NCBI GenBank assembly: GCA_963676395.1
Contig: OY781066.1
Span: 1,248,001-1,312,000 of the forward strand
From: a bacterium
GTDB lineage: Bacteria; Fidelibacterota; Fidelibacteria; Fidelibacterales; Fidelibacteraceae
Direction of reading: 5' to 3'
Length of the DNA stretch: 64,000 nucleotides
The notes beneath the pieces were generated by a model. That model saw only the letters and a list, made by a program, of their open reading frames with translations. It searched no databases and was not told the DNA's origin. The stretch's first letter is position 1. Every line of letters begins with the position of its first letter. The translations under genes and the position numbers were made by a program. This document shows, in pieces, positions 1 to 64,000 of the stretch.

Positions 1-771
1 TCAGCATCCACGACCAATGCTTGGGATACAACCAAATATGCAAGCTATTCAACACTGTATGATGATTTTGTCGAATGGGGCGTTATCGACTCTTTGGAAA
101 TGGATGGCGGTCCGGCAACCTATGTTAAAGCGGGCATCGTTTATGATACGCGTGATAACGAAGCTTGCCCAATGAGTGGAATTTGGGAAGAAGTGATTTT
201 GACCTATGCTCCTACTGTTGCCGGTTTAAATGAAAGCGGTTGGTTGCAGTTAGCTGCTATCCATCGTCAGTATTTAACGCTTGTGCCGGATAAATTGTCG
301 TTGACATATCGTTTGGGGTATCAGGGTATTATTGCAGGTAAGCAACCCTTTTATCTTCAGGGCAATATGCCGGACTCAAGAAACAATCGCGACGGTCTCG
401 GCGGAAGTAAAAATGTTCGAGGTATCATGGGGTCTCGCTTGGTTGGTGATGGTTATGTTTATGCAAACCTGGAAGCTCGCTTGAAAATTGTAAGATTCAA
501 TTGGATCGGTCAAAGCTGGTACTTTGGTATTAATCCTTTCCTTGATGCGGGAATGGTCGTTCAACCTTATGAATATGATAAGACAGGTATTCCTTCGGAC
601 GAAATTGATAATTATCTGACAGGAAATAATGAAACCATTCACTTGTCATATGGCTTGGGTATTAAACTGGCCATGAATGAAAATATGATTCTTTCCGTTG
701 ATTATGGGTTTGCGGGAAGCCCCAATGACGGTAGTACGGGGCTTTATATTGGTCTCGGTTATCTCTATTAG
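1..771 (+). CDS. Omp85/BamA-TamA family outer-membrane beta-barrel protein, C-terminal part (5' truncated by window edge)
   Basis: Frame is open from base 1. Contains YDTRDN, GGSKNVRG (VRG-type loop-6 motif) and a C-terminal beta-signal GLYIGLGYLY. Confidence 0.75.
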   Translation, partial: SASTTNAWDTTKYASYSTLYDDFVEWGVIDSLEMDGGPATYVKAGIVYDTRDNEACPMSGIWEEVILTYAPTVAGLNESGWLQLAAIHRQYLTLVPDKLSLTYRLGYQGIIAGKQPFYLQGNMPDSRNNRDGLGGSKNVRGIMGSRLVGDGYVYANLEARLKIVRFNWIGQSWYFGINPFLDAGMVVQPYEYDKTGIPSDEIDNYLTGNNETIHLSYGLGIKLAMNENMILSVDYGFAGSPNDGSTGLYIGLGYLY

Positions 772-777
772 ACTATC

Positions 778-1143
778 ATGAAATATTTATTTATAGCGAT
801 GGGCGGTGCTGTAGGTGCCGTCCTTCGTTTTTCAGTCTCAGCTTTACTTAACCAAGTTGCAACGTCCAGCTTTCCATGGGGAACGTTGAGCGTAAATCTT
901 ATAGGTTCTTTTGTGTTAGCCTTACTGGTTTCTGTGACGGGCGGAGAACAAAATGCATGGTATTTTTTTCTTGCGGTTGGGGTGCTGGGAGCGTTTACAA
1001 CTTTTTCAACCTTTAGTGTTGAAACCTTTAATCTTATAAATACTGCAGGGTTGGGTATGGGCATCCTGAATATGGTCGCAAATCTTGTTGGGGGATTGGG
1101 ACTGGCTCTAAGTGGATATTTGATTGGGAATCTGATAAAATAA
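778..1143 (+). CDS. crcB: Fluoride efflux channel CrcB/Fluc
   Basis: Four TM segments with GGAVGAVLR, FPWGTLSVN and GVLGAFTTFSTF motifs. Confidence 0.93.
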   Translation: MKYLFIAMGGAVGAVLRFSVSALLNQVATSSFPWGTLSVNLIGSFVLALLVSVTGGEQNAWYFFLAVGVLGAFTTFSTFSVETFNLINTAGLGMGILNMVANLVGGLGLALSGYLIGNLIK

Positions 1144-1339
1144 TTTAACAACTTTGGACTTTACCCCAAGTTTGTTGATATAAGCTTAAAAATATTATTT
1201 ACTACTATTGCTTTCAGCTGAAAATTGTCATAATTTAATTGTGCTAATTATAAAATAAGCAGTAGCAATATTTGGGCCACTACCGGAGGACAAACGGGGT
1301 GGCGCGTTTTACATTAAGGGAAATTTAAGGAGTGGTACA

Positions 1340-2458
1340 ATGGCAAAATACCGCATTGGATGGATGCCTGGAGATGGTGTTGGCAATGAAGTTATGGAAG
1401 CAGCCAAGATTGTTTTAGACAAGCTTGAACTCGACGCAGAGTTTGTTCATGGTGATATCGGTTGGGAATACTGGAAAAGCGAAGGTGACGCGCTTCCCCA
1501 AAGAACTATCGATATGCTTAAGACAGTAGATTGTGCACTTTTTGGTGCTATTACCTCAAAACCCAAAGAAGAAGCAGAGAAAGAGCTGAAACCCGAATTG
1601 CGTGGTAAAGGCTTGGTTTATTTTTCTCCCATTGTACGTCTTCGTCAGCTTTTTAAACTGCATACCAATATGCGTCCCTGTAAAGCTTACAAAGGAAACC
1701 CCTTGAACTATAAAGATGATATTGACATCACAATATTTCGTGAAAACACCGAAGGTATGTATGGTGGTGTGGAATTTCACCCTCTTCCTCAGGAAATCTA
1801 TGATGTCTTAGATAAAAATCATCCTAAGATGAAAAAATTCAAGGATGCCGGTCTGGAAAATATAGCCCTCTCTACTCGTGTGATGACTCGCCAAGGTTGC
1901 GAGAGTATTGTTCGTAACGCCTTTGAATTTGCTAAAGAATATGGCAAGAAAGCCGTGACTGTTTGTGATAAACCAAATGTATTACGTGAAACCGGTGGTT
2001 TAATGATCCGTACAGCGCGTGAAGTTGCAAAAGACTATCCGGGCATTGAACTATGGGAAACGAACATCGATGCTCAATGTATGTGGTTGGTTAAAAATCC
2101 CGCAAATTACGAAGTGATCGCGGCCGAAAATATGTTTGGTGATATTTTGTCTGACCTTTCTGCGCAGTTGGTTGGTGGGCTTGGTTTTGCGTGTGCTGCC
2201 AATATTGGTGACGATCTTGCCGTGTTTGAACCTACACATGGTTCTGCTCCCAAGTATTATGGCCAATATAAAGTTAATCCAACGGCAATGATCTTGACCG
2301 TGAAAATGATGTTGGATTGGTTGGGTGAAAAGGATATGGCCGATAAGCTTGAAAAAGCGGTGGCTGATGTGATCGAAGAAGGCAAGGTTCGCACCTATGA
2401 TCTGGGTGGAACAAATACTTCGCTTGAAGTTGCTGAAGCCGTTGCAGCAAAATTATAG
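1340..2458 (+). CDS. Isocitrate/isopropylmalate (beta-decarboxylating) dehydrogenase family protein; substrate uncertain
   Basis: PGDGVGNEV, RENTEG, NMFGDILSDL, FEPTHGSAP and NPTAMIL motifs; AAGGAG SD. Confidence 0.9.
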   Translation: MAKYRIGWMPGDGVGNEVMEAAKIVLDKLELDAEFVHGDIGWEYWKSEGDALPQRTIDMLKTVDCALFGAITSKPKEEAEKELKPELRGKGLVYFSPIVRLRQLFKLHTNMRPCKAYKGNPLNYKDDIDITIFRENTEGMYGGVEFHPLPQEIYDVLDKNHPKMKKFKDAGLENIALSTRVMTRQGCESIVRNAFEFAKEYGKKAVTVCDKPNVLRETGGLMIRTAREVAKDYPGIELWETNIDAQCMWLVKNPANYEVIAAENMFGDILSDLSAQLVGGLGFACAANIGDDLAVFEPTHGSAPKYYGQYKVNPTAMILTVKMMLDWLGEKDMADKLEKAVADVIEEGKVRTYDLGGTNTSLEVAEAVAAKL

Positions 2459-2468
2459 ATTTTATTCG

Positions 2469-2506
2469 ATAGCCTTGGGTTTTAGCTCAAGGCTATTCTG
2501 TTTTAT
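2469..2506 (+). terminator. Intrinsic terminator hairpin
   Basis: ATAGCCTTG...CAAGGCTAT followed by a T-rich tract, 10 nt after the stop codon. Confidence 0.7.
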
Positions 2507-2584
2507 TTAAAATATTAATAATAGTTTGGTATATGCTCATTAGTCTTTTTTATATTATATCAATATTTAAATAGAGGATGCCTT

Positions 2585-3997
2585 ATTAATATCACAGTTA
2601 TTAGCGGAAGCCCACAAGGAAAGTATAGTATTACTTTGCAGTCTTTAGAATACATTAGAGAATTTGACAAGAGTGATAATAATTATGAAATCCATCATGT
2701 AAGTAAAAAGATCATGATGTTAGAAAAAGATGAAGCAAGGTTTCAAGAAGTTTTTGATTCTATGGTTCGAGCCGATATGATATACTGGGTATATCCTGTG
2801 TATTCTTCTTTTGTACCATATCAATTGTTGCGTTTTATCGAAATGGTTTATCAACATCCTGAGCTTGATAAGTTAAAGGGTAAGTATTCTTCCCAAATTG
2901 TAACCTCCATGAATTTCTATGATTATATTCCCAATATTTATATGCGACAGGTCTGTGAGGATTGGGGTATGAATGTCATTCCCGGTCATTTTGCAAATAT
3001 GACAGACATGGTATTTAAACATGGTCAAAACAGCTTGGATGTTTTTGCAAAAGAGATTCAATATCATGTTGAAAGTAATTTTAAATCTGTAAGGGATTAT
3101 GCCCCTACCGTGTATGAGTCCAAAACATATATTCCCGAAGAGATCACAGCGTGTGATCACAATTCAAATTATAAGATATCTTTAATCACGAACAATTTAG
3201 ATCCTGAGTCAAATCTTGGGAAGATGATAGATGTTTTTATAAAGATGACTCCCAATCCGGTCACAGTGCTGAATTTACATGAGCTTGATATTAAAACTGG
3301 ATGTTTGGGGTGTTTGCATTGTACGATGCAGGAAGGGTGTTCGATAAAGGATGATCATCGAAAGATATTTGATGAGCATATTTGGGGTTCCGATTGTGTG
3401 ATCTATGCTGTTGAGATAGAGAATCATGCTCCTAAAAGCATTTGGAAAAAATTCGAAGATCGACATTTTAGTAATGGACATAGGGTTAGTGTTGATGTAA
3501 AGCCGGTTGGATTTCTTTTTTCCGGTCCGATCAGCCAGGAAAGTAATTTAAGGGAAATGTATGAAGCTCGAGGAGATGTAGGGCATTCGTTTCAATTAGA
3601 TTCCGTCAGTGATGAAGGTGATAGTGAACTTATCACAGAATCAATTAAAACACTTAGCAAAAAGATGATGTGGGCCTTAGAGAATAAGGCATCTCGCCCT
3701 CAAACATTTTGGGGTATAGCCGGTATTAAGATATTTAGGGATATGATCTATACAATGAAGGGTTTAATGCGAGATGATCATAAATATTATAAGAAAAATA
3801 AATTATATGATTTTCCTCAGAATAAAAAAGGGATGATCATCTTTTCGTATATTCTCGGTTCTTTTATGTCTATTAAAAGAATTAAGAAGAAAATTTTACC
3901 CAAATTGAGCAGTTCAAGAATTAAGATATATCAGCGCGTGATCGGAATGAAGAAGAGCTCACAGCTTAAGGGGCGAGAGTTAGAGATAGGAATGTAG
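2585..3997 (+). CDS. Tandem flavodoxin-fold NAD(P)H-dependent FMN reductase / iron-sulfur flavoprotein-like protein; probable non-canonical ATT start
   Basis: The frame extends upstream of the track start (2636) to give (M)NITVISGSPQGKYSIT, the typical N-terminal flavodoxin loop. GAGGA at 2574-2578. CLGCLHC...C motif in the second domain. Confidence 0.75.
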   Translation: MNITVISGSPQGKYSITLQSLEYIREFDKSDNNYEIHHVSKKIMMLEKDEARFQEVFDSMVRADMIYWVYPVYSSFVPYQLLRFIEMVYQHPELDKLKGKYSSQIVTSMNFYDYIPNIYMRQVCEDWGMNVIPGHFANMTDMVFKHGQNSLDVFAKEIQYHVESNFKSVRDYAPTVYESKTYIPEEITACDHNSNYKISLITNNLDPESNLGKMIDVFIKMTPNPVTVLNLHELDIKTGCLGCLHCTMQEGCSIKDDHRKIFDEHIWGSDCVIYAVEIENHAPKSIWKKFEDRHFSNGHRVSVDVKPVGFLFSGPISQESNLREMYEARGDVGHSFQLDSVSDEGDSELITESIKTLSKKMMWALENKASRPQTFWGIAGIKIFRDMIYTMKGLMRDDHKYYKKNKLYDFPQNKKGMIIFSYILGSFMSIKRIKKKILPKLSSSRIKIYQRVIGMKKSSQLKGRELEIGM

Positions 3998-4021
3998 TGG
4001 CGCGGTGCGGTATAATATATA

Positions 4022-4110
4022 ACAAGGTGGCTTAAGAGCCGCTCGTATACGATTAAACAACAATAATAGCCTATGGTGAAGCGGGGAAGCCGAAGGTTAT
4101 TGGTGTTACC
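4022..4110 (+). ncRNA. Candidate structured RNA of unknown family
   Basis: GC-enriched island after TATAAT (4011-4016), with hairpins GGTGGC/GCCGCT and AATAGCCT/AGGTTATT; no ORF. Confidence 0.35.
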
Positions 4111-4201
4111 TCAATATTTTAAATAACTAACACATGTTGCTTCGTAAATTGTGATATTTAAACAGAGGGTCACAAAATATTAAAAATATTAATAAAAGCG
4201 C

Positions 4202-4230
4202 TTGATATAATTAATATAATTAAATATAAT
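4202..4230 (+). promoter_or_regulatory. sigma70-type promoter overlapped by three TATAATT direct repeats
   Basis: TTGATA-N17-TATAAT; TATAATT at 4206, 4215 and 4225. Confidence 0.7.
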
Positions 4231-4249
4231 TGGCTTGGAGGAAAAAATA

Positions 4250-4630
4250 ATGAATGAATGGAAAAAACTGACAGAGATGACTGAAGGGAAAGAATTAAAA
4301 GTACTGAAGGTGGAAGAGCCTGAAAGCGGTATTCGAATTGAAGGTGAATTTAAGCTACCGCCTTTAGCAAGATTGAGCGCTGAAGACCAATTGTTTGTTG
4401 CCGTCTTTTTAAAAGCTCACGGTTCCATCAAACAAATGGAAAAGGTATTTGGAATATCATATCCAACGGTGAAGAATCGACTGAATAAAATCGTATCTAA
4501 GTTGGATATTGTAAATATAGATGTAAGCATTGAAGAAGCGAATGACAGAGAGGGCTCACGCTTAAGCATTCTTGAAAAATTGGAAAAAGGTGAAATAAGC
4601 ATGGATGACGCCCTGAAAGGATTGAAGTAA
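4250..4630 (+). CDS. DUF2089-family HTH protein with C-terminal SHOCT-like helix
   Basis: GSIKQMEKVFGISYPTVKNRLN; tail ILEKLEKGEISMDDALKGL; GGAGG SD at 4237-4241 favours ATG 4250. Confidence 0.85.
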   Translation: MNEWKKLTEMTEGKELKVLKVEEPESGIRIEGEFKLPPLARLSAEDQLFVAVFLKAHGSIKQMEKVFGISYPTVKNRLNKIVSKLDIVNIDVSIEEANDREGSRLSILEKLEKGEISMDDALKGLK

Positions 4631-4631
4631 T

Positions 4632-4913
4632 ATGGGGATTCGTATTGTTTCAAAAGGTCCGAAGCAATCTTTTCGTTTAAGCTTACCGGGAATACTGATT
4701 CTATTAATTTTGTTGCTGTTTTTGCCGTTGATTTTATTGCTAATAATATTCACGGCAATAGGGTTGTTTATTTGGAATTTAGTGCCCGGACAACACTTAC
4801 AGGCACGCGCATACACGAAAATAGTACTTGCTGTTCCCACAATATTTTTTGCCATGCGTGGTCTTACGGTTGATGTTGAATCTGAAGATCTTGATATAAA
4901 AATAAACTTTTAG
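4632..4913 (+). CDS. Small membrane protein of the DUF2089 operon
   Basis: Long hydrophobic segment plus GLTVDVES tail; 1 nt from the upstream stop. Confidence 0.7.
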   Translation: MGIRIVSKGPKQSFRLSLPGILILLILLLFLPLILLLIIFTAIGLFIWNLVPGQHLQARAYTKIVLAVPTIFFAMRGLTVDVESEDLDIKINF

Positions 4914-4924
4914 GAGATATAAAA

Positions 4925-5356
4925 ATGAACGAAGAAAGATTAAAAGTATTGAATATGATCGCAGAGGGAAAGATCTCTGTCGAAGAAGGGGGTAAACTTC
5001 TTGATGCCTTGGATAAAAATGAAGCTAAAACAGACACAAGCGAAGATTTGATCGAAACCGTAAAAAAGGCGGGAATTAATTATCTTTATGTCGATATCAA
5101 TCCTAAGAATGAAAGTGCTAAAGAAAAAGTTCATGTCAAGGTTCCTTTGGCTCTGGTTAGAGCCGGCGTAAATATTGCTTCTATGCTGCCGGGTGATGTT
5201 CAGGAAAAAGTAAATTCTGCCATGGATGAAAAAGGTATGAGCTTTGACCTATCGTCTATTAAGCCGGAGAATATTGAAGAACTGATTCAGGCCCTTGAAG
5301 AGATGGAAGTGAATATCGATTCCGAAGATCATGCGGTTAGGGTTTATTGCGCGTAA
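4925..5356 (+). CDS. SHOCT-like domain protein (YvlB/LiaX-type N-terminus)
   Basis: MNEERLKVLNMIAEGKISVEEGGKLLDAL N-terminus and VHVKVPLALV; AGGAG SD. Confidence 0.75.
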   Translation: MNEERLKVLNMIAEGKISVEEGGKLLDALDKNEAKTDTSEDLIETVKKAGINYLYVDINPKNESAKEKVHVKVPLALVRAGVNIASMLPGDVQEKVNSAMDEKGMSFDLSSIKPENIEELIQALEEMEVNIDSEDHAVRVYCA

Positions 5357-5382
5357 GCAGATGACCGAAATAGATTCTTTTG

Positions 5383-5409
5383 ATAGCCTTGGTTTAAACC
5401 CAAGGCTGT
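5383..5409. terminator. Probable bidirectional terminator between convergent genes
   Basis: ATAGCCTTGG-TTTAAAC-CCAAGGCTGT. Confidence 0.7.
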
Positions 5410-5418
5410 TCATATTTA

Positions 5419-6285
5419 TTAAAACAATTCCCCTTGTAATTCAATCTCTCTATAAAACTCCATTTTTGTTGCCAATCTCAATTCTTTACATTTCATTTGA
5501 TATACATCGTAGAGTTTTTTGGCGTTGGGAGAGGAACATCCGTATTCGTTAGCGAATTCTTGAATATACTTTTCTTTTACTCCGGGAAAGTGCTTATCCA
5601 ATTGCTCGTAGTACCACTCTCGCTGTCCTTGTCGCTGTGTCATGCCGGGCCACATAAGCACATAATTGGCTCCGGATTCTTTTGCCTTATGGATCAATGA
5701 TACAATATTATCCAATGAATCCGTTAGAAAGGGCAAGACAGGCGAGATCAGTACACCGCAATAAATACCCTTTTGCGAAAGTTGATGAATGGCTTTGAAC
5801 CTATCGGATGATTTGGGTGCGGAAGGTTCAATTTTCTTGCTTAATTCATCATTCGATGTGGTGATCGTAATGGAAACAGCCGCATAGATTTTTGAGATGT
5901 CTTTCAGGAGGTCAATATCACGAGTAACGAGATCGCTCTTGGTAATAATATGTACCGGAAATTGAAATCGTTTAAGCTGTTCGAGAGCTTGTCGTGTTAA
6001 TTTTAATTCTTTTTCAACCGGCATATAGGGGTCATTCATGCTACCGGTGCCAACGGTTCCTTTCTTTCGTTTGGAAGGCAGTTCTTTTTTGAGCAGATCA
6101 ATGGCATTTTCTTTTACGCGGATATCTCTAAGGTCGCCCAATTGATAACACTCGGATCTGGAATCACAATAGATACATTGGTGCTGACAACCTCGATACA
6201 AGTTCATATTGTATACAATACCAAAAGGGTCATAGCCTGAGACTTTGAGCTTAGATAGGATGGTTTTAGATTTAATGTAACGCAT
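5419..6285 (-). CDS. Radical SAM protein (SplB-like / Rv2578c-like family)
   Basis: NLYRGCQHQCIYC (CxxxCxxC), GSMNDPY, ITKSDLVTRD and KIEP motifs. Confidence 0.88.
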   Translation of the reverse strand: MRYIKSKTILSKLKVSGYDPFGIVYNMNLYRGCQHQCIYCDSRSECYQLGDLRDIRVKENAIDLLKKELPSKRKKGTVGTGSMNDPYMPVEKELKLTRQALEQLKRFQFPVHIITKSDLVTRDIDLLKDISKIYAAVSITITTSNDELSKKIEPSAPKSSDRFKAIHQLSQKGIYCGVLISPVLPFLTDSLDNIVSLIHKAKESGANYVLMWPGMTQRQGQREWYYEQLDKHFPGVKEKYIQEFANEYGCSSPNAKKLYDVYQMKCKELRLATKMEFYREIELQGELF

Positions 6286-6380
6286 TTTAATGGTATATAT
6301 AATGTACAGGAAGGTTTATATCACCAAGGTTTTGTATAGCAAAGTGTAATCGTCTCCCCAAAATAATTTTACTTAGAGAA

Positions 6381-7409
6381 CTACCATTTACCTTCTTTTA
6401 GAACTGTTTCAACCATTGCAAGATAGTTTTCAGGTTTGACATATTCGGGGATAGAGTTTGAAGAACCGGCACACCAGCCACCACGACCTTTAGCGATCTC
6501 AATAAAATTTCGCGTCAAGTTGCGAATTTCGTCGGGCGTAGCACGACAGAGCTGATCGACATCAATACCACCGCAGAGACAAAGTTTATCACCTACGCGA
6601 TCCTTAAGCTCGCCCATATCCATAGAAATTGGTTCGACCGGGTGCAGACTTGTGATACCAATAGTGTCAATAAGATCAGGCATTACATCGTAAAGTACGC
6701 CATCCGAATGGTAGATAAATGGGATACCGCGATCTTTGGCTAGTTTTCCTATTCGTTTAAGGTAGGGGAAAAGATTTTCACGCAAGAAGTCCGGTGATAC
6801 CATTAGACCTGATGAATATGCGATATCGTCACTGTACCATAAAACTTTTACATGGTCCATGCTGGCCATGGTTTCAAACATAGATACAACCAATTCACCC
6901 ATTTTATCAAACATGGCAGTGATCAATTCGGGATCTTCATACATTTTCATGGAAAAATTTTCGAAGCCCATCATTTCCCAGACTGTAGTATAAATGTCAC
7001 CATATTGTCCAATAATACCCATGTCATCCGGAATGAGTTTTCCGGCCTCTTCGAGGCGCGAATATTCCAGATCATCTTTTTTTACCCAATTGTAAGTTTC
7101 AAAAGATTTCCAATCCGAAACGACACCATCATGTTCGGATGACCAAGAGCGATCCGGAGCTACATTTGCATTTTTAGCTACTGAACGATTTGTATCAATA
7201 TTGATGCCGGGTTGAACTTTGATAAAATCATATCCCATTGCGCGCATGAATTCGATTTCATCTTTGACAGATATAATAGGCTTACCCATTATCTTTTCGC
7301 GCATTTCAGGGTGGATCCCCAGTTCAATGAGAGGAATATAATCATTAGTTTTATTGAAAAGGGTTTTTTGAAAATGTTCAAAATCCGGTTTTTTTAAATG
7401 TGAAAACAT
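6381..7409 (-). CDS. Uroporphyrinogen decarboxylase-fold (MtaA/CmuA-like) corrinoid methyltransferase family protein
   Basis: YSDDIA, YHSDG, LCLCGGID and SSNSIP motifs; adjacent to a corrinoid protein. Confidence 0.8.
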   Translation of the reverse strand: MFSHLKKPDFEHFQKTLFNKTNDYIPLIELGIHPEMREKIMGKPIISVKDEIEFMRAMGYDFIKVQPGINIDTNRSVAKNANVAPDRSWSSEHDGVVSDWKSFETYNWVKKDDLEYSRLEEAGKLIPDDMGIIGQYGDIYTTVWEMMGFENFSMKMYEDPELITAMFDKMGELVVSMFETMASMDHVKVLWYSDDIAYSSGLMVSPDFLRENLFPYLKRIGKLAKDRGIPFIYHSDGVLYDVMPDLIDTIGITSLHPVEPISMDMGELKDRVGDKLCLCGGIDVDQLCRATPDEIRNLTRNFIEIAKGRGGWCAGSSNSIPEYVKPENYLAMVETVLKEGKW

Positions 7410-7418
7410 AAGCTCTCC

Positions 7419-8096
7419 TTAAGCTGCACTAATGCCCAGCATGCGTTTTGCCTCTTGTACGGCTTGATTTGCATTTTTGGCATAACCTTCTGCACCAATT
7501 TCTTTTGCAAATGCCGGTGTTACGGGAGCACCGCCGATGAAAACTTTGTTGGTTAGATTGTTTACTCGTAGCAGATCAATAACTCCCTTCATGTTTTTCA
7601 TGGTAACGGTTAAAAGTGCGCTCATCCCAATGATTGCATTGGGATTATTCTTGGCTGCTTGTAGAAATTTTGCTGCCGGCACATTAATTCCAAGATCTTC
7701 TATCTCGAAACCCGCGCCTTCCAACATCATGCAAACCAGATTTTTACCGATATCATGCAAATCTCCTTGAACGGTTCCAACAATAACTTTTCCTAAGATC
7801 AGATCAGAATCTTCCATGAGTTGTGGTTTGATCAACTCAAGTCCGGACTTCATAGCTTTAGCAGAAAATAACATTTCAGGTACAAAGATCTCGTTATTTT
7901 CATAGCGTTGTCCTACGATGCTCATGGCTTCTATTAAACTTTTACTTAGAATATCTTCGACCGAAATATTGTTTTGTAGCGCTTGCTCGGTTATTTCTTT
8001 TACACCCGGTTGACCTTCCATGTCCTTTGGAAATTTCGAGGTTGCGTCGATATGACCCTTGACCACGCATTCTTTGATGGATTCAAGAATGTTCAT
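7419..8096 (-). CDS. Corrinoid (B12-binding) methyltransferase cognate protein
   Basis: Cap domain FVPEMLFSAKAM; GTVQGDLHDIGKNLV (DxHxxG); MSALL; IGGAP. Confidence 0.92.
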   Translation of the reverse strand: MNILESIKECVVKGHIDATSKFPKDMEGQPGVKEITEQALQNNISVEDILSKSLIEAMSIVGQRYENNEIFVPEMLFSAKAMKSGLELIKPQLMEDSDLILGKVIVGTVQGDLHDIGKNLVCMMLEGAGFEIEDLGINVPAAKFLQAAKNNPNAIIGMSALLTVTMKNMKGVIDLLRVNNLTNKVFIGGAPVTPAFAKEIGAEGYAKNANQAVQEAKRMLGISAA

Positions 8097-8489
8097 AATT
8101 TCTCCTTAGTCGTTCTGCATGTAAATTTATTGTTTGTATGTATAAGTATCAACGAAAAAGGGTTGAAAAAACGAGTTAATCCAATATGATTTTTAAAGTG
8201 CATTTACCTGTGAATTTATCTATCTTTGCGTCGTTGAAAATAATTGACATAAATTAAAAAAATAAAACAATAAACAAATGTATATTAGAATATTGGGAAT
8301 CAAAAACATAACTCTTTAGCTTTACCGAAAATCAATTCAACAAATTGTTAATGATAACTTATCTGAGTTTAAAACACTACCACGCTGTTATTGGAGACTA
8401 AATTGACGTACACAACTGATGAAATTAATAAAACCGTAAACACCAATCCCAAAGATAAACAAGCTTTACTAAACAGTATATTGAATATC

Positions 8490-9614
8490 GTGTTGCAAAA
8501 AAAAGTTCTACTGTTAGTTGGTTTTGTGTTGATTTTGGTTTCTTGTGAGCTGATTCCGTATTCGGAAAAAGCTGTTCAAGCATATGATGGATCTTTGAAT
8601 TGGGAGTGTATTCAGGAAGATGCCGGGTTTTCAAATCGTATTGATTTGGCTGCCACTTCATTTAATGGTGCGCTTTGGGTGTCGGGGGGATATGATATCA
8701 GTCAATTTTCCAAAGATCCATATATGGAAGATCTTTGGACAAGCTCTGATGGTATAAATTGGACTTGTGTAAGTGACAATGCACCTTGGAAAGGTCGGCG
8801 GGGGCATGAAATGTTAGTCTTTAATGGTGCCATGTATATCATGGGTGGCTTTACTGTTGATGAGAAAACAGGATATAGAGAATATCGAAATGATATATGG
8901 AAGACCACGAATGGAACCGATTGGGAAGAGTTGTGTGATTCAGCCGAATGGGCACCACGCTTTCAGCATAGTATTGTGGAGGCCGATTTGGGAGATGGAA
9001 GTTTTCTTTACTTAATTGGCGGTGCGGGAATGCAGGATAATGTCAGCGGGCGATATGCTATGAAATATTACAATGATGTATGGAAGTCCGAAGATGGAGT
9101 AACATGGACTGAGATAATTACTTCGGAGGACTTTGGAATGCGTTCCGATGCGGGAGTTGCTTATGATAATAATACCGGTAGATTAATTGTTTATGGTGGT
9201 TTGCACTCGGCCGGTTTTGATGATTCGGCAGATGGGGTGTACAATAATCATCCTACAGAGTTTTGGGAATCTGTATGGTATACCGAAGATGGAAAAATTT
9301 GGAATCATCAGGAAGTGGATATTTCTTGTTTTAGGGCTTCAGAGAAAATCGTTTCGTACGATGGTGATCTTTGGCTTATGCCCGGACGGCGCTCTGAAAT
9401 AGATGATATAGATTATGCTAATAATAGCAAATATTATGGTACATGTATTTATGAAGCAATCGATACAAGCGCATGGGTCTGGGATTCCGAAGGATCAGGA
9501 GTTGGTGCTCGTTTTGGTTATGCTGCTACGGTTTTTAATAATAGGATATGGATTATTGGTGGGCAAACTTCCGATGAAGGACCCGATAACGATATTTGGA
9601 CAGCTTTCAGATAA
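8490..9614 (+). CDS. Kelch-repeat beta-propeller lipoprotein (start uncertain; ORF open from 8391)
   Basis: Signal KKVLLLVGFVLILVS-C lipobox; repeated FNG.xxxxGG and NDxWxSxDGxxW units. Confidence 0.75.
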   Translation: MLQKKVLLLVGFVLILVSCELIPYSEKAVQAYDGSLNWECIQEDAGFSNRIDLAATSFNGALWVSGGYDISQFSKDPYMEDLWTSSDGINWTCVSDNAPWKGRRGHEMLVFNGAMYIMGGFTVDEKTGYREYRNDIWKTTNGTDWEELCDSAEWAPRFQHSIVEADLGDGSFLYLIGGAGMQDNVSGRYAMKYYNDVWKSEDGVTWTEIITSEDFGMRSDAGVAYDNNTGRLIVYGGLHSAGFDDSADGVYNNHPTEFWESVWYTEDGKIWNHQEVDISCFRASEKIVSYDGDLWLMPGRRSEIDDIDYANNSKYYGTCIYEAIDTSAWVWDSEGSGVGARFGYAATVFNNRIWIIGGQTSDEGPDNDIWTAFR

Positions 9615-9634
9615 TAAAGCAAACAGGAATAAAA

Positions 9635-10603
9635 ATGAAAAAAATTATTACAATAATATTAGGCGCTGTGCTTCCATTTGTTGTTTTGGCTGCGATTACT
9701 TCATATTCAATACCACTGAAAGAAAATTGGATTTTTACACCCTATAGTTCTGATCATTTGTATCCGACATATTTGGCAGATCCTTTAGGAGTTCGTTTCG
9801 AGGCTTCATATCGTACTGTCACTTATTCTGATATTGATTTTTCTGATGAGATAAATGAAAACGGTTCTTATGAAAACCGATTTGACATTTATCCTGGTGT
9901 TCGTTTATCATTGTTTCGTTTAATGAATACTGAAACCGGCATGGGGTTTGAAACCGAAATTGGACTTATGACTCCGGTTTATATGCGTGGTTCAAATTTT
10001 GATCTTATTGGAATGGATGGTATTTATTATTTAAGATTTAATGCACAAATAAATTCATGGCTACACTTAAATCTTTCAAAACACCATATCTGTACACATG
10101 TGGGTGATGAGTTCACATCGGGAAGAGTAGATTCACCAACCGATATAGATCCTTCATTAATGACTCTGCCCGTTTTAGATGATTTTCGATTTGCTACATC
10201 CTTACGACCTTTGAATTTTCTTGAAGATTGGGGCCTTGATATTCTTACTTGTTATGCAGAAGTTGGATGGTTTATGCCGGGTTCGGATTTTTTAGGCGGT
10301 CGATCAAATTATCCTGATGTGCAATGTAATTTAAATTTTCTTTATGGTGCTCAGCTTGAGTATGATTTACCCTCATGGGGTAAACACATCGGTAGTTTAT
10401 TTGCAGCCGTGAATATCAGCACTTATCAACAAAATGCTTATGCAAAAAATTTATCTATCATGGCCGGTTGGATTATTCCTCAAAACAAACCCGGTAAAAG
10501 ATTAAGATTTGCCTATCAATACTACAATGGACGAAATTTAATGAATCAATATTATGACCGAAAAGAGAAATTTAATTCTTTCTGTATCTCAATGGATCTA
10601 TAA
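9635..10603 (+). CDS. Secreted/outer-membrane protein, DUF1207-like
   Basis: Signal peptide; YPTYLADP; HICTHVGDEF (resembles the HxSxHxGDE motif); YYNGRN; amphipathic beta-strands. Confidence 0.6.
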   Translation: MKKIITIILGAVLPFVVLAAITSYSIPLKENWIFTPYSSDHLYPTYLADPLGVRFEASYRTVTYSDIDFSDEINENGSYENRFDIYPGVRLSLFRLMNTETGMGFETEIGLMTPVYMRGSNFDLIGMDGIYYLRFNAQINSWLHLNLSKHHICTHVGDEFTSGRVDSPTDIDPSLMTLPVLDDFRFATSLRPLNFLEDWGLDILTCYAEVGWFMPGSDFLGGRSNYPDVQCNLNFLYGAQLEYDLPSWGKHIGSLFAAVNISTYQQNAYAKNLSIMAGWIIPQNKPGKRLRFAYQYYNGRNLMNQYYDRKEKFNSFCISMDL

Positions 10604-10703
10604 TAAGATTGTAATATCAGATAACGTTAAATAAAAATATTTCAATCAAGCTTATGTTTTTATAACTTTTGTGTGAATAAACAATGATTTAAAGGAGTAA
10701 TAA

Positions 10704-12206
10704 ATGAAACGATTAAAAGATTTACTATCAGATATAAAGAAACTTGAATCAGCGGCTTCTGTTTTGCATTGGGATCAAGAGACCTATATGCCTGAAGGCG
10801 GTGGTGCTTTTCGTGCAGAGGTTTTGGCTTATATGAGCTTGATGCATCATCAAATGGCGACAGGTCAAAAACTAAAGGATGAACTTTCACGTCACATTAA
10901 TCTTGAAACGGGAGAGATCGTAAATATTACACTCAGCGAGGAAGAAAAACGCTTAGTATATCTTCTTTGGAAAGATTTAAATAAACTGTCTGTTTTACCT
11001 GAAGAGTTTGTTGAAGAAATGTCTAAGCATACTTCTGCCACTCAGCAAGCATGGTTTAAGGCAAAGCAAGCGAATGACTATTCGGCATACGCACCATTTT
11101 TAGAAAAAATGATCAAGCTTAAAAAACAAGAAGCAGAATATTTAGGATATAAAGATAAACCCTATGATGCTCTTTTGGATAATTTTGAACCAGGTATGAC
11201 AACGGAAAAAGTTGGGAAACTATTTAGTGATCTTAAGCCAAGACTTGTGGCACTTGTTGAAAAAATTCGTGCTGCAGAACAGGTGGACGACAGTCTATTA
11301 CAGCAATCATTTGATACTGATAGCCAATGGAAATTTGGCATGAAAGTTGCCGAAAGAATGGGGTTGGATATGAGACATGCCCGTCAGGATGTTTCGGCCC
11401 ACCCGTTTACTATTGGTTTTCATCCCGAAGATGTTCGTATTACAACGCGTTTGAATGATAAAATGCTTTTGTCTGGATTATTTTCAACAATTCATGAAAG
11501 TGGTCATGCAATTTATGAACAGGGATTGAATAAAGAAGAATTTGGCACACCTTTGGGTGAAGCTGCTTCTTTTGGTATCCATGAAAGTCAATCACGACTT
11601 TGGGAAAATCAAGTTGGTCGATCAAAGGAATTTTGGACTTATGAATTACCAATCCTAAAAGAACACTTTGCACAATTGAAAGAAGTAAAATTGGATGATT
11701 GGTATCGTATGGTGAATACCGTAAGACCTTCATTGGTCCGTATTGAATCGGATGAAGTATATTACTCGTTGCATATTATGCTTCGCTTTGATATGGAAAA
11801 TATGATTATTAACGGTGATGTTGATGTAAATGATATTCCCAAGCTATGGAATGAAAAAATGAAAGAGTACTTTGGTATCGTTCCGGAAACAGATTCCGAA
11901 GGTGTTATGCAGGATGTTCATTGGTCCTTTGGTGGGTTTGGATATTTTCCATCTTATGCTATGGGTAATCTTTACGGAGCTCAGATCCTTGAACAGGCAG
12001 ATAAAGAGATCCCCGGACTTTGGGAAAAGATCAGAGAAGGTGAATTTTTAGCATTGAAAGAATGGTTGAATGAAAAGGTTCATAAACATGGACGATTCTT
12101 TGATCCCGAAGAGTTGATTCAGGCTATCTCTGGAGAGGTCTTAAGTTCTGATCCTTTTATGAATTATTTGGAAAAGAAGTATACGGAGATCTATAACTTA
12201 AAATAA
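10704..12206 (+). CDS. Carboxypeptidase, family M32
   Basis: LHWDQET, HPF, DVRIT, HESGH, HESQSRLWEN, QDVHW and GYFPSYAMG motifs. Confidence 0.96.
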   Translation: MKRLKDLLSDIKKLESAASVLHWDQETYMPEGGGAFRAEVLAYMSLMHHQMATGQKLKDELSRHINLETGEIVNITLSEEEKRLVYLLWKDLNKLSVLPEEFVEEMSKHTSATQQAWFKAKQANDYSAYAPFLEKMIKLKKQEAEYLGYKDKPYDALLDNFEPGMTTEKVGKLFSDLKPRLVALVEKIRAAEQVDDSLLQQSFDTDSQWKFGMKVAERMGLDMRHARQDVSAHPFTIGFHPEDVRITTRLNDKMLLSGLFSTIHESGHAIYEQGLNKEEFGTPLGEAASFGIHESQSRLWENQVGRSKEFWTYELPILKEHFAQLKEVKLDDWYRMVNTVRPSLVRIESDEVYYSLHIMLRFDMENMIINGDVDVNDIPKLWNEKMKEYFGIVPETDSEGVMQDVHWSFGGFGYFPSYAMGNLYGAQILEQADKEIPGLWEKIREGEFLALKEWLNEKVHKHGRFFDPEELIQAISGEVLSSDPFMNYLEKKYTEIYNLK

Positions 12207-12233
12207 ACTACAGGCTTTCAATATAATATCAAT

Positions 12234-12266
12234 AAAGGCTCCGAGTTTTCTTGGAGTCTTTTTTTT
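12234..12266. terminator. Terminator hairpin between convergent genes
   Basis: AAAGGCTCCGAG-TTTT-CTTGGAGTCTTT followed by a T tract. Confidence 0.75.
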
Positions 12267-12390
12267 AGATTGAATTCTCTGTTGGGGTTGAGAGAGATTT
12301 AGTTTTGGGATTTGTTTATTGATAAACCGAAATAAATTGCAGTATAGATTTATTAGAATGATGCCATCATCAATATTCAATGGTTCTTCG

Positions 12391-13122
12391 TTAATTATCA
12401 GTAATTTTTGAAGAATCACTCAACAAGTTGTTCAAGTCATTCAGCTCTTTCTCGCTCAAATGACGCCATTGACCCAAAGGTATATCCAAATGGATATTCA
12501 TAATGCGATATCGTTCAAGTTTTGTTACGCGGTAACCCAGATATTCGCACATGCGGCGGATCTGCCTATTTAGTCCCTGTGTAAGGATGATTTTAAAACG
12601 AAATTTGTCCACTTGCTCAACATAGCATTCGCGGGTGATTGTATCAAGTATGGGAATACCGGATGACATTTTATTAACAAAGTCCTGAGTAATCGCCGGT
12701 TTTACGGTGACTAAATATTCTTTTTCGTGATTATTGCGGGCTCGGAGTATTTTGTTAACGATGTCACCATCATTCGTTAATAGTATTAATCCGGTGCTGT
12801 CTTTGTCAAGTCGACCAATTGGGAAAATGCGCTCGGGATAATTGACAAAATCAACGATATTATTTTTTTCCCTGCGGGTATCTGTGGTGCAGACAATACC
12901 CTTAGGTTTATTTAATGCAATATAAATACGCTTTTCATTTTGGCGGTTGAGCGGTTTTCCATCGACTAAAACGACATCCTTATCTCCAATTTTGTCACCC
13001 ATTACCGCAATTCTATCATTTATACTGATGCGTTTTTGTTCAACCAGTTTATCTGCTTCACGGCGAGAACAATAGCCGATTTCACTTAGGAATTTATTGA
13101 TGCGAGTGGGTGTGTTTTGCAT
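12391..13122 (-). CDS. rluF: 23S rRNA pseudouridine synthase, RluF-like
   Basis: S4 domain RINKFLSEIGYCSRREAD; GRLDKDS catalytic motif; QGLNRQIRRMCE. Confidence 0.88.
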   Translation of the reverse strand: MQNTPTRINKFLSEIGYCSRREADKLVEQKRISINDRIAVMGDKIGDKDVVLVDGKPLNRQNEKRIYIALNKPKGIVCTTDTRREKNNIVDFVNYPERIFPIGRLDKDSTGLILLTNDGDIVNKILRARNNHEKEYLVTVKPAITQDFVNKMSSGIPILDTITRECYVEQVDKFRFKIILTQGLNRQIRRMCEYLGYRVTKLERYRIMNIHLDIPLGQWRHLSEKELNDLNNLLSDSSKITDN

Positions 13123-13179
13123 AAATTTTATGAATATCACTAGTCTTGGATTTAAACTCCAGGTTATTGATATAGACGT

Positions 13180-13833
13180 CTATTTATCAATTATTTCTAA
13201 TAATTCTTCAGCATGATGCACACCTTGGTCAGCACTCATTTTAACCCATTTACGAGCCGTTTCGATATCGTTATCGTTATTGGCGGTTTCATATAATAGC
13301 TTTCCGAGTAAAAATTGTGGGTAGGGGTGATTACCATTGTTTACACTTTTCTTAAGCCAGGCTATGGCTTGAGAGGTATCTACTTCAACACCTCTGCCTG
13401 TAGAATAGATTTTTCCAAGCATATATTGTGATTGAGAATATTGTTTTTTTCCTGCGCGGATAAACCATTCTCTTGCAACATCCAAATCCCGTTTGGCACC
13501 TCTGCCTGAATAATAGATCATACCCATTTTATTCATGGCAGGTGGATAATTATTGTCGGCAGAACGTTTATACCAATCAAGGGCTTTTTCCATGTCCTTT
13601 TCAAGACCAATGCCATGCTGAGTGTAATATCCCAAATAGTATTTTGCTTCAGCATTACCGGCTTCAGCTGCCAGCTTAAAGCTGTCGATAGCTTTTGCCG
13701 TGTCTGGAACAGTGAGACTGTCGCCTTGCATAAATAGCTTAGCCTGATCCAATAATTTTTGTGTGGGATCTTCTTTTAAACAACCTGTTAGAATGATAAA
13801 AATGGATAAAATGATAAGGGGGGTATGTTTCAT
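13180..13833 (-). CDS. Sel1-like repeat lipoprotein
   Basis: LTG-C lipobox; repeated A.Y.LG..Y..G.G...D...A..W..KAA..G units. Confidence 0.85.
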   Translation of the reverse strand: MKHTPLIILSIFIILTGCLKEDPTQKLLDQAKLFMQGDSLTVPDTAKAIDSFKLAAEAGNAEAKYYLGYYTQHGIGLEKDMEKALDWYKRSADNNYPPAMNKMGMIYYSGRGAKRDLDVAREWFIRAGKKQYSQSQYMLGKIYSTGRGVEVDTSQAIAWLKKSVNNGNHPYPQFLLGKLLYETANNDNDIETARKWVKMSADQGVHHAEELLEIIDK

Positions 13834-14001
13834 GTTTCAACTCATAGTTTTTGTTTTATATCAATAATCTCGGGTGATGTTATCCCAAGAGTCGTCAGGG
13901 GATATCCCCAATACGAGGTGTCAATATATATATGCTTGAGTTAAAATACAAGACTTCCCGACTGTGAGTGCTAAGATGTAGTGGTTTTCGGACGATTAAA
14001 A

Positions 14002-15489
14002 TTATTCGCTTGCTTGTGTTTGTTTAATGGCTTGCAACCAACCACTATAGAATTTGCTTCGCGTTCGTTCACTCATTTCGGGGTCAAAACAAACGATTTC
14101 ATGTTTGCTACGCTGAAAATCTTTATAACGCCAAAATCCACAAGCTAAACCCGCCAACATAGCTGCGCCAAGAGCGGTAGATTCTAATTGATGTGCCCGG
14201 CAAACGGAACAATTAAGAATATCTGCTTGAAATTGCATAAGAAGGTTGTTTGCGGTTGCACCTCCATCGACATTTAATGCTTTGAGTTTAACACCTGAAT
14301 CTCTTTCCATTGCATTTAATACATCTTTACTTTGATATGCAATAGATTCTAGCGTTGCGCGAATAATGTGATTTGCCGTTGAACCTTGAGTTAGGCCGCT
14401 AAGTGTTCCTCGTACATTTCCTTGCCAATAGGGTGCCCCCAATCCACTAAATGCCGGGACAAAATATACACCTTCGTTATTGTTTATTTGAGCTGCAGCT
14501 GCTTCTGAATCCGCAGCCGTTTTAATTAGCTTTAGATTATCTCTTAACCATTGGATGGCTGCACCGGCAATAAAGACGGATCCTTCCAAAGCATAGTTTA
14601 CCTTTCCGTCAATTGACCATGCTATCGTTGTTAATAGTCCGTTTTGAGACTTTACCGCTTTCGTACCGGTATTCATAAGCATAAAACAACCGGTGCCATA
14701 GGTGTTTTTTGCCGTTCCCGGTTTAAAACAGCACTGGCCAAATAGGGCGGCTTGTTGGTCTCCGGCAATTCCGCAAATGGGTACTTTAATGCCGTTGAAA
14801 TAATCTGGATGCGTGTATCCATAGAATTCAGATGACTCTTTTACTTCCGGTAACATGCTTTCGGGAATACCGAAAAGATCAAGTAATTCCTTATCCCAAC
14901 TAAGATCATGAATATTAAATAGCATGGTTCTTGAGGCGTTACTTACATCGGTAATGTGTAATTCCCCTTTTGTCAATTTCCATATAACCCAAGTATCTAC
15001 GGTTCCAAAGAGTAAATCTCCGTTTTTCGCTTTTTCCTTTGCTTTGTATACATTATCTAAGATCCACTTAATTTTGGAAGCCGAAAAATAGGCATCTAAG
15101 ATCAGACCGCTTTTGTCTTGGATGAGTTTGTCATATCCACGTGTTTTAAGTTGATCGCATTCATTTGCTGTGCGCTTATCTTGCCAAACAATAGCCGGGT
15201 AAATTGGTTCGCCCGTATGTTTGTCCCAAACGATTGTGGTTTCACGTTGATTGGTAATGCCAATCGCAGCTAATTCTCCAGAAGAGATATTTAATTTATT
15301 CAGCACATTTTGGGTTGCTTCTAGCTGAGTGTTCCAAATATCCATTGGATCTTGTTCAACTCTATCTGGTTTTGGATAGAATTGAGGGAATTCTTTTTGT
15401 TCCATTCCAAGAATATTGAAATCATGGTCAAAAATAATAGCACGCTCGCTGGATGTACCCAGATCAAGTGTCAAGATATATGAAGACAT
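14002..15489 (-). CDS. glpK: Glycerol kinase
   Basis: [47 protein letters not shown]. Confidence 0.97.
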
Positions 15490-15524
15490 GAATATCTCCT
15501 CTCTTTATTCATAATCTTTAGTCT

Positions 15525-16439
15525 TTAAATACGAAATTTGATCCACTCCAATATATCGTTGTATACTACCTGCTTGTTCGTTTCATTCAGGATCTCGTGA
15601 CGAGCACCATGATAGATGCTTAATTCTACATCTTCAATATGCCAATGTCTGTAAGTGTTTGCAACTTTTCTGGGACCTTCACCATTTGCGCCGACAGGAT
15701 CTTGAGAACCGGCGATTACATAAATAGGTAAGGTAAAGCGAATGTGCTCGTTGTTTTTGTATTTCGAGATATATCCCAAGCCGAAGAAAAGGTCTCTAAA
15801 AAATCTTAGAGAACAAATGAAACCGCAAAATGGATCATCGACATATTTTTTAACTTGATCTTTATCGCGTGAAAGCCATGACATTGGACCTTCATTTTTA
15901 AAAGGTTTGTTAAATGAACCAAAGCTCATATTGTCGAAGAATTTTGAAGGCGCTTTGCCGTTTTTAAATAAACTATTTACAAAGGATAGGAATTTTCCTG
16001 CGCCGATAACAGCCGGAGGATTTGCCGCGGTACCCGAAAGGATCACACCGTTGATATCATCGTATTTGGTAATATAGGTTCTGGCAAGAAAAGAGCCCAT
16101 GCTGTGTCCAAGAAGGAAAACAGGTGTCTTTTGATGTTCTTTGTTTATAAGTTCTGTAAAAGTGCGCATATCATCTACGACTTTCATCCAGCCGTTTTTT
16201 TTAGCAAAATAACCGGTATTCTCAAGAGAACCTGCGGTTTTTCCATGACCACGATGATCGTTGGCATAAACCGCGATCTTTTGTTTGTTCATAAAGTTTG
16301 CAAAATCATCGTAGCGATCTGCAAATTCTGCCATGCCGTGCGCAATTTGTAATATTGCAACCGGTTTTTCTTCGGGTAGCCAAGCGTGATAGCTGATGGC
16401 AATACCATCTCGTGAGGTAAACTGATTAGTCTTTTTCAT
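15525..16439 (-). CDS. Alpha/beta hydrolase (lysophospholipase / monoacylglycerol lipase-like)
   Basis: HGMAE, DHRGHG, GHSMG nucleophile elbow, GSQDPV, RHEILNE. Confidence 0.9.
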   Translation of the reverse strand: MKKTNQFTSRDGIAISYHAWLPEEKPVAILQIAHGMAEFADRYDDFANFMNKQKIAVYANDHRGHGKTAGSLENTGYFAKKNGWMKVVDDMRTFTELINKEHQKTPVFLLGHSMGSFLARTYITKYDDINGVILSGTAANPPAVIGAGKFLSFVNSLFKNGKAPSKFFDNMSFGSFNKPFKNEGPMSWLSRDKDQVKKYVDDPFCGFICSLRFFRDLFFGLGYISKYKNNEHIRFTLPIYVIAGSQDPVGANGEGPRKVANTYRHWHIEDVELSIYHGARHEILNETNKQVVYNDILEWIKFRI

Positions 16440-16542
16440 GAAATTCCAATTTTTTACATAAGAAAAATAGCAATTATAATTGGTCATATCAAGATGTAAA
16501 TCGTTAGATGAAGTAGGTAAAGTGAATAGGATCCCATACGAA

Positions 16543-16570
16543 ATAAAGGCTCAACATGTTGAGCCTTTAT
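16543..16570. terminator. Perfect palindrome, likely metK terminator
   Basis: ATAAAGGCTCAACATGTTGAGCCTTTAT, downstream of metK on the minus strand. Confidence 0.75.
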
Positions 16571-16583
16571 AGTTTGTTTGATT

Positions 16584-16611
16584 GTCGAGAACAGACATGT
16601 CTGTTTCCGAC
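16584..16611. repeat. REP-like palindromic element
   Basis: GTCGAGAACAGACATGTCTGTTTCCGAC, an imperfect palindrome with a CATG centre. Confidence 0.45.
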
Positions 16612-16634
16612 GGTATAATAATCGCAAGTAATGT

Positions 16635-17765
16635 TTACAGATATTTTTTTAGACTATCAACCTTATCTGTTTTTTCCCAGCTAAACTCATTGCGTCCAAA
16701 ATGACCATAAGCGGCTGTAGCTTGGTATATCGGTTTTCTCAGTTCCAGATGTTTGATAATATCTCGGGGAGTCAATGGAAATTCCTGGCGAATAATTTTG
16801 GCAAGTTCATCGTTCCCCAATTTTCCCGTGCCAAAGGTATCAATAAATAGAGATACCGGTTCGGCTTTTCCAATGGCATAGGCAAGCTGAACCTCCGCAC
16901 GCTCGCAAATTTCAGCAGCGACAAGATTTTTAGCAATATATCGCGCCATGTATGCTGCAGAGCGATCAACTTTAGTTGAATCTTTTCCAGAGAAAGCACC
17001 ACCGCCGTGACGGCCGAAACCGCCATAGGTGTCAACGATGATCTTTCGACCGGTAAGACCGGCGTCGGCAACGGGACCACCTTCGGTAAAAGCACCGGTT
17101 GGGTTAATATGGATCTTTGTATTGGCATCTATCATATCACCACAAACCGGTTGTATAACATGTTTTATGATGTCGGCATGTAAAATATCTTGCGTTACGG
17201 ACTTCTTGTGATGATTTGAAATAACGATCGCTTCGAGACGTACTGGTTTATTGTCAGCGTATTCTACCGTGACCTGTGATTTTCCGTCGGGAAACAGGTA
17301 ATTAAGCGTACCCTCTTTACGAACATCGGCTAATTTTCTACTGAGTTTATGAGCCAATGAGATAGGCAGTGGCATGAACTCCTTCGTTTCGTTACAGGCA
17401 TAGCCGAACATCATCCCTTGATCGCCGGCACCTTCGCGATTGACACCCATGCTGATATCGGGAGATTGTTCGGAGATAGATGTCAACACACCGCAATTGT
17501 TGCCGTTAAAGCCGACTTCACCATTATCATATCCAATAGAGGTAAGAGTTTGGCGGGCTATTTGTGGCACGTTAACATATTCGGCTTTGGTTGTCAGCTC
17601 ACCACCAACGATAACATAACCCGTTTTTATAAAACATTCGATTGCAACACGTGCTTCGGGATCTAAGGTTAAAACCGCATCCAATACGGCATCTGAGATT
17701 TGATCACATACCTTATCGGGATGTCCCTCTGTCACTGATTCTGATGTAAAAAATACTTTTTCCAT
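16635..17765 (-). CDS. metK: S-adenosylmethionine synthetase
   Basis: [50 protein letters not shown] supports ATG at 17765 rather than the track start. Confidence 0.98.
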
Positions 17766-17830
17766 GTTTTTAATCCTCTTTGACGACGCCTTATATCGTT
17801 TATCATACATCTGAAAAGTTCTAAGGGGGA

Positions 17831-17922
17831 GAGTTCGTTCATTTTTGACCTCTGCGGCCCACATCACTTTGCCACCGTGGCGTTACTCGGTTGGCGTTCC
17901 ATTCAAGGAACTCTTGATGTAA
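17831..17922 (-). ncRNA. SAM-I/IV-type riboswitch
   Basis: Minus strand: TACATCAAGAG, P2 TTCC/GGAA, GCCAACC...GGTGGC, P1 3' strand GATGTG, P5 GGCC-GCAGA-GGTC, and pseudoknot GAGT/ACTC; lies in the metK leader. Confidence 0.85.
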
Positions 17923-17928
17923 GGCAAG

Positions 17929-17962
17929 AAGATAGTAGCTTTTATTGCCGAAGGCAATAAAA
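17929..17962 (-). promoter_or_regulatory. Putative metK promoter embedded in an inverted repeat
   Basis: TTGCCT-N17-TATCTT on the minus strand; TTTTATTGCC-N3-GGCAATAAAA at 17940-17962. Confidence 0.5.
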
Positions 17963-18320
17963 AAGAGACAAGGGGTTAAAAATCAAGAAACAATATATCA
18001 AAGCTCAAGGACTGAGAGAAAATAAAAGTTAATCTTCGGCTCCCCTTAAAGAAATAACACTAAGAAAAAAATCTCGGGTTAAAGCCAAAGACTTTTGGTA
18101 TTTGTATTAATAATGATCTTACAAATAGCTAAAATCACCGGCTTTTTAAAGAATAAATATATACATCGGTTAAAACGATATTTCCACTCATATCAGATCC
18201 ATCCCAGATTACTTGATTTCAGCCGGCATGCTGATCTTGGGCGTTCCGGTGTTTTAAATTCGATAATTAATAATTGCAGAGTTTTTTGATATGCCTGTAA
18301 CCGACTTCTAAAAAAACTCT

Positions 18321-18349
18321 TTGCATTTTAAGAGGTGCAAAGCTAAATT
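18321..18349 (+). promoter_or_regulatory. Putative sigma70 promoter of the uppP operon
   Basis: TTGCAT-N17-TAAATT. Confidence 0.5.
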
Positions 18350-18396
18350 TACCAAGGATAAATGTTGAGGAAGTTTTATAAGTATATCGTTTTGTT

Positions 18397-18485
18397 AAAG
18401 GCAGTTGAAAATAGTTAAATCTTAGGACGCAGGCCTTTAGCATTGTAATAGTTTACCGAACGCTAAAGACCGTTCGGTTTTTTTT
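18397..18485 (+). promoter_or_regulatory. Leader attenuator (terminator/antiterminator) with c-di-GMP-I riboswitch-like motifs
   Basis: Terminator ACCGAACG/CGTTCGGT+T tract ending 12 nt before the start codon; competing helix GGCCTTTAGC/GCTAAAGACC; AAAGGCA, GGACGCA and TTACCGA in aptamer order. Confidence 0.55.
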
Positions 18486-18497
18486 AAAGGGCAATAA

Positions 18498-19301
18498 GTG
18501 GAATATTTAAAGATCATCATTCTTGCAATTGTACAGGGACTTACCGAATTTTTGCCGGTATCATCTTCGGGGCATCTGGCTATCGCCGAATATCTTTTAG
18601 GCATTGAGTCACCGGGTGTTACCTTGGAAGTGTTTTTACATTTTGGTACGTTTTTGTCTGTTCTTGTGATATTTTGGAAAGATATTGCAAAGATCATTAT
18701 TGCTTTTATTGCAAATTTTTGGAAAGTCTGGAAGTACCCGACTGTGATGAAAGAAAACGAAGACTTTGCCATGGGTATTTATATTATTCTTTCGATGATC
18801 CCTGCCGGTATAGTTGGATTTCTTTTCGAAGATCAGATTGCAGGGTTTTTTGATAATATTGTGATGGTTGGCATTGCACTGATTGTTACCGGGACGGTGT
18901 TGTTTCTTACTCAATGGGCTCAAAAGCAGGAAAAACCATTAAAGGGCTGGAAGGCTGTATTAATGGGTGTTTCACAAGCGATCGCTATTATACCGGGTAT
19001 TTCAAGATCAGGTTCAACCGTGTCGACGGGAATGTTCTTGGGGATGAATAGGGAAAAGGTTGCCAAATTTTCTTTTTTAATGGCGCTTCCCTTGATTTTT
19101 GGCGCTACGCTTATGAAAGCTAAAGAGGCTCTTGGTACTGAAGGTTTTGCCTGGGCCGGAATAATTATTGGTACTTTTACTGCATTCTTGTTTGGCTATT
19201 TTGCCGTGAAATGGTTGCTAAAAGCAATTATTAAAGGCAAGTTATATATGTTTGGCTTTTATTGTTTAGCCTTAGGGTTTCTTGCTATTATTTTTGGATA
19301 A
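18498..19301 (+). CDS. uppP: Undecaprenyl-diphosphate phosphatase (BacA)
   Basis: QGLTEFLPVSSSGHL and PGISRSGST motifs. Confidence 0.96.
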   Translation: MEYLKIIILAIVQGLTEFLPVSSSGHLAIAEYLLGIESPGVTLEVFLHFGTFLSVLVIFWKDIAKIIIAFIANFWKVWKYPTVMKENEDFAMGIYIILSMIPAGIVGFLFEDQIAGFFDNIVMVGIALIVTGTVLFLTQWAQKQEKPLKGWKAVLMGVSQAIAIIPGISRSGSTVSTGMFLGMNREKVAKFSFLMALPLIFGATLMKAKEALGTEGFAWAGIIIGTFTAFLFGYFAVKWLLKAIIKGKLYMFGFYCLALGFLAIIFG

Positions 19302-19303
19302 TT

Positions 19304-20299
19304 ATGAGTTGGTTGACTGATCATGAACAAGCGGTTCGCAGAATTAAGAGTGGAAATTTAAGTCCACTGTATTTTCTGTACGGTAATGATTATTACCTTC
19401 GCGACTCTGCGCTTCAAGCCATTCGCGAAGCGATGAGCGCAAAAGGGATTGTTTATGAATATTCTTTTTATAATGCTGCTGAATTAGATGCAGGCGAATT
19501 GCAGAATCTATTGTTTGGAACATCTTTATTTCAGTCTACGAAATGCTCACTGATATCTAATGTTAAAGCATTATTGCCCTCGGCCAGGAAGATACTGAAT
19601 AATTATCTTAAAAATTTCGATCAGGGTAATGTTCTGGTGTTGTCCGCCGATGAGTATGAAGGAAGAAATGCTTTTTATAAGCGTATCCAAGAATCGGCAA
19701 CAACTTTAATGTGCAATTCACCTTTTGAAAATGAGGTTCCGGCTTGGATAAGACAATATGTTACAAAGCTGGATAGAACGATAGATCCACAAGCCGTTAA
19801 TGAACTTCTGCGATATGTGGGGGCGGATCTTGGTAAGCTGAGTAATGAGCTTGATAAGGTTCATATTTATTTACCAGAGGACAAAGTCATTGAACGGGAA
19901 GATATTCGCAAAGTTAGTGGTTTTTCAAAAACGTATTCTATGGATCAATTGCTTGATGCCTTGGGTAAGAAAAATAAGCGAGCGGCTATAGGGATATCTA
20001 AAAATTTATTGGAAAACGGTGCTTCTGAAGTATATCTTTTGATCGCTATCTATCAATTTCTTTGGAAACTTACTATGCTAAAAGATCCTCGATTGGTAAA
20101 TGACTCTGAGTTGGGAAAAAAAGTTCGGATATATCGTCCACGACAACTTGATGAACTGAAAGCCGTCGCTGTACGATATACTCTTGCTCAATTGAGAAGC
20201 GGAATTTCGGCTTTAGTAGCGGCAGACCGCCGGGTTAAAACCTCATCTTGCGATTCACTTTCAAACCTAATGATCACCCTTGAAGGAATACTTGCCTGA
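19304..20299 (+). CDS. holA: DNA polymerase III delta subunit
   Basis: PLYFLYGNDYYL, SLF, VGADLGKLSNELDK, and C-terminal ADRRVKTS. Confidence 0.85.
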   Translation: MSWLTDHEQAVRRIKSGNLSPLYFLYGNDYYLRDSALQAIREAMSAKGIVYEYSFYNAAELDAGELQNLLFGTSLFQSTKCSLISNVKALLPSARKILNNYLKNFDQGNVLVLSADEYEGRNAFYKRIQESATTLMCNSPFENEVPAWIRQYVTKLDRTIDPQAVNELLRYVGADLGKLSNELDKVHIYLPEDKVIEREDIRKVSGFSKTYSMDQLLDALGKKNKRAAIGISKNLLENGASEVYLLIAIYQFLWKLTMLKDPRLVNDSELGKKVRIYRPRQLDELKAVAVRYTLAQLRSGISALVAADRRVKTSSCDSLSNLMITLEGILA

Positions 20300-20300
20300 T

Positions 20301-20882
20301 ATGGAAAAAGAAAAACTTAAATATACTGATGAAGAACTGGTTAAGCGATTTCAACAAGGCGATCAACGCGCTTACATTGAGTTGGTTAAACGCTATAAAG
20401 ATCGTTTGTTGAACTTTGTTTTTCGTTATTTAAATTCTTATGAACAATCTGAAGATGTTGTTCAGGATACCTTAATGAAGCTGTACACATCGGCGCATAT
20501 GTATCGTGAAATAGCAAAATTTTCTACCTGGATATTTACTATTGCCGCCAATTTGGCGAAATCCGAATTGCGACGACAAAAAAGAAGGCGTGTCATATCT
20601 ATCCATAGCATGGGCTTTGACGATAAAGAATATGAGATTCCTTCGGAAGATTATAGTCCGGAGAAAGAAACAACATCAAATTATGGAGAAAAACAGATCC
20701 AACAGGCTATTGATACTTTACCGGATCAGTTTAAAACAGTGATAATCTTACGAGAGGTTCAACAACTATCATATGAAGAGATCTCCCAAATATTGGGTAT
20801 TTCAATAGGGACGGTAAAAAGTAGGATTAATAGAGGTCGATTAAGATTGCAAAAAATGTTAAAAGAATTAAAGGAACAATAA
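20301..20882 (+). CDS. ECF RNA polymerase sigma factor (RpoE/SigW-like)
   Basis: EDVVQDT, FSTWIFTIAAN, LSYEEIS, GTVKSRINRGR. Confidence 0.93.
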   Translation: MEKEKLKYTDEELVKRFQQGDQRAYIELVKRYKDRLLNFVFRYLNSYEQSEDVVQDTLMKLYTSAHMYREIAKFSTWIFTIAANLAKSELRRQKRRRVISIHSMGFDDKEYEIPSEDYSPEKETTSNYGEKQIQQAIDTLPDQFKTVIILREVQQLSYEEISQILGISIGTVKSRINRGRLRLQKMLKELKEQ

Positions 20883-20889
20883 TTTTTTC

Positions 20890-20918
20890 GGAACATTTCA
20901 GTCATTGATTGTTTTATA
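20890..20918 (+). promoter_or_regulatory. Possible ECF-sigma promoter before the anti-sigma gene
   Basis: GGAACATTT...GTTTTATA spacing resembles ECF -35/-10 elements. Confidence 0.35.
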
Positions 20919-20958
20919 AGTGGCGTTAAGAAAAAAATGACGGAGGTATTGCGTATAG

Positions 20959-21501
20959 ATGGATTGTTATAGTTTTGATAAGATCATGTCTGATTATATC
21001 GATGCTAGTCTGAGCGTAAAACAGAGACAGGAAGCGGATCAACATTTAAGCGTATGTAGTCGCTGCTCAGCTAAGCTTGTTGATATGAAAAGTATACTCA
21101 CAGGATTGAGGGCACTTCCTCAAGCAAAGACAAGCAACGATTTCGAGTCCAAGCTTATGGATCGGATTGCCAATGAAAAAGAGCCGGGAGAAAGTCGTTT
21201 TATCCGCGTTTTTCAGGATTATTCACGACCGATTTCTGTGGTAGCTGCTGTTTTTCTCTTGGTGGCGACATCGATCTTTGTTTACACATCGGTTGTTATC
21301 CCCAATGCAAATGGTTCTTTGCCGACAGCGGAGATAAGATCAACCGCACCTGTAAATACCATGCAGGCACCCATGAATGTTGCAGCTTCAGCTCAGTCGG
21401 CGATGGCAAAGACAAAGTCTGAATCTGTGGTTCCGGATTCCAATAAAACGGAGCTTCCCAATTATAATCAGCAGATTATGATGGTAAATGAGAATAAATA
21501 A
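20959..21501 (+). CDS. Zinc-binding (zf-HC2/ZAS) membrane anti-sigma factor
   Basis: HLSVCSRC (HxxxCxxC), one TM helix, follows the ECF sigma gene. Confidence 0.87.
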   Translation: MDCYSFDKIMSDYIDASLSVKQRQEADQHLSVCSRCSAKLVDMKSILTGLRALPQAKTSNDFESKLMDRIANEKEPGESRFIRVFQDYSRPISVVAAVFLLVATSIFVYTSVVIPNANGSLPTAEIRSTAPVNTMQAPMNVAASAQSAMAKTKSESVVPDSNKTELPNYNQQIMMVNENK

Positions 21502-21561
21502 TTTGCAATTGAGGAATTTATCCTTATATTTGCCCGCAATTAAAAGAGCGGAGGAACAAAA

Positions 21562-21753
21562 ATGGCAAGACCACAATCATTCGGAGCTAAGATAGCTAAC
21601 CGTGAAAAGGAAGGTAATACCTGTCCCACATGCGGAGAACAGATTTCATATGTTAAGCATTATGCAAGCGTAAAAACTGCTGCTGACGGTACTAAATTTA
21701 AACAAAAAGTTGTTGGTATCTGCGGTTGCAATAAAAAAGAATATATGGGCTAG
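21562..21753 (+). CDS. Small basic Zn-ribbon protein, possibly related to DUF4295 / ribosomal protein bL38
   Basis: GGAGG SD, own terminator, CPTC...CGC, Lys-rich. Confidence 0.7.
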   Translation: MARPQSFGAKIANREKEGNTCPTCGEQISYVKHYASVKTAADGTKFKQKVVGICGCNKKEYMG

Positions 21754-21775
21754 AGCTAAGCTTTTATAAAGATTG

Positions 21776-21800
21776 AACCCCGGCTGTCCGGGGTTTTTTT
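21776..21800 (+). terminator. Intrinsic terminator
   Basis: AACCCCGG-CTGT-CCGGGGTT followed by a T tract. Confidence 0.9.
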
Positions 21801-21981
21801 ATGCGATCAATTTTTAAGTAGAACCTACGTTGTACTTTGTATATCTGTTAATCAGCGATTACACATAAGGCACTTTTCACTTTTACAAGCATTTGTCTTT
21901 CACTATATTAATTAGTCTTTAAAGTATTTTAAATTTACAAGCGGGTATAAAAAGTACCAAAAATTGCAGAAGGAGATAGCG

Positions 21982-22926
21982 ATGAAAAAAATTGTTTTAA
22001 TATTATTATCTTTAATTTTGACAGCTTTGTTGCTTAGTGGTTGTTTTTTGTTTCCAGATGGTGGCAAACGTATAGATGGTATGGTTTTTCTTGAAGGTGG
22101 CGTTTTTACCATGGGAGATGTATGGGATGGTGGAGATACCTTAAGAGTAACGGTATCTTCATTCTATATTGGTGAAAAAGAAGTTCAGATCCATGAAATA
22201 TTGGATTGGCTTAAAGATGAAAATGTCCCGGCAAATGGTGAGATTGACGGCGTTGAAGTTGTAGATTTTGGTAATAATTCATGCTATAATTTTGATGGAA
22301 CAATTTATACTTTTAACTCAAACGATTATTTTAAATCTGAAATGGCCGCAGCAGGAGAGATTTCTTGGGTGGGCGCTTGCTATTTTTGTAATTGGAAATC
22401 AAAACAGGACGGTCGTGATACGGTCTATACTATTAACGGGTCAACAGTAACGGCTGATTTTTTAAAAAACGGTTATCGATTACCCACAGAAGCTGAATGG
22501 GAATATGCGGCAAGAGCCGGAGGCTCAAAAGATAATAAATATGCAGGAACCAATGATGTTGCAGAGCTAATAAATTATGCTTGGTATGATCCAAACTCGG
22601 AAGACTTGGGTACTCAACACGCAAATTATGGTGTTCATGTTCCGGGTGAGAAACTTGATAATGGTGTTGGTATATATGATATGTCAGGTAATTTATTTGA
22701 ATATGTTTGGGATTGGTATGCACGCTTTCCCGCAAGTACACAGCTGAACTATACCGGTCCGATAACAAAACCTCTATTGGCGTTCAAGGTTATAAAGGGA
22801 GGTGGCTGGTGTTATAGTAGTGGATCTCAAACGGTATATTATCGCGGTAATTTAACTGTTTCAACCTTATCCGGGGCCATTATTGGATTCCGCTTAGCAT
22901 GTTCTGCGTGGGATATTGACAACTAA
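21982..22926 (+). CDS. FGE-sulfatase (SUMF1/C-type lectin fold) domain lipoprotein
   Basis: LSG-C lipobox; GYRLPTEAEWEYAAR, YDMSGN, GGGW, IGFRL. Confidence 0.9.
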   Translation: MKKIVLILLSLILTALLLSGCFLFPDGGKRIDGMVFLEGGVFTMGDVWDGGDTLRVTVSSFYIGEKEVQIHEILDWLKDENVPANGEIDGVEVVDFGNNSCYNFDGTIYTFNSNDYFKSEMAAAGEISWVGACYFCNWKSKQDGRDTVYTINGSTVTADFLKNGYRLPTEAEWEYAARAGGSKDNKYAGTNDVAELINYAWYDPNSEDLGTQHANYGVHVPGEKLDNGVGIYDMSGNLFEYVWDWYARFPASTQLNYTGPITKPLLAFKVIKGGGWCYSSGSQTVYYRGNLTVSTLSGAIIGFRLACSAWDIDN

Positions 22927-22963
22927 GGATTTTTAGACAATAATTGGTTTTTAATTAAAATAT

Positions 22964-22988
22964 AGCCTCGAGAGATCGAGGCTTTTTA
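22964..22988 (+). terminator. Intrinsic terminator
   Basis: AGCCTCGA-GAGA-TCGAGGCT followed by Ts. Confidence 0.85.
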
Positions 22989-23146
22989 TATACAAAAAAG
23001 AAAAGTAAAAAATATTATTTAGATGAATATTGTTTAATAAACACATTGATTTGTCCCTTGTTTGTTTCAATGTTGAATATTGAACAAGGACTTCCGATTT
23101 CCGATTACTACTTTTTTTCGACTGTATTATTCCTTATTATTACAAG

Positions 23147-24727
23147 ATGTACAAAAGATCAAAATATTTTACTGTTATTGTTGTTGTTTTTCTGCTTTCT
23201 TGCACTCAGCAGGAGCTTATAGATGATACTCCAAAGAAAAAAGAGATTGAAAAATATCCTACTAAAAGTATTACCCATTTTATGTACGGTGAGATATATC
23301 GAAGTAGTGGAAATTACACTTACGCAAATTTAGAATATAAACGAGCTTTAGAGTATGATACTACCGTGACAATTTTAAATGCCATTGGTGAATCATACAT
23401 TGCATTGGGAAAACCTAATCAAGCTTCGGATTATTTTGAAAAAGCTCTGGGATTGGATCCCAATGACGAAATTGCGGGTTTGAATGTGATAGATCTTTAT
23501 ATGAAGAATCAAAGATACGAAGAAGTGATTCCTCTTTTAGAGGCAAAATTGAAAATTGACCCCGATATTCCAGAATATATGCAGTGGTTGGCTGAAGCTT
23601 ATCGTGGCGTTAAGGATTATGCTTCGTCGATTAGCATTCTTGATAAAATGATAATAATTACTAAGGATTATCCTTGGCCTTATATCTTTGCCGCGGAAGT
23701 CAAGTTGGAAGAAAATAAAATTGCCGAAGCGGCTCCATATTTGGAAAAAGTCGCTCGAAGAGTACCGCAAAACGAAGAACTTTATGAGTTTTGGATAAGG
23801 TCACTCTTTGAAAGTAATAATATTGAGGGAATGCTTTCGGCTTTGGAGTTCTGGCTTGATAAAAAACCTGAAACACTTTCGCCATATTTTTTATATATAG
23901 ATTATCAGCTACGTTTTGAAAAATATGATGAAGCGAATCGAGTATTGGACCATATTAAAGGTCGTTGGCAAGAAGATAGTAGAATTAGCTATTTTCAGGG
24001 GCTATCAAAAATGGTTGAAGATGATGCTGATAGCGTTTGGTTTTATTTTGAGCGTGCACATAAAGCTAAAGATACCACGATGGATCTGTATTTGAATTAT
24101 GGAATATGGTTCTGGGAAAAAGAATATTTTGATAATGCAGATTTGATATGTGATCTTGCGATTGATAAATTTGGCCCCAGCACTCAATGGCTGCATATGA
24201 AAGCCATGATAAATGCGCAACGGGGAAGATATGAAGTAGCCGAATATTTATTAGAGATGGCATTGTCTGCAGATACACTAAATGTTAATATTATGGAAGA
24301 TCTTGCGAATGTTTACGTCGACCTTAACAAAGGTGATCAGAGCGTACATTTGTATGAAAAGGTTTTGGCGGCTTTGCCTGAGAACCGCAGCATTTTAAAT
24401 AATTATGCTTTTGTGTTATCTCGTTTGGATAGAGATCTGGATAAGGCCATGAAAATGGTTAATCAAGCATTGAAAAAAGAAAAAAGTGCCGCATTCTGTG
24501 ATACGAAAGCATGGATATTATATCGGCAGAAAAAATATAAACGAGCGTTGATCTGGATTGAAAAAGCGCTGAAATACCAAGATATAGGTGCGGATTTATT
24601 TTATCATAAAGGTGAAATATTAAAAGCGATGGGCATGATGGATGATGCAAAAGAAGCATATAATAAAGCTTTGTCAATGAACCCTGATTACCCCGAAGCC
24701 ATGAATGCACTGGAGGACATAAAATAA
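23147..24727 (+). CDS. TPR-repeat lipoprotein
   Basis: LLS-C lipobox; many TPR units; LNNYAFVL...DTKAWILY C-terminal TPRs. Confidence 0.85.
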   Translation: MYKRSKYFTVIVVVFLLSCTQQELIDDTPKKKEIEKYPTKSITHFMYGEIYRSSGNYTYANLEYKRALEYDTTVTILNAIGESYIALGKPNQASDYFEKALGLDPNDEIAGLNVIDLYMKNQRYEEVIPLLEAKLKIDPDIPEYMQWLAEAYRGVKDYASSISILDKMIIITKDYPWPYIFAAEVKLEENKIAEAAPYLEKVARRVPQNEELYEFWIRSLFESNNIEGMLSALEFWLDKKPETLSPYFLYIDYQLRFEKYDEANRVLDHIKGRWQEDSRISYFQGLSKMVEDDADSVWFYFERAHKAKDTTMDLYLNYGIWFWEKEYFDNADLICDLAIDKFGPSTQWLHMKAMINAQRGRYEVAEYLLEMALSADTLNVNIMEDLANVYVDLNKGDQSVHLYEKVLAALPENRSILNNYAFVLSRLDRDLDKAMKMVNQALKKEKSAAFCDTKAWILYRQKKYKRALIWIEKALKYQDIGADLFYHKGEILKAMGMMDDAKEAYNKALSMNPDYPEAMNALEDIK

Positions 24728-25629
24728 TGGATGTGTCAATTGTAGTTCCTGCATATAATGAAGAAGGGACGATAAAAGAACTAGCAAAACAGATACTTGC
24801 TGTTTGCAAGAAAGAAGACCTGAGTTGTGAGATTCTGTTTATTAATGATGGTTCAACAGATGCAACAACACAATACTGTGATGAACTTTCTGAAAAGTAT
24901 GAAAATATTTCACATATTCATTTTCATCGCAATAAAGGAAAAGCAGCTGGGTTGCAAGCCGGTTTCGATGCGGCCGAAGGTGATTTTGTTATTACAATGG
25001 ATGCGGACCTTCAAGATGACCCCAAGGAGATCCCCGGATTGGTTGCTAAATTAAAAGAGGGTTGGGATATTGTTTCCGGTTGGAAGAAAAAGCGGCACGA
25101 TCCTATCACAAAACGCTGGCCGTCAAAATTGTTTAATTGGGCGGCACGAGTAATGTCCGGGATTAAAATCCACGATTTTAATTGTGGTTTAAAAGCTTAT
25201 CGCAAAGAGGTTGTTAAATCTGTTAAAATTTATGGTGAAATGCACCGTTGGATTCCCGTTTTAGCAAAAGTTGAAGGTTTTAAAACCACGGAAATGGTTG
25301 TAACTCATCATCCACGCACATCCGGTGTAAGTAAATATGGTTTCGAACGAACTTTCAAAGGTTTCTTTGATTTTGTGACTATTTTCTTTTTATCTCGTTT
25401 TACAATGCGTCCGATGCACTTTTTTGGTTTTTTCGGCTTGTTGTCGGCGACAGCAGGTGTTGTTGTTGAGATACTTGTGCTAATTTATAAATACGCTTAT
25501 GGACATTCTTTTCAATCGCATTTAGCCATGTTGATATTGGGTGTTTTGCTTATTGTTTTGGGTGTACAGCTTTTTTCGATCGGTTTGATCGGTGAAATGA
25601 TCGTTTATCAATCAAAAAAGAAAAGGTAA
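24727..25629 (+). CDS. GT2 glycosyltransferase, polyprenol-phosphate sugar synthase (ArnC/DPM1-like)
   Basis: VVPAYNEE, DGSTD, MDADLQD, HDFNCGLKAYR, two C-terminal TMs. Confidence 0.92.
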   Translation: MDVSIVVPAYNEEGTIKELAKQILAVCKKEDLSCEILFINDGSTDATTQYCDELSEKYENISHIHFHRNKGKAAGLQAGFDAAEGDFVITMDADLQDDPKEIPGLVAKLKEGWDIVSGWKKKRHDPITKRWPSKLFNWAARVMSGIKIHDFNCGLKAYRKEVVKSVKIYGEMHRWIPVLAKVEGFKTTEMVVTHHPRTSGVSKYGFERTFKGFFDFVTIFFLSRFTMRPMHFFGFFGLLSATAGVVVEILVLIYKYAYGHSFQSHLAMLILGVLLIVLGVQLFSIGLIGEMIVYQSKKKR

Positions 25630-25631
25630 CA

Positions 25632-26657
25632 ATGTCTCGGTTTCCTTATAGATTTTCAGTTATTGTTCCAACATATAATCGTCTGGATGAGATTAGTGAG
25701 TTGTTGGGTTCTTTGGAAAAGCAATTGTTACCCAAAGAAAAATTTGAAGTGATCATTGTAGATGATGGCTCTACTGACGCTACCGAAGAATATATTCTTG
25801 AAATGATCAAGAAAGAATCATTGAACCTTTCCTTTTACAAGCAAGACCACAAAGGGCCCGGTCCTGCACGAAATACAGGCATGGAAAAAGCCCGAGGCGA
25901 GTATTATGTTTTTGTCGACAGCGATTGTATTGCTCATGAAAATTGGTTAAAAGCTTATGATGATACCCTTGTAAAACCTGTGGCCGGATTTGGTGGTCCC
26001 GATAAAACAAGATCAGATTTTTCACCCTTACAAAAAGCTATTGATTATTCTATGACATCATTTTTGACAACCGGAGGTATACGGGGTTCGTCTAAGAAAA
26101 AGATATCAAAATATTATCCGCGATCATTTAATATGGGCGTTCATGCGGATGTGGTTGCAAAAATCGGTGGATTTGGCACTCTTCGTCACGGTCAGGATAT
26201 TGAGTTTACTCATAGGATCCGTTCACAGGGTGAAACCATCAAAGTATTAGATGCTATTGTATACCATAAACGTCGAACCTCGCTATGGCGCTTTTTTAAG
26301 CAGGTATACAATTGGGGTGTTGCACGTATAAATTTATATAAGATCGATAAAGGAATGTTGGAATTTATACATTTTTTTCCCTTTCTTGCAACCTCTGCCA
26401 TTATTGCTTTTTTGATCTGTCTGGCAATTTGGCCGGCAATTCTTTGGCCGGTGCTTGCAACAGGAGTCGGGGCTTTGCTTCTTATGGCGATACATGGGAT
26501 ATTTAAATTCAAAGATATTCGAGTGTTCATTTTTATTCCTTTTGTTGTACCAATTCAGATCCTTGGTTATGGGCTGGGTTTCGGTGCAGCATTTATTCGT
26601 CGAATTGTATTTGGCGGTGGACAAAAAACAGGATTTGTTAAAAACTATTATAAGTAA
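25632..26657 (+). CDS. GT2 glycosyltransferase with C-terminal membrane segments
   Basis: IVPTYNR, DDGS, GPGPARN, VDSDC, PRSFNMG. Confidence 0.9.
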   Translation: MSRFPYRFSVIVPTYNRLDEISELLGSLEKQLLPKEKFEVIIVDDGSTDATEEYILEMIKKESLNLSFYKQDHKGPGPARNTGMEKARGEYYVFVDSDCIAHENWLKAYDDTLVKPVAGFGGPDKTRSDFSPLQKAIDYSMTSFLTTGGIRGSSKKKISKYYPRSFNMGVHADVVAKIGGFGTLRHGQDIEFTHRIRSQGETIKVLDAIVYHKRRTSLWRFFKQVYNWGVARINLYKIDKGMLEFIHFFPFLATSAIIAFLICLAIWPAILWPVLATGVGALLLMAIHGIFKFKDIRVFIFIPFVVPIQILGYGLGFGAAFIRRIVFGGGQKTGFVKNYYK

Positions 26658-26668
26658 TTGGAGTCAAA

Positions 26669-29104
26669 ATGACCGACTTGCAGACAAACAACAAATGGCT
26701 TAAACCACTGATCATTACCTTGGCTTTTCTTTTGCCCTTACTCTACTTTTTTTCACCCATGATCTTTCAAGGTGAGCGACCGGAAGGCATTGATATTTCA
26801 GCTTCCAAAGGGAATACACATTTATATGTAGAATATCAAAAAGATAGCGGAGAAAAAGTATTATGGAATCCTAATATATTTTCGGGTATGCCCATATACC
26901 CACGGATCACTCCGACAGTTATACATGTTGACAGCTTTATTTCTCTGCTTGGTAAACTTATATACTCTTATTTTTGGTATTATCTTCTAGGCGGTTTGGG
27001 CGTTTTCTTTTTACTTCGCTATAGACAAATTCCTTGGTACATAGCCTTGATACCGGCTATTGCTTATATGTTATTGCCTCATTGGATGGCCTTGCTGCAT
27101 GTGGGACACTTTGCAAAACTGCGCGCATTTATGGCAATGCCTTGGTTTATCTTAAGTTTTAATTATCTTTTTGATAAACGTTCATGGATGTCAGTTGGTT
27201 TATTTGCCTTGGCTTTTTCCTGGTTGGTTAGAACCCAACACGTCCAAGTAACCTTTTATGGGATTTTGATCCTGCTGTTTGTTTTTCTTGTTCCTGCCGT
27301 GAGGATGCTTGTTGATAAGAAAAGCAAAGAATTTTTGAGTTTTGCTATGAAATTGGCCGTTGGTATCGTTCTTACCATTGCCGTTTCATCACAACCTTTT
27401 ATTTCACTACAAGAGTATACACCTCATTCAACCCGTGGCGGCAATGCTGTTCAGATGGAAGAGCATCAACTCAGTGCTTCCGAGAATAAAGGTGCCGGTT
27501 TGGATTACGCAACACAATGGTCGTTAGATGCTAAGGGTATTGCCTCGTTTGTTATTCCTCATTTTGCCGGCGGTTTATCACTAGAACCTTATTCGGGTAG
27601 TAAGTATCCCCACTTGAAAGGAAGAGACATCCCCGGGTATTGGGGAAAAATGCCCTTTACCCAAAGCTATGATTTTGTTGGTATTTTGATTCTGATCTTT
27701 GCTTTATATGGAATTTGGGCATATTGGAAAAAGGATGCTTTTGTCAGGGGGCTTAGTGTATTCTCCGGCTTTGCCTTATTGCTTGGTTTAGGGCGCCACT
27801 TTATGCCTTTGTATAAATTGTTTTTTAATGTTGTCCCTTATTTTAACAAGTTTCGCGTTCCTTCTATGATCATGAATATGATCTTTTTGGCTTTGATTAT
27901 TCTTGCTGCCTATGGTATAAAAGCTTTGATCGAAAAAGCCACTAACAAAGAATGGAAAGAGATCGCTATTTTGTTTGGTTCTGCCTTTGGTGTGCTTGCT
28001 TTGATTTATTTGGTCAGCGGTAGTTTTGCATATGAAAAAAACGGTGAACTTGCCCGTTATGGTGTACAAACCATGAATATGATTAAAGGCATTAGAAAAG
28101 AAATGTTGCAGGCTGATCTTGTTAAGGCCATGTTGCTGGTACTCGCAGGAGGTGGTGTTCTTCTTCTTCATGCTTTCCGCAAGATCAAGGTTTCATTTAC
28201 CTATGTTTTAATCGCATTGCTCGTTTCTCTGGAACTTTTTTCAGTTAGTAACCGGGCTTATAAAAATATTCCCCTTGGTAACCCCGTCAGTTTGGAAAGA
28301 AGAGAATTTCGCCAGTCGGATATTACTCGTTATCTTGCAAAACAAAATAAAGACTCAAGAGCGTTTGCATTAGGTAAGGATAGTAACCACTATTCATATT
28401 TTTATCCGACAATTTCGGGTTATTCCGCGATCAAGTTGCAAACAATTCAAGATTTAAGAGAACATTGCTTATATAAAGATGGAAAACTTAATTGGAATGT
28501 TGTCAATATGTTAGGTGGAAAATATATTATTGTTCCAGGCCGTTATCCCGATGCCAGACTTCAGGTTGTTGCAAGTGATGAAGGCAGGGGGGAGATTTTG
28601 TATGAGAACAATTCGGCTTTTCCTAAAGTCTGGCTGGTAGAAAAAACAAAAAGTTTTGATTCGAATGCTGAAATATTGCAATACATGAATACGGCAGAAT
28701 TCAAACCAAAGAATGAAGTGTTATTGTTGAATTCGGGTCAGCAAAGTTATTCGGCCGAAGGCCAGATAAAATTAACATTAAACACTCCCAATAGACTGGA
28801 ATTTGATGTTTCACTAAGCGAAGCTCAATTTGCGGTTTTTTCAGAAATGTATTATCCGGAAGGTTGGAAATTGTTTAAGGGAGAGGAAAAACTAGAGATC
28901 GTTCAAAGTAATTATGCGCTTCGAGGAGCAGAACTACCGGCGGGTGAATATACCTTGGTTATGACCTTTAGCCCTAGATCATATCATGTTGGTATGGGTG
29001 TTGTTTGGATCGCAGATGCTATTATGATCGTTTTAATCTTTGGCTCGATCTTTTTGAATCGTGATAGGCTCTTTAATAGGAAAAAGAAGACGGAAAATGA
29101 ATAA
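26669..29104 (+). CDS. YfhO-family GT-C membrane glycosyltransferase
   Basis: LWNPNIFSGMP, STRGG, YATQWS, YWGKMPFT, KFRVP; about 12 TMs; SEMYYPEGW...NYALRG...G.Y tail. Confidence 0.85.
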   Translation: MTDLQTNNKWLKPLIITLAFLLPLLYFFSPMIFQGERPEGIDISASKGNTHLYVEYQKDSGEKVLWNPNIFSGMPIYPRITPTVIHVDSFISLLGKLIYSYFWYYLLGGLGVFFLLRYRQIPWYIALIPAIAYMLLPHWMALLHVGHFAKLRAFMAMPWFILSFNYLFDKRSWMSVGLFALAFSWLVRTQHVQVTFYGILILLFVFLVPAVRMLVDKKSKEFLSFAMKLAVGIVLTIAVSSQPFISLQEYTPHSTRGGNAVQMEEHQLSASENKGAGLDYATQWSLDAKGIASFVIPHFAGGLSLEPYSGSKYPHLKGRDIPGYWGKMPFTQSYDFVGILILIFALYGIWAYWKKDAFVRGLSVFSGFALLLGLGRHFMPLYKLFFNVVPYFNKFRVPSMIMNMIFLALIILAAYGIKALIEKATNKEWKEIAILFGSAFGVLALIYLVSGSFAYEKNGELARYGVQTMNMIKGIRKEMLQADLVKAMLLVLAGGGVLLLHAFRKIKVSFTYVLIALLVSLELFSVSNRAYKNIPLGNPVSLERREFRQSDITRYLAKQNKDSRAFALGKDSNHYSYFYPTISGYSAIKLQTIQDLREHCLYKDGKLNWNVVNMLGGKYIIVPGRYPDARLQVVASDEGRGEILYENNSAFPKVWLVEKTKSFDSNAEILQYMNTAEFKPKNEVLLLNSGQQSYSAEGQIKLTLNTPNRLEFDVSLSEAQFAVFSEMYYPEGWKLFKGEEKLEIVQSNYALRGAELPAGEYTLVMTFSPRSYHVGMGVVWIADAIMIVLIFGSIFLNRDRLFNRKKKTENE

Positions 29105-30041
29105 AGAATCATTAATTCGGGATCTGAAAAAGCTGGGTGTTAAACCCGGTGATCTTTTATATATAAAGGCCTCCATGCGCTCTATAGGAAAAGTGGATGG
29201 GGGTGTGGAAGCTTTTATTGAAGCGGTTTTAGATGTTATCGGTAAAGAGGGTACTTTGGTCGTATCTTCTTTTGTAAAAGTTTACCCGCTTTCATATCTT
29301 AAAAAACATCCTGAGATCGTTAATGATCTCAACACGCATTCTTATGCGGGTGCTGTTGCCAATGTGATCATGAAAATGCCTGATGTTGTGTTTAGTCGTC
29401 ATCCTGTACAAAAGTTTGCCGCTATCGGCCGGCAAGCCGAAGAGCTTATGCTTGCGCATACTGAGAATTCTTATGCTTATGACCCACTCAGACGTATGTC
29501 GGAAATTGGTGGTAAGGGTTTGATTCTTGGTAAAGATGTGATCGGTGTTGGTACGACTCATGTCGCGGTTGGACTCTTGGGATATCAGCAAAAAAGACCC
29601 AAAGTAGGTGTCCGTTTTAAAAATGATAACGGTGAAGTTAAGATATTTTCTCTAGATTGGGCTGGAATGTGCTCAACAAGTATTTATAATATGGTTCCGG
29701 AATACGCTAGAGTCCCCGGGGCCGTGATCTCGGAAGCAAAAGTTGGCAATGCTGATACGAAACTCACAGATATGAAAAAGACGCTTGAGATAGAATTAGA
29801 TTTATTGGGAAATGATCAAAAATATATGGATTGCGGAGATAAAAATTGTTTTCAATGTCAATTGAGTTGGGATTTCTCAAAAGGATCTCCATGGACATAT
29901 TTTTTTAGAAATCTTATTCATTTTAACAAAAAGAATTTAAAACAATTTCTCAATGCATATATAAAGGGTTCAAAACAACCTAAAGAACCATTAAAGGATC
30001 TTAGGTTTATGGGTAAATCGTACCATAAACCTCAAGGATAA
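29097..30041 (+). CDS. AAC(3)/Antibiotic_NAT family N-acyltransferase
   Basis: LKKLGVKPGD...ASMRSIG.V.GG, GTLVV, SRHP...FAAIG, TTH. Confidence 0.8.
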   Translation: MNKESLIRDLKKLGVKPGDLLYIKASMRSIGKVDGGVEAFIEAVLDVIGKEGTLVVSSFVKVYPLSYLKKHPEIVNDLNTHSYAGAVANVIMKMPDVVFSRHPVQKFAAIGRQAEELMLAHTENSYAYDPLRRMSEIGGKGLILGKDVIGVGTTHVAVGLLGYQQKRPKVGVRFKNDNGEVKIFSLDWAGMCSTSIYNMVPEYARVPGAVISEAKVGNADTKLTDMKKTLEIELDLLGNDQKYMDCGDKNCFQCQLSWDFSKGSPWTYFFRNLIHFNKKNLKQFLNAYIKGSKQPKEPLKDLRFMGKSYHKPQG

Positions 30042-30082
30042 TAAGGTCAACCTGGATAAACGAATAAATTGTTAGATTTATT

Positions 30083-31411
30083 GTGAACTTTAAGCTTACT
30101 CAAAATCAACTTGATTATGTACTGTTTCATCTTGCATTTGTATTTGAAATTGATTCCTCATTGCGGGAGAAAATCATATATGGATCTGATGAAAAGGGAA
30201 AAATATCTTTTCTACAGAATGATAAAAAATTTGACATAAAGAAGCTATTGTGGAAGGATAATACTCCAATCCTGTTTCCGGGAAATGCAGAGGCGCCTTT
30301 CTATACATTAGAACAAGGTTCCTTGGTGTTTCATCACGATCTTTTAAGATCGGCCTTTTATCTTTTAAGCGGTAAACAAGAATATGATTCAGCCAAGAAA
30401 GATAAGATCGGACGCTTTTCTTATGAATTTTCAATTCAAAAGAAACTAAATATTATTTACCGTCCGGTGGTGAATGAATATTTTGATATCATTGCAAAGG
30501 CTGTTGAAGAATATTGTTTGTTTCATAAGCTTCCTTTTAAACGAAAGCGGTTTTCGGAGAATTTTATTTTCTTTTTGACCCACGATGTGGATCGGGTAGA
30601 TAAATATCATTTTGCAACCGTAAAAAACAAATTTAAAAAAGCCGGTCTATTAAAGGGTTTAATTTGGCTTTGGCGTTGGTTTAACCCATTCTATAGACAT
30701 AATCCTTATTGGTCATTTGATTATTTGAAAAAAACAGAAAAAGACCGAGGTTTTTTATCGACTTATTATTTTTTAAATAAAGATGTCAAACATATCGATA
30801 GTTATTATCGCTTTAAAGACAAGCGTATTAGAGACTTGATGGAGACACTGTTTTTAAGTGGTCATGACATTGGCTTGCACGGTGGCATCAAGACATATAA
30901 TTCTGTAGATCTCATTAAGAAAAATAAAGTAGAACTTGAGCGAGCTTCCGGTAAAACACTGCTAGGAAACAGGCAGCATTGGCTTATGTTTGAGACTCCG
31001 CTTACTATGAAGTGTTTATCGGAAAATGATTTTAGGTATGATACAAGCCTGGGTTTTGCCGAGCACGAAGGCTTTCGTAATTCTTATTGCTTGCCATTTA
31101 AGCTTTATGATTTTGAACAAGATCGCATGATCGATGTGTGGGAATTCCCTTTAATGGTGATGGACACAACTTTGTTCAATTATAGAAAATTAGATTTTAA
31201 TTCTGCAATAGAGGTGGTAAAAGTGATCATTGATGAAGTGGAAAAATATCACGGTATGTTTACTTTGCTTGTTCATCCGGATGCGGTAGATGAAGAAGAA
31301 AGGCCCGGGATTAGAGCCTATTATGAAAGATTATTGGATGAATTTAAGTCCAAAAATGTCGATAATTTGACCGGTGAACAATTATTAGATCTTATGGGAG
31401 AGTTGTTGTGA
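30083..31411 (+). CDS. Polysaccharide deacetylase family protein
   Basis: LTHDVD, IGLHG, RQHWL, YDTSLG and GFR motifs. Confidence 0.85.
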   Translation: MNFKLTQNQLDYVLFHLAFVFEIDSSLREKIIYGSDEKGKISFLQNDKKFDIKKLLWKDNTPILFPGNAEAPFYTLEQGSLVFHHDLLRSAFYLLSGKQEYDSAKKDKIGRFSYEFSIQKKLNIIYRPVVNEYFDIIAKAVEEYCLFHKLPFKRKRFSENFIFFLTHDVDRVDKYHFATVKNKFKKAGLLKGLIWLWRWFNPFYRHNPYWSFDYLKKTEKDRGFLSTYYFLNKDVKHIDSYYRFKDKRIRDLMETLFLSGHDIGLHGGIKTYNSVDLIKKNKVELERASGKTLLGNRQHWLMFETPLTMKCLSENDFRYDTSLGFAEHEGFRNSYCLPFKLYDFEQDRMIDVWEFPLMVMDTTLFNYRKLDFNSAIEVVKVIIDEVEKYHGMFTLLVHPDAVDEEERPGIRAYYERLLDEFKSKNVDNLTGEQLLDLMGELL

Positions 31412-33036
31412 TCATTCATTGCAAGAATCATCATATAGATTTTACTGATTTTAATCATGCCGGTAATGATATCCATGTCCATGTTAGAGGTTATATAATT
31501 CATCATGATAAAATGTTTTTTGGCCATGAATGTGTTTCTTTTGTTTATGAGGATTATTTAACAAAAAACTTTGTACAACGAGTTGAAAAATATAATGGTT
31601 GTTGGCAAGTGATTATTGTTGATAAGGCAAAGAATATATTAACACTCATTAATGACAGGTGGGGTACTTACCCTCTATATCTAAATAAAAGTGATAAAGA
31701 GCTTTTTATATCAGATCAATGGAAAGAACTATTACCGTTTTGCGGTAAAGAAATGGATAAACAAAGTTCATTTGAGATGGCAGCGTTCGGTTATGTTATG
31801 GGGGATAGAACACTTTTAGAGCATGTGAAAGATCTTCCCCCACATGTTGTCTTTGAGTTTGACTTGTCAAAGGGAGATATTAATTCTAAGAAATATGATT
31901 ATTGGCATTTACGTTACAAATATAATAAAGCAAATGAGAAGAAAAAAGAGAGAGAATTTGCTGACTTGTGGAATCGCCAACTTAAAATTTATGCTGAGGG
32001 TATAAAGCGTATTGGCAATACTTGTTACATCCCTATGTCCGGTGGCTTAGATAGCCGCTTATTGGCTTCCAGTATGGATCGAAATAAAATTCAAGTAGAG
32101 GCCATGACATTTGGTGCCGGGGCGTCATACGGAGAAATTGAAGCTGCAAACAACGTGATGTCGAAGCTGCATTATAAGGGGGAACACTATAAACAATTTC
32201 TTGATCAAGATAAATTAGAAGAGTTAGCTGCTTCCGATGATTATCCCGATAGATTAACTTGCGGGTATTTTGGTCAGATGTATTTGAATTTTTACACAAA
32301 GATTCGGGAACGTTGTTCAGTAATTATGCCTGGTTATAGTGGTGATTTTACCGGAGGAAGTTTAATTAGAAGCAGGATGCTGTCCTGGAAAAGTAATAAT
32401 GATGCAATTGATTATATTTTATCTCAAAGATCAGCCCCCATGGTTAAGGTGATGTATGGAGATGAAAAATACAGATCATATATTGAGGAGGCCATTGAAT
32501 CAAGTTTTCCTAATGAGGATGATGTTATTTCAAATTATGTTCGCTGGTTTTTGGAAAACGATATTAGAAGATATTTAATCCGTTCGGTGATCATGAATCA
32601 TAAAGATGGCGGATATGTGGTCTTGCCGTTTTTTGATTATGAGCTAATAGATTTTTTTCTGGAATTGCCTGTGAAATTATTGGTTAATAAACGGCTTTAT
32701 GTAAATACTCAAATCAAGTATCTTTACAAAGATTATCCGGGTTTGTTAAAAGTTCATAGAGCAAAACCCAAAGAGCCTATAAAAAAGATCAGAGGTGTAA
32801 AGTTCTACGAGTATTCGACTAAAGCGAAAAATATGATCAAGAAGTATTTTTCAAAACCCGAGATGACTACCCAATGGGATAATGATATTGACTGGTATAA
32901 AATATATGGTAATATGGAACTGCCCGCCTGGATGGATAAAGCCTTGATCTTTCATCCTAAACTTCAAGAAAAGCCCACATATATAAAATATTTTGATGCA
33001 GTAGCCTTTGTATATAAGGAGCTGATGAATGCTTAG
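31408..33036 (+). CDS. Asparagine synthetase-like amidotransferase / amide ligase
   Basis: NDRWG.YPLY, PMSGGLDSR PP-loop, PFFDYELIDF. Confidence 0.8.
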   Translation: MIIHCKNHHIDFTDFNHAGNDIHVHVRGYIIHHDKMFFGHECVSFVYEDYLTKNFVQRVEKYNGCWQVIIVDKAKNILTLINDRWGTYPLYLNKSDKELFISDQWKELLPFCGKEMDKQSSFEMAAFGYVMGDRTLLEHVKDLPPHVVFEFDLSKGDINSKKYDYWHLRYKYNKANEKKKEREFADLWNRQLKIYAEGIKRIGNTCYIPMSGGLDSRLLASSMDRNKIQVEAMTFGAGASYGEIEAANNVMSKLHYKGEHYKQFLDQDKLEELAASDDYPDRLTCGYFGQMYLNFYTKIRERCSVIMPGYSGDFTGGSLIRSRMLSWKSNNDAIDYILSQRSAPMVKVMYGDEKYRSYIEEAIESSFPNEDDVISNYVRWFLENDIRRYLIRSVIMNHKDGGYVVLPFFDYELIDFFLELPVKLLVNKRLYVNTQIKYLYKDYPGLLKVHRAKPKEPIKKIRGVKFYEYSTKAKNMIKKYFSKPEMTTQWDNDIDWYKIYGNMELPAWMDKALIFHPKLQEKPTYIKYFDAVAFVYKELMNA

Positions 33037-34153
33037 ATTTGCGATCTTGGGAGATTTTGTTCAAACTCCTGAATTTAAAATAGACCCTCAATTGCTTAAA
33101 ATCTTGCAATCAACCGATTTTAATATCGCAAATTTAGAAGCTCCCTTTATTTCCGATAACGATAAACCGGCTAATGGACAATCCGGGTTGTATCAAAAAG
33201 TAAGTGATTGTCAATTATTACACGATTTGAATGTCCAATGTGTAAGTTTGGCTAATAATCATATATGTGATTTTGGCCTAGATGGTCTTTTACGTACACA
33301 AAAGATACTTGATGATAATGGTATTAAATATTTTGGTGCGGGGAAAAGTTCAAAAGAAGCAAGCGCTGCGGCAGTATTGGAAAAGAAGGGGGTCAGCATT
33401 TCGTGTCGTGGTTTTATGAGTCGGTATTTAACCCGCTTTCATGCTGAAGAAAGTTTTGGCTCTGTGGACACTGACCTTGAAACTATGTTAAAATCTCTTT
33501 GCAATGATACAGCAGATATAAAGATCGTTTATAATCATTGGAATCAGGAATTTGAGGATTATCCTGAGCCGATCTATAAAGAAAATGCCGAGGATCTATG
33601 TACACGAGCAGATGTTGTTGCCGGTAGTCATTCTCATTGTATGCAAGGTGTTCAATCCGTAAATGGAAGGCCTGTATTTCATAGTCTGGGTAATTTTTCA
33701 TTACCGAATATTTCATATTATCAGTGTGAGGTATCACCGTATCGTCCAAAATCATATTGGTCTTTTTTTCCGCTTTTTACCTTTGATGGGAAGAGGCTAC
33801 ATTATGAGATCATACCATTTAGTATAAGTGCTAATGGTGCGGAACTGTCCATAGCGGATGAAGATACACAAAAGAAAATCGTTGAAAAAATTCATAAAAT
33901 ATCTTTGCCTTTATCATTCGACAAAAAAAACTATCTAAAATTTTACCGGAAACATAGAGAACGAAAGATGCGTAAACCACTGACGCGTGATCACAAAAAG
34001 AATTTACATCTCTTAAAAAGCTATCGCATGCGTTATAAGGTATTTCATGGATTAGAAAAAGGGTTGGCAAACACCTTAGATCACCTTGGCTTGCGCAAAA
34101 CGGTTAAGCGTTTATTTAAACCACTTGTAGAACACGTACAAAAGAGAAAGTAA
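33029..34153 (+). CDS. CapA-family metallophosphoesterase
   Basis: GD, NLE, LANNH, HW, GSHSH and SLGNF motifs. Confidence 0.85.
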   Translation: MLRFAILGDFVQTPEFKIDPQLLKILQSTDFNIANLEAPFISDNDKPANGQSGLYQKVSDCQLLHDLNVQCVSLANNHICDFGLDGLLRTQKILDDNGIKYFGAGKSSKEASAAAVLEKKGVSISCRGFMSRYLTRFHAEESFGSVDTDLETMLKSLCNDTADIKIVYNHWNQEFEDYPEPIYKENAEDLCTRADVVAGSHSHCMQGVQSVNGRPVFHSLGNFSLPNISYYQCEVSPYRPKSYWSFFPLFTFDGKRLHYEIIPFSISANGAELSIADEDTQKKIVEKIHKISLPLSFDKKNYLKFYRKHRERKMRKPLTRDHKKNLHLLKSYRMRYKVFHGLEKGLANTLDHLGLRKTVKRLFKPLVEHVQKRK

Positions 34154-35655
34154 TGCTGGATCAAGTAAAAAAAACAGTAAAACATTCAATTATATACAGT
34201 ATAGGGAATGCCGCAAATAAATTGGTCGGTTTTGTTTTGCTTCCGCTTTATACCTCAACTTTTTCCGTGGCAGTTTATGGTATTATCGCACTTTTTGATA
34301 CTATCTCAGATTTTCTACTTACATTTTCATCCTTTGGGATCGTTGAGGCACTTAAGCGGTGGTATTGGGACAAGGATGCCGAAACAAAACAGAAATCCAT
34401 GTTCTTTACGGTCATGTTGTTTTCTATTATCTCGGTAATAATATTTCTGGCAATTTGTTATTTGCTTCTTGCCAAATATTCAGTACAAATATTTGATGTT
34501 GAGATCACGCGACGCACGATATGGCTGTTTCTTGGCTCTGTGTTAACGAATGTGTTGCTACAACGTATGTTGATTCTTTTGCGAATACAGCAAAAAGCGC
34601 TTCAAAATATGGTCTTTAGCATTGTGAAGTTAGCGTTTGTTTTAAGTTCAACCATCTATTTTATCACTGTTTTAAACTGGGGAATGGATTCGGTATTTAT
34701 TTCTCGTTTGATAGGCCAAACCATTACACTACTTGTTTTGCTCCCATTGTTTGTGAAGAATTGTCAGGTAAAGATTGAGTTTAAATTACTTAAGGATATG
34801 CTATCGTACTCATGGCCCCTGGCTTTATCTACATCGTTGGGATTGATTTTAACCCTCAGTGATAAATGGTTGCTTAAGGGGATGGGGTCATTGGATATCG
34901 TCGGTAATTATTCTTTAGCCTTTAAAATATCCAACATTATTAAGTTGTTGGTTGTTCAATCATTTGCACAGGCCTATGTTTATATATATTTCAGGCAAAT
35001 GAATAACGAAAAGAACTATCGCTTTTTTTCAAAATCATTGACTTATTTTTCGTTTTTACTTGTTTTTCTTGGTTTGGCAATTGTATTGTTTTCAAAAGAG
35101 ATCATTGTGTTGTTGGCACAAAACTCCGATTACTATGACTCGTTTAAAATTTTACCATTCTTGATTTTATCTGTATCGTTTGCGGGATTACGGCAAATGT
35201 TGGTATTACCTTTGAATAAATACAAGAAAACAAAGATCATATCTGTTGTTACGGTTGGTGCCGGAATTTTAAATATTGGATTAAATATTTTGTTTATTCC
35301 CTTGCTTGGAGGTGTTGGCGCGGCAATATCAACCGCTTTTGCACAATTGCTTGTTGTGTTAGCATACTTTATTATGAATCGAAGATTTTCAGATTATAAT
35401 TATGAGTTGCTAAAGATTCTTGTTCTATTTTCTCTGGGAAGTGCATTGGCTTTTGCAGGTATGCAGTTACAGAGTATGGAATTAGCATGGAGAATTGTTA
35501 TTAAGCTGATAATGTTATTGTTGTTTCCTGTTATTTTGCGTTTTTTGGGCTTTTACGAAGAGTTAGAATTAATACGTATGAAGCAAAGTTGGCAAAAATG
35601 GCGGAATCCTACTCGCTGGAAAGAAAACTTTAAAGATATTAATTTGAAGAGGTAA
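34153..35655 (+). CDS. Wzx-like oligosaccharide flippase
   Basis: About 14 TM segments; GFVLLPLYT and YSLAFKI motifs of the MOP/Wzx family. Confidence 0.88.
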   Translation: MLDQVKKTVKHSIIYSIGNAANKLVGFVLLPLYTSTFSVAVYGIIALFDTISDFLLTFSSFGIVEALKRWYWDKDAETKQKSMFFTVMLFSIISVIIFLAICYLLLAKYSVQIFDVEITRRTIWLFLGSVLTNVLLQRMLILLRIQQKALQNMVFSIVKLAFVLSSTIYFITVLNWGMDSVFISRLIGQTITLLVLLPLFVKNCQVKIEFKLLKDMLSYSWPLALSTSLGLILTLSDKWLLKGMGSLDIVGNYSLAFKISNIIKLLVVQSFAQAYVYIYFRQMNNEKNYRFFSKSLTYFSFLLVFLGLAIVLFSKEIIVLLAQNSDYYDSFKILPFLILSVSFAGLRQMLVLPLNKYKKTKIISVVTVGAGILNIGLNILFIPLLGGVGAAISTAFAQLLVVLAYFIMNRRFSDYNYELLKILVLFSLGSALAFAGMQLQSMELAWRIVIKLIMLLLFPVILRFLGFYEELELIRMKQSWQKWRNPTRWKENFKDINLKR

Positions 35656-35657
35656 GC

Positions 35658-36845
35658 GTGAAGATTTTAATGGTTCTGGAAAGACAATTTCCTTTTGATG
35701 AGCGAGTAGAAAAAGAAGCGACCTCTTTAATTGAAAAAGGATATGATGTTGAGATATTAAGCTTTAACTATGACGGACTTCCAAAGAATGAGGTTGTCTC
35801 GGGCATTAATGTTTTTCGTTTTAAAATTTCACGCAAAGCCTATAACAAACTCAGTCCAACACACAGAGTGCTCCCATTTTACTATTGGAAGTGGAAAAAA
35901 GCATTAAAAGCTCATATGAAAGATCGTCAGGTGGATGTTATTCATATACATGATTTGCCTCTGGCAAATTTAGGTAGTTGGGCAAAACGGAAATGGGGTC
36001 TGAAGCTGGTTTTGGATCAGCACGAGCTGTGGAGTGAAACGGTAAAGCATTATAGACACTACAATACTATTGTTGGCAAGTTCGTACGCGCTTTCAGTTG
36101 CTGGACTAGGTATGAAAAGAAACAATTTAAGCATGCTGATAAGATCATAACCGTTGAAGAGCCTATAAAACAGTGGTATCTTGACCACACATCATCTCTC
36201 GGTAAAGATATTATTGTTGTACCCAATACACCCCTAAAAAAACAGATAGACGATATTGTATTTAAAGAGCGAGAAGATAAGGATTCCTTTGTGTTGTATT
36301 ATGCCGGTAAGATCGATCACAATCGCTATATAGATACGGTTGTCAAAGCGCTTCCCGAACTTTCTAAAAGGATACCGGAAATAAAATTTAACATTGCCGG
36401 GAATATTGCAAAAGCATGCGACCCAAGGATTTGGGCAAAAGAAAATAATGTTGAAGAATACGTGAATTATCTTGGGCAGCTTTCATATAAAGATATGATG
36501 CAACAGATGCATGATGCTGACATTTGTGTTTCGCTGTTACCATCATATAGTGAAGAGTTAAATCGTACAATCGTAACAAAAATTTATCAATATGTTCAAT
36601 TGAAAAAACCTATGTTGGTTAGCAGAACAGATTATATCCGTGAATTTGTGCGTAAGCATGAAATTGGTTCTGTTGTAAATGAAACTGATCCTGAAAGTAT
36701 TATTAATGAAGTATATGCATTGTATGACAACAAAGATAAAATGAAAAAATATTCAGATAATTGTGAAAAAATAAAGAATGAACTGGTGTGGGAAAAAACA
36801 GTTAACTCCTTAATAAAGATGTATCAAGAAATGGGAATATCATGA
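35658..36845 (+). CDS. GT4 glycosyltransferase
   Basis: MKILM...DERVEKEA, IHIHDLP, KIYQY; GT-B fold. Confidence 0.88.
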   Translation: MKILMVLERQFPFDERVEKEATSLIEKGYDVEILSFNYDGLPKNEVVSGINVFRFKISRKAYNKLSPTHRVLPFYYWKWKKALKAHMKDRQVDVIHIHDLPLANLGSWAKRKWGLKLVLDQHELWSETVKHYRHYNTIVGKFVRAFSCWTRYEKKQFKHADKIITVEEPIKQWYLDHTSSLGKDIIVVPNTPLKKQIDDIVFKEREDKDSFVLYYAGKIDHNRYIDTVVKALPELSKRIPEIKFNIAGNIAKACDPRIWAKENNVEEYVNYLGQLSYKDMMQQMHDADICVSLLPSYSEELNRTIVTKIYQYVQLKKPMLVSRTDYIREFVRKHEIGSVVNETDPESIINEVYALYDNKDKMKKYSDNCEKIKNELVWEKTVNSLIKMYQEMGIS

Positions 36846-38110
36846 AGAAAGTATTGATCGTCACATATTATTGGCCTCCTGCAGGTGGTCCGGGAGTGCA
36901 AAGAGTGCTGAATATGGTTAAGCATTTACCGGAATATGGTTGGCAACCCATGGTATTAACTGTGGAAAAACCATCGGCACCGGCGATTGACCCTAGCTTG
37001 TTAAATTATATTCCCAAAGAATGCAAAGTTTATAAGACCAGGACATCGGAACCCTTTGAAGCTTATAAGAAATTAACCGGTAAAAAATCGGGAGAAGCTC
37101 TTCCCAAGAATATTACTTTGGATACACATTTATCTTTTAGCGAAAAATTGTCACGCTGGATTAGAGCAAATTTATTTATTCCCGATGCTCGCAAAGGATG
37201 GAAACGATTTTTGGTCAGAGAGGGTATGAAGATCATTAAAAGTGAAAAGCCTGACTTAATTCTTTCTACTTCTCCGCCACATTCCGTTCAAGTTGCTGCA
37301 ATGAAGCTTGCAAAAAAAAGTGAATTACCCTGGGTGGTGGATCTGAGGGATCCTTGGACAGAAGCGTATTGGGAAAGCGCAATGCCTAAAACTCAAAGCA
37401 GTGAAAATAAAAACAAAAGATTTGAACGTGACGTTCTGAATACAGCAGATCAGGTTACAACGGTAGGCGAGGGAGTCGCTAAATTACTTAGAGGTAAAAC
37501 CACAAAGCCGGTCTCAGTCATTTACAATGGATACCGTAAGGTTGATAATGGCATGATAAAAAGTGACTATTTTGAAATTCTTCATTTGGGGAATTTAAGT
37601 ACGATGCAAAGCATTGAAGAGTTGCTTCTGGCTATAGAAATGCTTGATAAAGAAATTCAAAAAAACATAAAGCTGCGCTTTATAGGCTCTTTGGCGTCCG
37701 AACATAAAGAACGTATTGATCATATGGAATTTGTTCTAAAGGAGTATCTTCCTTTTATGCCATATGAAAACATGATAAAAGAGGCCAAATCGGCATCCCT
37801 GTTGTTTTTACCTCGTTTGAACAGCACTTACTCTAAAAGTTTGATCTCGGCTAAGATTTTTGATTATCTTGCTCTAGGTCGACCAATTTTTGCCATAGCA
37901 GATAAAGATAGTGACGTTTCAGGTATCTTAAAGCATAGCGAAAGCGGCTTGGCATTTGAATCATATGAGATAAATAAAATGGTAAATTATTTAAAAAACT
38001 GCTACGATCACCTGAAAGATTATTCTATAAACACTACAAAGTTAAAGACTTACTCACTCGAAGAAAATATTTCTTCTTTATCAGATATATTCAATCGCTT
38101 GATAAGCTAA
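36842..38110 (+). CDS. GT4 glycosyltransferase
   Basis: TYYWPPAGGPGVQR, STSPPHS, DLRDPW, KIFDYL. Confidence 0.9.
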   Translation: MKKVLIVTYYWPPAGGPGVQRVLNMVKHLPEYGWQPMVLTVEKPSAPAIDPSLLNYIPKECKVYKTRTSEPFEAYKKLTGKKSGEALPKNITLDTHLSFSEKLSRWIRANLFIPDARKGWKRFLVREGMKIIKSEKPDLILSTSPPHSVQVAAMKLAKKSELPWVVDLRDPWTEAYWESAMPKTQSSENKNKRFERDVLNTADQVTTVGEGVAKLLRGKTTKPVSVIYNGYRKVDNGMIKSDYFEILHLGNLSTMQSIEELLLAIEMLDKEIQKNIKLRFIGSLASEHKERIDHMEFVLKEYLPFMPYENMIKEAKSASLLFLPRLNSTYSKSLISAKIFDYLALGRPIFAIADKDSDVSGILKHSESGLAFESYEINKMVNYLKNCYDHLKDYSINTTKLKTYSLEENISSLSDIFNRLIS

Positions 38111-38397
38111 TGAATGATTGTTAGAGTTATATTCTTTAGCGTGACAGTTTATATGTTTCATGTAATCGGGTATATTGCCTTTGAGTACTTTGCCAAATTT
38201 TTTTCTAATTAAGTATTGGCTTTGTTTGATAAATATTTTACATTTACGTTGGAATTTTAAGAAGAATTATAGGTTATAACTATATGTGGTGGAAATTAAC
38301 ACGAGTAGTTACAATATGTAGCGTTTATTTCGCGAATTCTCAATTTGAATACAGTTGGGAGATTGAGAATTATAGTTAAATATTCTATGCTTTTTTC

Positions 38398-38426
38398 TTG
38401 AAGACATGAATATTATCATGTATTTT
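38398..38426 (+). promoter_or_regulatory. Putative promoter with palindromic spacer
   Basis: TTGAAG-N17-TATTTT, with CATGA-N6-TCATG in the spacer. Confidence 0.45.
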
Positions 38427-38450
38427 CATCTTTAATTGGAGAATTGTAAT

Positions 38451-38900
38451 ATGTTAGACCAGAAAGATAAGATTATTTTAAAAATACTGCAGGAGAACGC
38501 AAGGACGTCGAATGCAGAAATTGCCAGACATATGGGCATGACGGCATCTGCAATTTATGAAAGAGTAAAAAAGCTTGAGAAAGCCGGTATCGTAAAAAAC
38601 TATGAAGCTCGCTTAGAGCCTTCGGTTCTTGGTCTAAATTTATTATCTATAGTTTTGATCTCTTTGTATGATCTTACAAAGATGCGAGATACCGGAAAAG
38701 TTCTTGCCGGTTTTGATAAAATACAAGAGATTCATTACATTGCGGGCAAAGGCTCGATTATGGCGAAAGTCAGGACTTCGGGAACCGAGGACCTTGAAAA
38801 ATTATTGGATAGCATTAATTTGATAGATAATGTAAAAAACACAGAGTCTACCATCGTATTAAAATCAGAAAAAGAAACATCTAGTTTATACGTAGAATAA
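38451..38900 (+). CDS. Lrp/AsnC-family transcriptional regulator
   Basis: LDQKDKIILKILQENARTSNAEIAR...ERVKKLEKAGIV HTH, plus a RAM domain. Confidence 0.93.
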   Translation: MLDQKDKIILKILQENARTSNAEIARHMGMTASAIYERVKKLEKAGIVKNYEARLEPSVLGLNLLSIVLISLYDLTKMRDTGKVLAGFDKIQEIHYIAGKGSIMAKVRTSGTEDLEKLLDSINLIDNVKNTESTIVLKSEKETSSLYVE

Positions 38901-38917
38901 AACAATTGGAGGTTGTT

Positions 38918-40996
38918 ATGAAACGTATTGTTATTGCAACATTAGTGGCGATGTTGTTGGTCAGCACAGTATTTGCTGTGCAAATGGCTACACTACCCAT
39001 TAATCACAAAGATCGCGTAGAACGCGTAGTTAAAGAAACAGGTCGTGAGATATATAATTACTCAATGTCCAAGGCAACTGCAAAATCCGTGTCAGCCTAT
39101 GATCCGGCTTTTTCGGCTGTGTTAATCGACTCCAGTAAAAATGGTTTTGGTTTAGTTTCAGGTGTTACAAATCCTATCTCTCATAAAGATGCTAAATTTG
39201 TTATGGCTTATCGTCAATGGATAGGTATTGAAAATTCATCAGGTGCAGTAGGTATGGCCTATAGTGTTGATGGTGGTACGGTATGGACAAATCAAAGTAG
39301 TTTGAATGCTGTATCTCCCGGCGAGTTGACAGCTCGTTATCCTTCTGCTATTGGTGCAGGTAATTATCCGTTTATTACTTGGAACGAATATACCGGCGCC
39401 AATTCAGGCGTTGAAAACGATGCAGATCCTCTGTTCGTTGTAGATATGCTTGGTTTTGGTGGTGGTTATCTTTCAACCCCACAGCTTGTTGGAAATTCAT
39501 CTAATCCGGAAGGTATGTGGATGGGGTGTCCCGACTATAGTGAAGAACCAAATGGTACAGGTCACATCAATATTACTTATACAACGTGGCGTGAATTTAA
39601 TCCGGACGATGTAAGCTCACATAATATGTATCTATATCGTTCAACCGGTATTTCATCCGGTACGGTTTCATTTGCTTCATCTGAAAAAATTCTTGATGCA
39701 CTTACATATTATGAAGCCGGCTCTGCTGATGGTTCAACTACATCAGATGCTTTGATCTCAATCGCAGATAATGGCATTGGTTATGTTGCCAATGTTGCTT
39801 ATTGGGGAGCAAATCATAAAGATCTTGTAGAAGACAATGATTATCATACGTTCAAATTCCGTAAAACAACTGATTACGGCTCTACATGGTCAACAACATC
39901 ATTTGATACAGATGTTCCATATTACTATATAGAAGACAAACATTTTGATGACAATATCTTTGATACCTATATTCCTTCACAACAGTTTGAAGTAGCTTAT
40001 GGTACTGATACGGTTGTTGTTGATGAGTTAAAAGGTACTGAAGATGCGGTGCTTGATACATTAAATTATCCCGGACTTTTTATTGGTTATGATAATGATA
40101 TGGTTGTAGACGCCAATGGTGGTGTTCACTTTATGTGTCTTGTTATCCCCGAGGCTGAAGAAGCCGGTAAGATCATGCCTACAGTTCATGAAGGATGTGG
40201 ATTTTATCATATCTATTGTTCAGATCCTGCTTCATCTACAGCAGAATATGAAGTATCCTTTGTAACTTCAATGCAGAATACATGGCGTTTTTCTTATGGT
40301 AAGAGCGATAAAGCATGGCAAAGTTTCTTCCCTGTAATGGCAACATCTACCGAAGATCCAAACACCATCTACGCAGTATATCCTAAAGGAGATATCTTTA
40401 AAGAAGAAGATCCTGAATCACCTGGAGATACACTTCTTTATAGGAGAAGCTATGATATTTATATGCGTCGCTCAATAGATGCCGGTGCTACTTGGCAGGA
40501 AGAGATCAATGTAACCAACACTCCCGATTATGATGAACTGTGTGCTCATGCTGATCCTGACGCAACCGATGATAATGTTTATATTATTTATCAGGTTCCG
40601 GATTATAATATTCATACTGTTGATAATGATACCACAGATGCGGTTCCTGAAGACTATATGAACCGGATTTATTTCATGAATGTTAATTATTCGTCAGAGG
40701 TGCCAAGAGAAGATGCTGTTGTTGATGTACCTGCTAGCTTTGATCTAGCACAGAACTATCCCAACCCATTCAACCCTGTGACAACAATTGCATTTGATAT
40801 TCATGAAGCAGGTGAATATTCACTGGATGTATTTAATACACTGGGTCAAAAAGTTAAAACTTTAATTTCCGATTACAGGAATGTTGGTCGTTATGAAGTT
40901 GAGTTTGATGCTTCTGATCTATCGTCCGGTATATATTTCTATTCACTAACAAGTGATAATGTTACACTTACTCATAAAGCTGTTTTATTAAAATAA
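38918..40996 (+). CDS. Secreted Asp-box (BNR) beta-propeller-like protein with T9SS type-A CTD
   Basis: Signal peptide; SVDGGTVW, TTDYGSTW, SIDAGATW; QNYPNPFNP...SGIYFY...KAVLLK. Confidence 0.82.
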   Translation: MKRIVIATLVAMLLVSTVFAVQMATLPINHKDRVERVVKETGREIYNYSMSKATAKSVSAYDPAFSAVLIDSSKNGFGLVSGVTNPISHKDAKFVMAYRQWIGIENSSGAVGMAYSVDGGTVWTNQSSLNAVSPGELTARYPSAIGAGNYPFITWNEYTGANSGVENDADPLFVVDMLGFGGGYLSTPQLVGNSSNPEGMWMGCPDYSEEPNGTGHINITYTTWREFNPDDVSSHNMYLYRSTGISSGTVSFASSEKILDALTYYEAGSADGSTTSDALISIADNGIGYVANVAYWGANHKDLVEDNDYHTFKFRKTTDYGSTWSTTSFDTDVPYYYIEDKHFDDNIFDTYIPSQQFEVAYGTDTVVVDELKGTEDAVLDTLNYPGLFIGYDNDMVVDANGGVHFMCLVIPEAEEAGKIMPTVHEGCGFYHIYCSDPASSTAEYEVSFVTSMQNTWRFSYGKSDKAWQSFFPVMATSTEDPNTIYAVYPKGDIFKEEDPESPGDTLLYRRSYDIYMRRSIDAGATWQEEINVTNTPDYDELCAHADPDATDDNVYIIYQVPDYNIHTVDNDTTDAVPEDYMNRIYFMNVNYSSEVPREDAVVDVPASFDLAQNYPNPFNPVTTIAFDIHEAGEYSLDVFNTLGQKVKTLISDYRNVGRYEVEFDASDLSSGIYFYSLTSDNVTLTHKAVLLK

Positions 40997-41012
40997 AAAA
41001 TAAGTCAAATAT

Positions 41013-41044
41013 ACAGGCTGCCTCCTTTTATAGGAGGCACCTGT
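41013..41044 (+). other. Intergenic stem-loop without U tract
   Basis: ACAGG(C)TGCCTCCT/AGGAGGCACCTGT. Confidence 0.6.
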
Positions 41045-41060
41045 TACCTAAGGGGATTGT

Positions 41061-43946
41061 ATGAAGAAAGGTTATATCCTTTTTGTGGTTTGTTTGATGT
41101 TTTTTGGTGTCGCCTTTGGCGATATTGTTGGTTCTGTAAGAGGAACGGTTGTGGCGGCCGAAACCAACGAACCCTTAATGGGCGTCAATATCATGGTAGA
41201 AGGTACCTCTGTTGGTACTTTTACCGACCAAACAGGCTATTACAATATCATTAACTTACCGATCGGAGAATATAATGTCACTTATACTATGATCGGTTTT
41301 AAAAAAATTATTCAAAAAAGCGTAAAGGTCATTCGAGACCAATCAACTATTATTAATGCGCGTATGCAGGTCGAAGCCGTTCAGGGCGAGGTTGTAGAGG
41401 TCATTGCCGATCGTCCTTCTGTAGAAAAGGATGTTGTTGGTCGTAAGGTTGTGATGGAAACGGAGCAGGTGGTTAATTTACCTGTTCGCGATATGACGGA
41501 AGTTTATACGCTTCAATCCGGTATTATTGAGATCAAAACAGCCGATCTTGGTATCCCCGGGTTTGAAGAACGGGGTATCGAACAGATACACGTTCGAGGT
41601 GGTCGAGCTAACGAAACAGGTTTCATGATTGATGGTATGTATATTGAGAATCCGCTTTACGGTGGTAAAGGTAAGGGAACTCGATTAAATCAGTTTGCAG
41701 TTGCTCAGGTTGATTTTCAAACCGGCTTTTTTAATGCTGAATATGGTGATGCGATGTCCGGTATGATCAATACTGTTACTCGAACCGGTCCCTCTAAATT
41801 TTCCGGTATGTTGCGATATGAACGCTCAGATTTTGGTCCCATTTCTTCAGAACAGGATCAATTAAGAAATTTCTCAAAAATTGCCGGTGGATTTGGCGGA
41901 CCTCTTATCACCGATAAAATCAGATGGTGGACTTCTTTTGATCAAACTAATTCGGCATATGCGGTTTATAAGTTTGATGATCTTGCTTTTGATAAAGAAA
42001 ATCCACTAAGCGATTATAATGTCAATAATCATATAAATCCTTTGGATACAATTGCCGGTTGGCGTTCCTTTGGTTTTGATAACACCTTTGATATTTTTTC
42101 AAAGTTGACTTTTTTGATCTCTCCAAAGATTAGAATGAATTTGTCGCATTGGTATGTTAATTCAAATTATAAAGCCTTTGATCCCTCATATATCTATTAT
42201 GATTTGGGTAAAAATGAAGTTGAAAAAATTTCTAAACGCTATGCTATAGAATGGCGTCATCAGTTGAACGATAAAACATATTATACTGTAAACTATTCTG
42301 ATTTTACTCAAGAAATGACCATGGGTGTTAGAAACTATGATTCTGATGGCGATGGTTATCCCGATTGGGTAGAACAGCGTAATCTTGCAGATTTTTATGA
42401 TAGTACAAAAGTGCCGTACATGGATGATGGAAACGGAAGCAATATTCCTTTGGAATATGTTTTAGATGGAGCTGATACACTTTGGCGCCTGGGTGATGAA
42501 ATGAATGAATGGCTTACTGCCGAACAGTATAATCAACCTTGGGTTCTTGCTCCTTTTGTCGATGAGGATATGATTATTGAGTATCAGAACAGTCCGAATT
42601 TAAAAGCTTATTGGGCAGAATACTATTATAGTGGTGCCGATAGGTATTATCATTATACTAAGGCACGTACAAAAGAGTTGAGGTTTGATTTGACTTCACA
42701 AGTCAGTCGACATAGTCAGATAAAAACAGGAATAGATTATAAAACACATCAGATTACATTTGATGAGGTTCAGTTGCCATGGCTATCAACACCTTATACT
42801 GAAAACTATTATCGAGTACCTCAAGAGTTTGCCGGATATGTTCAGGATAAGATTGAATATCCCTGGATGGTCATCAATGCCGGTTTGCGCTTTGATGCAG
42901 CCAACGCAAATGACTCCATGTGGGTAGATCCACGCGATCCTCTTTCCGGTATGGAACCTACAAAATGGGAATTTCTCTGGAGTCCTCGCTTAGGTTTTTC
43001 ACATGTGATCACAGATAAATCAACCTTTACATTTGGTTATGGTATTTATTATCAGAACCCTACTTATCGTGATATTTACAACAATATTGATGAACGTGAA
43101 AATCTTGATCAGTTTTTTACATCTCCAAGTCCATTGATGGGTAACCCGAATGTTAGTGCTCAAAAAGTAACATCGTATGAATTTGGTATCAATACCGAAG
43201 TCGCTAGAGACTATGTTCTGGGTGCAGTTGGTTGGTCTAAAGATTATTCTAACATGAATTCAACAGAAAAGGTTCGTTCCGGATCTGTTTCATATACAAC
43301 TTTCGTGAACTATGATTACGGTTCAGCTCGCGGTGTGGATATTATTTTCGAAAGGAGACGCGGTCGTTTCCTTACCGGTAATATTCAGTACACCTATTCG
43401 CGTGCAATGGGTAATCGTTCCGACCCCTGGGAAGGATATCGAAATGGTGAAGACCCCATTACAATGCCTAAAAGAGAAGTATTACAGGATTATGATAGAA
43501 CTCACGATTTTTCAGCTCAGCTGACATTTAGATTGCCTGAGGGCTATGGTATTCCCGTTGGTAGATATCATTTATTTCAGAATACGATGACGAATTTGAC
43601 ATTTGTTGCAATTTCGGGTGCGCCTTATACACCTATCTTATCAAATGATAAAGCGGGACCTACAAACTCAGAACGTATGCCAACTTATTTTACAACGAAT
43701 TTGGCATTCAGAAAGTATATTAAGATGTTTGGATCGACTCGTTTAGTTTTGGGCTTGGTTTGTACCAATCTTTTTAATCGCATGAATGAATTGTATGTAT
43801 ATCCTCGTACCGGAACTGCAGACAATCCTGGCGGTATTGATGAAGGCTATATTCTCGATGGAATCGTAAGTTCAAGTTACTATGATCGTCCATGGTATTA
43901 TGATGATCAAAGATCCCTTGACTTCTTCCTTGAAGTCGAGTTTTAA
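41061..43946 (+). CDS. TonB-dependent receptor with N-terminal carboxypeptidase-regulatory-like domain
   Basis: EPLMGVNI.VEGT..GT.TD; plug motifs HVRGGRANE..FMIDG and GFFNAEYGDAMSG; NAGLRFD; SPRLGFS; C-terminal Phe. Confidence 0.92.
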   Translation: MKKGYILFVVCLMFFGVAFGDIVGSVRGTVVAAETNEPLMGVNIMVEGTSVGTFTDQTGYYNIINLPIGEYNVTYTMIGFKKIIQKSVKVIRDQSTIINARMQVEAVQGEVVEVIADRPSVEKDVVGRKVVMETEQVVNLPVRDMTEVYTLQSGIIEIKTADLGIPGFEERGIEQIHVRGGRANETGFMIDGMYIENPLYGGKGKGTRLNQFAVAQVDFQTGFFNAEYGDAMSGMINTVTRTGPSKFSGMLRYERSDFGPISSEQDQLRNFSKIAGGFGGPLITDKIRWWTSFDQTNSAYAVYKFDDLAFDKENPLSDYNVNNHINPLDTIAGWRSFGFDNTFDIFSKLTFLISPKIRMNLSHWYVNSNYKAFDPSYIYYDLGKNEVEKISKRYAIEWRHQLNDKTYYTVNYSDFTQEMTMGVRNYDSDGDGYPDWVEQRNLADFYDSTKVPYMDDGNGSNIPLEYVLDGADTLWRLGDEMNEWLTAEQYNQPWVLAPFVDEDMIIEYQNSPNLKAYWAEYYYSGADRYYHYTKARTKELRFDLTSQVSRHSQIKTGIDYKTHQITFDEVQLPWLSTPYTENYYRVPQEFAGYVQDKIEYPWMVINAGLRFDAANANDSMWVDPRDPLSGMEPTKWEFLWSPRLGFSHVITDKSTFTFGYGIYYQNPTYRDIYNNIDERENLDQFFTSPSPLMGNPNVSAQKVTSYEFGINTEVARDYVLGAVGWSKDYSNMNSTEKVRSGSVSYTTFVNYDYGSARGVDIIFERRRGRFLTGNIQYTYSRAMGNRSDPWEGYRNGEDPITMPKREVLQDYDRTHDFSAQLTFRLPEGYGIPVGRYHLFQNTMTNLTFVAISGAPYTPILSNDKAGPTNSERMPTYFTTNLAFRKYIKMFGSTRLVLGLVCTNLFNRMNELYVYPRTGTADNPGGIDEGYILDGIVSSSYYDRPWYYDDQRSLDFFLEVEF

Positions 43947-43957
43947 GGAGTATGTAC

Positions 43958-46900
43958 ATGAAATTTATAAAAAAAATTGTATGTTTAATTTTGCCGGTGC
44001 TTGTATTTGCAATTCCTATGGAAGTCAAGTATGGTGCGTCGTTTGCAAAAAGCAGCACACCGAATCCGATCTATGAGCGTGCTAAATCATATGCTGATCA
44101 AGGTAAATTCAAAACATGTGTTTTGAATTATGGTAACTTTGTGGATCATTGGCAAGAAGATGTTGCCGGTGCATGGGGTGATTACCAATACCTTGCAAAT
44201 GTTTCTTTTATGATTGGTGTGCCCGGACAAGATAAAGAAGGAAATATTTATCCTTGGGCTTATCGTCCACACCCTGATCCTGAAAGAACAGATAGCATCT
44301 ATTGGGGTGCAACGGTTTCAGAATCTTGGTTGGATCGTACTGCGAACCAGGTTAATACAGACTGGGACGTTGTCGTTGGTTCCAAAGGAAAAACTTATTC
44401 CGGTGATATAACAGCCGGAGATTATGTTGGAGGTGTTTGGACACCTGAAAGCGATACATGGCCACTTTTGGCGACATCTATTGCTCCTGAATCCTGGCCT
44501 AAACGTGATGATGGCGAAGGAAATGAGGAAAGCTTTTGGCCCGGTTGGTATGCAATTGATACAGACCCCTCATCACCTACATATGGCAAAGAGGTTGAAG
44601 GTCGTTTTACATCTGATGTGGATATTTATCTTGAGATAGATGATGCCTATGCAGATCGCGAACCCGTATCATCTTTCAATGGTTATCCTACGGGCACCAA
44701 AGTGTTAGCTACCGTCCACTCTTATGGTCGCGCTTACGCCGAAGATATTATGTTCGTTACAATGAAAGTGGTCAACGCTTCTAATGAATATGGTTTGAAT
44801 AATGGAGAAGGATTCAACTATAAGGGAACCTATTGCGGCTTTTATTTTGATGCAGATATGTTCTCGGCATTTTATCATGGTGGTGCACGCCCATGTAATA
44901 CCAACGACGGTGATATGATGGGTTATAATGCAACCTATGATTATGCATTTATTTATGATCTTGATCAGGAAGAATGTGGCGGAGCTTATGATGTTGATGC
45001 TTTTGTAGCGGTTAAATTACTGGATACACCCAATGCATCTGATACGGTATGGACTAGTGAAACAGACTATATAGCTCCGGGTGAAGAATTGGGCTTGACC
45101 GATTGGCATTGGTTTGATTGGTATAACCGCCCAGGCGTTATTAACAAAGAAGGTTCGGGTGGTCCTTTTATTGGGAACGGAACTCAACCTGAATCACCTA
45201 AAAAAGAAGAATTGATGTATCAGTTAATGGCCGGTGATACGACCGGATTAACCGAAAAAGAAGATGAATGGTATTTTCATCCTGATAATCGTGGTGATAC
45301 TAATCCTCATTATGACAGTATGGAGGGACTTTTGTCAGCATTCCCAGATGGTTTGGATTGTGTTTGTATGATGTCGGCTGGCCCCTTTGACTTTAATGTT
45401 GGTGATACGGCAATGTTTTCATTTGCTGTTATTATGGGAGAAAATATTCCTGATCTAAACCGTAATGCAAATATGGCTCAGATCATGTATGATTTGCGTT
45501 ATCAGGGTTTTTCGGCTCCCATTGCTCCCACGGTTTCCGCTGTAAGCGAATGGAATTCTGAAACAGAAGAAATGGCGGTGCGTTTGGTTTGGGATGATGC
45601 GGCAGAATCTTCAACCGATATTGTTACTCAGTATCCTGATTTTGAAGGTTACCGTGTTTACAAATCTACCGATGGTGGTCAAACATGGGGAGATCCAATC
45701 TATGATACATATCAGACTCATGTAGGTTATAAACCTATCGCACAATTTGATTTAACCGCTGTTGAAGACATGGCTCGCTATGGTCGTGAAGTATCCGGTC
45801 AAGATCCAATGGCTCCCTGGTTTGATCTGGGAAGTAATACCGGTTTGCAACATGAATATGTTGACCATGATGTTCAGGTAGGTAAAGAGTATACTTATTC
45901 AGTTACAGCTTATGATATCGGTATTGAACCCGGTTTTACTATTGATGTTAGCTATGAAGATGTAGTAGATCCTAGCTCTGGCTTAACCTATCAGGTGATT
46001 AAGTATGATACCACTTGGTCTAAAACTAATGTTGATGAACAATGGGCTGCTTATTCCTTGGAATCTTTAGAGAATACTAAAGGAACAACGCCCCGGTCAC
46101 CTCAGTTTGTAAGAATTACTCCCTCAAGGTATCCTATTGATATCAAGGCGGAGATCGATCTGGTTCCCAGTGATAGCACGGTCGGTAATACACCAACATT
46201 AATTCGCATTGCTGAACCGAACAAAGTAATAGATCATGAGTATAAAATCACTATCGAAGCTAAGGATGCTACGGCAATTAACTTTAAGACGGGTCCATAT
46301 ATTAAAAACCCGACTTATACTGTTATAGATGTTACGGCAGGTGATACGATTGTTGAAAATCTTTCAAATAATGATATTAACCCTGATGATCCGAATACAT
46401 TTCGACCGATTTTTGATGGTCTACAAGTTGTGTTTGACAATATAGAAAGAGCAAGTGTAGATTCTGTGAAATGGGCTTCAAACCAACAGTATATTGAAAC
46501 ATCTCCTTGGTCAACCTTGCCTTTCCCACCGGCATCTGATTATGCAATTATTTTTGGTTCGGCAGATGAGGTGCTTGATACGGTACTATGGAATACACCC
46601 TTCGCAGAAAGACCTGCGCCTTTTAAAGCGATTAAACTGCCAAGTGGCGAAAGAGTTCAGATATTAGTACTTGAAGATGGTAATTCAAGAGATGATACAT
46701 TGAACTACCTTGATGATATTTCTTTCTATGAGGCAAATGTACCTGGAAGACCTGTTGGACTTTCGATTCCTACATGGGCTTTTGAGTTTTCTTGGGATAC
46801 CACGTTGGTGAAACACACAGGTTATCCGTTTACACCGGGAGACACATTGTATTTTAGAACGTTCAAACCATTTGAAGATGGTGATGAATTTACCTTTACT

Positions 46901-47236
46901 GCAGCCGATTTCTCCGAAGAAGTTGAGTTGACAGATGAGGATCTGAAACGCATTAAGGTTGTTCCAAACCCATATATGGTTTCTGCTCAGTGGGAACAGA
47001 GTGAATATGAGAAAAGAATGCTATTCACAAATCTTCCGACTAAGTGTGAAATTAGTATCTTCACCTTGACTGGGGAGTTTGTTAATAAGGTTGTTCATGA
47101 TAATGAATATGATGATTCTGAGGCGTGGGATTTAACAACCATTAACCGCCAGGAAGTAGCTCCGGGACTTTATGTTTTTACGGTTGAGCTTTCAGATGGC
47201 AGAACCCATATTGGCAAATTTGCCATTATACGATAA
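43958..47236 (+). CDS. Large acidic secreted protein with FN3-like module and FlgD-Ig-like sorting tail (VVPNPY...GKFAIIR)
   Basis: Sec signal without a lipobox; DFEGYRVYKS...YTYSVTAYD FN3-like module; AAGGAG SD favours ATG 43958. Confidence 0.75.
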   Translation: MKFIKKIVCLILPVLVFAIPMEVKYGASFAKSSTPNPIYERAKSYADQGKFKTCVLNYGNFVDHWQEDVAGAWGDYQYLANVSFMIGVPGQDKEGNIYPWAYRPHPDPERTDSIYWGATVSESWLDRTANQVNTDWDVVVGSKGKTYSGDITAGDYVGGVWTPESDTWPLLATSIAPESWPKRDDGEGNEESFWPGWYAIDTDPSSPTYGKEVEGRFTSDVDIYLEIDDAYADREPVSSFNGYPTGTKVLATVHSYGRAYAEDIMFVTMKVVNASNEYGLNNGEGFNYKGTYCGFYFDADMFSAFYHGGARPCNTNDGDMMGYNATYDYAFIYDLDQEECGGAYDVDAFVAVKLLDTPNASDTVWTSETDYIAPGEELGLTDWHWFDWYNRPGVINKEGSGGPFIGNGTQPESPKKEELMYQLMAGDTTGLTEKEDEWYFHPDNRGDTNPHYDSMEGLLSAFPDGLDCVCMMSAGPFDFNVGDTAMFSFAVIMGENIPDLNRNANMAQIMYDLRYQGFSAPIAPTVSAVSEWNSETEEMAVRLVWDDAAESSTDIVTQYPDFEGYRVYKSTDGGQTWGDPIYDTYQTHVGYKPIAQFDLTAVEDMARYGREVSGQDPMAPWFDLGSNTGLQHEYVDHDVQVGKEYTYSVTAYDIGIEPGFTIDVSYEDVVDPSSGLTYQVIKYDTTWSKTNVDEQWAAYSLESLENTKGTTPRSPQFVRITPSRYPIDIKAEIDLVPSDSTVGNTPTLIRIAEPNKVIDHEYKITIEAKDATAINFKTGPYIKNPTYTVIDVTAGDTIVENLSNNDINPDDPNTFRPIFDGLQVVFDNIERASVDSVKWASNQQYIETSPWSTLPFPPASDYAIIFGSADEVLDTVLWNTPFAERPAPFKAIKLPSGERVQILVLEDGNSRDDTLNYLDDISFYEANVPGRPVGLSIPTWAFEFSWDTTLVKHTGYPFTPGDTLYFRTFKPFEDGDEFTFTAADFSEEVELTDEDLKRIKVVPNPYMVSAQWEQSEYEKRMLFTNLPTKCEISIFTLTGEFVNKVVHDNEYDDSEAWDLTTINRQEVAPGLYVFTVELSDGRTHIGKFAIIR

Positions 47237-47248
47237 AGGAGAGCGAAG

Positions 47249-48298
47249 ATGAATATTATTAAACGATCAATCATCTTATTGGCCGTTCTGAGTCTAAGCT
47301 TCCTTTTTGCTCAGACAGATCCTATAGATATTCCTACCGATGTTTCTAAGGTAGGTACACACGCTGCTCAATTTTTAAAATTGGAAGTTGGTGCAAAAGC
47401 TGCTTCATTGGGTGGTGCGTATGTCGCGGGTGTAAGTGATCTTACTGCATTGCATTGGAATCCAGCCGGTTTATCAAAGGTTGGCCAACAGTCGGTATAT
47501 GGAACTTATATGAATTTATATGCAGGTATTCAGCATGGTTTTGTGGCCTATGGTACGCAGCTCGGCCGCTCTGATTACTTTGGAGTAAGTGCTACATACT
47601 TAAATTCCGGTCAAATGGAAGTAACAAATATAAATTTTCCCGAAGGCTCGGGACAGTTCTTTTCTGTTAGCGATATTGCCATTGGTTTGAGTTATGCAAG
47701 AAATCTAACCGATCGCTTGAGTGTTGGCGCAACCGTTAAATTTGTGAATGAAACGATTTGGCGTGAAAGCGCTTCAGCATTTGCTTTTGATATTGGTTCA
47801 CAGTTTGATACAGGTATTCTTGGAATTAAGCTTGGAATGGCCGTAACGAATTTCAGTACAAAATTTCAATTTCACGGTCCCGACTTGTTAGTTCCCGTAG
47901 ATACTGATGATCAATATGCTGGTAATCCCGAAACTGATGCGTATTTGGCAACAGAAGAATGGGCTTTGCCTTTAGTGTTCAGGCTTGGTATTATGGTTGA
48001 CATGGTGGGGCCAAATTCAGAGATCTTAAAAAATCGTGATCACCGGGTAACATTTTCATTCGATGGAAATGATCCATTGGACCATTATTTGAGATTCAAT
48101 ACGGGAATGGAATATTGCTTCCAGGAAATGTTCGCATTGCGTATGGGATACCACCTAAACTATGATAAGGCTTCCTTTTCAGCCGGTGTAGGCTTGAAAA
48201 TGAATGTTAATAGTATGCCTTTGAATATTGACTATGCTGTAGTAAATTATGGTACTTTAGGACTGGTTAATCAGGTAAGTATTCAAGTAGGAATATAA
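47249..48298 (+). CDS. PorV/PorQ-family (FadL-like) outer-membrane beta-barrel
   Basis: AAQFLKLEVGAKAASLGGA, ALHWNPAGL, FDIG, LPLVFRLG, IDYA. Confidence 0.85.
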   Translation: MNIIKRSIILLAVLSLSFLFAQTDPIDIPTDVSKVGTHAAQFLKLEVGAKAASLGGAYVAGVSDLTALHWNPAGLSKVGQQSVYGTYMNLYAGIQHGFVAYGTQLGRSDYFGVSATYLNSGQMEVTNINFPEGSGQFFSVSDIAIGLSYARNLTDRLSVGATVKFVNETIWRESASAFAFDIGSQFDTGILGIKLGMAVTNFSTKFQFHGPDLLVPVDTDDQYAGNPETDAYLATEEWALPLVFRLGIMVDMVGPNSEILKNRDHRVTFSFDGNDPLDHYLRFNTGMEYCFQEMFALRMGYHLNYDKASFSAGVGLKMNVNSMPLNIDYAVVNYGTLGLVNQVSIQVGI

Positions 48299-48331
48299 AT
48301 AAAGAAAAAAACTTGAGAAAGGAGAACTCAC

Positions 48332-51205
48332 ATGAAACGTGTAGTTGCTTTGTTATTGATTGCTTCTGTTGTATTGTTTGCAGCAGTAGCTCCTCAAAGT
48401 TCTCTCAAGAACGCCAACGAATTACAACGGGTAAAAACAACAACAAATGCTGTTGCTAAAACTACTCCCGTAATTAATTCGGATGTAAAAACTCGTGATA
48501 TCAATTTAAGTAATGCTCCGGCATTAGCAGTTGATCCATCAGTTGTTACAATTGTGTATCTTGAAGACTTTGAAAACGGTGCTAATGGTTGGACTCAGTT
48601 CGACGGCACAGCTCCCGATCCTCTTGCTGAATGGCATTTGGATGATTTCCAAACCGGAGACTCGCTATGGTGGTGTGGAGCTTACTCGGTGGGTGGTTAT
48701 TTGAGTAATTGGAATGTTGCTCTTGAAACTCCTGAAATTGTTTTGACTGCTGGAGATTCAACGCTATCTTTTCAATTGAATCTTCACGTTGAAAGTCCGG
48801 GCGGTGAGCCTGAGGGTTATGATGCCTGGGATGGAGCTAACGTTCAAATCACAAACGATGGTGGTGCCACTTGGACAGTTTTAAATCCAACAGGCGTTCC
48901 TTATAATGCTTCAAGCTTGTATTCATTCGGATATATTTTCGAGATGGGTCCGGGACAACCCGGTTGGGCCGGTGCCGTTTCCGGTGAAGCAGAAGTTGAT
49001 CTAGGTGCATATATTGGCGATACTGTAAAACTTCGTTTTGTATTTTGTTCTGATGGTGGTTTTGACGCAAGTGATGATGGCAGCATGTTTGGCATGGAAA
49101 TTGATTCGATTGATGTTGCCGGTGACGCAACCTATAATGGTTCGGTAACCGATGGTTTAACATCAGTATGGGCCGGTCCTGTCGCTTCGGGTGCATACTG
49201 GGCAATTGAAGATAGAGTTGATTCTATTCCTTCGCCTACACATGTTCTTCGTAACTGGGTAAATGGCGATACAACATATGCTCGTAATCTTGAAGATTAC
49301 TACGTGTCACCTACAATCACTCTTCCCGATGAACCTGCAACATTGATCTATTGTGATTTTGATTTTTGGGCAGATTTTCAGGATGAAGTTGGTGAGTTTC
49401 CCGCCACAGAATATTGGCGTTTAGAATATTCTACGGATGATGGTGAAACTTGGTTCGGTATTTCTGAAATAGAGGGTGAAAACTTTGTTTATAGTGAAAG
49501 AATTCCCCAATGGTATGCTTTTACCACCGCATATGATGCATCATGTAATCTAACTGATTTTGCAGGTCAAGATATAAAATTTCGTTTTTACTTCCGTTCA
49601 GATGAAGATAAACCCGGTGGTCAGGGCCTGATGATAGATGATTTTGTTGTTTATACAAAGCCAGATCTTCCTATTCCGCAGAATGTTACCGCTACCCTTA
49701 ATGCCGGTGATGTAGATGTTGCATGGCAAGATATGAATGCTACTTATCAGCTTCCTAAATCATGGATGGGGCTAGAAGCCGTTGATTATGCTTATTATAT
49801 GCCCGGTGCTTCAGGTGCTTTTTCATCTTTACCGGATACCACTGGTAGTTCTTGGGCAATGTCATATTCCACCGATGGAAAAGATATTACATTTACAAGC
49901 TTAGATTATGTTTTTGCTAATAATAATCCTAGTAATGATAGTGTTCAAATCGTTCTATGGGGAATTGATACAGCCGGATATCATCCATTATATATTTCTG
50001 ATGTTTTTGTTCCCGATGCTGTAACATCTCAGCAATCCATTGACATATCTTCAGAAGGTGTGGTTTGGAATGGCGATTTTGAAGTTGAAGTGTTTTGGGT
50101 TTCAAATTCTACATATCCTTTGACATTTGCTGGAGATGGGGAAGGTACAATTTATGTCCCGGGTGCCGGTTATTATAGTGTTAGCTATTCAGTGCCATTT
50201 GGAGCTTCCGGATACGGTGAAGTTACATATAGTGGTCTAGAATACAATCTGTTCCGTCGCGTTGCTTCACAATCTGTTCCTGTTGAAATTGCAACTGGAT
50301 TGACTTCAAATTCATATACAGATGAAGACGCTGATAATTTTGTTGAATATGAATATACAGTAGCCTGTGCAACACCTTCTTTTACCGGTAACGTTAGCAG
50401 TGGTGCTTCAGTATTTGTATATCCTCCTGACGTAGAAGAGGCAAAACACGATGATGGTACTTTTGAAGCTGTTTGGGCACTTGGCATGGACACAACAGTT
50501 GTTGTGAAAATTACTCCTACAGCATATCCCGCAACACTTGAAGCTGTTCGTTTTAATGCTTTGTGGGCCGGCGATGCCTATAAAATAAAGATCTTTAAAG
50601 ATGATAACGGAATGCCCGGTGATTCATGGTTGATGATCGAACCTCCTGTTACAGCTATTGCAGGTTGGAATGCATTTAGTGTTCTCAATCCTTTGACTGT
50701 TGATAACGGAAACGGTGTTGTACTTCGTGATGGTGAATCCTGCTGGATTGGTGTTAAAGGTGCAACAGCTGCTGAGCGCGCTTGGCTTGCTGCAGATACA
50801 AGTTCATTTTCCGGAATGGCTGCAATGCAGGTACCTGGTGGCGGTTGGGCTTCAGTAGCACCATTTATGATGGCTAACCCCATGATCCGTGGTTATTTTG
50901 ATACAAGTATCGATACAACTTCAATCGAAGATTTTGTACCGACAGAATACGTTCTGAATCAGAACTATCCTAACCCCTTCAACCCCGTTACTACAATTCA
51001 TTTTGAATTGAAAGAAAGTGGCATGACAAAAGTAGACATCTTTGATGTTGCGGGTCGTCACGTACGCACTCTTTTGAACGGTACTGTTGATGCTGGTGCA
51101 TATGATCTGAATTTTGATGCTTCTGCATTATCAAGTGGTGTTTATTTCTATCGCTTGACTTCAGGTTCTTTCACCGATATTAAGAAAATGTCATTGCTTA
51201 AATAA
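48332..51205 (+). CDS. Secreted multi-jelly-roll (MAM/cleaved-adhesin-like) protein with FN3 and T9SS type-A CTD
   Basis: Two repeats of ..DGG.TW...RF.F.SD....G..ID; QNYPNPFNP...SGVYFYRL...KMSLLK; no HExxH seen. Confidence 0.8.
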   Translation: MKRVVALLLIASVVLFAAVAPQSSLKNANELQRVKTTTNAVAKTTPVINSDVKTRDINLSNAPALAVDPSVVTIVYLEDFENGANGWTQFDGTAPDPLAEWHLDDFQTGDSLWWCGAYSVGGYLSNWNVALETPEIVLTAGDSTLSFQLNLHVESPGGEPEGYDAWDGANVQITNDGGATWTVLNPTGVPYNASSLYSFGYIFEMGPGQPGWAGAVSGEAEVDLGAYIGDTVKLRFVFCSDGGFDASDDGSMFGMEIDSIDVAGDATYNGSVTDGLTSVWAGPVASGAYWAIEDRVDSIPSPTHVLRNWVNGDTTYARNLEDYYVSPTITLPDEPATLIYCDFDFWADFQDEVGEFPATEYWRLEYSTDDGETWFGISEIEGENFVYSERIPQWYAFTTAYDASCNLTDFAGQDIKFRFYFRSDEDKPGGQGLMIDDFVVYTKPDLPIPQNVTATLNAGDVDVAWQDMNATYQLPKSWMGLEAVDYAYYMPGASGAFSSLPDTTGSSWAMSYSTDGKDITFTSLDYVFANNNPSNDSVQIVLWGIDTAGYHPLYISDVFVPDAVTSQQSIDISSEGVVWNGDFEVEVFWVSNSTYPLTFAGDGEGTIYVPGAGYYSVSYSVPFGASGYGEVTYSGLEYNLFRRVASQSVPVEIATGLTSNSYTDEDADNFVEYEYTVACATPSFTGNVSSGASVFVYPPDVEEAKHDDGTFEAVWALGMDTTVVVKITPTAYPATLEAVRFNALWAGDAYKIKIFKDDNGMPGDSWLMIEPPVTAIAGWNAFSVLNPLTVDNGNGVVLRDGESCWIGVKGATAAERAWLAADTSSFSGMAAMQVPGGGWASVAPFMMANPMIRGYFDTSIDTTSIEDFVPTEYVLNQNYPNPFNPVTTIHFELKESGMTKVDIFDVAGRHVRTLLNGTVDAGAYDLNFDASALSSGVYFYRLTSGSFTDIKKMSLLK

Positions 51206-51225
51206 GCGAATAGGACATAGATATG

Positions 51226-51259
51226 AAAAGCCCGGATGTATTTCCGGGCTTTTTGTTTT
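51226..51259 (+). terminator. Intrinsic terminator
   Basis: AAAAGCCCGGA-N6-TCCGGGCTTTT followed by Ts. Confidence 0.9.
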
Positions 51260-51400
51260 ATGCTTTTTTAATGTATTATAGCCTGGTATTTAAACTCGTG
51301 GCTTTTGTGAAGGTTTTAAAACGGTATCTGCATATTTAGCTCTTTACCCATGCAAATAAATTTATTATACTTAGAGTCTAATCAAAAAATGGAATGATAT

Positions 51401-54400
51401 ATGAAAAAAACCTTGAAAATCATAATGTTAGTGACTTTGTCGCTGAGTGTAGCCTTTGCTGTTGAGGCTTACTATGCAAATCAATATCTCTTCAATTTGA
51501 ATGCTGATGAGATGCCTTTAACAAAAGAGCAAATGCAAACGTTAAAGACACCTTATCCGCATTTAAATAAATTAATAAAGAAATATGATGTGGTTCGTAT
51601 AGAGCCATGGTTAAAACATGCTAAAGCAGATGAATCGTTTGATGGGGTATATTTAAACAGGGTTTATCGTTTGGTTACTTCTGCAATACAACCCGCTCCT
51701 CTTTTAATCGCAGATGAAATTGCTTCATCATCAAAAAAAATTATGAATGCCGAACCTGAAGCGATCATGCGAACATCTTCTGCTATACCTAATGACCCGG
51801 GTATGGGTAAGCAGTGGTTCTTGCATAAAGCAAACGTACCGGATGCTTGGAAACTATGGAACTTGGAAGCGGGAGAAGTGCCAGGTGATAGAAGTATAGT
51901 TGTGGCTGTTGTTGACGATGGTGTGGAATATACTCACCCGGATTTATGGAAAAACATATGGATTAATCAGGATGAGATATCTGCAACATATTTTGGACTA
52001 ATTGACACAGATGCAAATGGATTTGTTACGCCAGAAGAAGCTGTTGCTTTTACCGGTGATCTGAATGGAAATGGGAAAGCTGATCTTAGAGATGTGTTGT
52101 CCTCCATGTCACCTCTAACTGATGGTGTAGATAATGATAGCGATGGTTATATTGATAATATCATTGGTTGGGACACTAACGAATCAGGACGTTCCTCTGA
52201 TGATGATAAAGATCCAATGGTAACGAATAATTCTCATGGAACACATGTTGCAGGTCTTGTTGGAGCAACAAGCAATAATGGCGTTGGGGTTGCATCTGCT
52301 GCTTATAATATTTCTATTATGGCCGTAAAGGCGACCGGAGACGAAACGGTTTTAAGTATTAATACGGGATATGATGGTATGTTGTATGCAGCTCAGGCCG
52401 GAGCCGATATTATTAATTGTTCTTGGGGTGGTCCGGGCTATAACTCCTATGCCCAAACTCTTATATATACCATCACAAACACCTATGGTTCTTTAATGAT
52501 CGCTGCAGCCGGTAACGGTGACGATTACGGGAATCCGGATGATACACCGCACTATCCTTCTGGCTACGATAATGTTATATCTGTAACGGCAGTATCTTCT
52601 TCAGATGTTTTTTCATGGGCGAATTATGGAGCGGCTGATGGGAATTTTAAAGGCATTGATATTTCAGCGCCCGGCGAAAGCTTGTATAGCACCTATTTAA
52701 CAAAAGATAATCCATATGCTTATTTGACCGGAACTTCTATGGCGTCACCCTTCGTGGCTTCATGTTTTGCTTTACTTAAGTCGGTTTATCCCGATAGTTC
52801 AAATGAATGGTTGACTGAACGTATGCTAAACAATACTGATCCTATAGATCATTTAAATCCTGATTTCGCCGGTGAACTGGGGAGAGGCCGAGTTAATATG
52901 CTAAAAGCTTTGGTATTTGATAAATGGCCAAACTTGAGCGTAGCGAAACTTAATCAAAGTATTGGATCTGGAGATGGTGATTCTATTTTGAATCCGGGTG
53001 AAACCGTTGATGTAAACCTAGAGTTGATGAATGATAGTGGTTGGACTCAAGCATCTCAGGTTTCAGGAGTATTATCAACTGATGAAGAAGGTGTTTTGCT
53101 TTTAGATTCTATTGCTTCTTGGTCATCAATTTCTTCCGGTAGCAGTTTGCTTAATGAAGGGAATGGTTTTAAAATTCAGTTTGATTCTGATGCAGAGATA
53201 AAAACCTATAGTTTTAATCTTGATTTGCTTTCGAATGAAGCCGGTAGTTTTCCATATCGCAAAACTTTAAAGATTAATATTGACCTTTCACTTGTTCAAG
53301 AAGGTTTTCCATTTTATGCAAAGACTGAGGTAGAGGCAGGTGTTGTTTGCGCTGATGTTAATGATAATGGAAATCAAGAGATCATTTTTGCAGATAAGAG
53401 TGGTTACTTATATATAATTGACGCCATGGGCGATACACTTCCTAATTTTCCTATTGCTCTGGGCTCACAACCCGGTGGTATAGCAGTCGCTGATATTGAT
53501 CTGGATGATACGCTTGAGATCGTGACTACTTTGTTTGATAAAAAGGTTCAGGTATATGATGTAAGCGGAAAAAAAGAATGGTCACGTAAAGCAGGGCTTT
53601 TTATTACCGGATTGCCCGCTATTGGTAATTTGGATGCCGATCCCGAACTCGAAGTTGTTTTTACTGCCTATGATCAAAAAATATACGCTGTAAATCATGA
53701 CAGTACTGATGTTCCGGGTTTCCCATATTTAACAGGACAATTGCTTCATAGCGGTCCCTCTTTAGCAGATATAAATGGCGATGGGAAAGATAATATTATC
53801 GTTGCTTCAAAAGGTGGGCAATGTCTTGTATTGAATAGTGATACAACCCCTATGACTTCATGGCCGGTAAATGGATTAGGCTCAATTATCGCGGAGCCAC
53901 AGGTAATACTGGGTAATGATACTTCTGCAGTAATACTTGTTGGTAACGAAGGTGGAGATATATATGCATTAAATATCGATGGTAGCCAAAGGTTTAGTGT
54001 TAATGGTTCCGGTTCAATTAGAACATCTCCTGCATTATATTTTGATGGAGGAGAAGCTTTTGCATTTTTTGCTACAACGACAGGCAATATTTATAAAATA
54101 GATTTAAATACCGGAGACCTGGTAGAATCATGGCCAAAAACGATTGCATCACAATTGTATCATTCTTTAACTATTTGTGATATACCCGTAGAAGGAAGCA
54201 TGACCCCTTGTATTCTTGCTATGGGTAACAATGGAAAACTTTATACCATGGATTTGAATGGAAATTCTGTAGGGAATAATTTTCCCTTGGATACGAAGTA
54301 TTTATCAAAATCTTCACCGGTCCTAAGTGATATAGATGCTGATGGTGATTTAGATATTATTACCGGAAACTATTCGGGTGTTACTGTTCAGGATTTAAAA

Positions 54401-54769
54401 ACCATTATGGGTACCAATTATTGGCCGATGCATAAGGGTAGTGCAGATAGACGAGGATCTGTAAGTCAAATGTTAACGTCAGTCGATGATGGGTCAATCT
54501 TGGCAAACACGTTTGAATTAATGGGTAATTATCCCAACCCTTTTAATCCAACTACCATGATCAGATTTACTATTCCTTCAATATCGACAATGACATTGAA
54601 AGTATATTCCTTAGATGGTAAGGAAGTATATTCAAAGGCATATCAAAACATGAGCGCCGGAGTCAATGAAATTGATCTTAATATGAATAGCTTTGCTTCA
54701 GGTCTATACATCTATTCCTTGCGTTTCGGTGATCTTGTTAAAAACTCTAAAATGATCTTAATGAAATAA
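51401..54769 (+). CDS. S8 subtilisin-like serine protease with FG-GAP/VCBS repeats and T9SS type-A CTD
   Basis: Catalytic triad VAVVDDGV, HGTHVAG, GTSMASP; ADxxxDGxxEI repeats; NYPNPFNP...SGLYIY...KMILMK. Confidence 0.93.
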   Translation: MKKTLKIIMLVTLSLSVAFAVEAYYANQYLFNLNADEMPLTKEQMQTLKTPYPHLNKLIKKYDVVRIEPWLKHAKADESFDGVYLNRVYRLVTSAIQPAPLLIADEIASSSKKIMNAEPEAIMRTSSAIPNDPGMGKQWFLHKANVPDAWKLWNLEAGEVPGDRSIVVAVVDDGVEYTHPDLWKNIWINQDEISATYFGLIDTDANGFVTPEEAVAFTGDLNGNGKADLRDVLSSMSPLTDGVDNDSDGYIDNIIGWDTNESGRSSDDDKDPMVTNNSHGTHVAGLVGATSNNGVGVASAAYNISIMAVKATGDETVLSINTGYDGMLYAAQAGADIINCSWGGPGYNSYAQTLIYTITNTYGSLMIAAAGNGDDYGNPDDTPHYPSGYDNVISVTAVSSSDVFSWANYGAADGNFKGIDISAPGESLYSTYLTKDNPYAYLTGTSMASPFVASCFALLKSVYPDSSNEWLTERMLNNTDPIDHLNPDFAGELGRGRVNMLKALVFDKWPNLSVAKLNQSIGSGDGDSILNPGETVDVNLELMNDSGWTQASQVSGVLSTDEEGVLLLDSIASWSSISSGSSLLNEGNGFKIQFDSDAEIKTYSFNLDLLSNEAGSFPYRKTLKINIDLSLVQEGFPFYAKTEVEAGVVCADVNDNGNQEIIFADKSGYLYIIDAMGDTLPNFPIALGSQPGGIAVADIDLDDTLEIVTTLFDKKVQVYDVSGKKEWSRKAGLFITGLPAIGNLDADPELEVVFTAYDQKIYAVNHDSTDVPGFPYLTGQLLHSGPSLADINGDGKDNIIVASKGGQCLVLNSDTTPMTSWPVNGLGSIIAEPQVILGNDTSAVILVGNEGGDIYALNIDGSQRFSVNGSGSIRTSPALYFDGGEAFAFFATTTGNIYKIDLNTGDLVESWPKTIASQLYHSLTICDIPVEGSMTPCILAMGNNGKLYTMDLNGNSVGNNFPLDTKYLSKSSPVLSDIDADGDLDIITGNYSGVTVQDLKTIMGTNYWPMHKGSADRRGSVSQMLTSVDDGSILANTFELMGNYPNPFNPTTMIRFTIPSISTMTLKVYSLDGKEVYSKAYQNMSAGVNEIDLNMNSFASGLYIYSLRFGDLVKNSKMILMK

Positions 54770-54778
54770 TTGAGTAGA

Positions 54779-54878
54779 CGGTAAACGGTAATCTGTGGTT
54801 TAAGTATCGAACATTAAATAATGTTTTCGGTTTAATTTGATGAGTTCTAGTTAATTAATCTCCGATCACCGATTACCG
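54779..54878. repeat. Inverted heptamer-repeat element
   Basis: CGGTAAACGGTAATC ... GATCACCGATTACCG (13 of 15 complementary). Confidence 0.55.
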
Positions 54879-54888
54879 AAAATATTAC

Positions 54889-54917
54889 TTGCAAAACAAT
54901 TTCAATCATCTTATAAT
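54889..54917 (+). promoter_or_regulatory. sigma70 promoter of tRNA-Val
   Basis: TTGCAA-N17-TATAAT. Confidence 0.75.
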
Positions 54918-54934
54918 TACGGGCTTGACATTTC

Positions 54935-55009
54935 GGGCGCTTAGCTCAGTTGGTTCAGAGCACCTGCCTTACAAGCAGGGGGTCACAGGTTCGAGTCCTG
55001 TAGCGCCCA
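54935..55009 (+). tRNA. tRNA-Val(TAC)
   Basis: Cloverleaf with GGGCGCT/AGCGCCC acceptor stem, CCTGC-CTTACAA-GCAGG anticodon arm and GGTTCGA; CCA not encoded. Confidence 0.97.
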
Positions 55010-55016
55010 CACCCAT

Positions 55017-55040
55017 AACCGTCTATTAGACGGTTTTTTT
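55017..55040 (+). terminator. Intrinsic terminator
   Basis: AACCGTCT-ATT-AGACGGTT followed by a T tract. Confidence 0.88.
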
Positions 55041-55113
55041 ATTTTGGAACAAATATTTTAAAGTAATATTTAATTTCTTATGTATAAATACGGGGTGTAA
55101 GGTGCCAATAAAT

Positions 55114-55524
55114 ATGAAAAAAATATGGTCAATGATAAATGCATTGCTTTTAGTGTTGATATTTTTGCTAATTTTGTTAGTCCCTGAGAGATTGTTTGTT
55201 TTTGACAACAACCTTTGTGTGTTTGAAATTGCCGTTATTGTCGTTTTGCTTTCCAATGCTTTATTTTTCTTAGTAAATTTCATTTTGTCATTTGTTAAAA
55301 TTCAAAGAGTCAAGCCATGTATGGGGTCAGCTATATTTGATCTTCTTCTCTCCGGGTTTTCAATTTTGCTTTTAATGGTAATTAAGGTAATGTCGGATGA
55401 GATTGCACGCGAATGGGATCCAATGAGTGCCTCTATTTGGTCAGAGGGGGAATTTTTTATACTCCTGGTGGCATTTTTAATGATTATGGCGGTGCAACTG
55501 ATTAATTATATTCGCAGGGAATGA
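55114..55524 (+). CDS. Hypothetical 4-TM membrane protein
   Basis: Four hydrophobic segments and KVMSDEIAREW; family not recognised. Confidence 0.6.
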   Translation: MKKIWSMINALLLVLIFLLILLVPERLFVFDNNLCVFEIAVIVVLLSNALFFLVNFILSFVKIQRVKPCMGSAIFDLLLSGFSILLLMVIKVMSDEIAREWDPMSASIWSEGEFFILLVAFLMIMAVQLINYIRRE

Positions 55525-55705
55525 TTTTTTTGAACGTTTTCTGAAAATAATTTAAACTTATTATTTAATCTTGGTTTTTTACCTGTATCTTGAAAAATAC
55601 CTCATCATTAAGCCTAAAGTCACGTTGTATCGAATGATTTACGAATTAAAGGTTTTATCGTTACTTATTTACACTTAAATTAGCTTTGAGAATATGGAGT
55701 TTATA

Positions 55706-57694
55706 ATGTCAAAAATAACCGCTGATACAATACGCCTTTTAGCGGCTGATATGGTACAAAAAGCTAATTCCGGACATCCCGGCTTACCTATGGGCATGGC
55801 TGATGTCGCAACAGTGCTTTGGACTGAATTTCTAAAGTATAATCCCCAAGATCCCACTTGGCCTGCACGTGATCGTTTTGTAATGTCTGGAGGACACGGC
55901 TCGTCTTTACTGTACGCTGTTCTTCATTTGGCGGGTTATGATTATTCTATGGAAGATCTTAAAGAATTCAGACAATGGGGGTCTAAAACTCCGGGTCATC
56001 CGGAAAACCATTTGCCGGGAATAGAAACAACCACTGGTCCCTTAGGCCAAGGTTTTACCAATGCGGTTGGATTGGCCATGGCTGCCGAGATCGCTGCTGA
56101 GCAATGGAATGATGACGACAATAAATTATTTGGCCAAAACTATACCTATACTTTTTGTGGTGATGGTGATATGATGGAAGGCATCAGTCATGAGGCTGCA
56201 TCCTTGGCGGGTCATCTTGCATTATCAAAACTTATTTGTGTATATGATAGCAATAAAATAACCATTGATGGGGCAACTGATTTGGCTTTTACCGAAGATG
56301 TAGGCATGCGTTTTAAAGCCTATGGCTGGCATGTGCAAGAAATTGATGGTCACGATCACGCCGAAATATCTTCTGCTTTCAAATCTGCACAACTGGAAGT
56401 CAATAAGCCATCATTGATCATTGCAAAAACAAAGATCGGTTTTGGTAGTCCAAATAAAGAGGGTACAAGTGGTGTTCATGGCGCTCCCTTGGGTGAAGAA
56501 GAATTAAAGCTAACGCGTGAGGCATTGGGATTCCCCATTGATAAAAGCTTTTATATCCAAGATGTAGTTAAGGAAGAGTTCGCTCGTTATCGTAAAGAGC
56601 TCGATAAAGAATATGTAGTCTGGCAAGAAAAGTTTGAAGCATGGAAGATAAGTTCTCCTGAAAAGTTTAAACAATATGACGGACAAATTAATAAAAATCT
56701 GCCTGGTGATTTAGCTGAAGAAATTTTTACAAGTTTAAGTGGAAAAGATAGCGCGACACGCGCACATTCAGGAAATGTTATTCAGGTTGTGGCTGGAAAA
56801 GTTAGCGGATTATTTGGTGGTTCTGCAGACTTAGGGGCTTCCGATAAAACGACTATTAAGGGTGGCGGTTCAGTCATGAAAGCGGCTTTTTCGGGAAAAA
56901 ATATTCATTATGGTATTCGCGAGTTTGCTATGTCGGCCATAATGAATGGTTTAGCACTTTATGGCAATGGAATCATCCCCTTTGCAGGTACTTTTCTTGT
57001 TTTTTCTGATTACATGCGATCGGGCATTCGCATGGCGGCACTTATGAAACAACAGGTAATTTTCGTGTTTACGCACGATAGTATTTTTGTAGGTGAAGAT
57101 GGTCCCACACATCAGCCCATCGAACAGATCATGTCATTACGTCTTGTCCCGGGTTTGCAGGTTATACGCCCCGCGGATGAAACGGAAACCGCGGAGGCCT
57201 GGTTATCTGCTTTGGAATATAAGGATGGCCCTACTGCGCTAATCCTCACCAGACAGAATTTGCCGAATATTCATGATAAGGGAATAAGAATAACTGACTT
57301 TAACAAGGGCGCCTTTATCGTAAAGGAATGCACAGATCCAGATGCAGTTATTTTTGCTTCCGGTTCTGAGGTTGGCATTTCGGTGGAAGCCGCAGAAAAG
57401 CTGTCAAAAGAAGGTATAAATCTACGTGTGGTTTCTGTCCCTTGTTTAGAAAACTTTTTAAATCAGGAACAAAGTTATCAAGAAAAACTTATTCCTGTAA
57501 ATATACCTCTTGTTACGGTTGAAGCAGGACGAACCACGGGCTGGAGAAGTGTAAGGAGCGGTCCGGCTTTAAATATTGGTATTGATCATTTTGGTGCATC
57601 AGCACCTTATGAGCTGTTGGCAGAGAAATATGGATTTACGGCAGAAGCCGTTTATAATAAAATTAAGAGCTGGCTACCTGACATTAAGGCGTAA
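55706..57694 (+). CDS. tkt: Transketolase
   Basis: SGHPGLPMG, TPGHPE, GPLGQG, GDGDMMEG, GEDGPTHQP. Confidence 0.97.
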   Translation: MSKITADTIRLLAADMVQKANSGHPGLPMGMADVATVLWTEFLKYNPQDPTWPARDRFVMSGGHGSSLLYAVLHLAGYDYSMEDLKEFRQWGSKTPGHPENHLPGIETTTGPLGQGFTNAVGLAMAAEIAAEQWNDDDNKLFGQNYTYTFCGDGDMMEGISHEAASLAGHLALSKLICVYDSNKITIDGATDLAFTEDVGMRFKAYGWHVQEIDGHDHAEISSAFKSAQLEVNKPSLIIAKTKIGFGSPNKEGTSGVHGAPLGEEELKLTREALGFPIDKSFYIQDVVKEEFARYRKELDKEYVVWQEKFEAWKISSPEKFKQYDGQINKNLPGDLAEEIFTSLSGKDSATRAHSGNVIQVVAGKVSGLFGGSADLGASDKTTIKGGGSVMKAAFSGKNIHYGIREFAMSAIMNGLALYGNGIIPFAGTFLVFSDYMRSGIRMAALMKQQVIFVFTHDSIFVGEDGPTHQPIEQIMSLRLVPGLQVIRPADETETAEAWLSALEYKDGPTALILTRQNLPNIHDKGIRITDFNKGAFIVKECTDPDAVIFASGSEVGISVEAAEKLSKEGINLRVVSVPCLENFLNQEQSYQEKLIPVNIPLVTVEAGRTTGWRSVRSGPALNIGIDHFGASAPYELLAEKYGFTAEAVYNKIKSWLPDIKA

Positions 57695-57749
57695 AAAGTT
57701 TAGAAAAAATAATGTTTTCTTAGGCTAAGATATTATATTTATAAGCTTT

Positions 57750-57823
57750 GCCACCTTAGCTCAGTCGGTAGTAGCGACGCTTTCGTAAAGCGTAGGTCGG
57801 CGGTTCGAATCCGCCAGGTGGCT
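57750..57823 (+). tRNA. tRNA-Thr(CGT)
   Basis: GCCACCT/AGGTGGC acceptor stem, ACGCT-TTCGTAA-AGCGT anticodon arm, GGTTCGAATCC. Confidence 0.94.
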
Positions 57824-57845
57824 CTAGAAATTGTAAGGACTAGTT

Positions 57846-58868
57846 ATGGCAAAAAACAAGAACAATATGTTTAAATGGTTAAACAGTGATATCGCCATTG
57901 ACCTTGGAACAGCGAATACGCTCATTCATATGAAAGGTCAGGGCATTGTAATAAATGAACCCTCAATTGTTTCGAAATCTACAAAGACCGGTAAGATCAT
58001 TGCCGTTGGTAATGAGGCCCGTGATATGCTGGGACGTACTCATCCCAATATCACAACTATCCGCCCCATGAAAGATGGTGTGATTGCCGATTTTGAAATG
58101 ACCGATGGTATGTTGCAGGGTTTTATCAAAAAGATTAACTTATCGCGTTTTGCGCGTCCTAAAATGGTTATTTGCGTTCCTTCCGGTATTACCGAAGTGG
58201 AAAAGCGTGCTGTTCAAGAGTCAGCTGAGAGATCTAATGCATCCAGAGTTCATTTGATCGAAGAGCCGGTAGCGGCAGCTTTGGGTATTGGTCTTGATAT
58301 TTCAAAACCTATTGGTAATATGATCGTTGATATTGGTGGTGGTACAACTGAGATTGCGGTTCTTGCTTTAAATGGTGTCGTAGCAAAAGAATCTATTCGC
58401 GTTGCCGGAGATGAATTGAATAATGCTATTGTTCATTATTTTAGAGCTAAGCACAATTTACTTATTGGTGAACGTACCGCTGAAGAGATAAAGAAGGCTG
58501 TTGGGTCGGCAATTCCAGTCGAAGAAAAGATCATTGCTGTAAAAGGTAGAAATCTATTAACAGGTATACCCAGAACGGTTGAAGTAGATGCAAATGATGT
58601 ATCAAACTGTCTGCAGAAAACTATCGAAATGATGATTGCTGCAATCAAGCGGACCTTAGAGCATACACCTCCCGAATTGTCTGCAGATATTTTGGATCGT
58701 GGTGTGATTCTTACAGGCGGTGGTTCAATGCTGCATGGTTTGGATGAGCGAATTCGCAGAGAAACGAATCTTCCGGTAAGTATTGCAGATGAACCTTTGC
58801 TTTCTGTCGCAAAAGGAACCGGAAAAGTTCTGGAAAATATCGAAAATTATCTTGATATTTTATTATAA
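57846..58868 (+). CDS. mreB: Rod shape-determining actin homologue MreB
   Basis: IDLGTANT, DGVIADF, DIGGGTT, LTGGG. Confidence 0.97.
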   Translation: MAKNKNNMFKWLNSDIAIDLGTANTLIHMKGQGIVINEPSIVSKSTKTGKIIAVGNEARDMLGRTHPNITTIRPMKDGVIADFEMTDGMLQGFIKKINLSRFARPKMVICVPSGITEVEKRAVQESAERSNASRVHLIEEPVAAALGIGLDISKPIGNMIVDIGGGTTEIAVLALNGVVAKESIRVAGDELNNAIVHYFRAKHNLLIGERTAEEIKKAVGSAIPVEEKIIAVKGRNLLTGIPRTVEVDANDVSNCLQKTIEMMIAAIKRTLEHTPPELSADILDRGVILTGGGSMLHGLDERIRRETNLPVSIADEPLLSVAKGTGKVLENIENYLDILL

Positions 58869-59663
58869 ATGCTCACAAAACTTTATGACTTTATTATTCG
58901 AAAACACCTTGAGATATTAACATTTATCTTTGTTTTAATATCTTTGGTTTTGCTATCGCAAACGGAAAATAATGTTGTTTTACAAGTCCAAAATACTTGG
59001 CAAGACATGACTGTAGTATTTCAAAAACCTGCGGTTGAACGTCAACGTAAAGAACGATTGGTTGATGAAAACAGTCAGTTACGTATGGATATTTTTCGGT
59101 TGAATCAAGAGGTGGCAAGACTACAGAATCTTAACAGCGAAAATACCAGATTACGTGAGATGTTAGGATTTAAAGATACGGTAAGTTATGAGCTTTTACC
59201 TACATTGATCGTATATAAGGGATATATGGACGGTAATTCTGTTGTTACTATCGATAAAGGTAAAAAAAGTGATGTGCAGGCAAATGATATAATTATAGAC
59301 AAAGAAGGCTTGGTGGGCAAAGTGCTATCCTCAGCGGCCGGAACAAGTCTTGCCAGTATGATCATCGAGCCGGATATCAGGGTGTCGGTTAGAATAAATC
59401 CTTCTCGTGTTTATGGTATACTTCGTTGGCATCATGGTAATACTTTTGTTATTGACGATATTCCTTCAACGATAGATATTCAACCCGGTTGGAGTGTGAC
59501 AACTTCGGGGTTGTCCGAAATTTATCCTCCCGATATTCCCGTGGGCGTTATTACAAAGGTATTGACATCCGAAAATGGTTTTACACATTACATCGAAGGT
59601 ACTTATAATGTATCTTTTAGCAACCTCAGAGAGGTATTTGTATTAAAAAATGATAGAAAGTAA
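58869..59663 (+). CDS. mreC: Rod shape-determining protein MreC
   Basis: TM, coiled coil ENTRLREML, IDKG, GLVGKV, TSGLSEIYP. Confidence 0.93.
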   Translation: MLTKLYDFIIRKHLEILTFIFVLISLVLLSQTENNVVLQVQNTWQDMTVVFQKPAVERQRKERLVDENSQLRMDIFRLNQEVARLQNLNSENTRLREMLGFKDTVSYELLPTLIVYKGYMDGNSVVTIDKGKKSDVQANDIIIDKEGLVGKVLSSAAGTSLASMIIEPDIRVSVRINPSRVYGILRWHHGNTFVIDDIPSTIDIQPGWSVTTSGLSEIYPPDIPVGVITKVLTSENGFTHYIEGTYNVSFSNLREVFVLKNDRK

Positions 59664-60150
59664 AGCAAAATCTTCGTGGATATTATATTTAGTCATGGCA
59701 GCGCTGTTTTTCTTGTCCGTTGTTTTTAATGAGTATGTTGATATAGCAGGTATTCGTCCTGATATTTTATTGATTATGTTGATCTTTTTATCCATAAGAG
59801 AAAAAGCTGTTATTGCCATTTGCTGTGCCTTTGCTTTTGGTTTATTGCAAGATATGATATTGCCCGGAAATGTTCAATACTGGGGTTTAGCGCCATTATT
59901 TAAGACATTGCTGATATTTGCCTTTTTAAAATTATTTCCATTGATTTCCAGACTAAGAGGTTTTTCTTTTCAGTTAGTAATTCTTGCTTCATTTTTACTT
60001 TATTTTATTTTTTATACCATGTTTTATTATTCCGGTTTTATGAATTCTTTTGCCATATTTTATCGTTATGCACTTCCTGCCTCAATGTATACTTTTGTGA
60101 TTTATCTTCTGCTAAATATGATCTTTCCTCAGTCTGATCAGGCGAGGTGA
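59650..60150 (+). CDS. mreD: Rod shape-determining protein MreD
   Basis: Hydrophobic, PDILLI and GLLQD motifs; located between mreC and mrdA. Confidence 0.85.
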   Translation: MIESKAKSSWILYLVMAALFFLSVVFNEYVDIAGIRPDILLIMLIFLSIREKAVIAICCAFAFGLLQDMILPGNVQYWGLAPLFKTLLIFAFLKLFPLISRLRGFSFQLVILASFLLYFIFYTMFYYSGFMNSFAIFYRYALPASMYTFVIYLLLNMIFPQSDQAR

Positions 60151-60152
60151 TC

Positions 60153-61925
60153 ATGTATAATGAAGTTAAAAACAGAATGAAAAGACATCGAGTGATTGCG
60201 CTTCTTGCCTTAGCTTTATTAATGTTTTTAATTTTAATCGTGCGTTTTTATTCCCTTCAAATCGTTAACTATTCATTATATCGTTCCGAAGCAGTAGGTA
60301 ATATGCTAAACCGAATGGATATTGCCGCCCCCAGAGGAATTGTCTATGACAGAAATGGCAAAAAGCTGATATATAATGTACCTTGTTATAATATTGTTGT
60401 TTACCCTGATATTATCAAACAGCATCCTGAAACTTGGCAGAAGATCTCTGATATTACCTCTGTTCCTATAGAAACATTGCAAAAAGAAATGAAACGGAAT
60501 CAATATGGTTCATATCGCCCGGCAGTTATTTTAAGGAATATTGATCAACGTACTAATGCTGTTATTAACGAATGTATTCAAAATTTACCCGGGGCCGATG
60601 TTTCTTTTGATCCCATTCGGGAATATACCGATGAAATTTTAAGTGGAAATCTTCTCGGCTATACAGCCGAAATTAGAGGTCGTGATCTTTACCGCTATCG
60701 TGATGAGGGTTATAAACTAGGCGATATTATTGGATATGATGGGATTGAAAAACAATATGAAAGTGAACTCCGAGGTACAAAGGGTTATAGATATAAACAG
60801 GTAAATGCTAGCGGAAAACCTCTTAGTGATAAAGCATACGAACAAATCAATCCAATTCCCGGCAATGCGCTTTATCTTACTGTAGACCAAGAATTGCAGG
60901 CATATGCCGAATCACTTTTAGTTGATTATAATGGTGCGGCCATTATGATGAATTATGAAAATGGGGAGATCATTACTTCGGTAACGGCGCCTTCATATGA
61001 TCCGGAATTGTTTGCAAGAGGTCTGACTCAAACGCAGTGGGATTCGATTGTTCAAGATAAACGTATCCCTTTGTTTAATAGAACTATCAGGGGACAATAT
61101 CCTCCTGGTTCAATTTATAAAATGATCGCCGCAATAGCAGGCTTGGAAAAGAAAGTGATCGACCCAAATGTTGAATTTGAGTGTACCGGGGTTTTCGATA
61201 TGGGTGGGCGTGAGTTTAAATGCTCCCATGTTCATGGGATGGAGAATTTAGATGATGCACTTGCGCATTCTTGCAATATATATTTTTATAATATGATTTT
61301 GGAATTGGGAATCGATGATTGGAGTGCTTACGCAAAAGAAATGACCATGGGGCAATTGACCGGCGTTGATCTTCCGGGTGAGCTTAACGGTATATGTCCC
61401 GATCGTGCTTTCCTTGATTCTCGTTATGGTCGCAGAAAGTGGTGGCAGGGTATGTGGCTGAATATGGTGATCGGTCAAGGTGATGTGCTGATGACTCCCA
61501 TGCAGGCAGTTCGATATACCGCTATTCTTGCGACAAGGGGAAAGATTGTTCAGCCGCATTTTTTAGGTCGTATTTATAACGTTCAGGAAGCCGAGAGTCA
61601 AAAAGTAGAATATCCGGTTACACATACACGTCATATTTCCTCATCTACATGGGAAGAGATCGAAACAGGTATGTATCACGCTGTCCAAAGTTCCTGGGGT
61701 ACCGGCATTACCGCAAATGTGCCGGGTTTAAATATGTATGGTAAAACAGGAACTGCTCAGAATCCACATGGTGAACCGCATGCGTGGTTTATCGGTTACA
61801 CAAAATTAAAAGATTTTCCCTGCGCGGTGGTTGTATTTGTAGAGCACGGTCTTGCCGGTTCGGATATCGCTGCACCCATAGCAGGTAAGCTGTTAAAAGC
61901 ATATTACTATATGAGGAAAGAATGA
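60153..61925 (+). CDS. mrdA: Penicillin-binding protein 2
   Basis: APRG..YDRNG; SIYK (SxxK), SCN and KTG motifs. Confidence 0.94.
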   Translation: MYNEVKNRMKRHRVIALLALALLMFLILIVRFYSLQIVNYSLYRSEAVGNMLNRMDIAAPRGIVYDRNGKKLIYNVPCYNIVVYPDIIKQHPETWQKISDITSVPIETLQKEMKRNQYGSYRPAVILRNIDQRTNAVINECIQNLPGADVSFDPIREYTDEILSGNLLGYTAEIRGRDLYRYRDEGYKLGDIIGYDGIEKQYESELRGTKGYRYKQVNASGKPLSDKAYEQINPIPGNALYLTVDQELQAYAESLLVDYNGAAIMMNYENGEIITSVTAPSYDPELFARGLTQTQWDSIVQDKRIPLFNRTIRGQYPPGSIYKMIAAIAGLEKKVIDPNVEFECTGVFDMGGREFKCSHVHGMENLDDALAHSCNIYFYNMILELGIDDWSAYAKEMTMGQLTGVDLPGELNGICPDRAFLDSRYGRRKWWQGMWLNMVIGQGDVLMTPMQAVRYTAILATRGKIVQPHFLGRIYNVQEAESQKVEYPVTHTRHISSSTWEEIETGMYHAVQSSWGTGITANVPGLNMYGKTGTAQNPHGEPHAWFIGYTKLKDFPCAVVVFVEHGLAGSDIAAPIAGKLLKAYYYMRKE

Positions 61926-63148
61926 GATTTAGAGATTTTTTTAAATTTAAGTTTAATCAAATTGATGCTGCATCATTTTTACTTGTGTTACTTTTGACGG
62001 GAGTGGGATTGGTTGCGATCTATTCAGCAACATCTTTTGTAGGGACGGAAGCCAATATGCAGTATTTCTGGAAACAGATGCTGGGTATTTTTGGCGGCTT
62101 GAGTATGTTTGTTATGCTGTATTCGGTTCGAAAGAGTTTTTTACTTTCCTATGCTGAAGTAATTTTCATGGTTGGTATAGGTTTGATTATTATTCCCTAT
62201 ATCCTATCTATGGTTAGTGCCGGAACAAACCGGTGGATCAATTTAGGTGCTTTTCAAATACAGCCCTCTGAATATATGAAGTTTATTCTCATCACCATGC
62301 TGGCAAAGGTGTTCAGTGAATCAAGACGATCACCGCTTGAACCCGGATATGTGCTTTACCCTTTGGGTATACTCGCTATTCCCGCTGCATTGGTATTTGC
62401 GCAACCAGACCTTGGTACCACCTTGATCTATATTGCTGTTTTTGTTGCTATGCTATTTGCCAGTGGTTATAAAATGTACTACATATTTATGATTGCAGCG
62501 CCATTGATTACGGTGCTTGCGGCTTTTAATAGCTGGGTGTTTTTGGTTTGGGGGATCATCGTTGCTGTTGTGATCTTCTTAAATAATAAAAATATCATAT
62601 TTTCAGTGGGAATGTTTTTGTTTAATATTCTTATCGGTGTTTTAACACCCTATTTTTGGAATGCCATTAAACCGTATCAGCAACAGCGTATATTGACCAT
62701 GCTTAACCCGCAATTAGATCCTATGGGCGCCGGATATCAGGTGATCCAATCTCAAATAGCTATCGGATCCGGTGGCTTTCATGGGAAAGGATTTTTGCAG
62801 GGAACACAGGCTCACCTCAACTTTTTACCCGAACAGCATACGGATTTTATTTTTTCCGTGATATCTGAAGAATTTGGCTTTATTGGTATTACACTGATTC
62901 TTTGTGTTTATTGTTTTCTTGTATTGCGGTGGTACCGAATGGCAATAAATGCTAAAAGTACTTTCTCGGCCATGCTGATTATTGGTGGGACCACAGCACT
63001 TCTTGCTCATATTTTTATTAATGTCGGGATGACTGTTGGCATTCTCCCCGTGACCGGAAAACCGCTACCCTTTATTTCTTATGGGGGATCATTTTTAATG
63101 ACATCCTTTGGTTTAGTGGGATTGGTACTGAATGGAAATGCAGAGTAG
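61922..63148 (+). CDS. rodA: SEDS peptidoglycan glycosyltransferase RodA
   Basis: QPSE, QPDLGT, LPEQHTDFIF, LPFISYGGS. Confidence 0.95.
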   Translation: MRFRDFFKFKFNQIDAASFLLVLLLTGVGLVAIYSATSFVGTEANMQYFWKQMLGIFGGLSMFVMLYSVRKSFLLSYAEVIFMVGIGLIIIPYILSMVSAGTNRWINLGAFQIQPSEYMKFILITMLAKVFSESRRSPLEPGYVLYPLGILAIPAALVFAQPDLGTTLIYIAVFVAMLFASGYKMYYIFMIAAPLITVLAAFNSWVFLVWGIIVAVVIFLNNKNIIFSVGMFLFNILIGVLTPYFWNAIKPYQQQRILTMLNPQLDPMGAGYQVIQSQIAIGSGGFHGKGFLQGTQAHLNFLPEQHTDFIFSVISEEFGFIGITLILCVYCFLVLRWYRMAINAKSTFSAMLIIGGTTALLAHIFINVGMTVGILPVTGKPLPFISYGGSFLMTSFGLVGLVLNGNAE

Positions 63149-63301
63149 ATAAAGAGGCAAAGGGTGAGGAGTGGATAAGGGGTGAAACTCAAAATATTCA
63201 TTCTTGCGTAAAGTAAAACCATCTTATTTATTTTGTTATCCTTTTGAAAACTATCTTGTCTTAGCTCTTTATATTTCATCTTTACATCATTATATTACTC
63301 C

Positions 63302-63748
63302 ATGGAAAAGTTGATCATGAAAAATCGCAAAGCTTTTCATGACTATAGTATTCTCGAAAAGCTTGAAGCCGGTCTCGTGTTACAGGGCACCGAGGTAAAG
63401 GCTATTCGTGAAGGAAAAATTAACATTAAAGAAGCTTACTGTAATTTTGTTGATGGTGAGCTTTTTTTAATGCAGGCGCATATTTCGGCATACTCGCATA
63501 CCGGTTACGAAAATCATGATCCGGTAAGACCCCGAAAGTTACTTCTGCATTCGAAAGAATTGATCAAACTTCGTAAGAAACGCGATGAACAACACCTGAC
63601 GCTTGTGCCGCTGTCCTTGTACTGGTCCGGAAACCATATTAAGCTTGAGGTTGGACTGGCGAAAGGTAAAAAGAATTATGATAAACGACAGGATATTGCC
63701 AAGCGTGATAATCAGCGCAATATTGACCGTCAGATGAAACAGGGATAA
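63302..63748 (+). CDS. smpB: SsrA-binding protein SmpB
   Basis: NRKAFHDY, EAGLVLQGTEVK, RKLLLH, GKKNYDKR. Confidence 0.97.
   Translation: MEKLIMKNRKAFHDYSILEKLEAGLVLQGTEVKAIREGKINIKEAYCNFVDGELFLMQAHISAYSHTGYENHDPVRPRKLLLHSKELIKLRKKRDEQHLTLVPLSLYWSGNHIKLEVGLAKGKKNYDKRQDIAKRDNQRNIDRQMKQG

Positions 63749-64000
<252 letters not shown>

Follow-up and report, generated by a model that had tools for sequence, protein, structure and literature searches.

The Marinimicrobia locus described here is, on balance, best read as a SusD-free, TonB-powered unit for nutrient capture at the outer membrane, in which a large surface protein (BIG) would be held via a PorV-like barrel (PorVL) and the substrate would most likely be protein or glycoprotein. 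That is, the locus probably does for proteins what SusC/SusD of Bacteroides does for sugars. Its core is a trio of genes, for a TonB-dependent transporter (TBDT), BIG, and PorVL, of which we found no description in the literature.

The window, i.e., the whole 64,000-nt stretch of DNA that was analyzed, has seven co-oriented + strand ORFs between positions 38436 and 54769 (Table 1), as claimed in an earlier note made from the sequence alone. Gaps between the longest ORFs are 5, 64, 5, 12, and 33 nt; the 11–64 nt given before are reproduced with the ATG starts of that note. The terminator previously placed at 51226 corresponds to a terminator-like hairpin, and this hairpin and 195 nt set the subtilase gene apart. 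The signal peptides of the locus, read by eye, contain no lipobox, and Pfam and NCBIfam searches of the seven genes found no SusD, glycoside hydrolase, lyase, or esterase domain; the claimed absence of a lipoprotein, a SusD-like gene, and a glycoside hydrolase thus holds. Neither an inner-membrane transporter nor a periplasmic peptidase is present in the locus. For the RNA hairpin in front of the receptor gene, an alignment of nine close relatives shows that 5 of the 10 predicted pairs keep pairing through two-sided changes in at least one sequence.

Table 1. Features of the locus, in window coordinates.
Feature	Position	Strand	Remarks
Lrp/AsnC-family transcription regulator, 154 aa	38436..38900	+	TTG start 38436; ATG 38451 in the earlier note
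BNR_CTD, secreted protein of 696 aa: three Asp-box motifs, T9SS type A CTD	38906..40996	+	
Conserved RNA hairpin 5′ of the receptor gene (64-nt spacer)	41013..41044	+	no T run after it; sequence reading, alignment
TBDT, 961 aa	41061..43946	+	CarboxypepD_reg-like N-terminal domain, TonB-box-like GEVVEVIAD, plug, 22-strand-type barrel
BIG, 1094-aa acidic secreted protein, unannotated family	43952..47236	+	1092 aa from ATG 43958
Galactose-mutarotase-like beta-supersandwich, BIG residues ~40–520	44069..45511	+	VIA wide structure search
Conserved Fn3-like domain, then variable beta-sandwich domains, BIG ~528–1000	45533..46951	+	model secondary structure, Foldseek matches to Fn3/Ig chains, conservation profile of alignment A1
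Variant T9SS-CTD-like beta-sandwich (VVPNPY...GKFAIIR), BIG 1002–1094	46955..47233	+	structure search, own HMM
PorVL, PorV/PorQ-family (FadL-like) outer-membrane barrel	47249..48298	+	NF033709 199.4 bits, cut-off 90
Secreted protein of 957 aa: MAM/jelly-roll-like repeats, T9SS type A CTD	48332..51205	+	
Intrinsic-terminator-like hairpin and T run	51223..51256	+	14-pair stem, 6 G-C pairs, T-rich tail
S8 subtilase, 1122 aa: FG-GAP/beta-propeller region, T9SS type A CTD	51401..54769	+	

That the receptor is a genuine TonB-dependent transporter, as had been claimed, is borne out by its Pfam domains (PF13715, CarbopepD_reg, 63.3 bits; PF07715, Plug, 24.4 bits with a cut-off of 23.9) and by the fold of its model (pLDDT 82.4, pTM 0.82). 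The model matches PfeA with a Foldseek E of 8.5e-28, and the VIA search gives Z 33.1 for BtuB, 30.2 for FusA, 25.4 for SusC (5fq6_B), and 24.9 for RagA. Paralogues match PF00593 at 94.7 and 75.9 bits.

BIG is rich in acidic residues (D+E 16.0% vs. K+R 7.0%) and ends in GKFAIIR. It has no sequence match in Pfam, NCBIfam, or the PDB. The proposal had been held open to failure should this protein prove to be a recognizable enzyme or a SusD homologue; it is neither, by Pfam, NCBIfam, PDB, and structure searches. Its 397 relatives are each labelled 'hypothetical', and at E<=1e-3 there are matches to 9197 representative clusters. Conservation is very high over the N-terminal 660 residues, where many Asp, Glu, His, and Trp are invariant (alignment A1). 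In the BIG model (pLDDT 72.5), residues ~40–520 match 9ju0 (VIA Z 16.8, 258 aligned, rmsd 3.6), 1lf6 (Z 16.5), and 1ulv (Z 16.4); the structures matched are those of domains at the N-terminus of GH15/GH65/GH94-type enzymes, of the P1 domain of YidC, and of aldose epimerases. The tail, unmatched by PF18962 and TIGR04183, is closest in structure to the PorZ CTD (5m11_A 683–776; Z 11.1, rmsd 2.3, 92 aligned, 22% identity). An HMM of the tail finds eight proteins in the genome at 33–157 bits, with ordinary CTDs at or below 27.7 bits. By computation, then, BIG is a predicted Sec-exported, non-lipidated, multi-domain protein of surface type, and its modelled CTD folds like a T9SS sorting domain.

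PorVL, taken for a PorV-family barrel in the earlier note, scores above the cut-off of NF033709; its scores on the PorQ (115.4 bits) and PorV (83.3 bits) models of NCBIfam are each below the respective cut-off. The docking of the CTD on this barrel, suggested as a check, came out in complex prediction with an ipSAE of 0.91–0.92 in three runs, where three controls gave at most 0.00, and with a partner pLDDT of 80. Of solved complexes, 116 of 157 attain the docking mark, and of mismatched pairs 2 of 215; this calibration holds only roughly here, with custom alignments. Predicted contacts include the invariant residues G1072, L1073, and K1089. The next gene downstream thus encodes a barrel on which the BIG CTD is predicted to dock; the pass may stem from similarity to the solved SprA-PorV-CTD structures described in PMC10994853. 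Variant-tail gene pairs were found at nine loci, and in the five compared a separate barrel gene comes after every tail gene. PorVL is the predicted cognate partner of BIG.

Conservation of the triplet, whose failure had been set beforehand as a possible refutation, was surveyed in 79 related loci, where a locus counts as testable if it has enough flanking sequence. The TBDT gene lies directly upstream of BIG in 62/71 testable loci. PorVL is the next gene after BIG in 55/64 (anywhere downstream, 58/64). The median gap is 9 nt at both junctions, and gaps are 30 nt or less in 49/57 and 59/69. With dozens of recurrences in loci of several phyla, the arrangement is far beyond chance. Moreover, the wider order of BNR protein, TBDT, BIG, PorVL, MAM-like protein, and S8 subtilase is retained into Calditrichota and KSB1. 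BIG relatives occur in 195 of 201 sampled genomes of the phylum and in all 78 of 78 genera. Five BIG-less genomes match the barrel model at 29–90 bits over partial length, and the receptor model in N-terminal parts only; in the host genome, module barrels score 187–524 bits on the barrel model and canonical PorV 86.7 bits. The host has five trio loci, which hold seven of the eight variant-tail proteins; their receptors belong to one clade (6 of 16 TBDT-like ORFs), as do their barrels (5 of 9 PorV-family ORFs). One paralogous trio adjoins two GH13 amylases in an alpha-glucan locus, and the BIG paralogues beside the amylases diverge most in the N-terminal supersandwich domain. This trio supports a generic uptake module that is joined with substrate-specific secreted enzymes. 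Computation thus shows that TBDT-BIG-PorVL is conserved as a closely packed unit and turns up in combination with different secreted enzymes.

The general export route was sought in the host genome, as the earlier note had suggested. SprA (706 bits), PorU (613 bits), and PorV (208 bits) are there, together with ~55 ordinary CTD proteins. Of the four outcomes named in that note as refutations, none came up; three were covered in full, and the predicted interface was covered for the contact between tail and barrel. GldL, GldM, and GldK went undetected: the GldL and GldM models match neither the genome nor the control sequences, and the best GldK score is 67 bits vs. a cut-off of 350. SusD is absent from the whole one-contig genome, with the Bacteroides control matched.

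The remaining genes encode a regulator and secreted proteins with ordinary CTDs. The Lrp/AsnC gene matches PF13404 (54.8 bits), PF13412 (58.5 bits), and PF01037 (47 bits); its best NCBIfam matches, LrpA, AsnC, LysM, and Lrp, all fall below their equivalog cut-offs. The regulator does stand at the head of the locus, but as a part of the system it is found in only 10 of the 51 loci for which 6 kb or more of the upstream region is available, all close relatives. The Asp-box protein with CTD is as claimed, with motifs at residues 120, 321, and 523 (sequence reading; BNR profile signal sub-threshold), a CTD (PF18962 44.7 bits, TIGR04183 40.3 bits), and a signal peptide without Cys; homologues occur in 39/51 testable loci. 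Of the claimed jelly-roll protein with CTD, the CTD is confirmed (PF18962 43.1 bits), and the InhA-like MAM (jelly-roll) match to PF20773 is just sub-threshold (26.3 bits, cut-off 26.9). A reading of its sequence finds no HExxH and a PDB sequence search no match; it has homologues downstream in 46/51 testable loci, Calditrichota and KSB1 included. The subtilase with CTD is recovered by PF00082 (168 bits), PF18962 (35.3 bits), and TIGR04183 (46 bits), and its sequence shows the regions of the Asp, His, and Ser motifs. Its homologues lie downstream in 33/40 testable loci, again including those of Calditrichota and KSB1.

A plausible sequence of events is as follows. SprA would carry BIG over the outer membrane, with its own PorV-like barrel as carrier. 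BIG would retain its tail and stay on this barrel, as PorZ does on PorQ, so that its binding domains would sit at the opening of the adjoining transporter, where BIG may act as a lid. The CTD of PorZ is described as retained and PorQ-bound, and cognate PorV-like barrels are proposed to shield CTDs from cleavage (PMC10202324). The BNR propeller, the MAM-like binder, and the S8 subtilase, with their type A CTDs, would be exported via the general T9SS route and would bind and cut an extracellular polymer outside; fragments would be passed to BIG and then through the transporter on TonB energy. The polymer is most likely a protein or glycoprotein, because the subtilase is kept in the orthologous cassette and Lrp in close relatives. 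The earlier note named the protease and Lrp as pointers to a polypeptide; the protease gene is widely kept, but the propeller and the supersandwich are equally typical of carbohydrate-active proteins, and the polypeptide substrate is a tentative one. Caldithrix abyssi, whose BIG is 37% identical, is described as growing on proteinaceous substrates (PMC5317091).

The same machine might instead serve a glycan, glycoprotein, or cell-wall fragment, with the subtilase in a maturation or side activity. Both folds, supersandwich and BNR propeller, typically occur in carbohydrate-active proteins, which makes a glycan or glycoprotein target possible: the BIG N-domain resembles accessory domains of carbohydrate enzymes (Z 16.8), and the first secreted-protein gene encodes an Asp-box propeller with weak leads in the atlas to BNR_4/sialidase-like clusters (scores merely 0.78–0.82). 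Paralogous trios serve an alpha-glucan locus, and Lrp is not conserved beyond close relatives. We nevertheless hold this target to be rather improbable, as Pfam and NCBIfam show no glycoside hydrolase, lyase, or esterase domain in the seven genes and the widely retained S8 protease is the sole recognizable enzyme. It is doubtful that BIG itself is an enzyme of an unrecognized family, e.g., a polymer-degrading hydrolase displayed on the barrel, the products of which the receptor imports. Its very conserved N-terminal part with invariant residues, matching no known family, leaves room for a novel active site; its fold, however, matches solely non-catalytic accessory or binding domains, and the divergence of the amylase-side paralogues in the N-domain is that expected of a binding module.

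BIG could also stand by itself at the surface as a binding protein or adhesin, like the surface glycan-binding proteins of SusE/F type, exported and anchored in the same way and co-regulated with the receptor, with no lid or stable complex. This is unlikely, though binding-type supersandwiches with Fn3/Ig spacers are found in many surface binding proteins, and in 6 (L075, L079, L083, L085, L086, L087) of the 9/71 loci that lack a TBDT directly upstream the BIG homologue has neither neighbour. Against it, the receptor-to-BIG order and median spacing hold across phyla, and BIG-less genomes have no full-length module-type receptor; an obligate partner fits these facts better than an optional accessory. 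Very improbable is a receptor that acts outward, the locus being a device for secretion or surface assembly. Here the model is Oar of Myxococcus xanthus, described as needed for PopC secretion and with the CarboxypepD_reg extension, plug, and barrel architecture that the TBDT shares (PMC6434023); a subtilase gene is likewise in the locus. Oar, however, is implicated in exporting a protease, PopC, described there as having no signal peptide, whereas the subtilase of this locus carries both a signal peptide for Sec and a T9SS CTD of ordinary kind, in a genome with SprA, PorU, and PorV. A trio of the same kind lies in the amylase locus, and nothing at the present locus suggests export via the receptor.

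The preferred reading, a SusD-free capture unit, has parallels in several known systems. As in SusC/SusD and RagA/RagB, a CarboxypepD_reg-type TBDT gene is followed directly by the gene for a large surface partner, and the pair lies within substrate-specific loci with secreted enzymes, paralogues serving different substrates. RagAB of Porphyromonas gingivalis is described as importing peptides (10.1101/755678). Unlike SusD, BIG is not a lipoprotein and lacks the helical SusD fold; there is a third gene here, for the PorV-like barrel, and the host is without any SusD. The TBDT scores 32.1 bits on the SusC/RagA model (cut-off 368), and its structure is no nearer SusC/RagA (Z 24–27) than BtuB/FusA (Z 30–33). 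In BtuB-BtuG, XusA-XusB, and TbpA-TbpB, a surface binding protein caps or feeds the TBDT, as BIG would; these systems are among the TBDT structural matches (8blw Z 29.3, 9gbc Z 26.0, 9clm Z 19.2). Those partners are lipid-anchored, whereas the predicted anchor here is a protein barrel reached via T9SS. FusA (623 aligned) and YddB (Z 28.2) are among the best structural matches of the TBDT; they have no sequence-level relation to it and are transporters of Proteobacteria without a T9SS partner. FusA, a ferredoxin importer, takes up an entire small protein and has a protease as its partner.

The closest parallel for the anchoring is PorZ-PorQ of the T9SS attachment complex, described as a CTD-keeping protein on a dedicated PorV-family surface barrel (PMC10202324), an arrangement that is predicted here. 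The BIG tail is closest to the PorZ CTD, and PorQ is the best specific model for PorVL. PorVL, however, is below the PorQ cut-off of 220, and the genome has five such barrels, each adjoining a receptor; BIG is without PorZ-like propellers, and the host has a separate PorU. As with type B CTD cargo such as SprB-SprF, the cargo gene adjoins its own barrel gene, and PorP/SprF barrels are described as an alternative carrier or anchor for such cargo (PMC10202324, PMC10994853). Here the barrel is of PorV/PorQ rather than PorP/SprF type, the tail family is different, and a TonB transporter is linked. One PorVL paralogue also touches PF11751, at 37 bits.

The earlier note had described seven co-oriented genes at about 38.4–54.8 kb, and all seven are present in the ORF listing of the window. 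In order, they encode an Lrp/AsnC regulator, a BNR (Asp-box) protein, a TonB-dependent transporter (TBDT; here, the receptor), a large acidic secreted protein (BIG), a PorV/PorQ-family outer-membrane barrel (PorVL), a MAM-like protein, and an S8 subtilase. The gaps between the locus genes are 5–64 nt, and the terminator claimed by the note is seen as a terminator-like hairpin 195 nt before the subtilase gene. The locus is flanked by housekeeping genes. The source genome is a single contig of 2,335,625 bp with 38.1% G+C and an estimated completeness of 95%.

Pfam and NCBIfam searches upheld the identities assigned to the Lrp/AsnC regulator, the TBDT, the PorV-family barrel and the subtilase with its C-terminal domain (CTD). 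The regulator, at 54.8 bits to PF13404 (cut-off 27) and 47 bits to PF01037 (cut-off 25), has both an AsnC-type HTH and a ligand-binding (RAM) domain; it reaches no NCBIfam equivalog cut-off. The supposed Asp-box protein with a CTD is indeed a 696-residue protein with three Asp-box motifs and a T9SS type A CTD. For the supposed jelly-roll protein with a CTD, the 957-residue MAM-like protein, the CTD stands, but the MAM/jelly-roll match is only borderline; no HExxH motif is found in it. Scores against TIGR04183 (cut-off 23) place the BNR (40.3 bits), MAM-like (40.9 bits) and S8 (46.0 bits) proteins among T9SS type A cargo. The 1122-residue subtilase matches PF00082 at 168 bits and has a propeller region as well as its CTD; regions with the Asp/His/Ser triad motifs are visible and are read as its probable catalytic residues. 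As the note had also stated, the locus is devoid of lipoproteins, SusD and glycoside hydrolases: no signal peptide carries a lipobox, and no such domain was found with Pfam or NCBIfam. Sequence searches gave no PDB match for the MAM-like and BNR proteins, and an Atlas look-up of the BNR protein gave only weak leads, all below 0.9.

Coordinates of the features discussed, in the window or in the source genome
Feature	Coordinates	Numbering	Strand	Remark
Corrinoid protein and neighbor	5419-8096	window	-	methyltransferase-cognate type, near a radical SAM protein
GldK-like match	21964-22926	window		FGE-sulfatase-type lipoprotein
Surface-glycan gene cluster	24727-38110	window		directly upstream of the locus
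AAC(3)-like acetyltransferase	29061-30041	window		far under cut-off (90 vs 270 bits)
VimE-like deacetylase	30083-31411	window		137 bits (cut-off 440)
Stem-loop	41013-41044	window	+	in the 64-nt BNR-CTD/receptor spacer
Receptor	41061-43946	window	+	
BIG	43952-47236	window	+	1094 residues
PorVL	47249-48298	window	+	
Terminator-like hairpin	51223-51256	window		
tRNA-Val	54935-55010	window		anticodon TAC; between the subtilase gene and a 140-residue hydrophobic ORF
Terminator-like hairpin	55017-55035	window		3' of tRNA-Val
L093	508001-527500	genome		paralogous locus
L095	607501-627000	genome		second-class tail locus
Further second-class copy	665655-668009	genome		
PorU-like protein with CTD, plus the barrel after it	1318727-1324587	genome		L099:6727-12587, just past the window; 1605 and 350 residues
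Canonical PorU	1961363-1964677	genome		
L096	2090001-2102500	genome		second-class tail locus

The receptor, BIG and PorVL genes stay together as a conserved trio. Run against species-representative genomes, a profile built from 35 homologues of BIG (alignment A1) located 306 encoding places, and 79 loci were kept. Their ORFs were searched with the seven window proteins, a neighbor being counted only where the locus had room for it; in L084, the ORF call contained no BIG ORF. The receptor lies directly upstream of BIG in 62 of 71 testable loci, and PorVL lies directly downstream in 55 of 64 (58 of 64 if anywhere downstream is counted). Thus, the triplet of TBDT, tail-bearing protein and PorV-family barrel that the note had proposed for a neighborhood survey is conserved. 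A MAM-like CTD protein is found downstream of BIG in 46 of 51 testable loci and an S8 subtilase in 33 of 40, while a BNR-like protein is near BIG in 39 of 51 and Lrp in 10 of 51, the last in close relatives only. Little space separates the three genes: both junctions have a median gap of 9 nt, with gaps of 30 nt or less at 49 of 57 receptor–BIG and 59 of 69 BIG–PorVL junctions. The order BNR, receptor, BIG, PorVL, MAM-like, S8 persists at BIG identities of 33–40%. It is found in the Calditrichota loci L062, L064, L067, L068 and L082, and in part in KSB1 loci; of these, L044 lacks a BNR match and matches the MAM-like and S8 proteins only weakly, and L071 has inserted genes and no S8.

The misses include a frameshifted assembly (L028) and loci with inserted or missing stretches (L058, L071). 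In six Marinimicrobia bins (L075, L079, L083, L085, L086, L087), a BIG homologue of about 1040–1060 residues has neither receptor nor barrel beside it. A membrane-type ORF of 367–413 residues precedes this lone BIG in all of them except L086, and a CTD protein of about 1870 residues lies upstream in L075, L079 and L083, with C-terminal fragments only in L085 and L087. Phyletic coupling is seen in genomes that lack BIG. Five of six such genomes were examined; since a single genus, with genomes of 0.8 Mb, accounts for three of them, they amount to about three independent cases. In the five, the PorVL profile gives partial matches only (29–90 bits), and the receptor profile matches N-terminal parts only. 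In the source genome, the same PorVL profile scores the module barrels at 187–524 bits and the canonical PorV at 86.7 bits.

BIG is an acidic protein of 1094 residues that starts with a signal peptide and ends in GKFAIIR. Neither the protein nor its profile has a match in Pfam, NCBIfam (E ≤ 0.01) or PDB sequences, and an Atlas look-up returned unnamed clusters only. The note, which counted 1092 residues, had named a recognisable enzyme or a SusD homologue as outcomes that would undo its proposal; BIG has no family match and no recognisable catalytic domain. Compared whole with the PDB by Foldseek, the AlphaFold2 model (pLDDT 72.5, pTM 0.61) matches nothing beyond generic Fn3/Ig chains, at very low TM-scores, and the domain assignments rest on the VIA structural search. 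Residues ~40–520 form a large β-supersandwich (best match 9ju0, Z 16.8, 258 aligned, rmsd 3.6). It best matches accessory domains at the N terminus of GH15, GH65, GH94 and GH116-type enzymes, along with the YidC P1 domain and aldose epimerases. Fn3-like and further β-sandwich domains follow. At the extreme C terminus, a seven-strand sandwich (~992–1094) has the T9SS sorting-domain fold, with a Lys near its end. Its best match is the PorZ CTD (5m11_A 683–776; Z 11.1, rmsd 2.3, 92 aligned, 22% identity). K1089 is invariant across the 35 sequences of A1, and a conserved Lys is described as a feature of type A CTDs in the consulted part of PMC10994853. The BIG tail itself has no match to the type A models TIGR04183 and PF18962 (E ≤ 0.01); PF18962 is found in 61% of the members of an Atlas cluster of the 1286-residue paralogue type.

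The family is widespread. Of 201 genomes sampled from the phylum, 195 contain relatives of BIG, as do 136 of 141 high-quality genomes and all 78 genera (78/78). In a library of 1.84 billion representative proteins, the clusters matched by the profile number 9197 (E ≤ 1e-3), 4694 (E ≤ 1e-10) and 1258 (E ≤ 1e-30), and their common core is profile positions ~480–1078. The closest named relatives come from Candidatus Marinimicrobia/Neomarinimicrobiota (Fidelibacterota) bins, and more distant ones from Caldithrix abyssi, Calditrichota, KSB1 and 'FCB group' bins.

PorVL belongs to the PorV/PorQ family, matching NF033709 over its full length (residues 37–347; 199.4 bits, cut-off 90), and is below the equivalog cut-offs for both PorV (NF033710, 83.3 vs 250 bits) and PorQ (NF033711, 115.4 vs 220 bits). 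PorVL (alignment A2) was folded with BIG residues 985–1094 (A1) in three runs alongside three controls. The interface imagined in the earlier note, a CTD docked on the PorV-like protein, is predicted, with an ipSAE of 0.91–0.92 in all three runs and 0.00 for the best control. The partner pLDDT is 80, at least 95% of contacts are common to the runs, and the invariant residues G1072, L1073 and K1089 are among those in contact. Of 157 solved complexes, 116 attain the same mark, as do 2 of 215 mismatched pairs, figures that are a rough guide here, where our own alignments were used. Because structures of SprA–PorV–CTD have been solved (PMC10994853, consulted in part), the prediction may reflect likeness to those structures rather than prove binding. 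According to the part of a review that was available (PMC10202324), the PorZ CTD is retained and bound to PorQ, and cognate PorV-like barrels are proposed to shield CTDs from cleavage, as with type B cargo and PorP/SprF. BIG and PorVL fit this pattern.

The receptor is a member of the TBDT superfamily, with a plug and a 22-strand barrel (model pLDDT 82.4, pTM 0.82). It matches PF07715 at 24.4 bits (cut-off 23.9) and has an N-terminal CarboxypepD_reg-like domain; it has no match to PF00593, which two paralogues do match. A sequence search gave no PDB match. Among solved structures, it resembles PfeA (Foldseek, E 8.5e-28) and, in the VIA search, BtuB (Z 33.1, 537 aligned), FecA and FusA (both Z 30.2), ButC (Z 27.0), the SusC-like BT2264 (Z 25.4) and RagA (Z 24.9). 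SusC-like chains are absent among the 50 Foldseek matches listed and reach Z 24–27 with VIA. The N-terminal domain alone matches the transthyretin-like domain of carboxypeptidase D (VIA, Z 10.6). Between this domain and the plug, the receptor and its paralogues share a conserved GEVVEVIAD-type stretch, a putative TonB box. The receptor is not a SusC/RagA protein by TIGR04056 (32.1 bits vs cut-off 368.25, residues 26–198 only). Its architecture of CarboxypepD_reg extension, plug and barrel is that seen in TBDTs of the Oar subclass, for which a role in protein secretion is given in the consulted part of PMC6434023.

The source genome contains several related modules. Eight of its proteins match an HMM of the BIG tail, at 33–157 bits, with ordinary CTDs at 27.7 bits or less. 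Seven of the eight sit in five loci, each with a receptor from one clade (six of 16 TBDT-like ORFs, >700 bits) and a barrel from one clade (five of nine PorV-family ORFs). One such locus, L093, encodes a 927-residue receptor, a BIG-like protein of 1286 residues, a 343-residue barrel and a 660-residue CTD protein, followed by a GH13 amylase with a CTD, a Glt-type symporter and a GH13 cyclomaltodextrinase-like enzyme. L093 is a SusD-free α-glucan locus, so a trio of this kind also serves in a locus for that polymer. Its BIG paralogue has Asp-rich repeats of the calcium-binding type and is 26% identical to the window BIG from residue 467 to the end; the N-terminal domains diverge. A second class of variant-tail proteins (716–784 residues, ending in KKFIIIR or GRFLVIK) has only the tail in common with BIG. 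At L095 and L096, its neighbors are one or two receptors together with a PorV-like barrel and, across the two loci, putative lipoproteins of 490, 240, 506 and 451 residues; a further copy lies apart from any receptor, barrel or lipoprotein.

A second tail–barrel pair is also seen in one lineage (L047, L051, L059, L065, L066, L072, L073, L074, L077), where each locus has two variant-tail genes in the order receptor, BIG (~1030–1065 residues), barrel, short BIG (~720 residues), barrel. The short BIG spans only profile positions ~530–1078. In the five of these nine loci that were compared, each tail gene has a barrel gene of its own directly after it. Identity between the barrels of a locus is 41–42% in three of the five and 98.5–100% in two, where recent duplication, gene conversion or an assembly effect could be responsible. 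In close relatives of the source genome (L010, L012, L014, L017, L018, L019, L022, L023, L027), an extra BIG-like gene and PorV-like barrel lie just upstream of Lrp, in the first ~4 kb of each locus. A glycosyltransferase cluster occupies that position in the source genome; hence, the region upstream of Lrp is rearranged.

A candidate export route for these proteins is present. The SprA and PorU that the note had wished to see in the genome were found at 706 and 613 bits, the SprA gene about 20 kb outside the window. The best PorV candidate (466 residues, 208 bits, cut-off 250) lies beside an M6-like inactivated metalloprotease, and there are about 55 ordinary type A CTD proteins. The PorU-like protein just past the window (NF033707, 210 bits; PorU2-type N-terminus, 127 bits) is followed by a 350-residue weak PorV/PorQ-family barrel, and the two may be a second sorting pair besides canonical PorU. 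The GldL and GldM models have no match in the source genome, and control genomes are likewise silent. Two GldK matches (64–67 bits vs cut-off 350) cover the FGE domain only, as in non-T9SS control genomes. The T9SS motor and ring may be very divergent or replaced in the phylum.

We suggest that the following mechanism is the most likely. SprA would export BIG onto its private barrel. BIG would retain its tail and remain on the barrel next to the receptor, presumably in contact with it. Polymer would be bound and cut by the ordinary CTD proteins, and the fragments would be imported by the receptor. Computation supports the protein identities and folds, the conserved linkage, the phyletic coupling, the docking prediction and the existence of a translocon; dependence on SprA, keeping of the tail, contact with the receptor and the substrate are inferred. 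BIG does not belong to the SusD/RagB family: it has no SusD Pfam or NCBIfam match, its model is almost all β in place of a helical TPR-like fold, and it lacks a lipobox. Nowhere in the one-contig genome do the SusD/RagB models PF07980 and PF14322 find a match, and both match in the Bacteroides thetaiotaomicron control. A further possibility, that the locus is part of the T9SS attachment complex itself, was rejected, as canonical PorU and PorV are encoded elsewhere and there are five paralogous trios.

For the capture mechanism, the substrate is probably protein, as suggested by the conserved subtilase, by Lrp in close relatives, and by the proteolytic lifestyle of Caldithrix abyssi (PMC5317091, consulted in part). 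Against this, the folds of BIG and the BNR protein are of carbohydrate type, and the locus has no inner-membrane peptide transporter. A broader proposal, possible though in our estimate rather doubtful, is that the receptor, BIG and PorVL form one stable outer-membrane machine, a TonB transporter whose substrate-capturing cap is assembled and anchored by T9SS. Such machines would be old and general in non-Bacteroidota FCB phyla in place of SusC/SusD, and the present six-gene cassette would be the protein-capturing version, kept from Marinimicrobia to Calditrichota/KSB1. If so, it would be a main route of detrital-protein uptake in these bacteria.

Marinimicrobia (SAR406), Calditrichota, KSB1 and related groups, most of them uncultured, abound in oceans and sediments. 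The full-text literature searched, whose coverage leaves out most subscription journals, does not describe any TonB receptor combined with a T9SS partner and a PorV-like barrel, and the available part of a 2026 review of glycoside transporters has zero occurrences of PorV, T9SS or type IX (PMC13543919). With its 9197 clusters and near-universal presence in the phylum, BIG represents a very large unannotated family. If the model is true, the trio would be the counterpart of the SusC/SusD paradigm for these phyla, and the role of type IX secretion would be widened from enzyme release to the assembly of uptake machines. The trio would also serve as an annotation marker for substrate-utilisation loci outside Bacteroidota, and the protease-linked cassette as a candidate marker for protein use. 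Cultured carriers of the family exist, e.g., Caldithrix abyssi, so the model is directly testable.

Several features lie around the trio. The surface-glycan cluster contains several glycosyltransferases, a Polysacc_synt flippase, an asparagine-synthase-like amidotransferase and the VimE-like deacetylase. The Wbp/Vim pathway of Porphyromonas reportedly makes the sugar through which T9SS cargo is attached to the surface; by analogy with this precedent, the cluster might make the anchor glycan of the ordinary CTD proteins. Near the start of the window, the corrinoid protein best matches the glycine-betaine protein MtgC (191 bits, cut-off 370); together with the radical SAM gene, it hints at methylated-amine metabolism, unrelated to the trio. 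Nine close relatives retain the stem-loop that precedes the receptor gene, with changes on both sides in five of its 10 predicted pairs. No T run follows it, and a ribosome-binding site, AAGGGG, lies directly 3′. Its role may be to set the ratio between the upstream genes and the receptor, by processing, stabilisation or attenuation.
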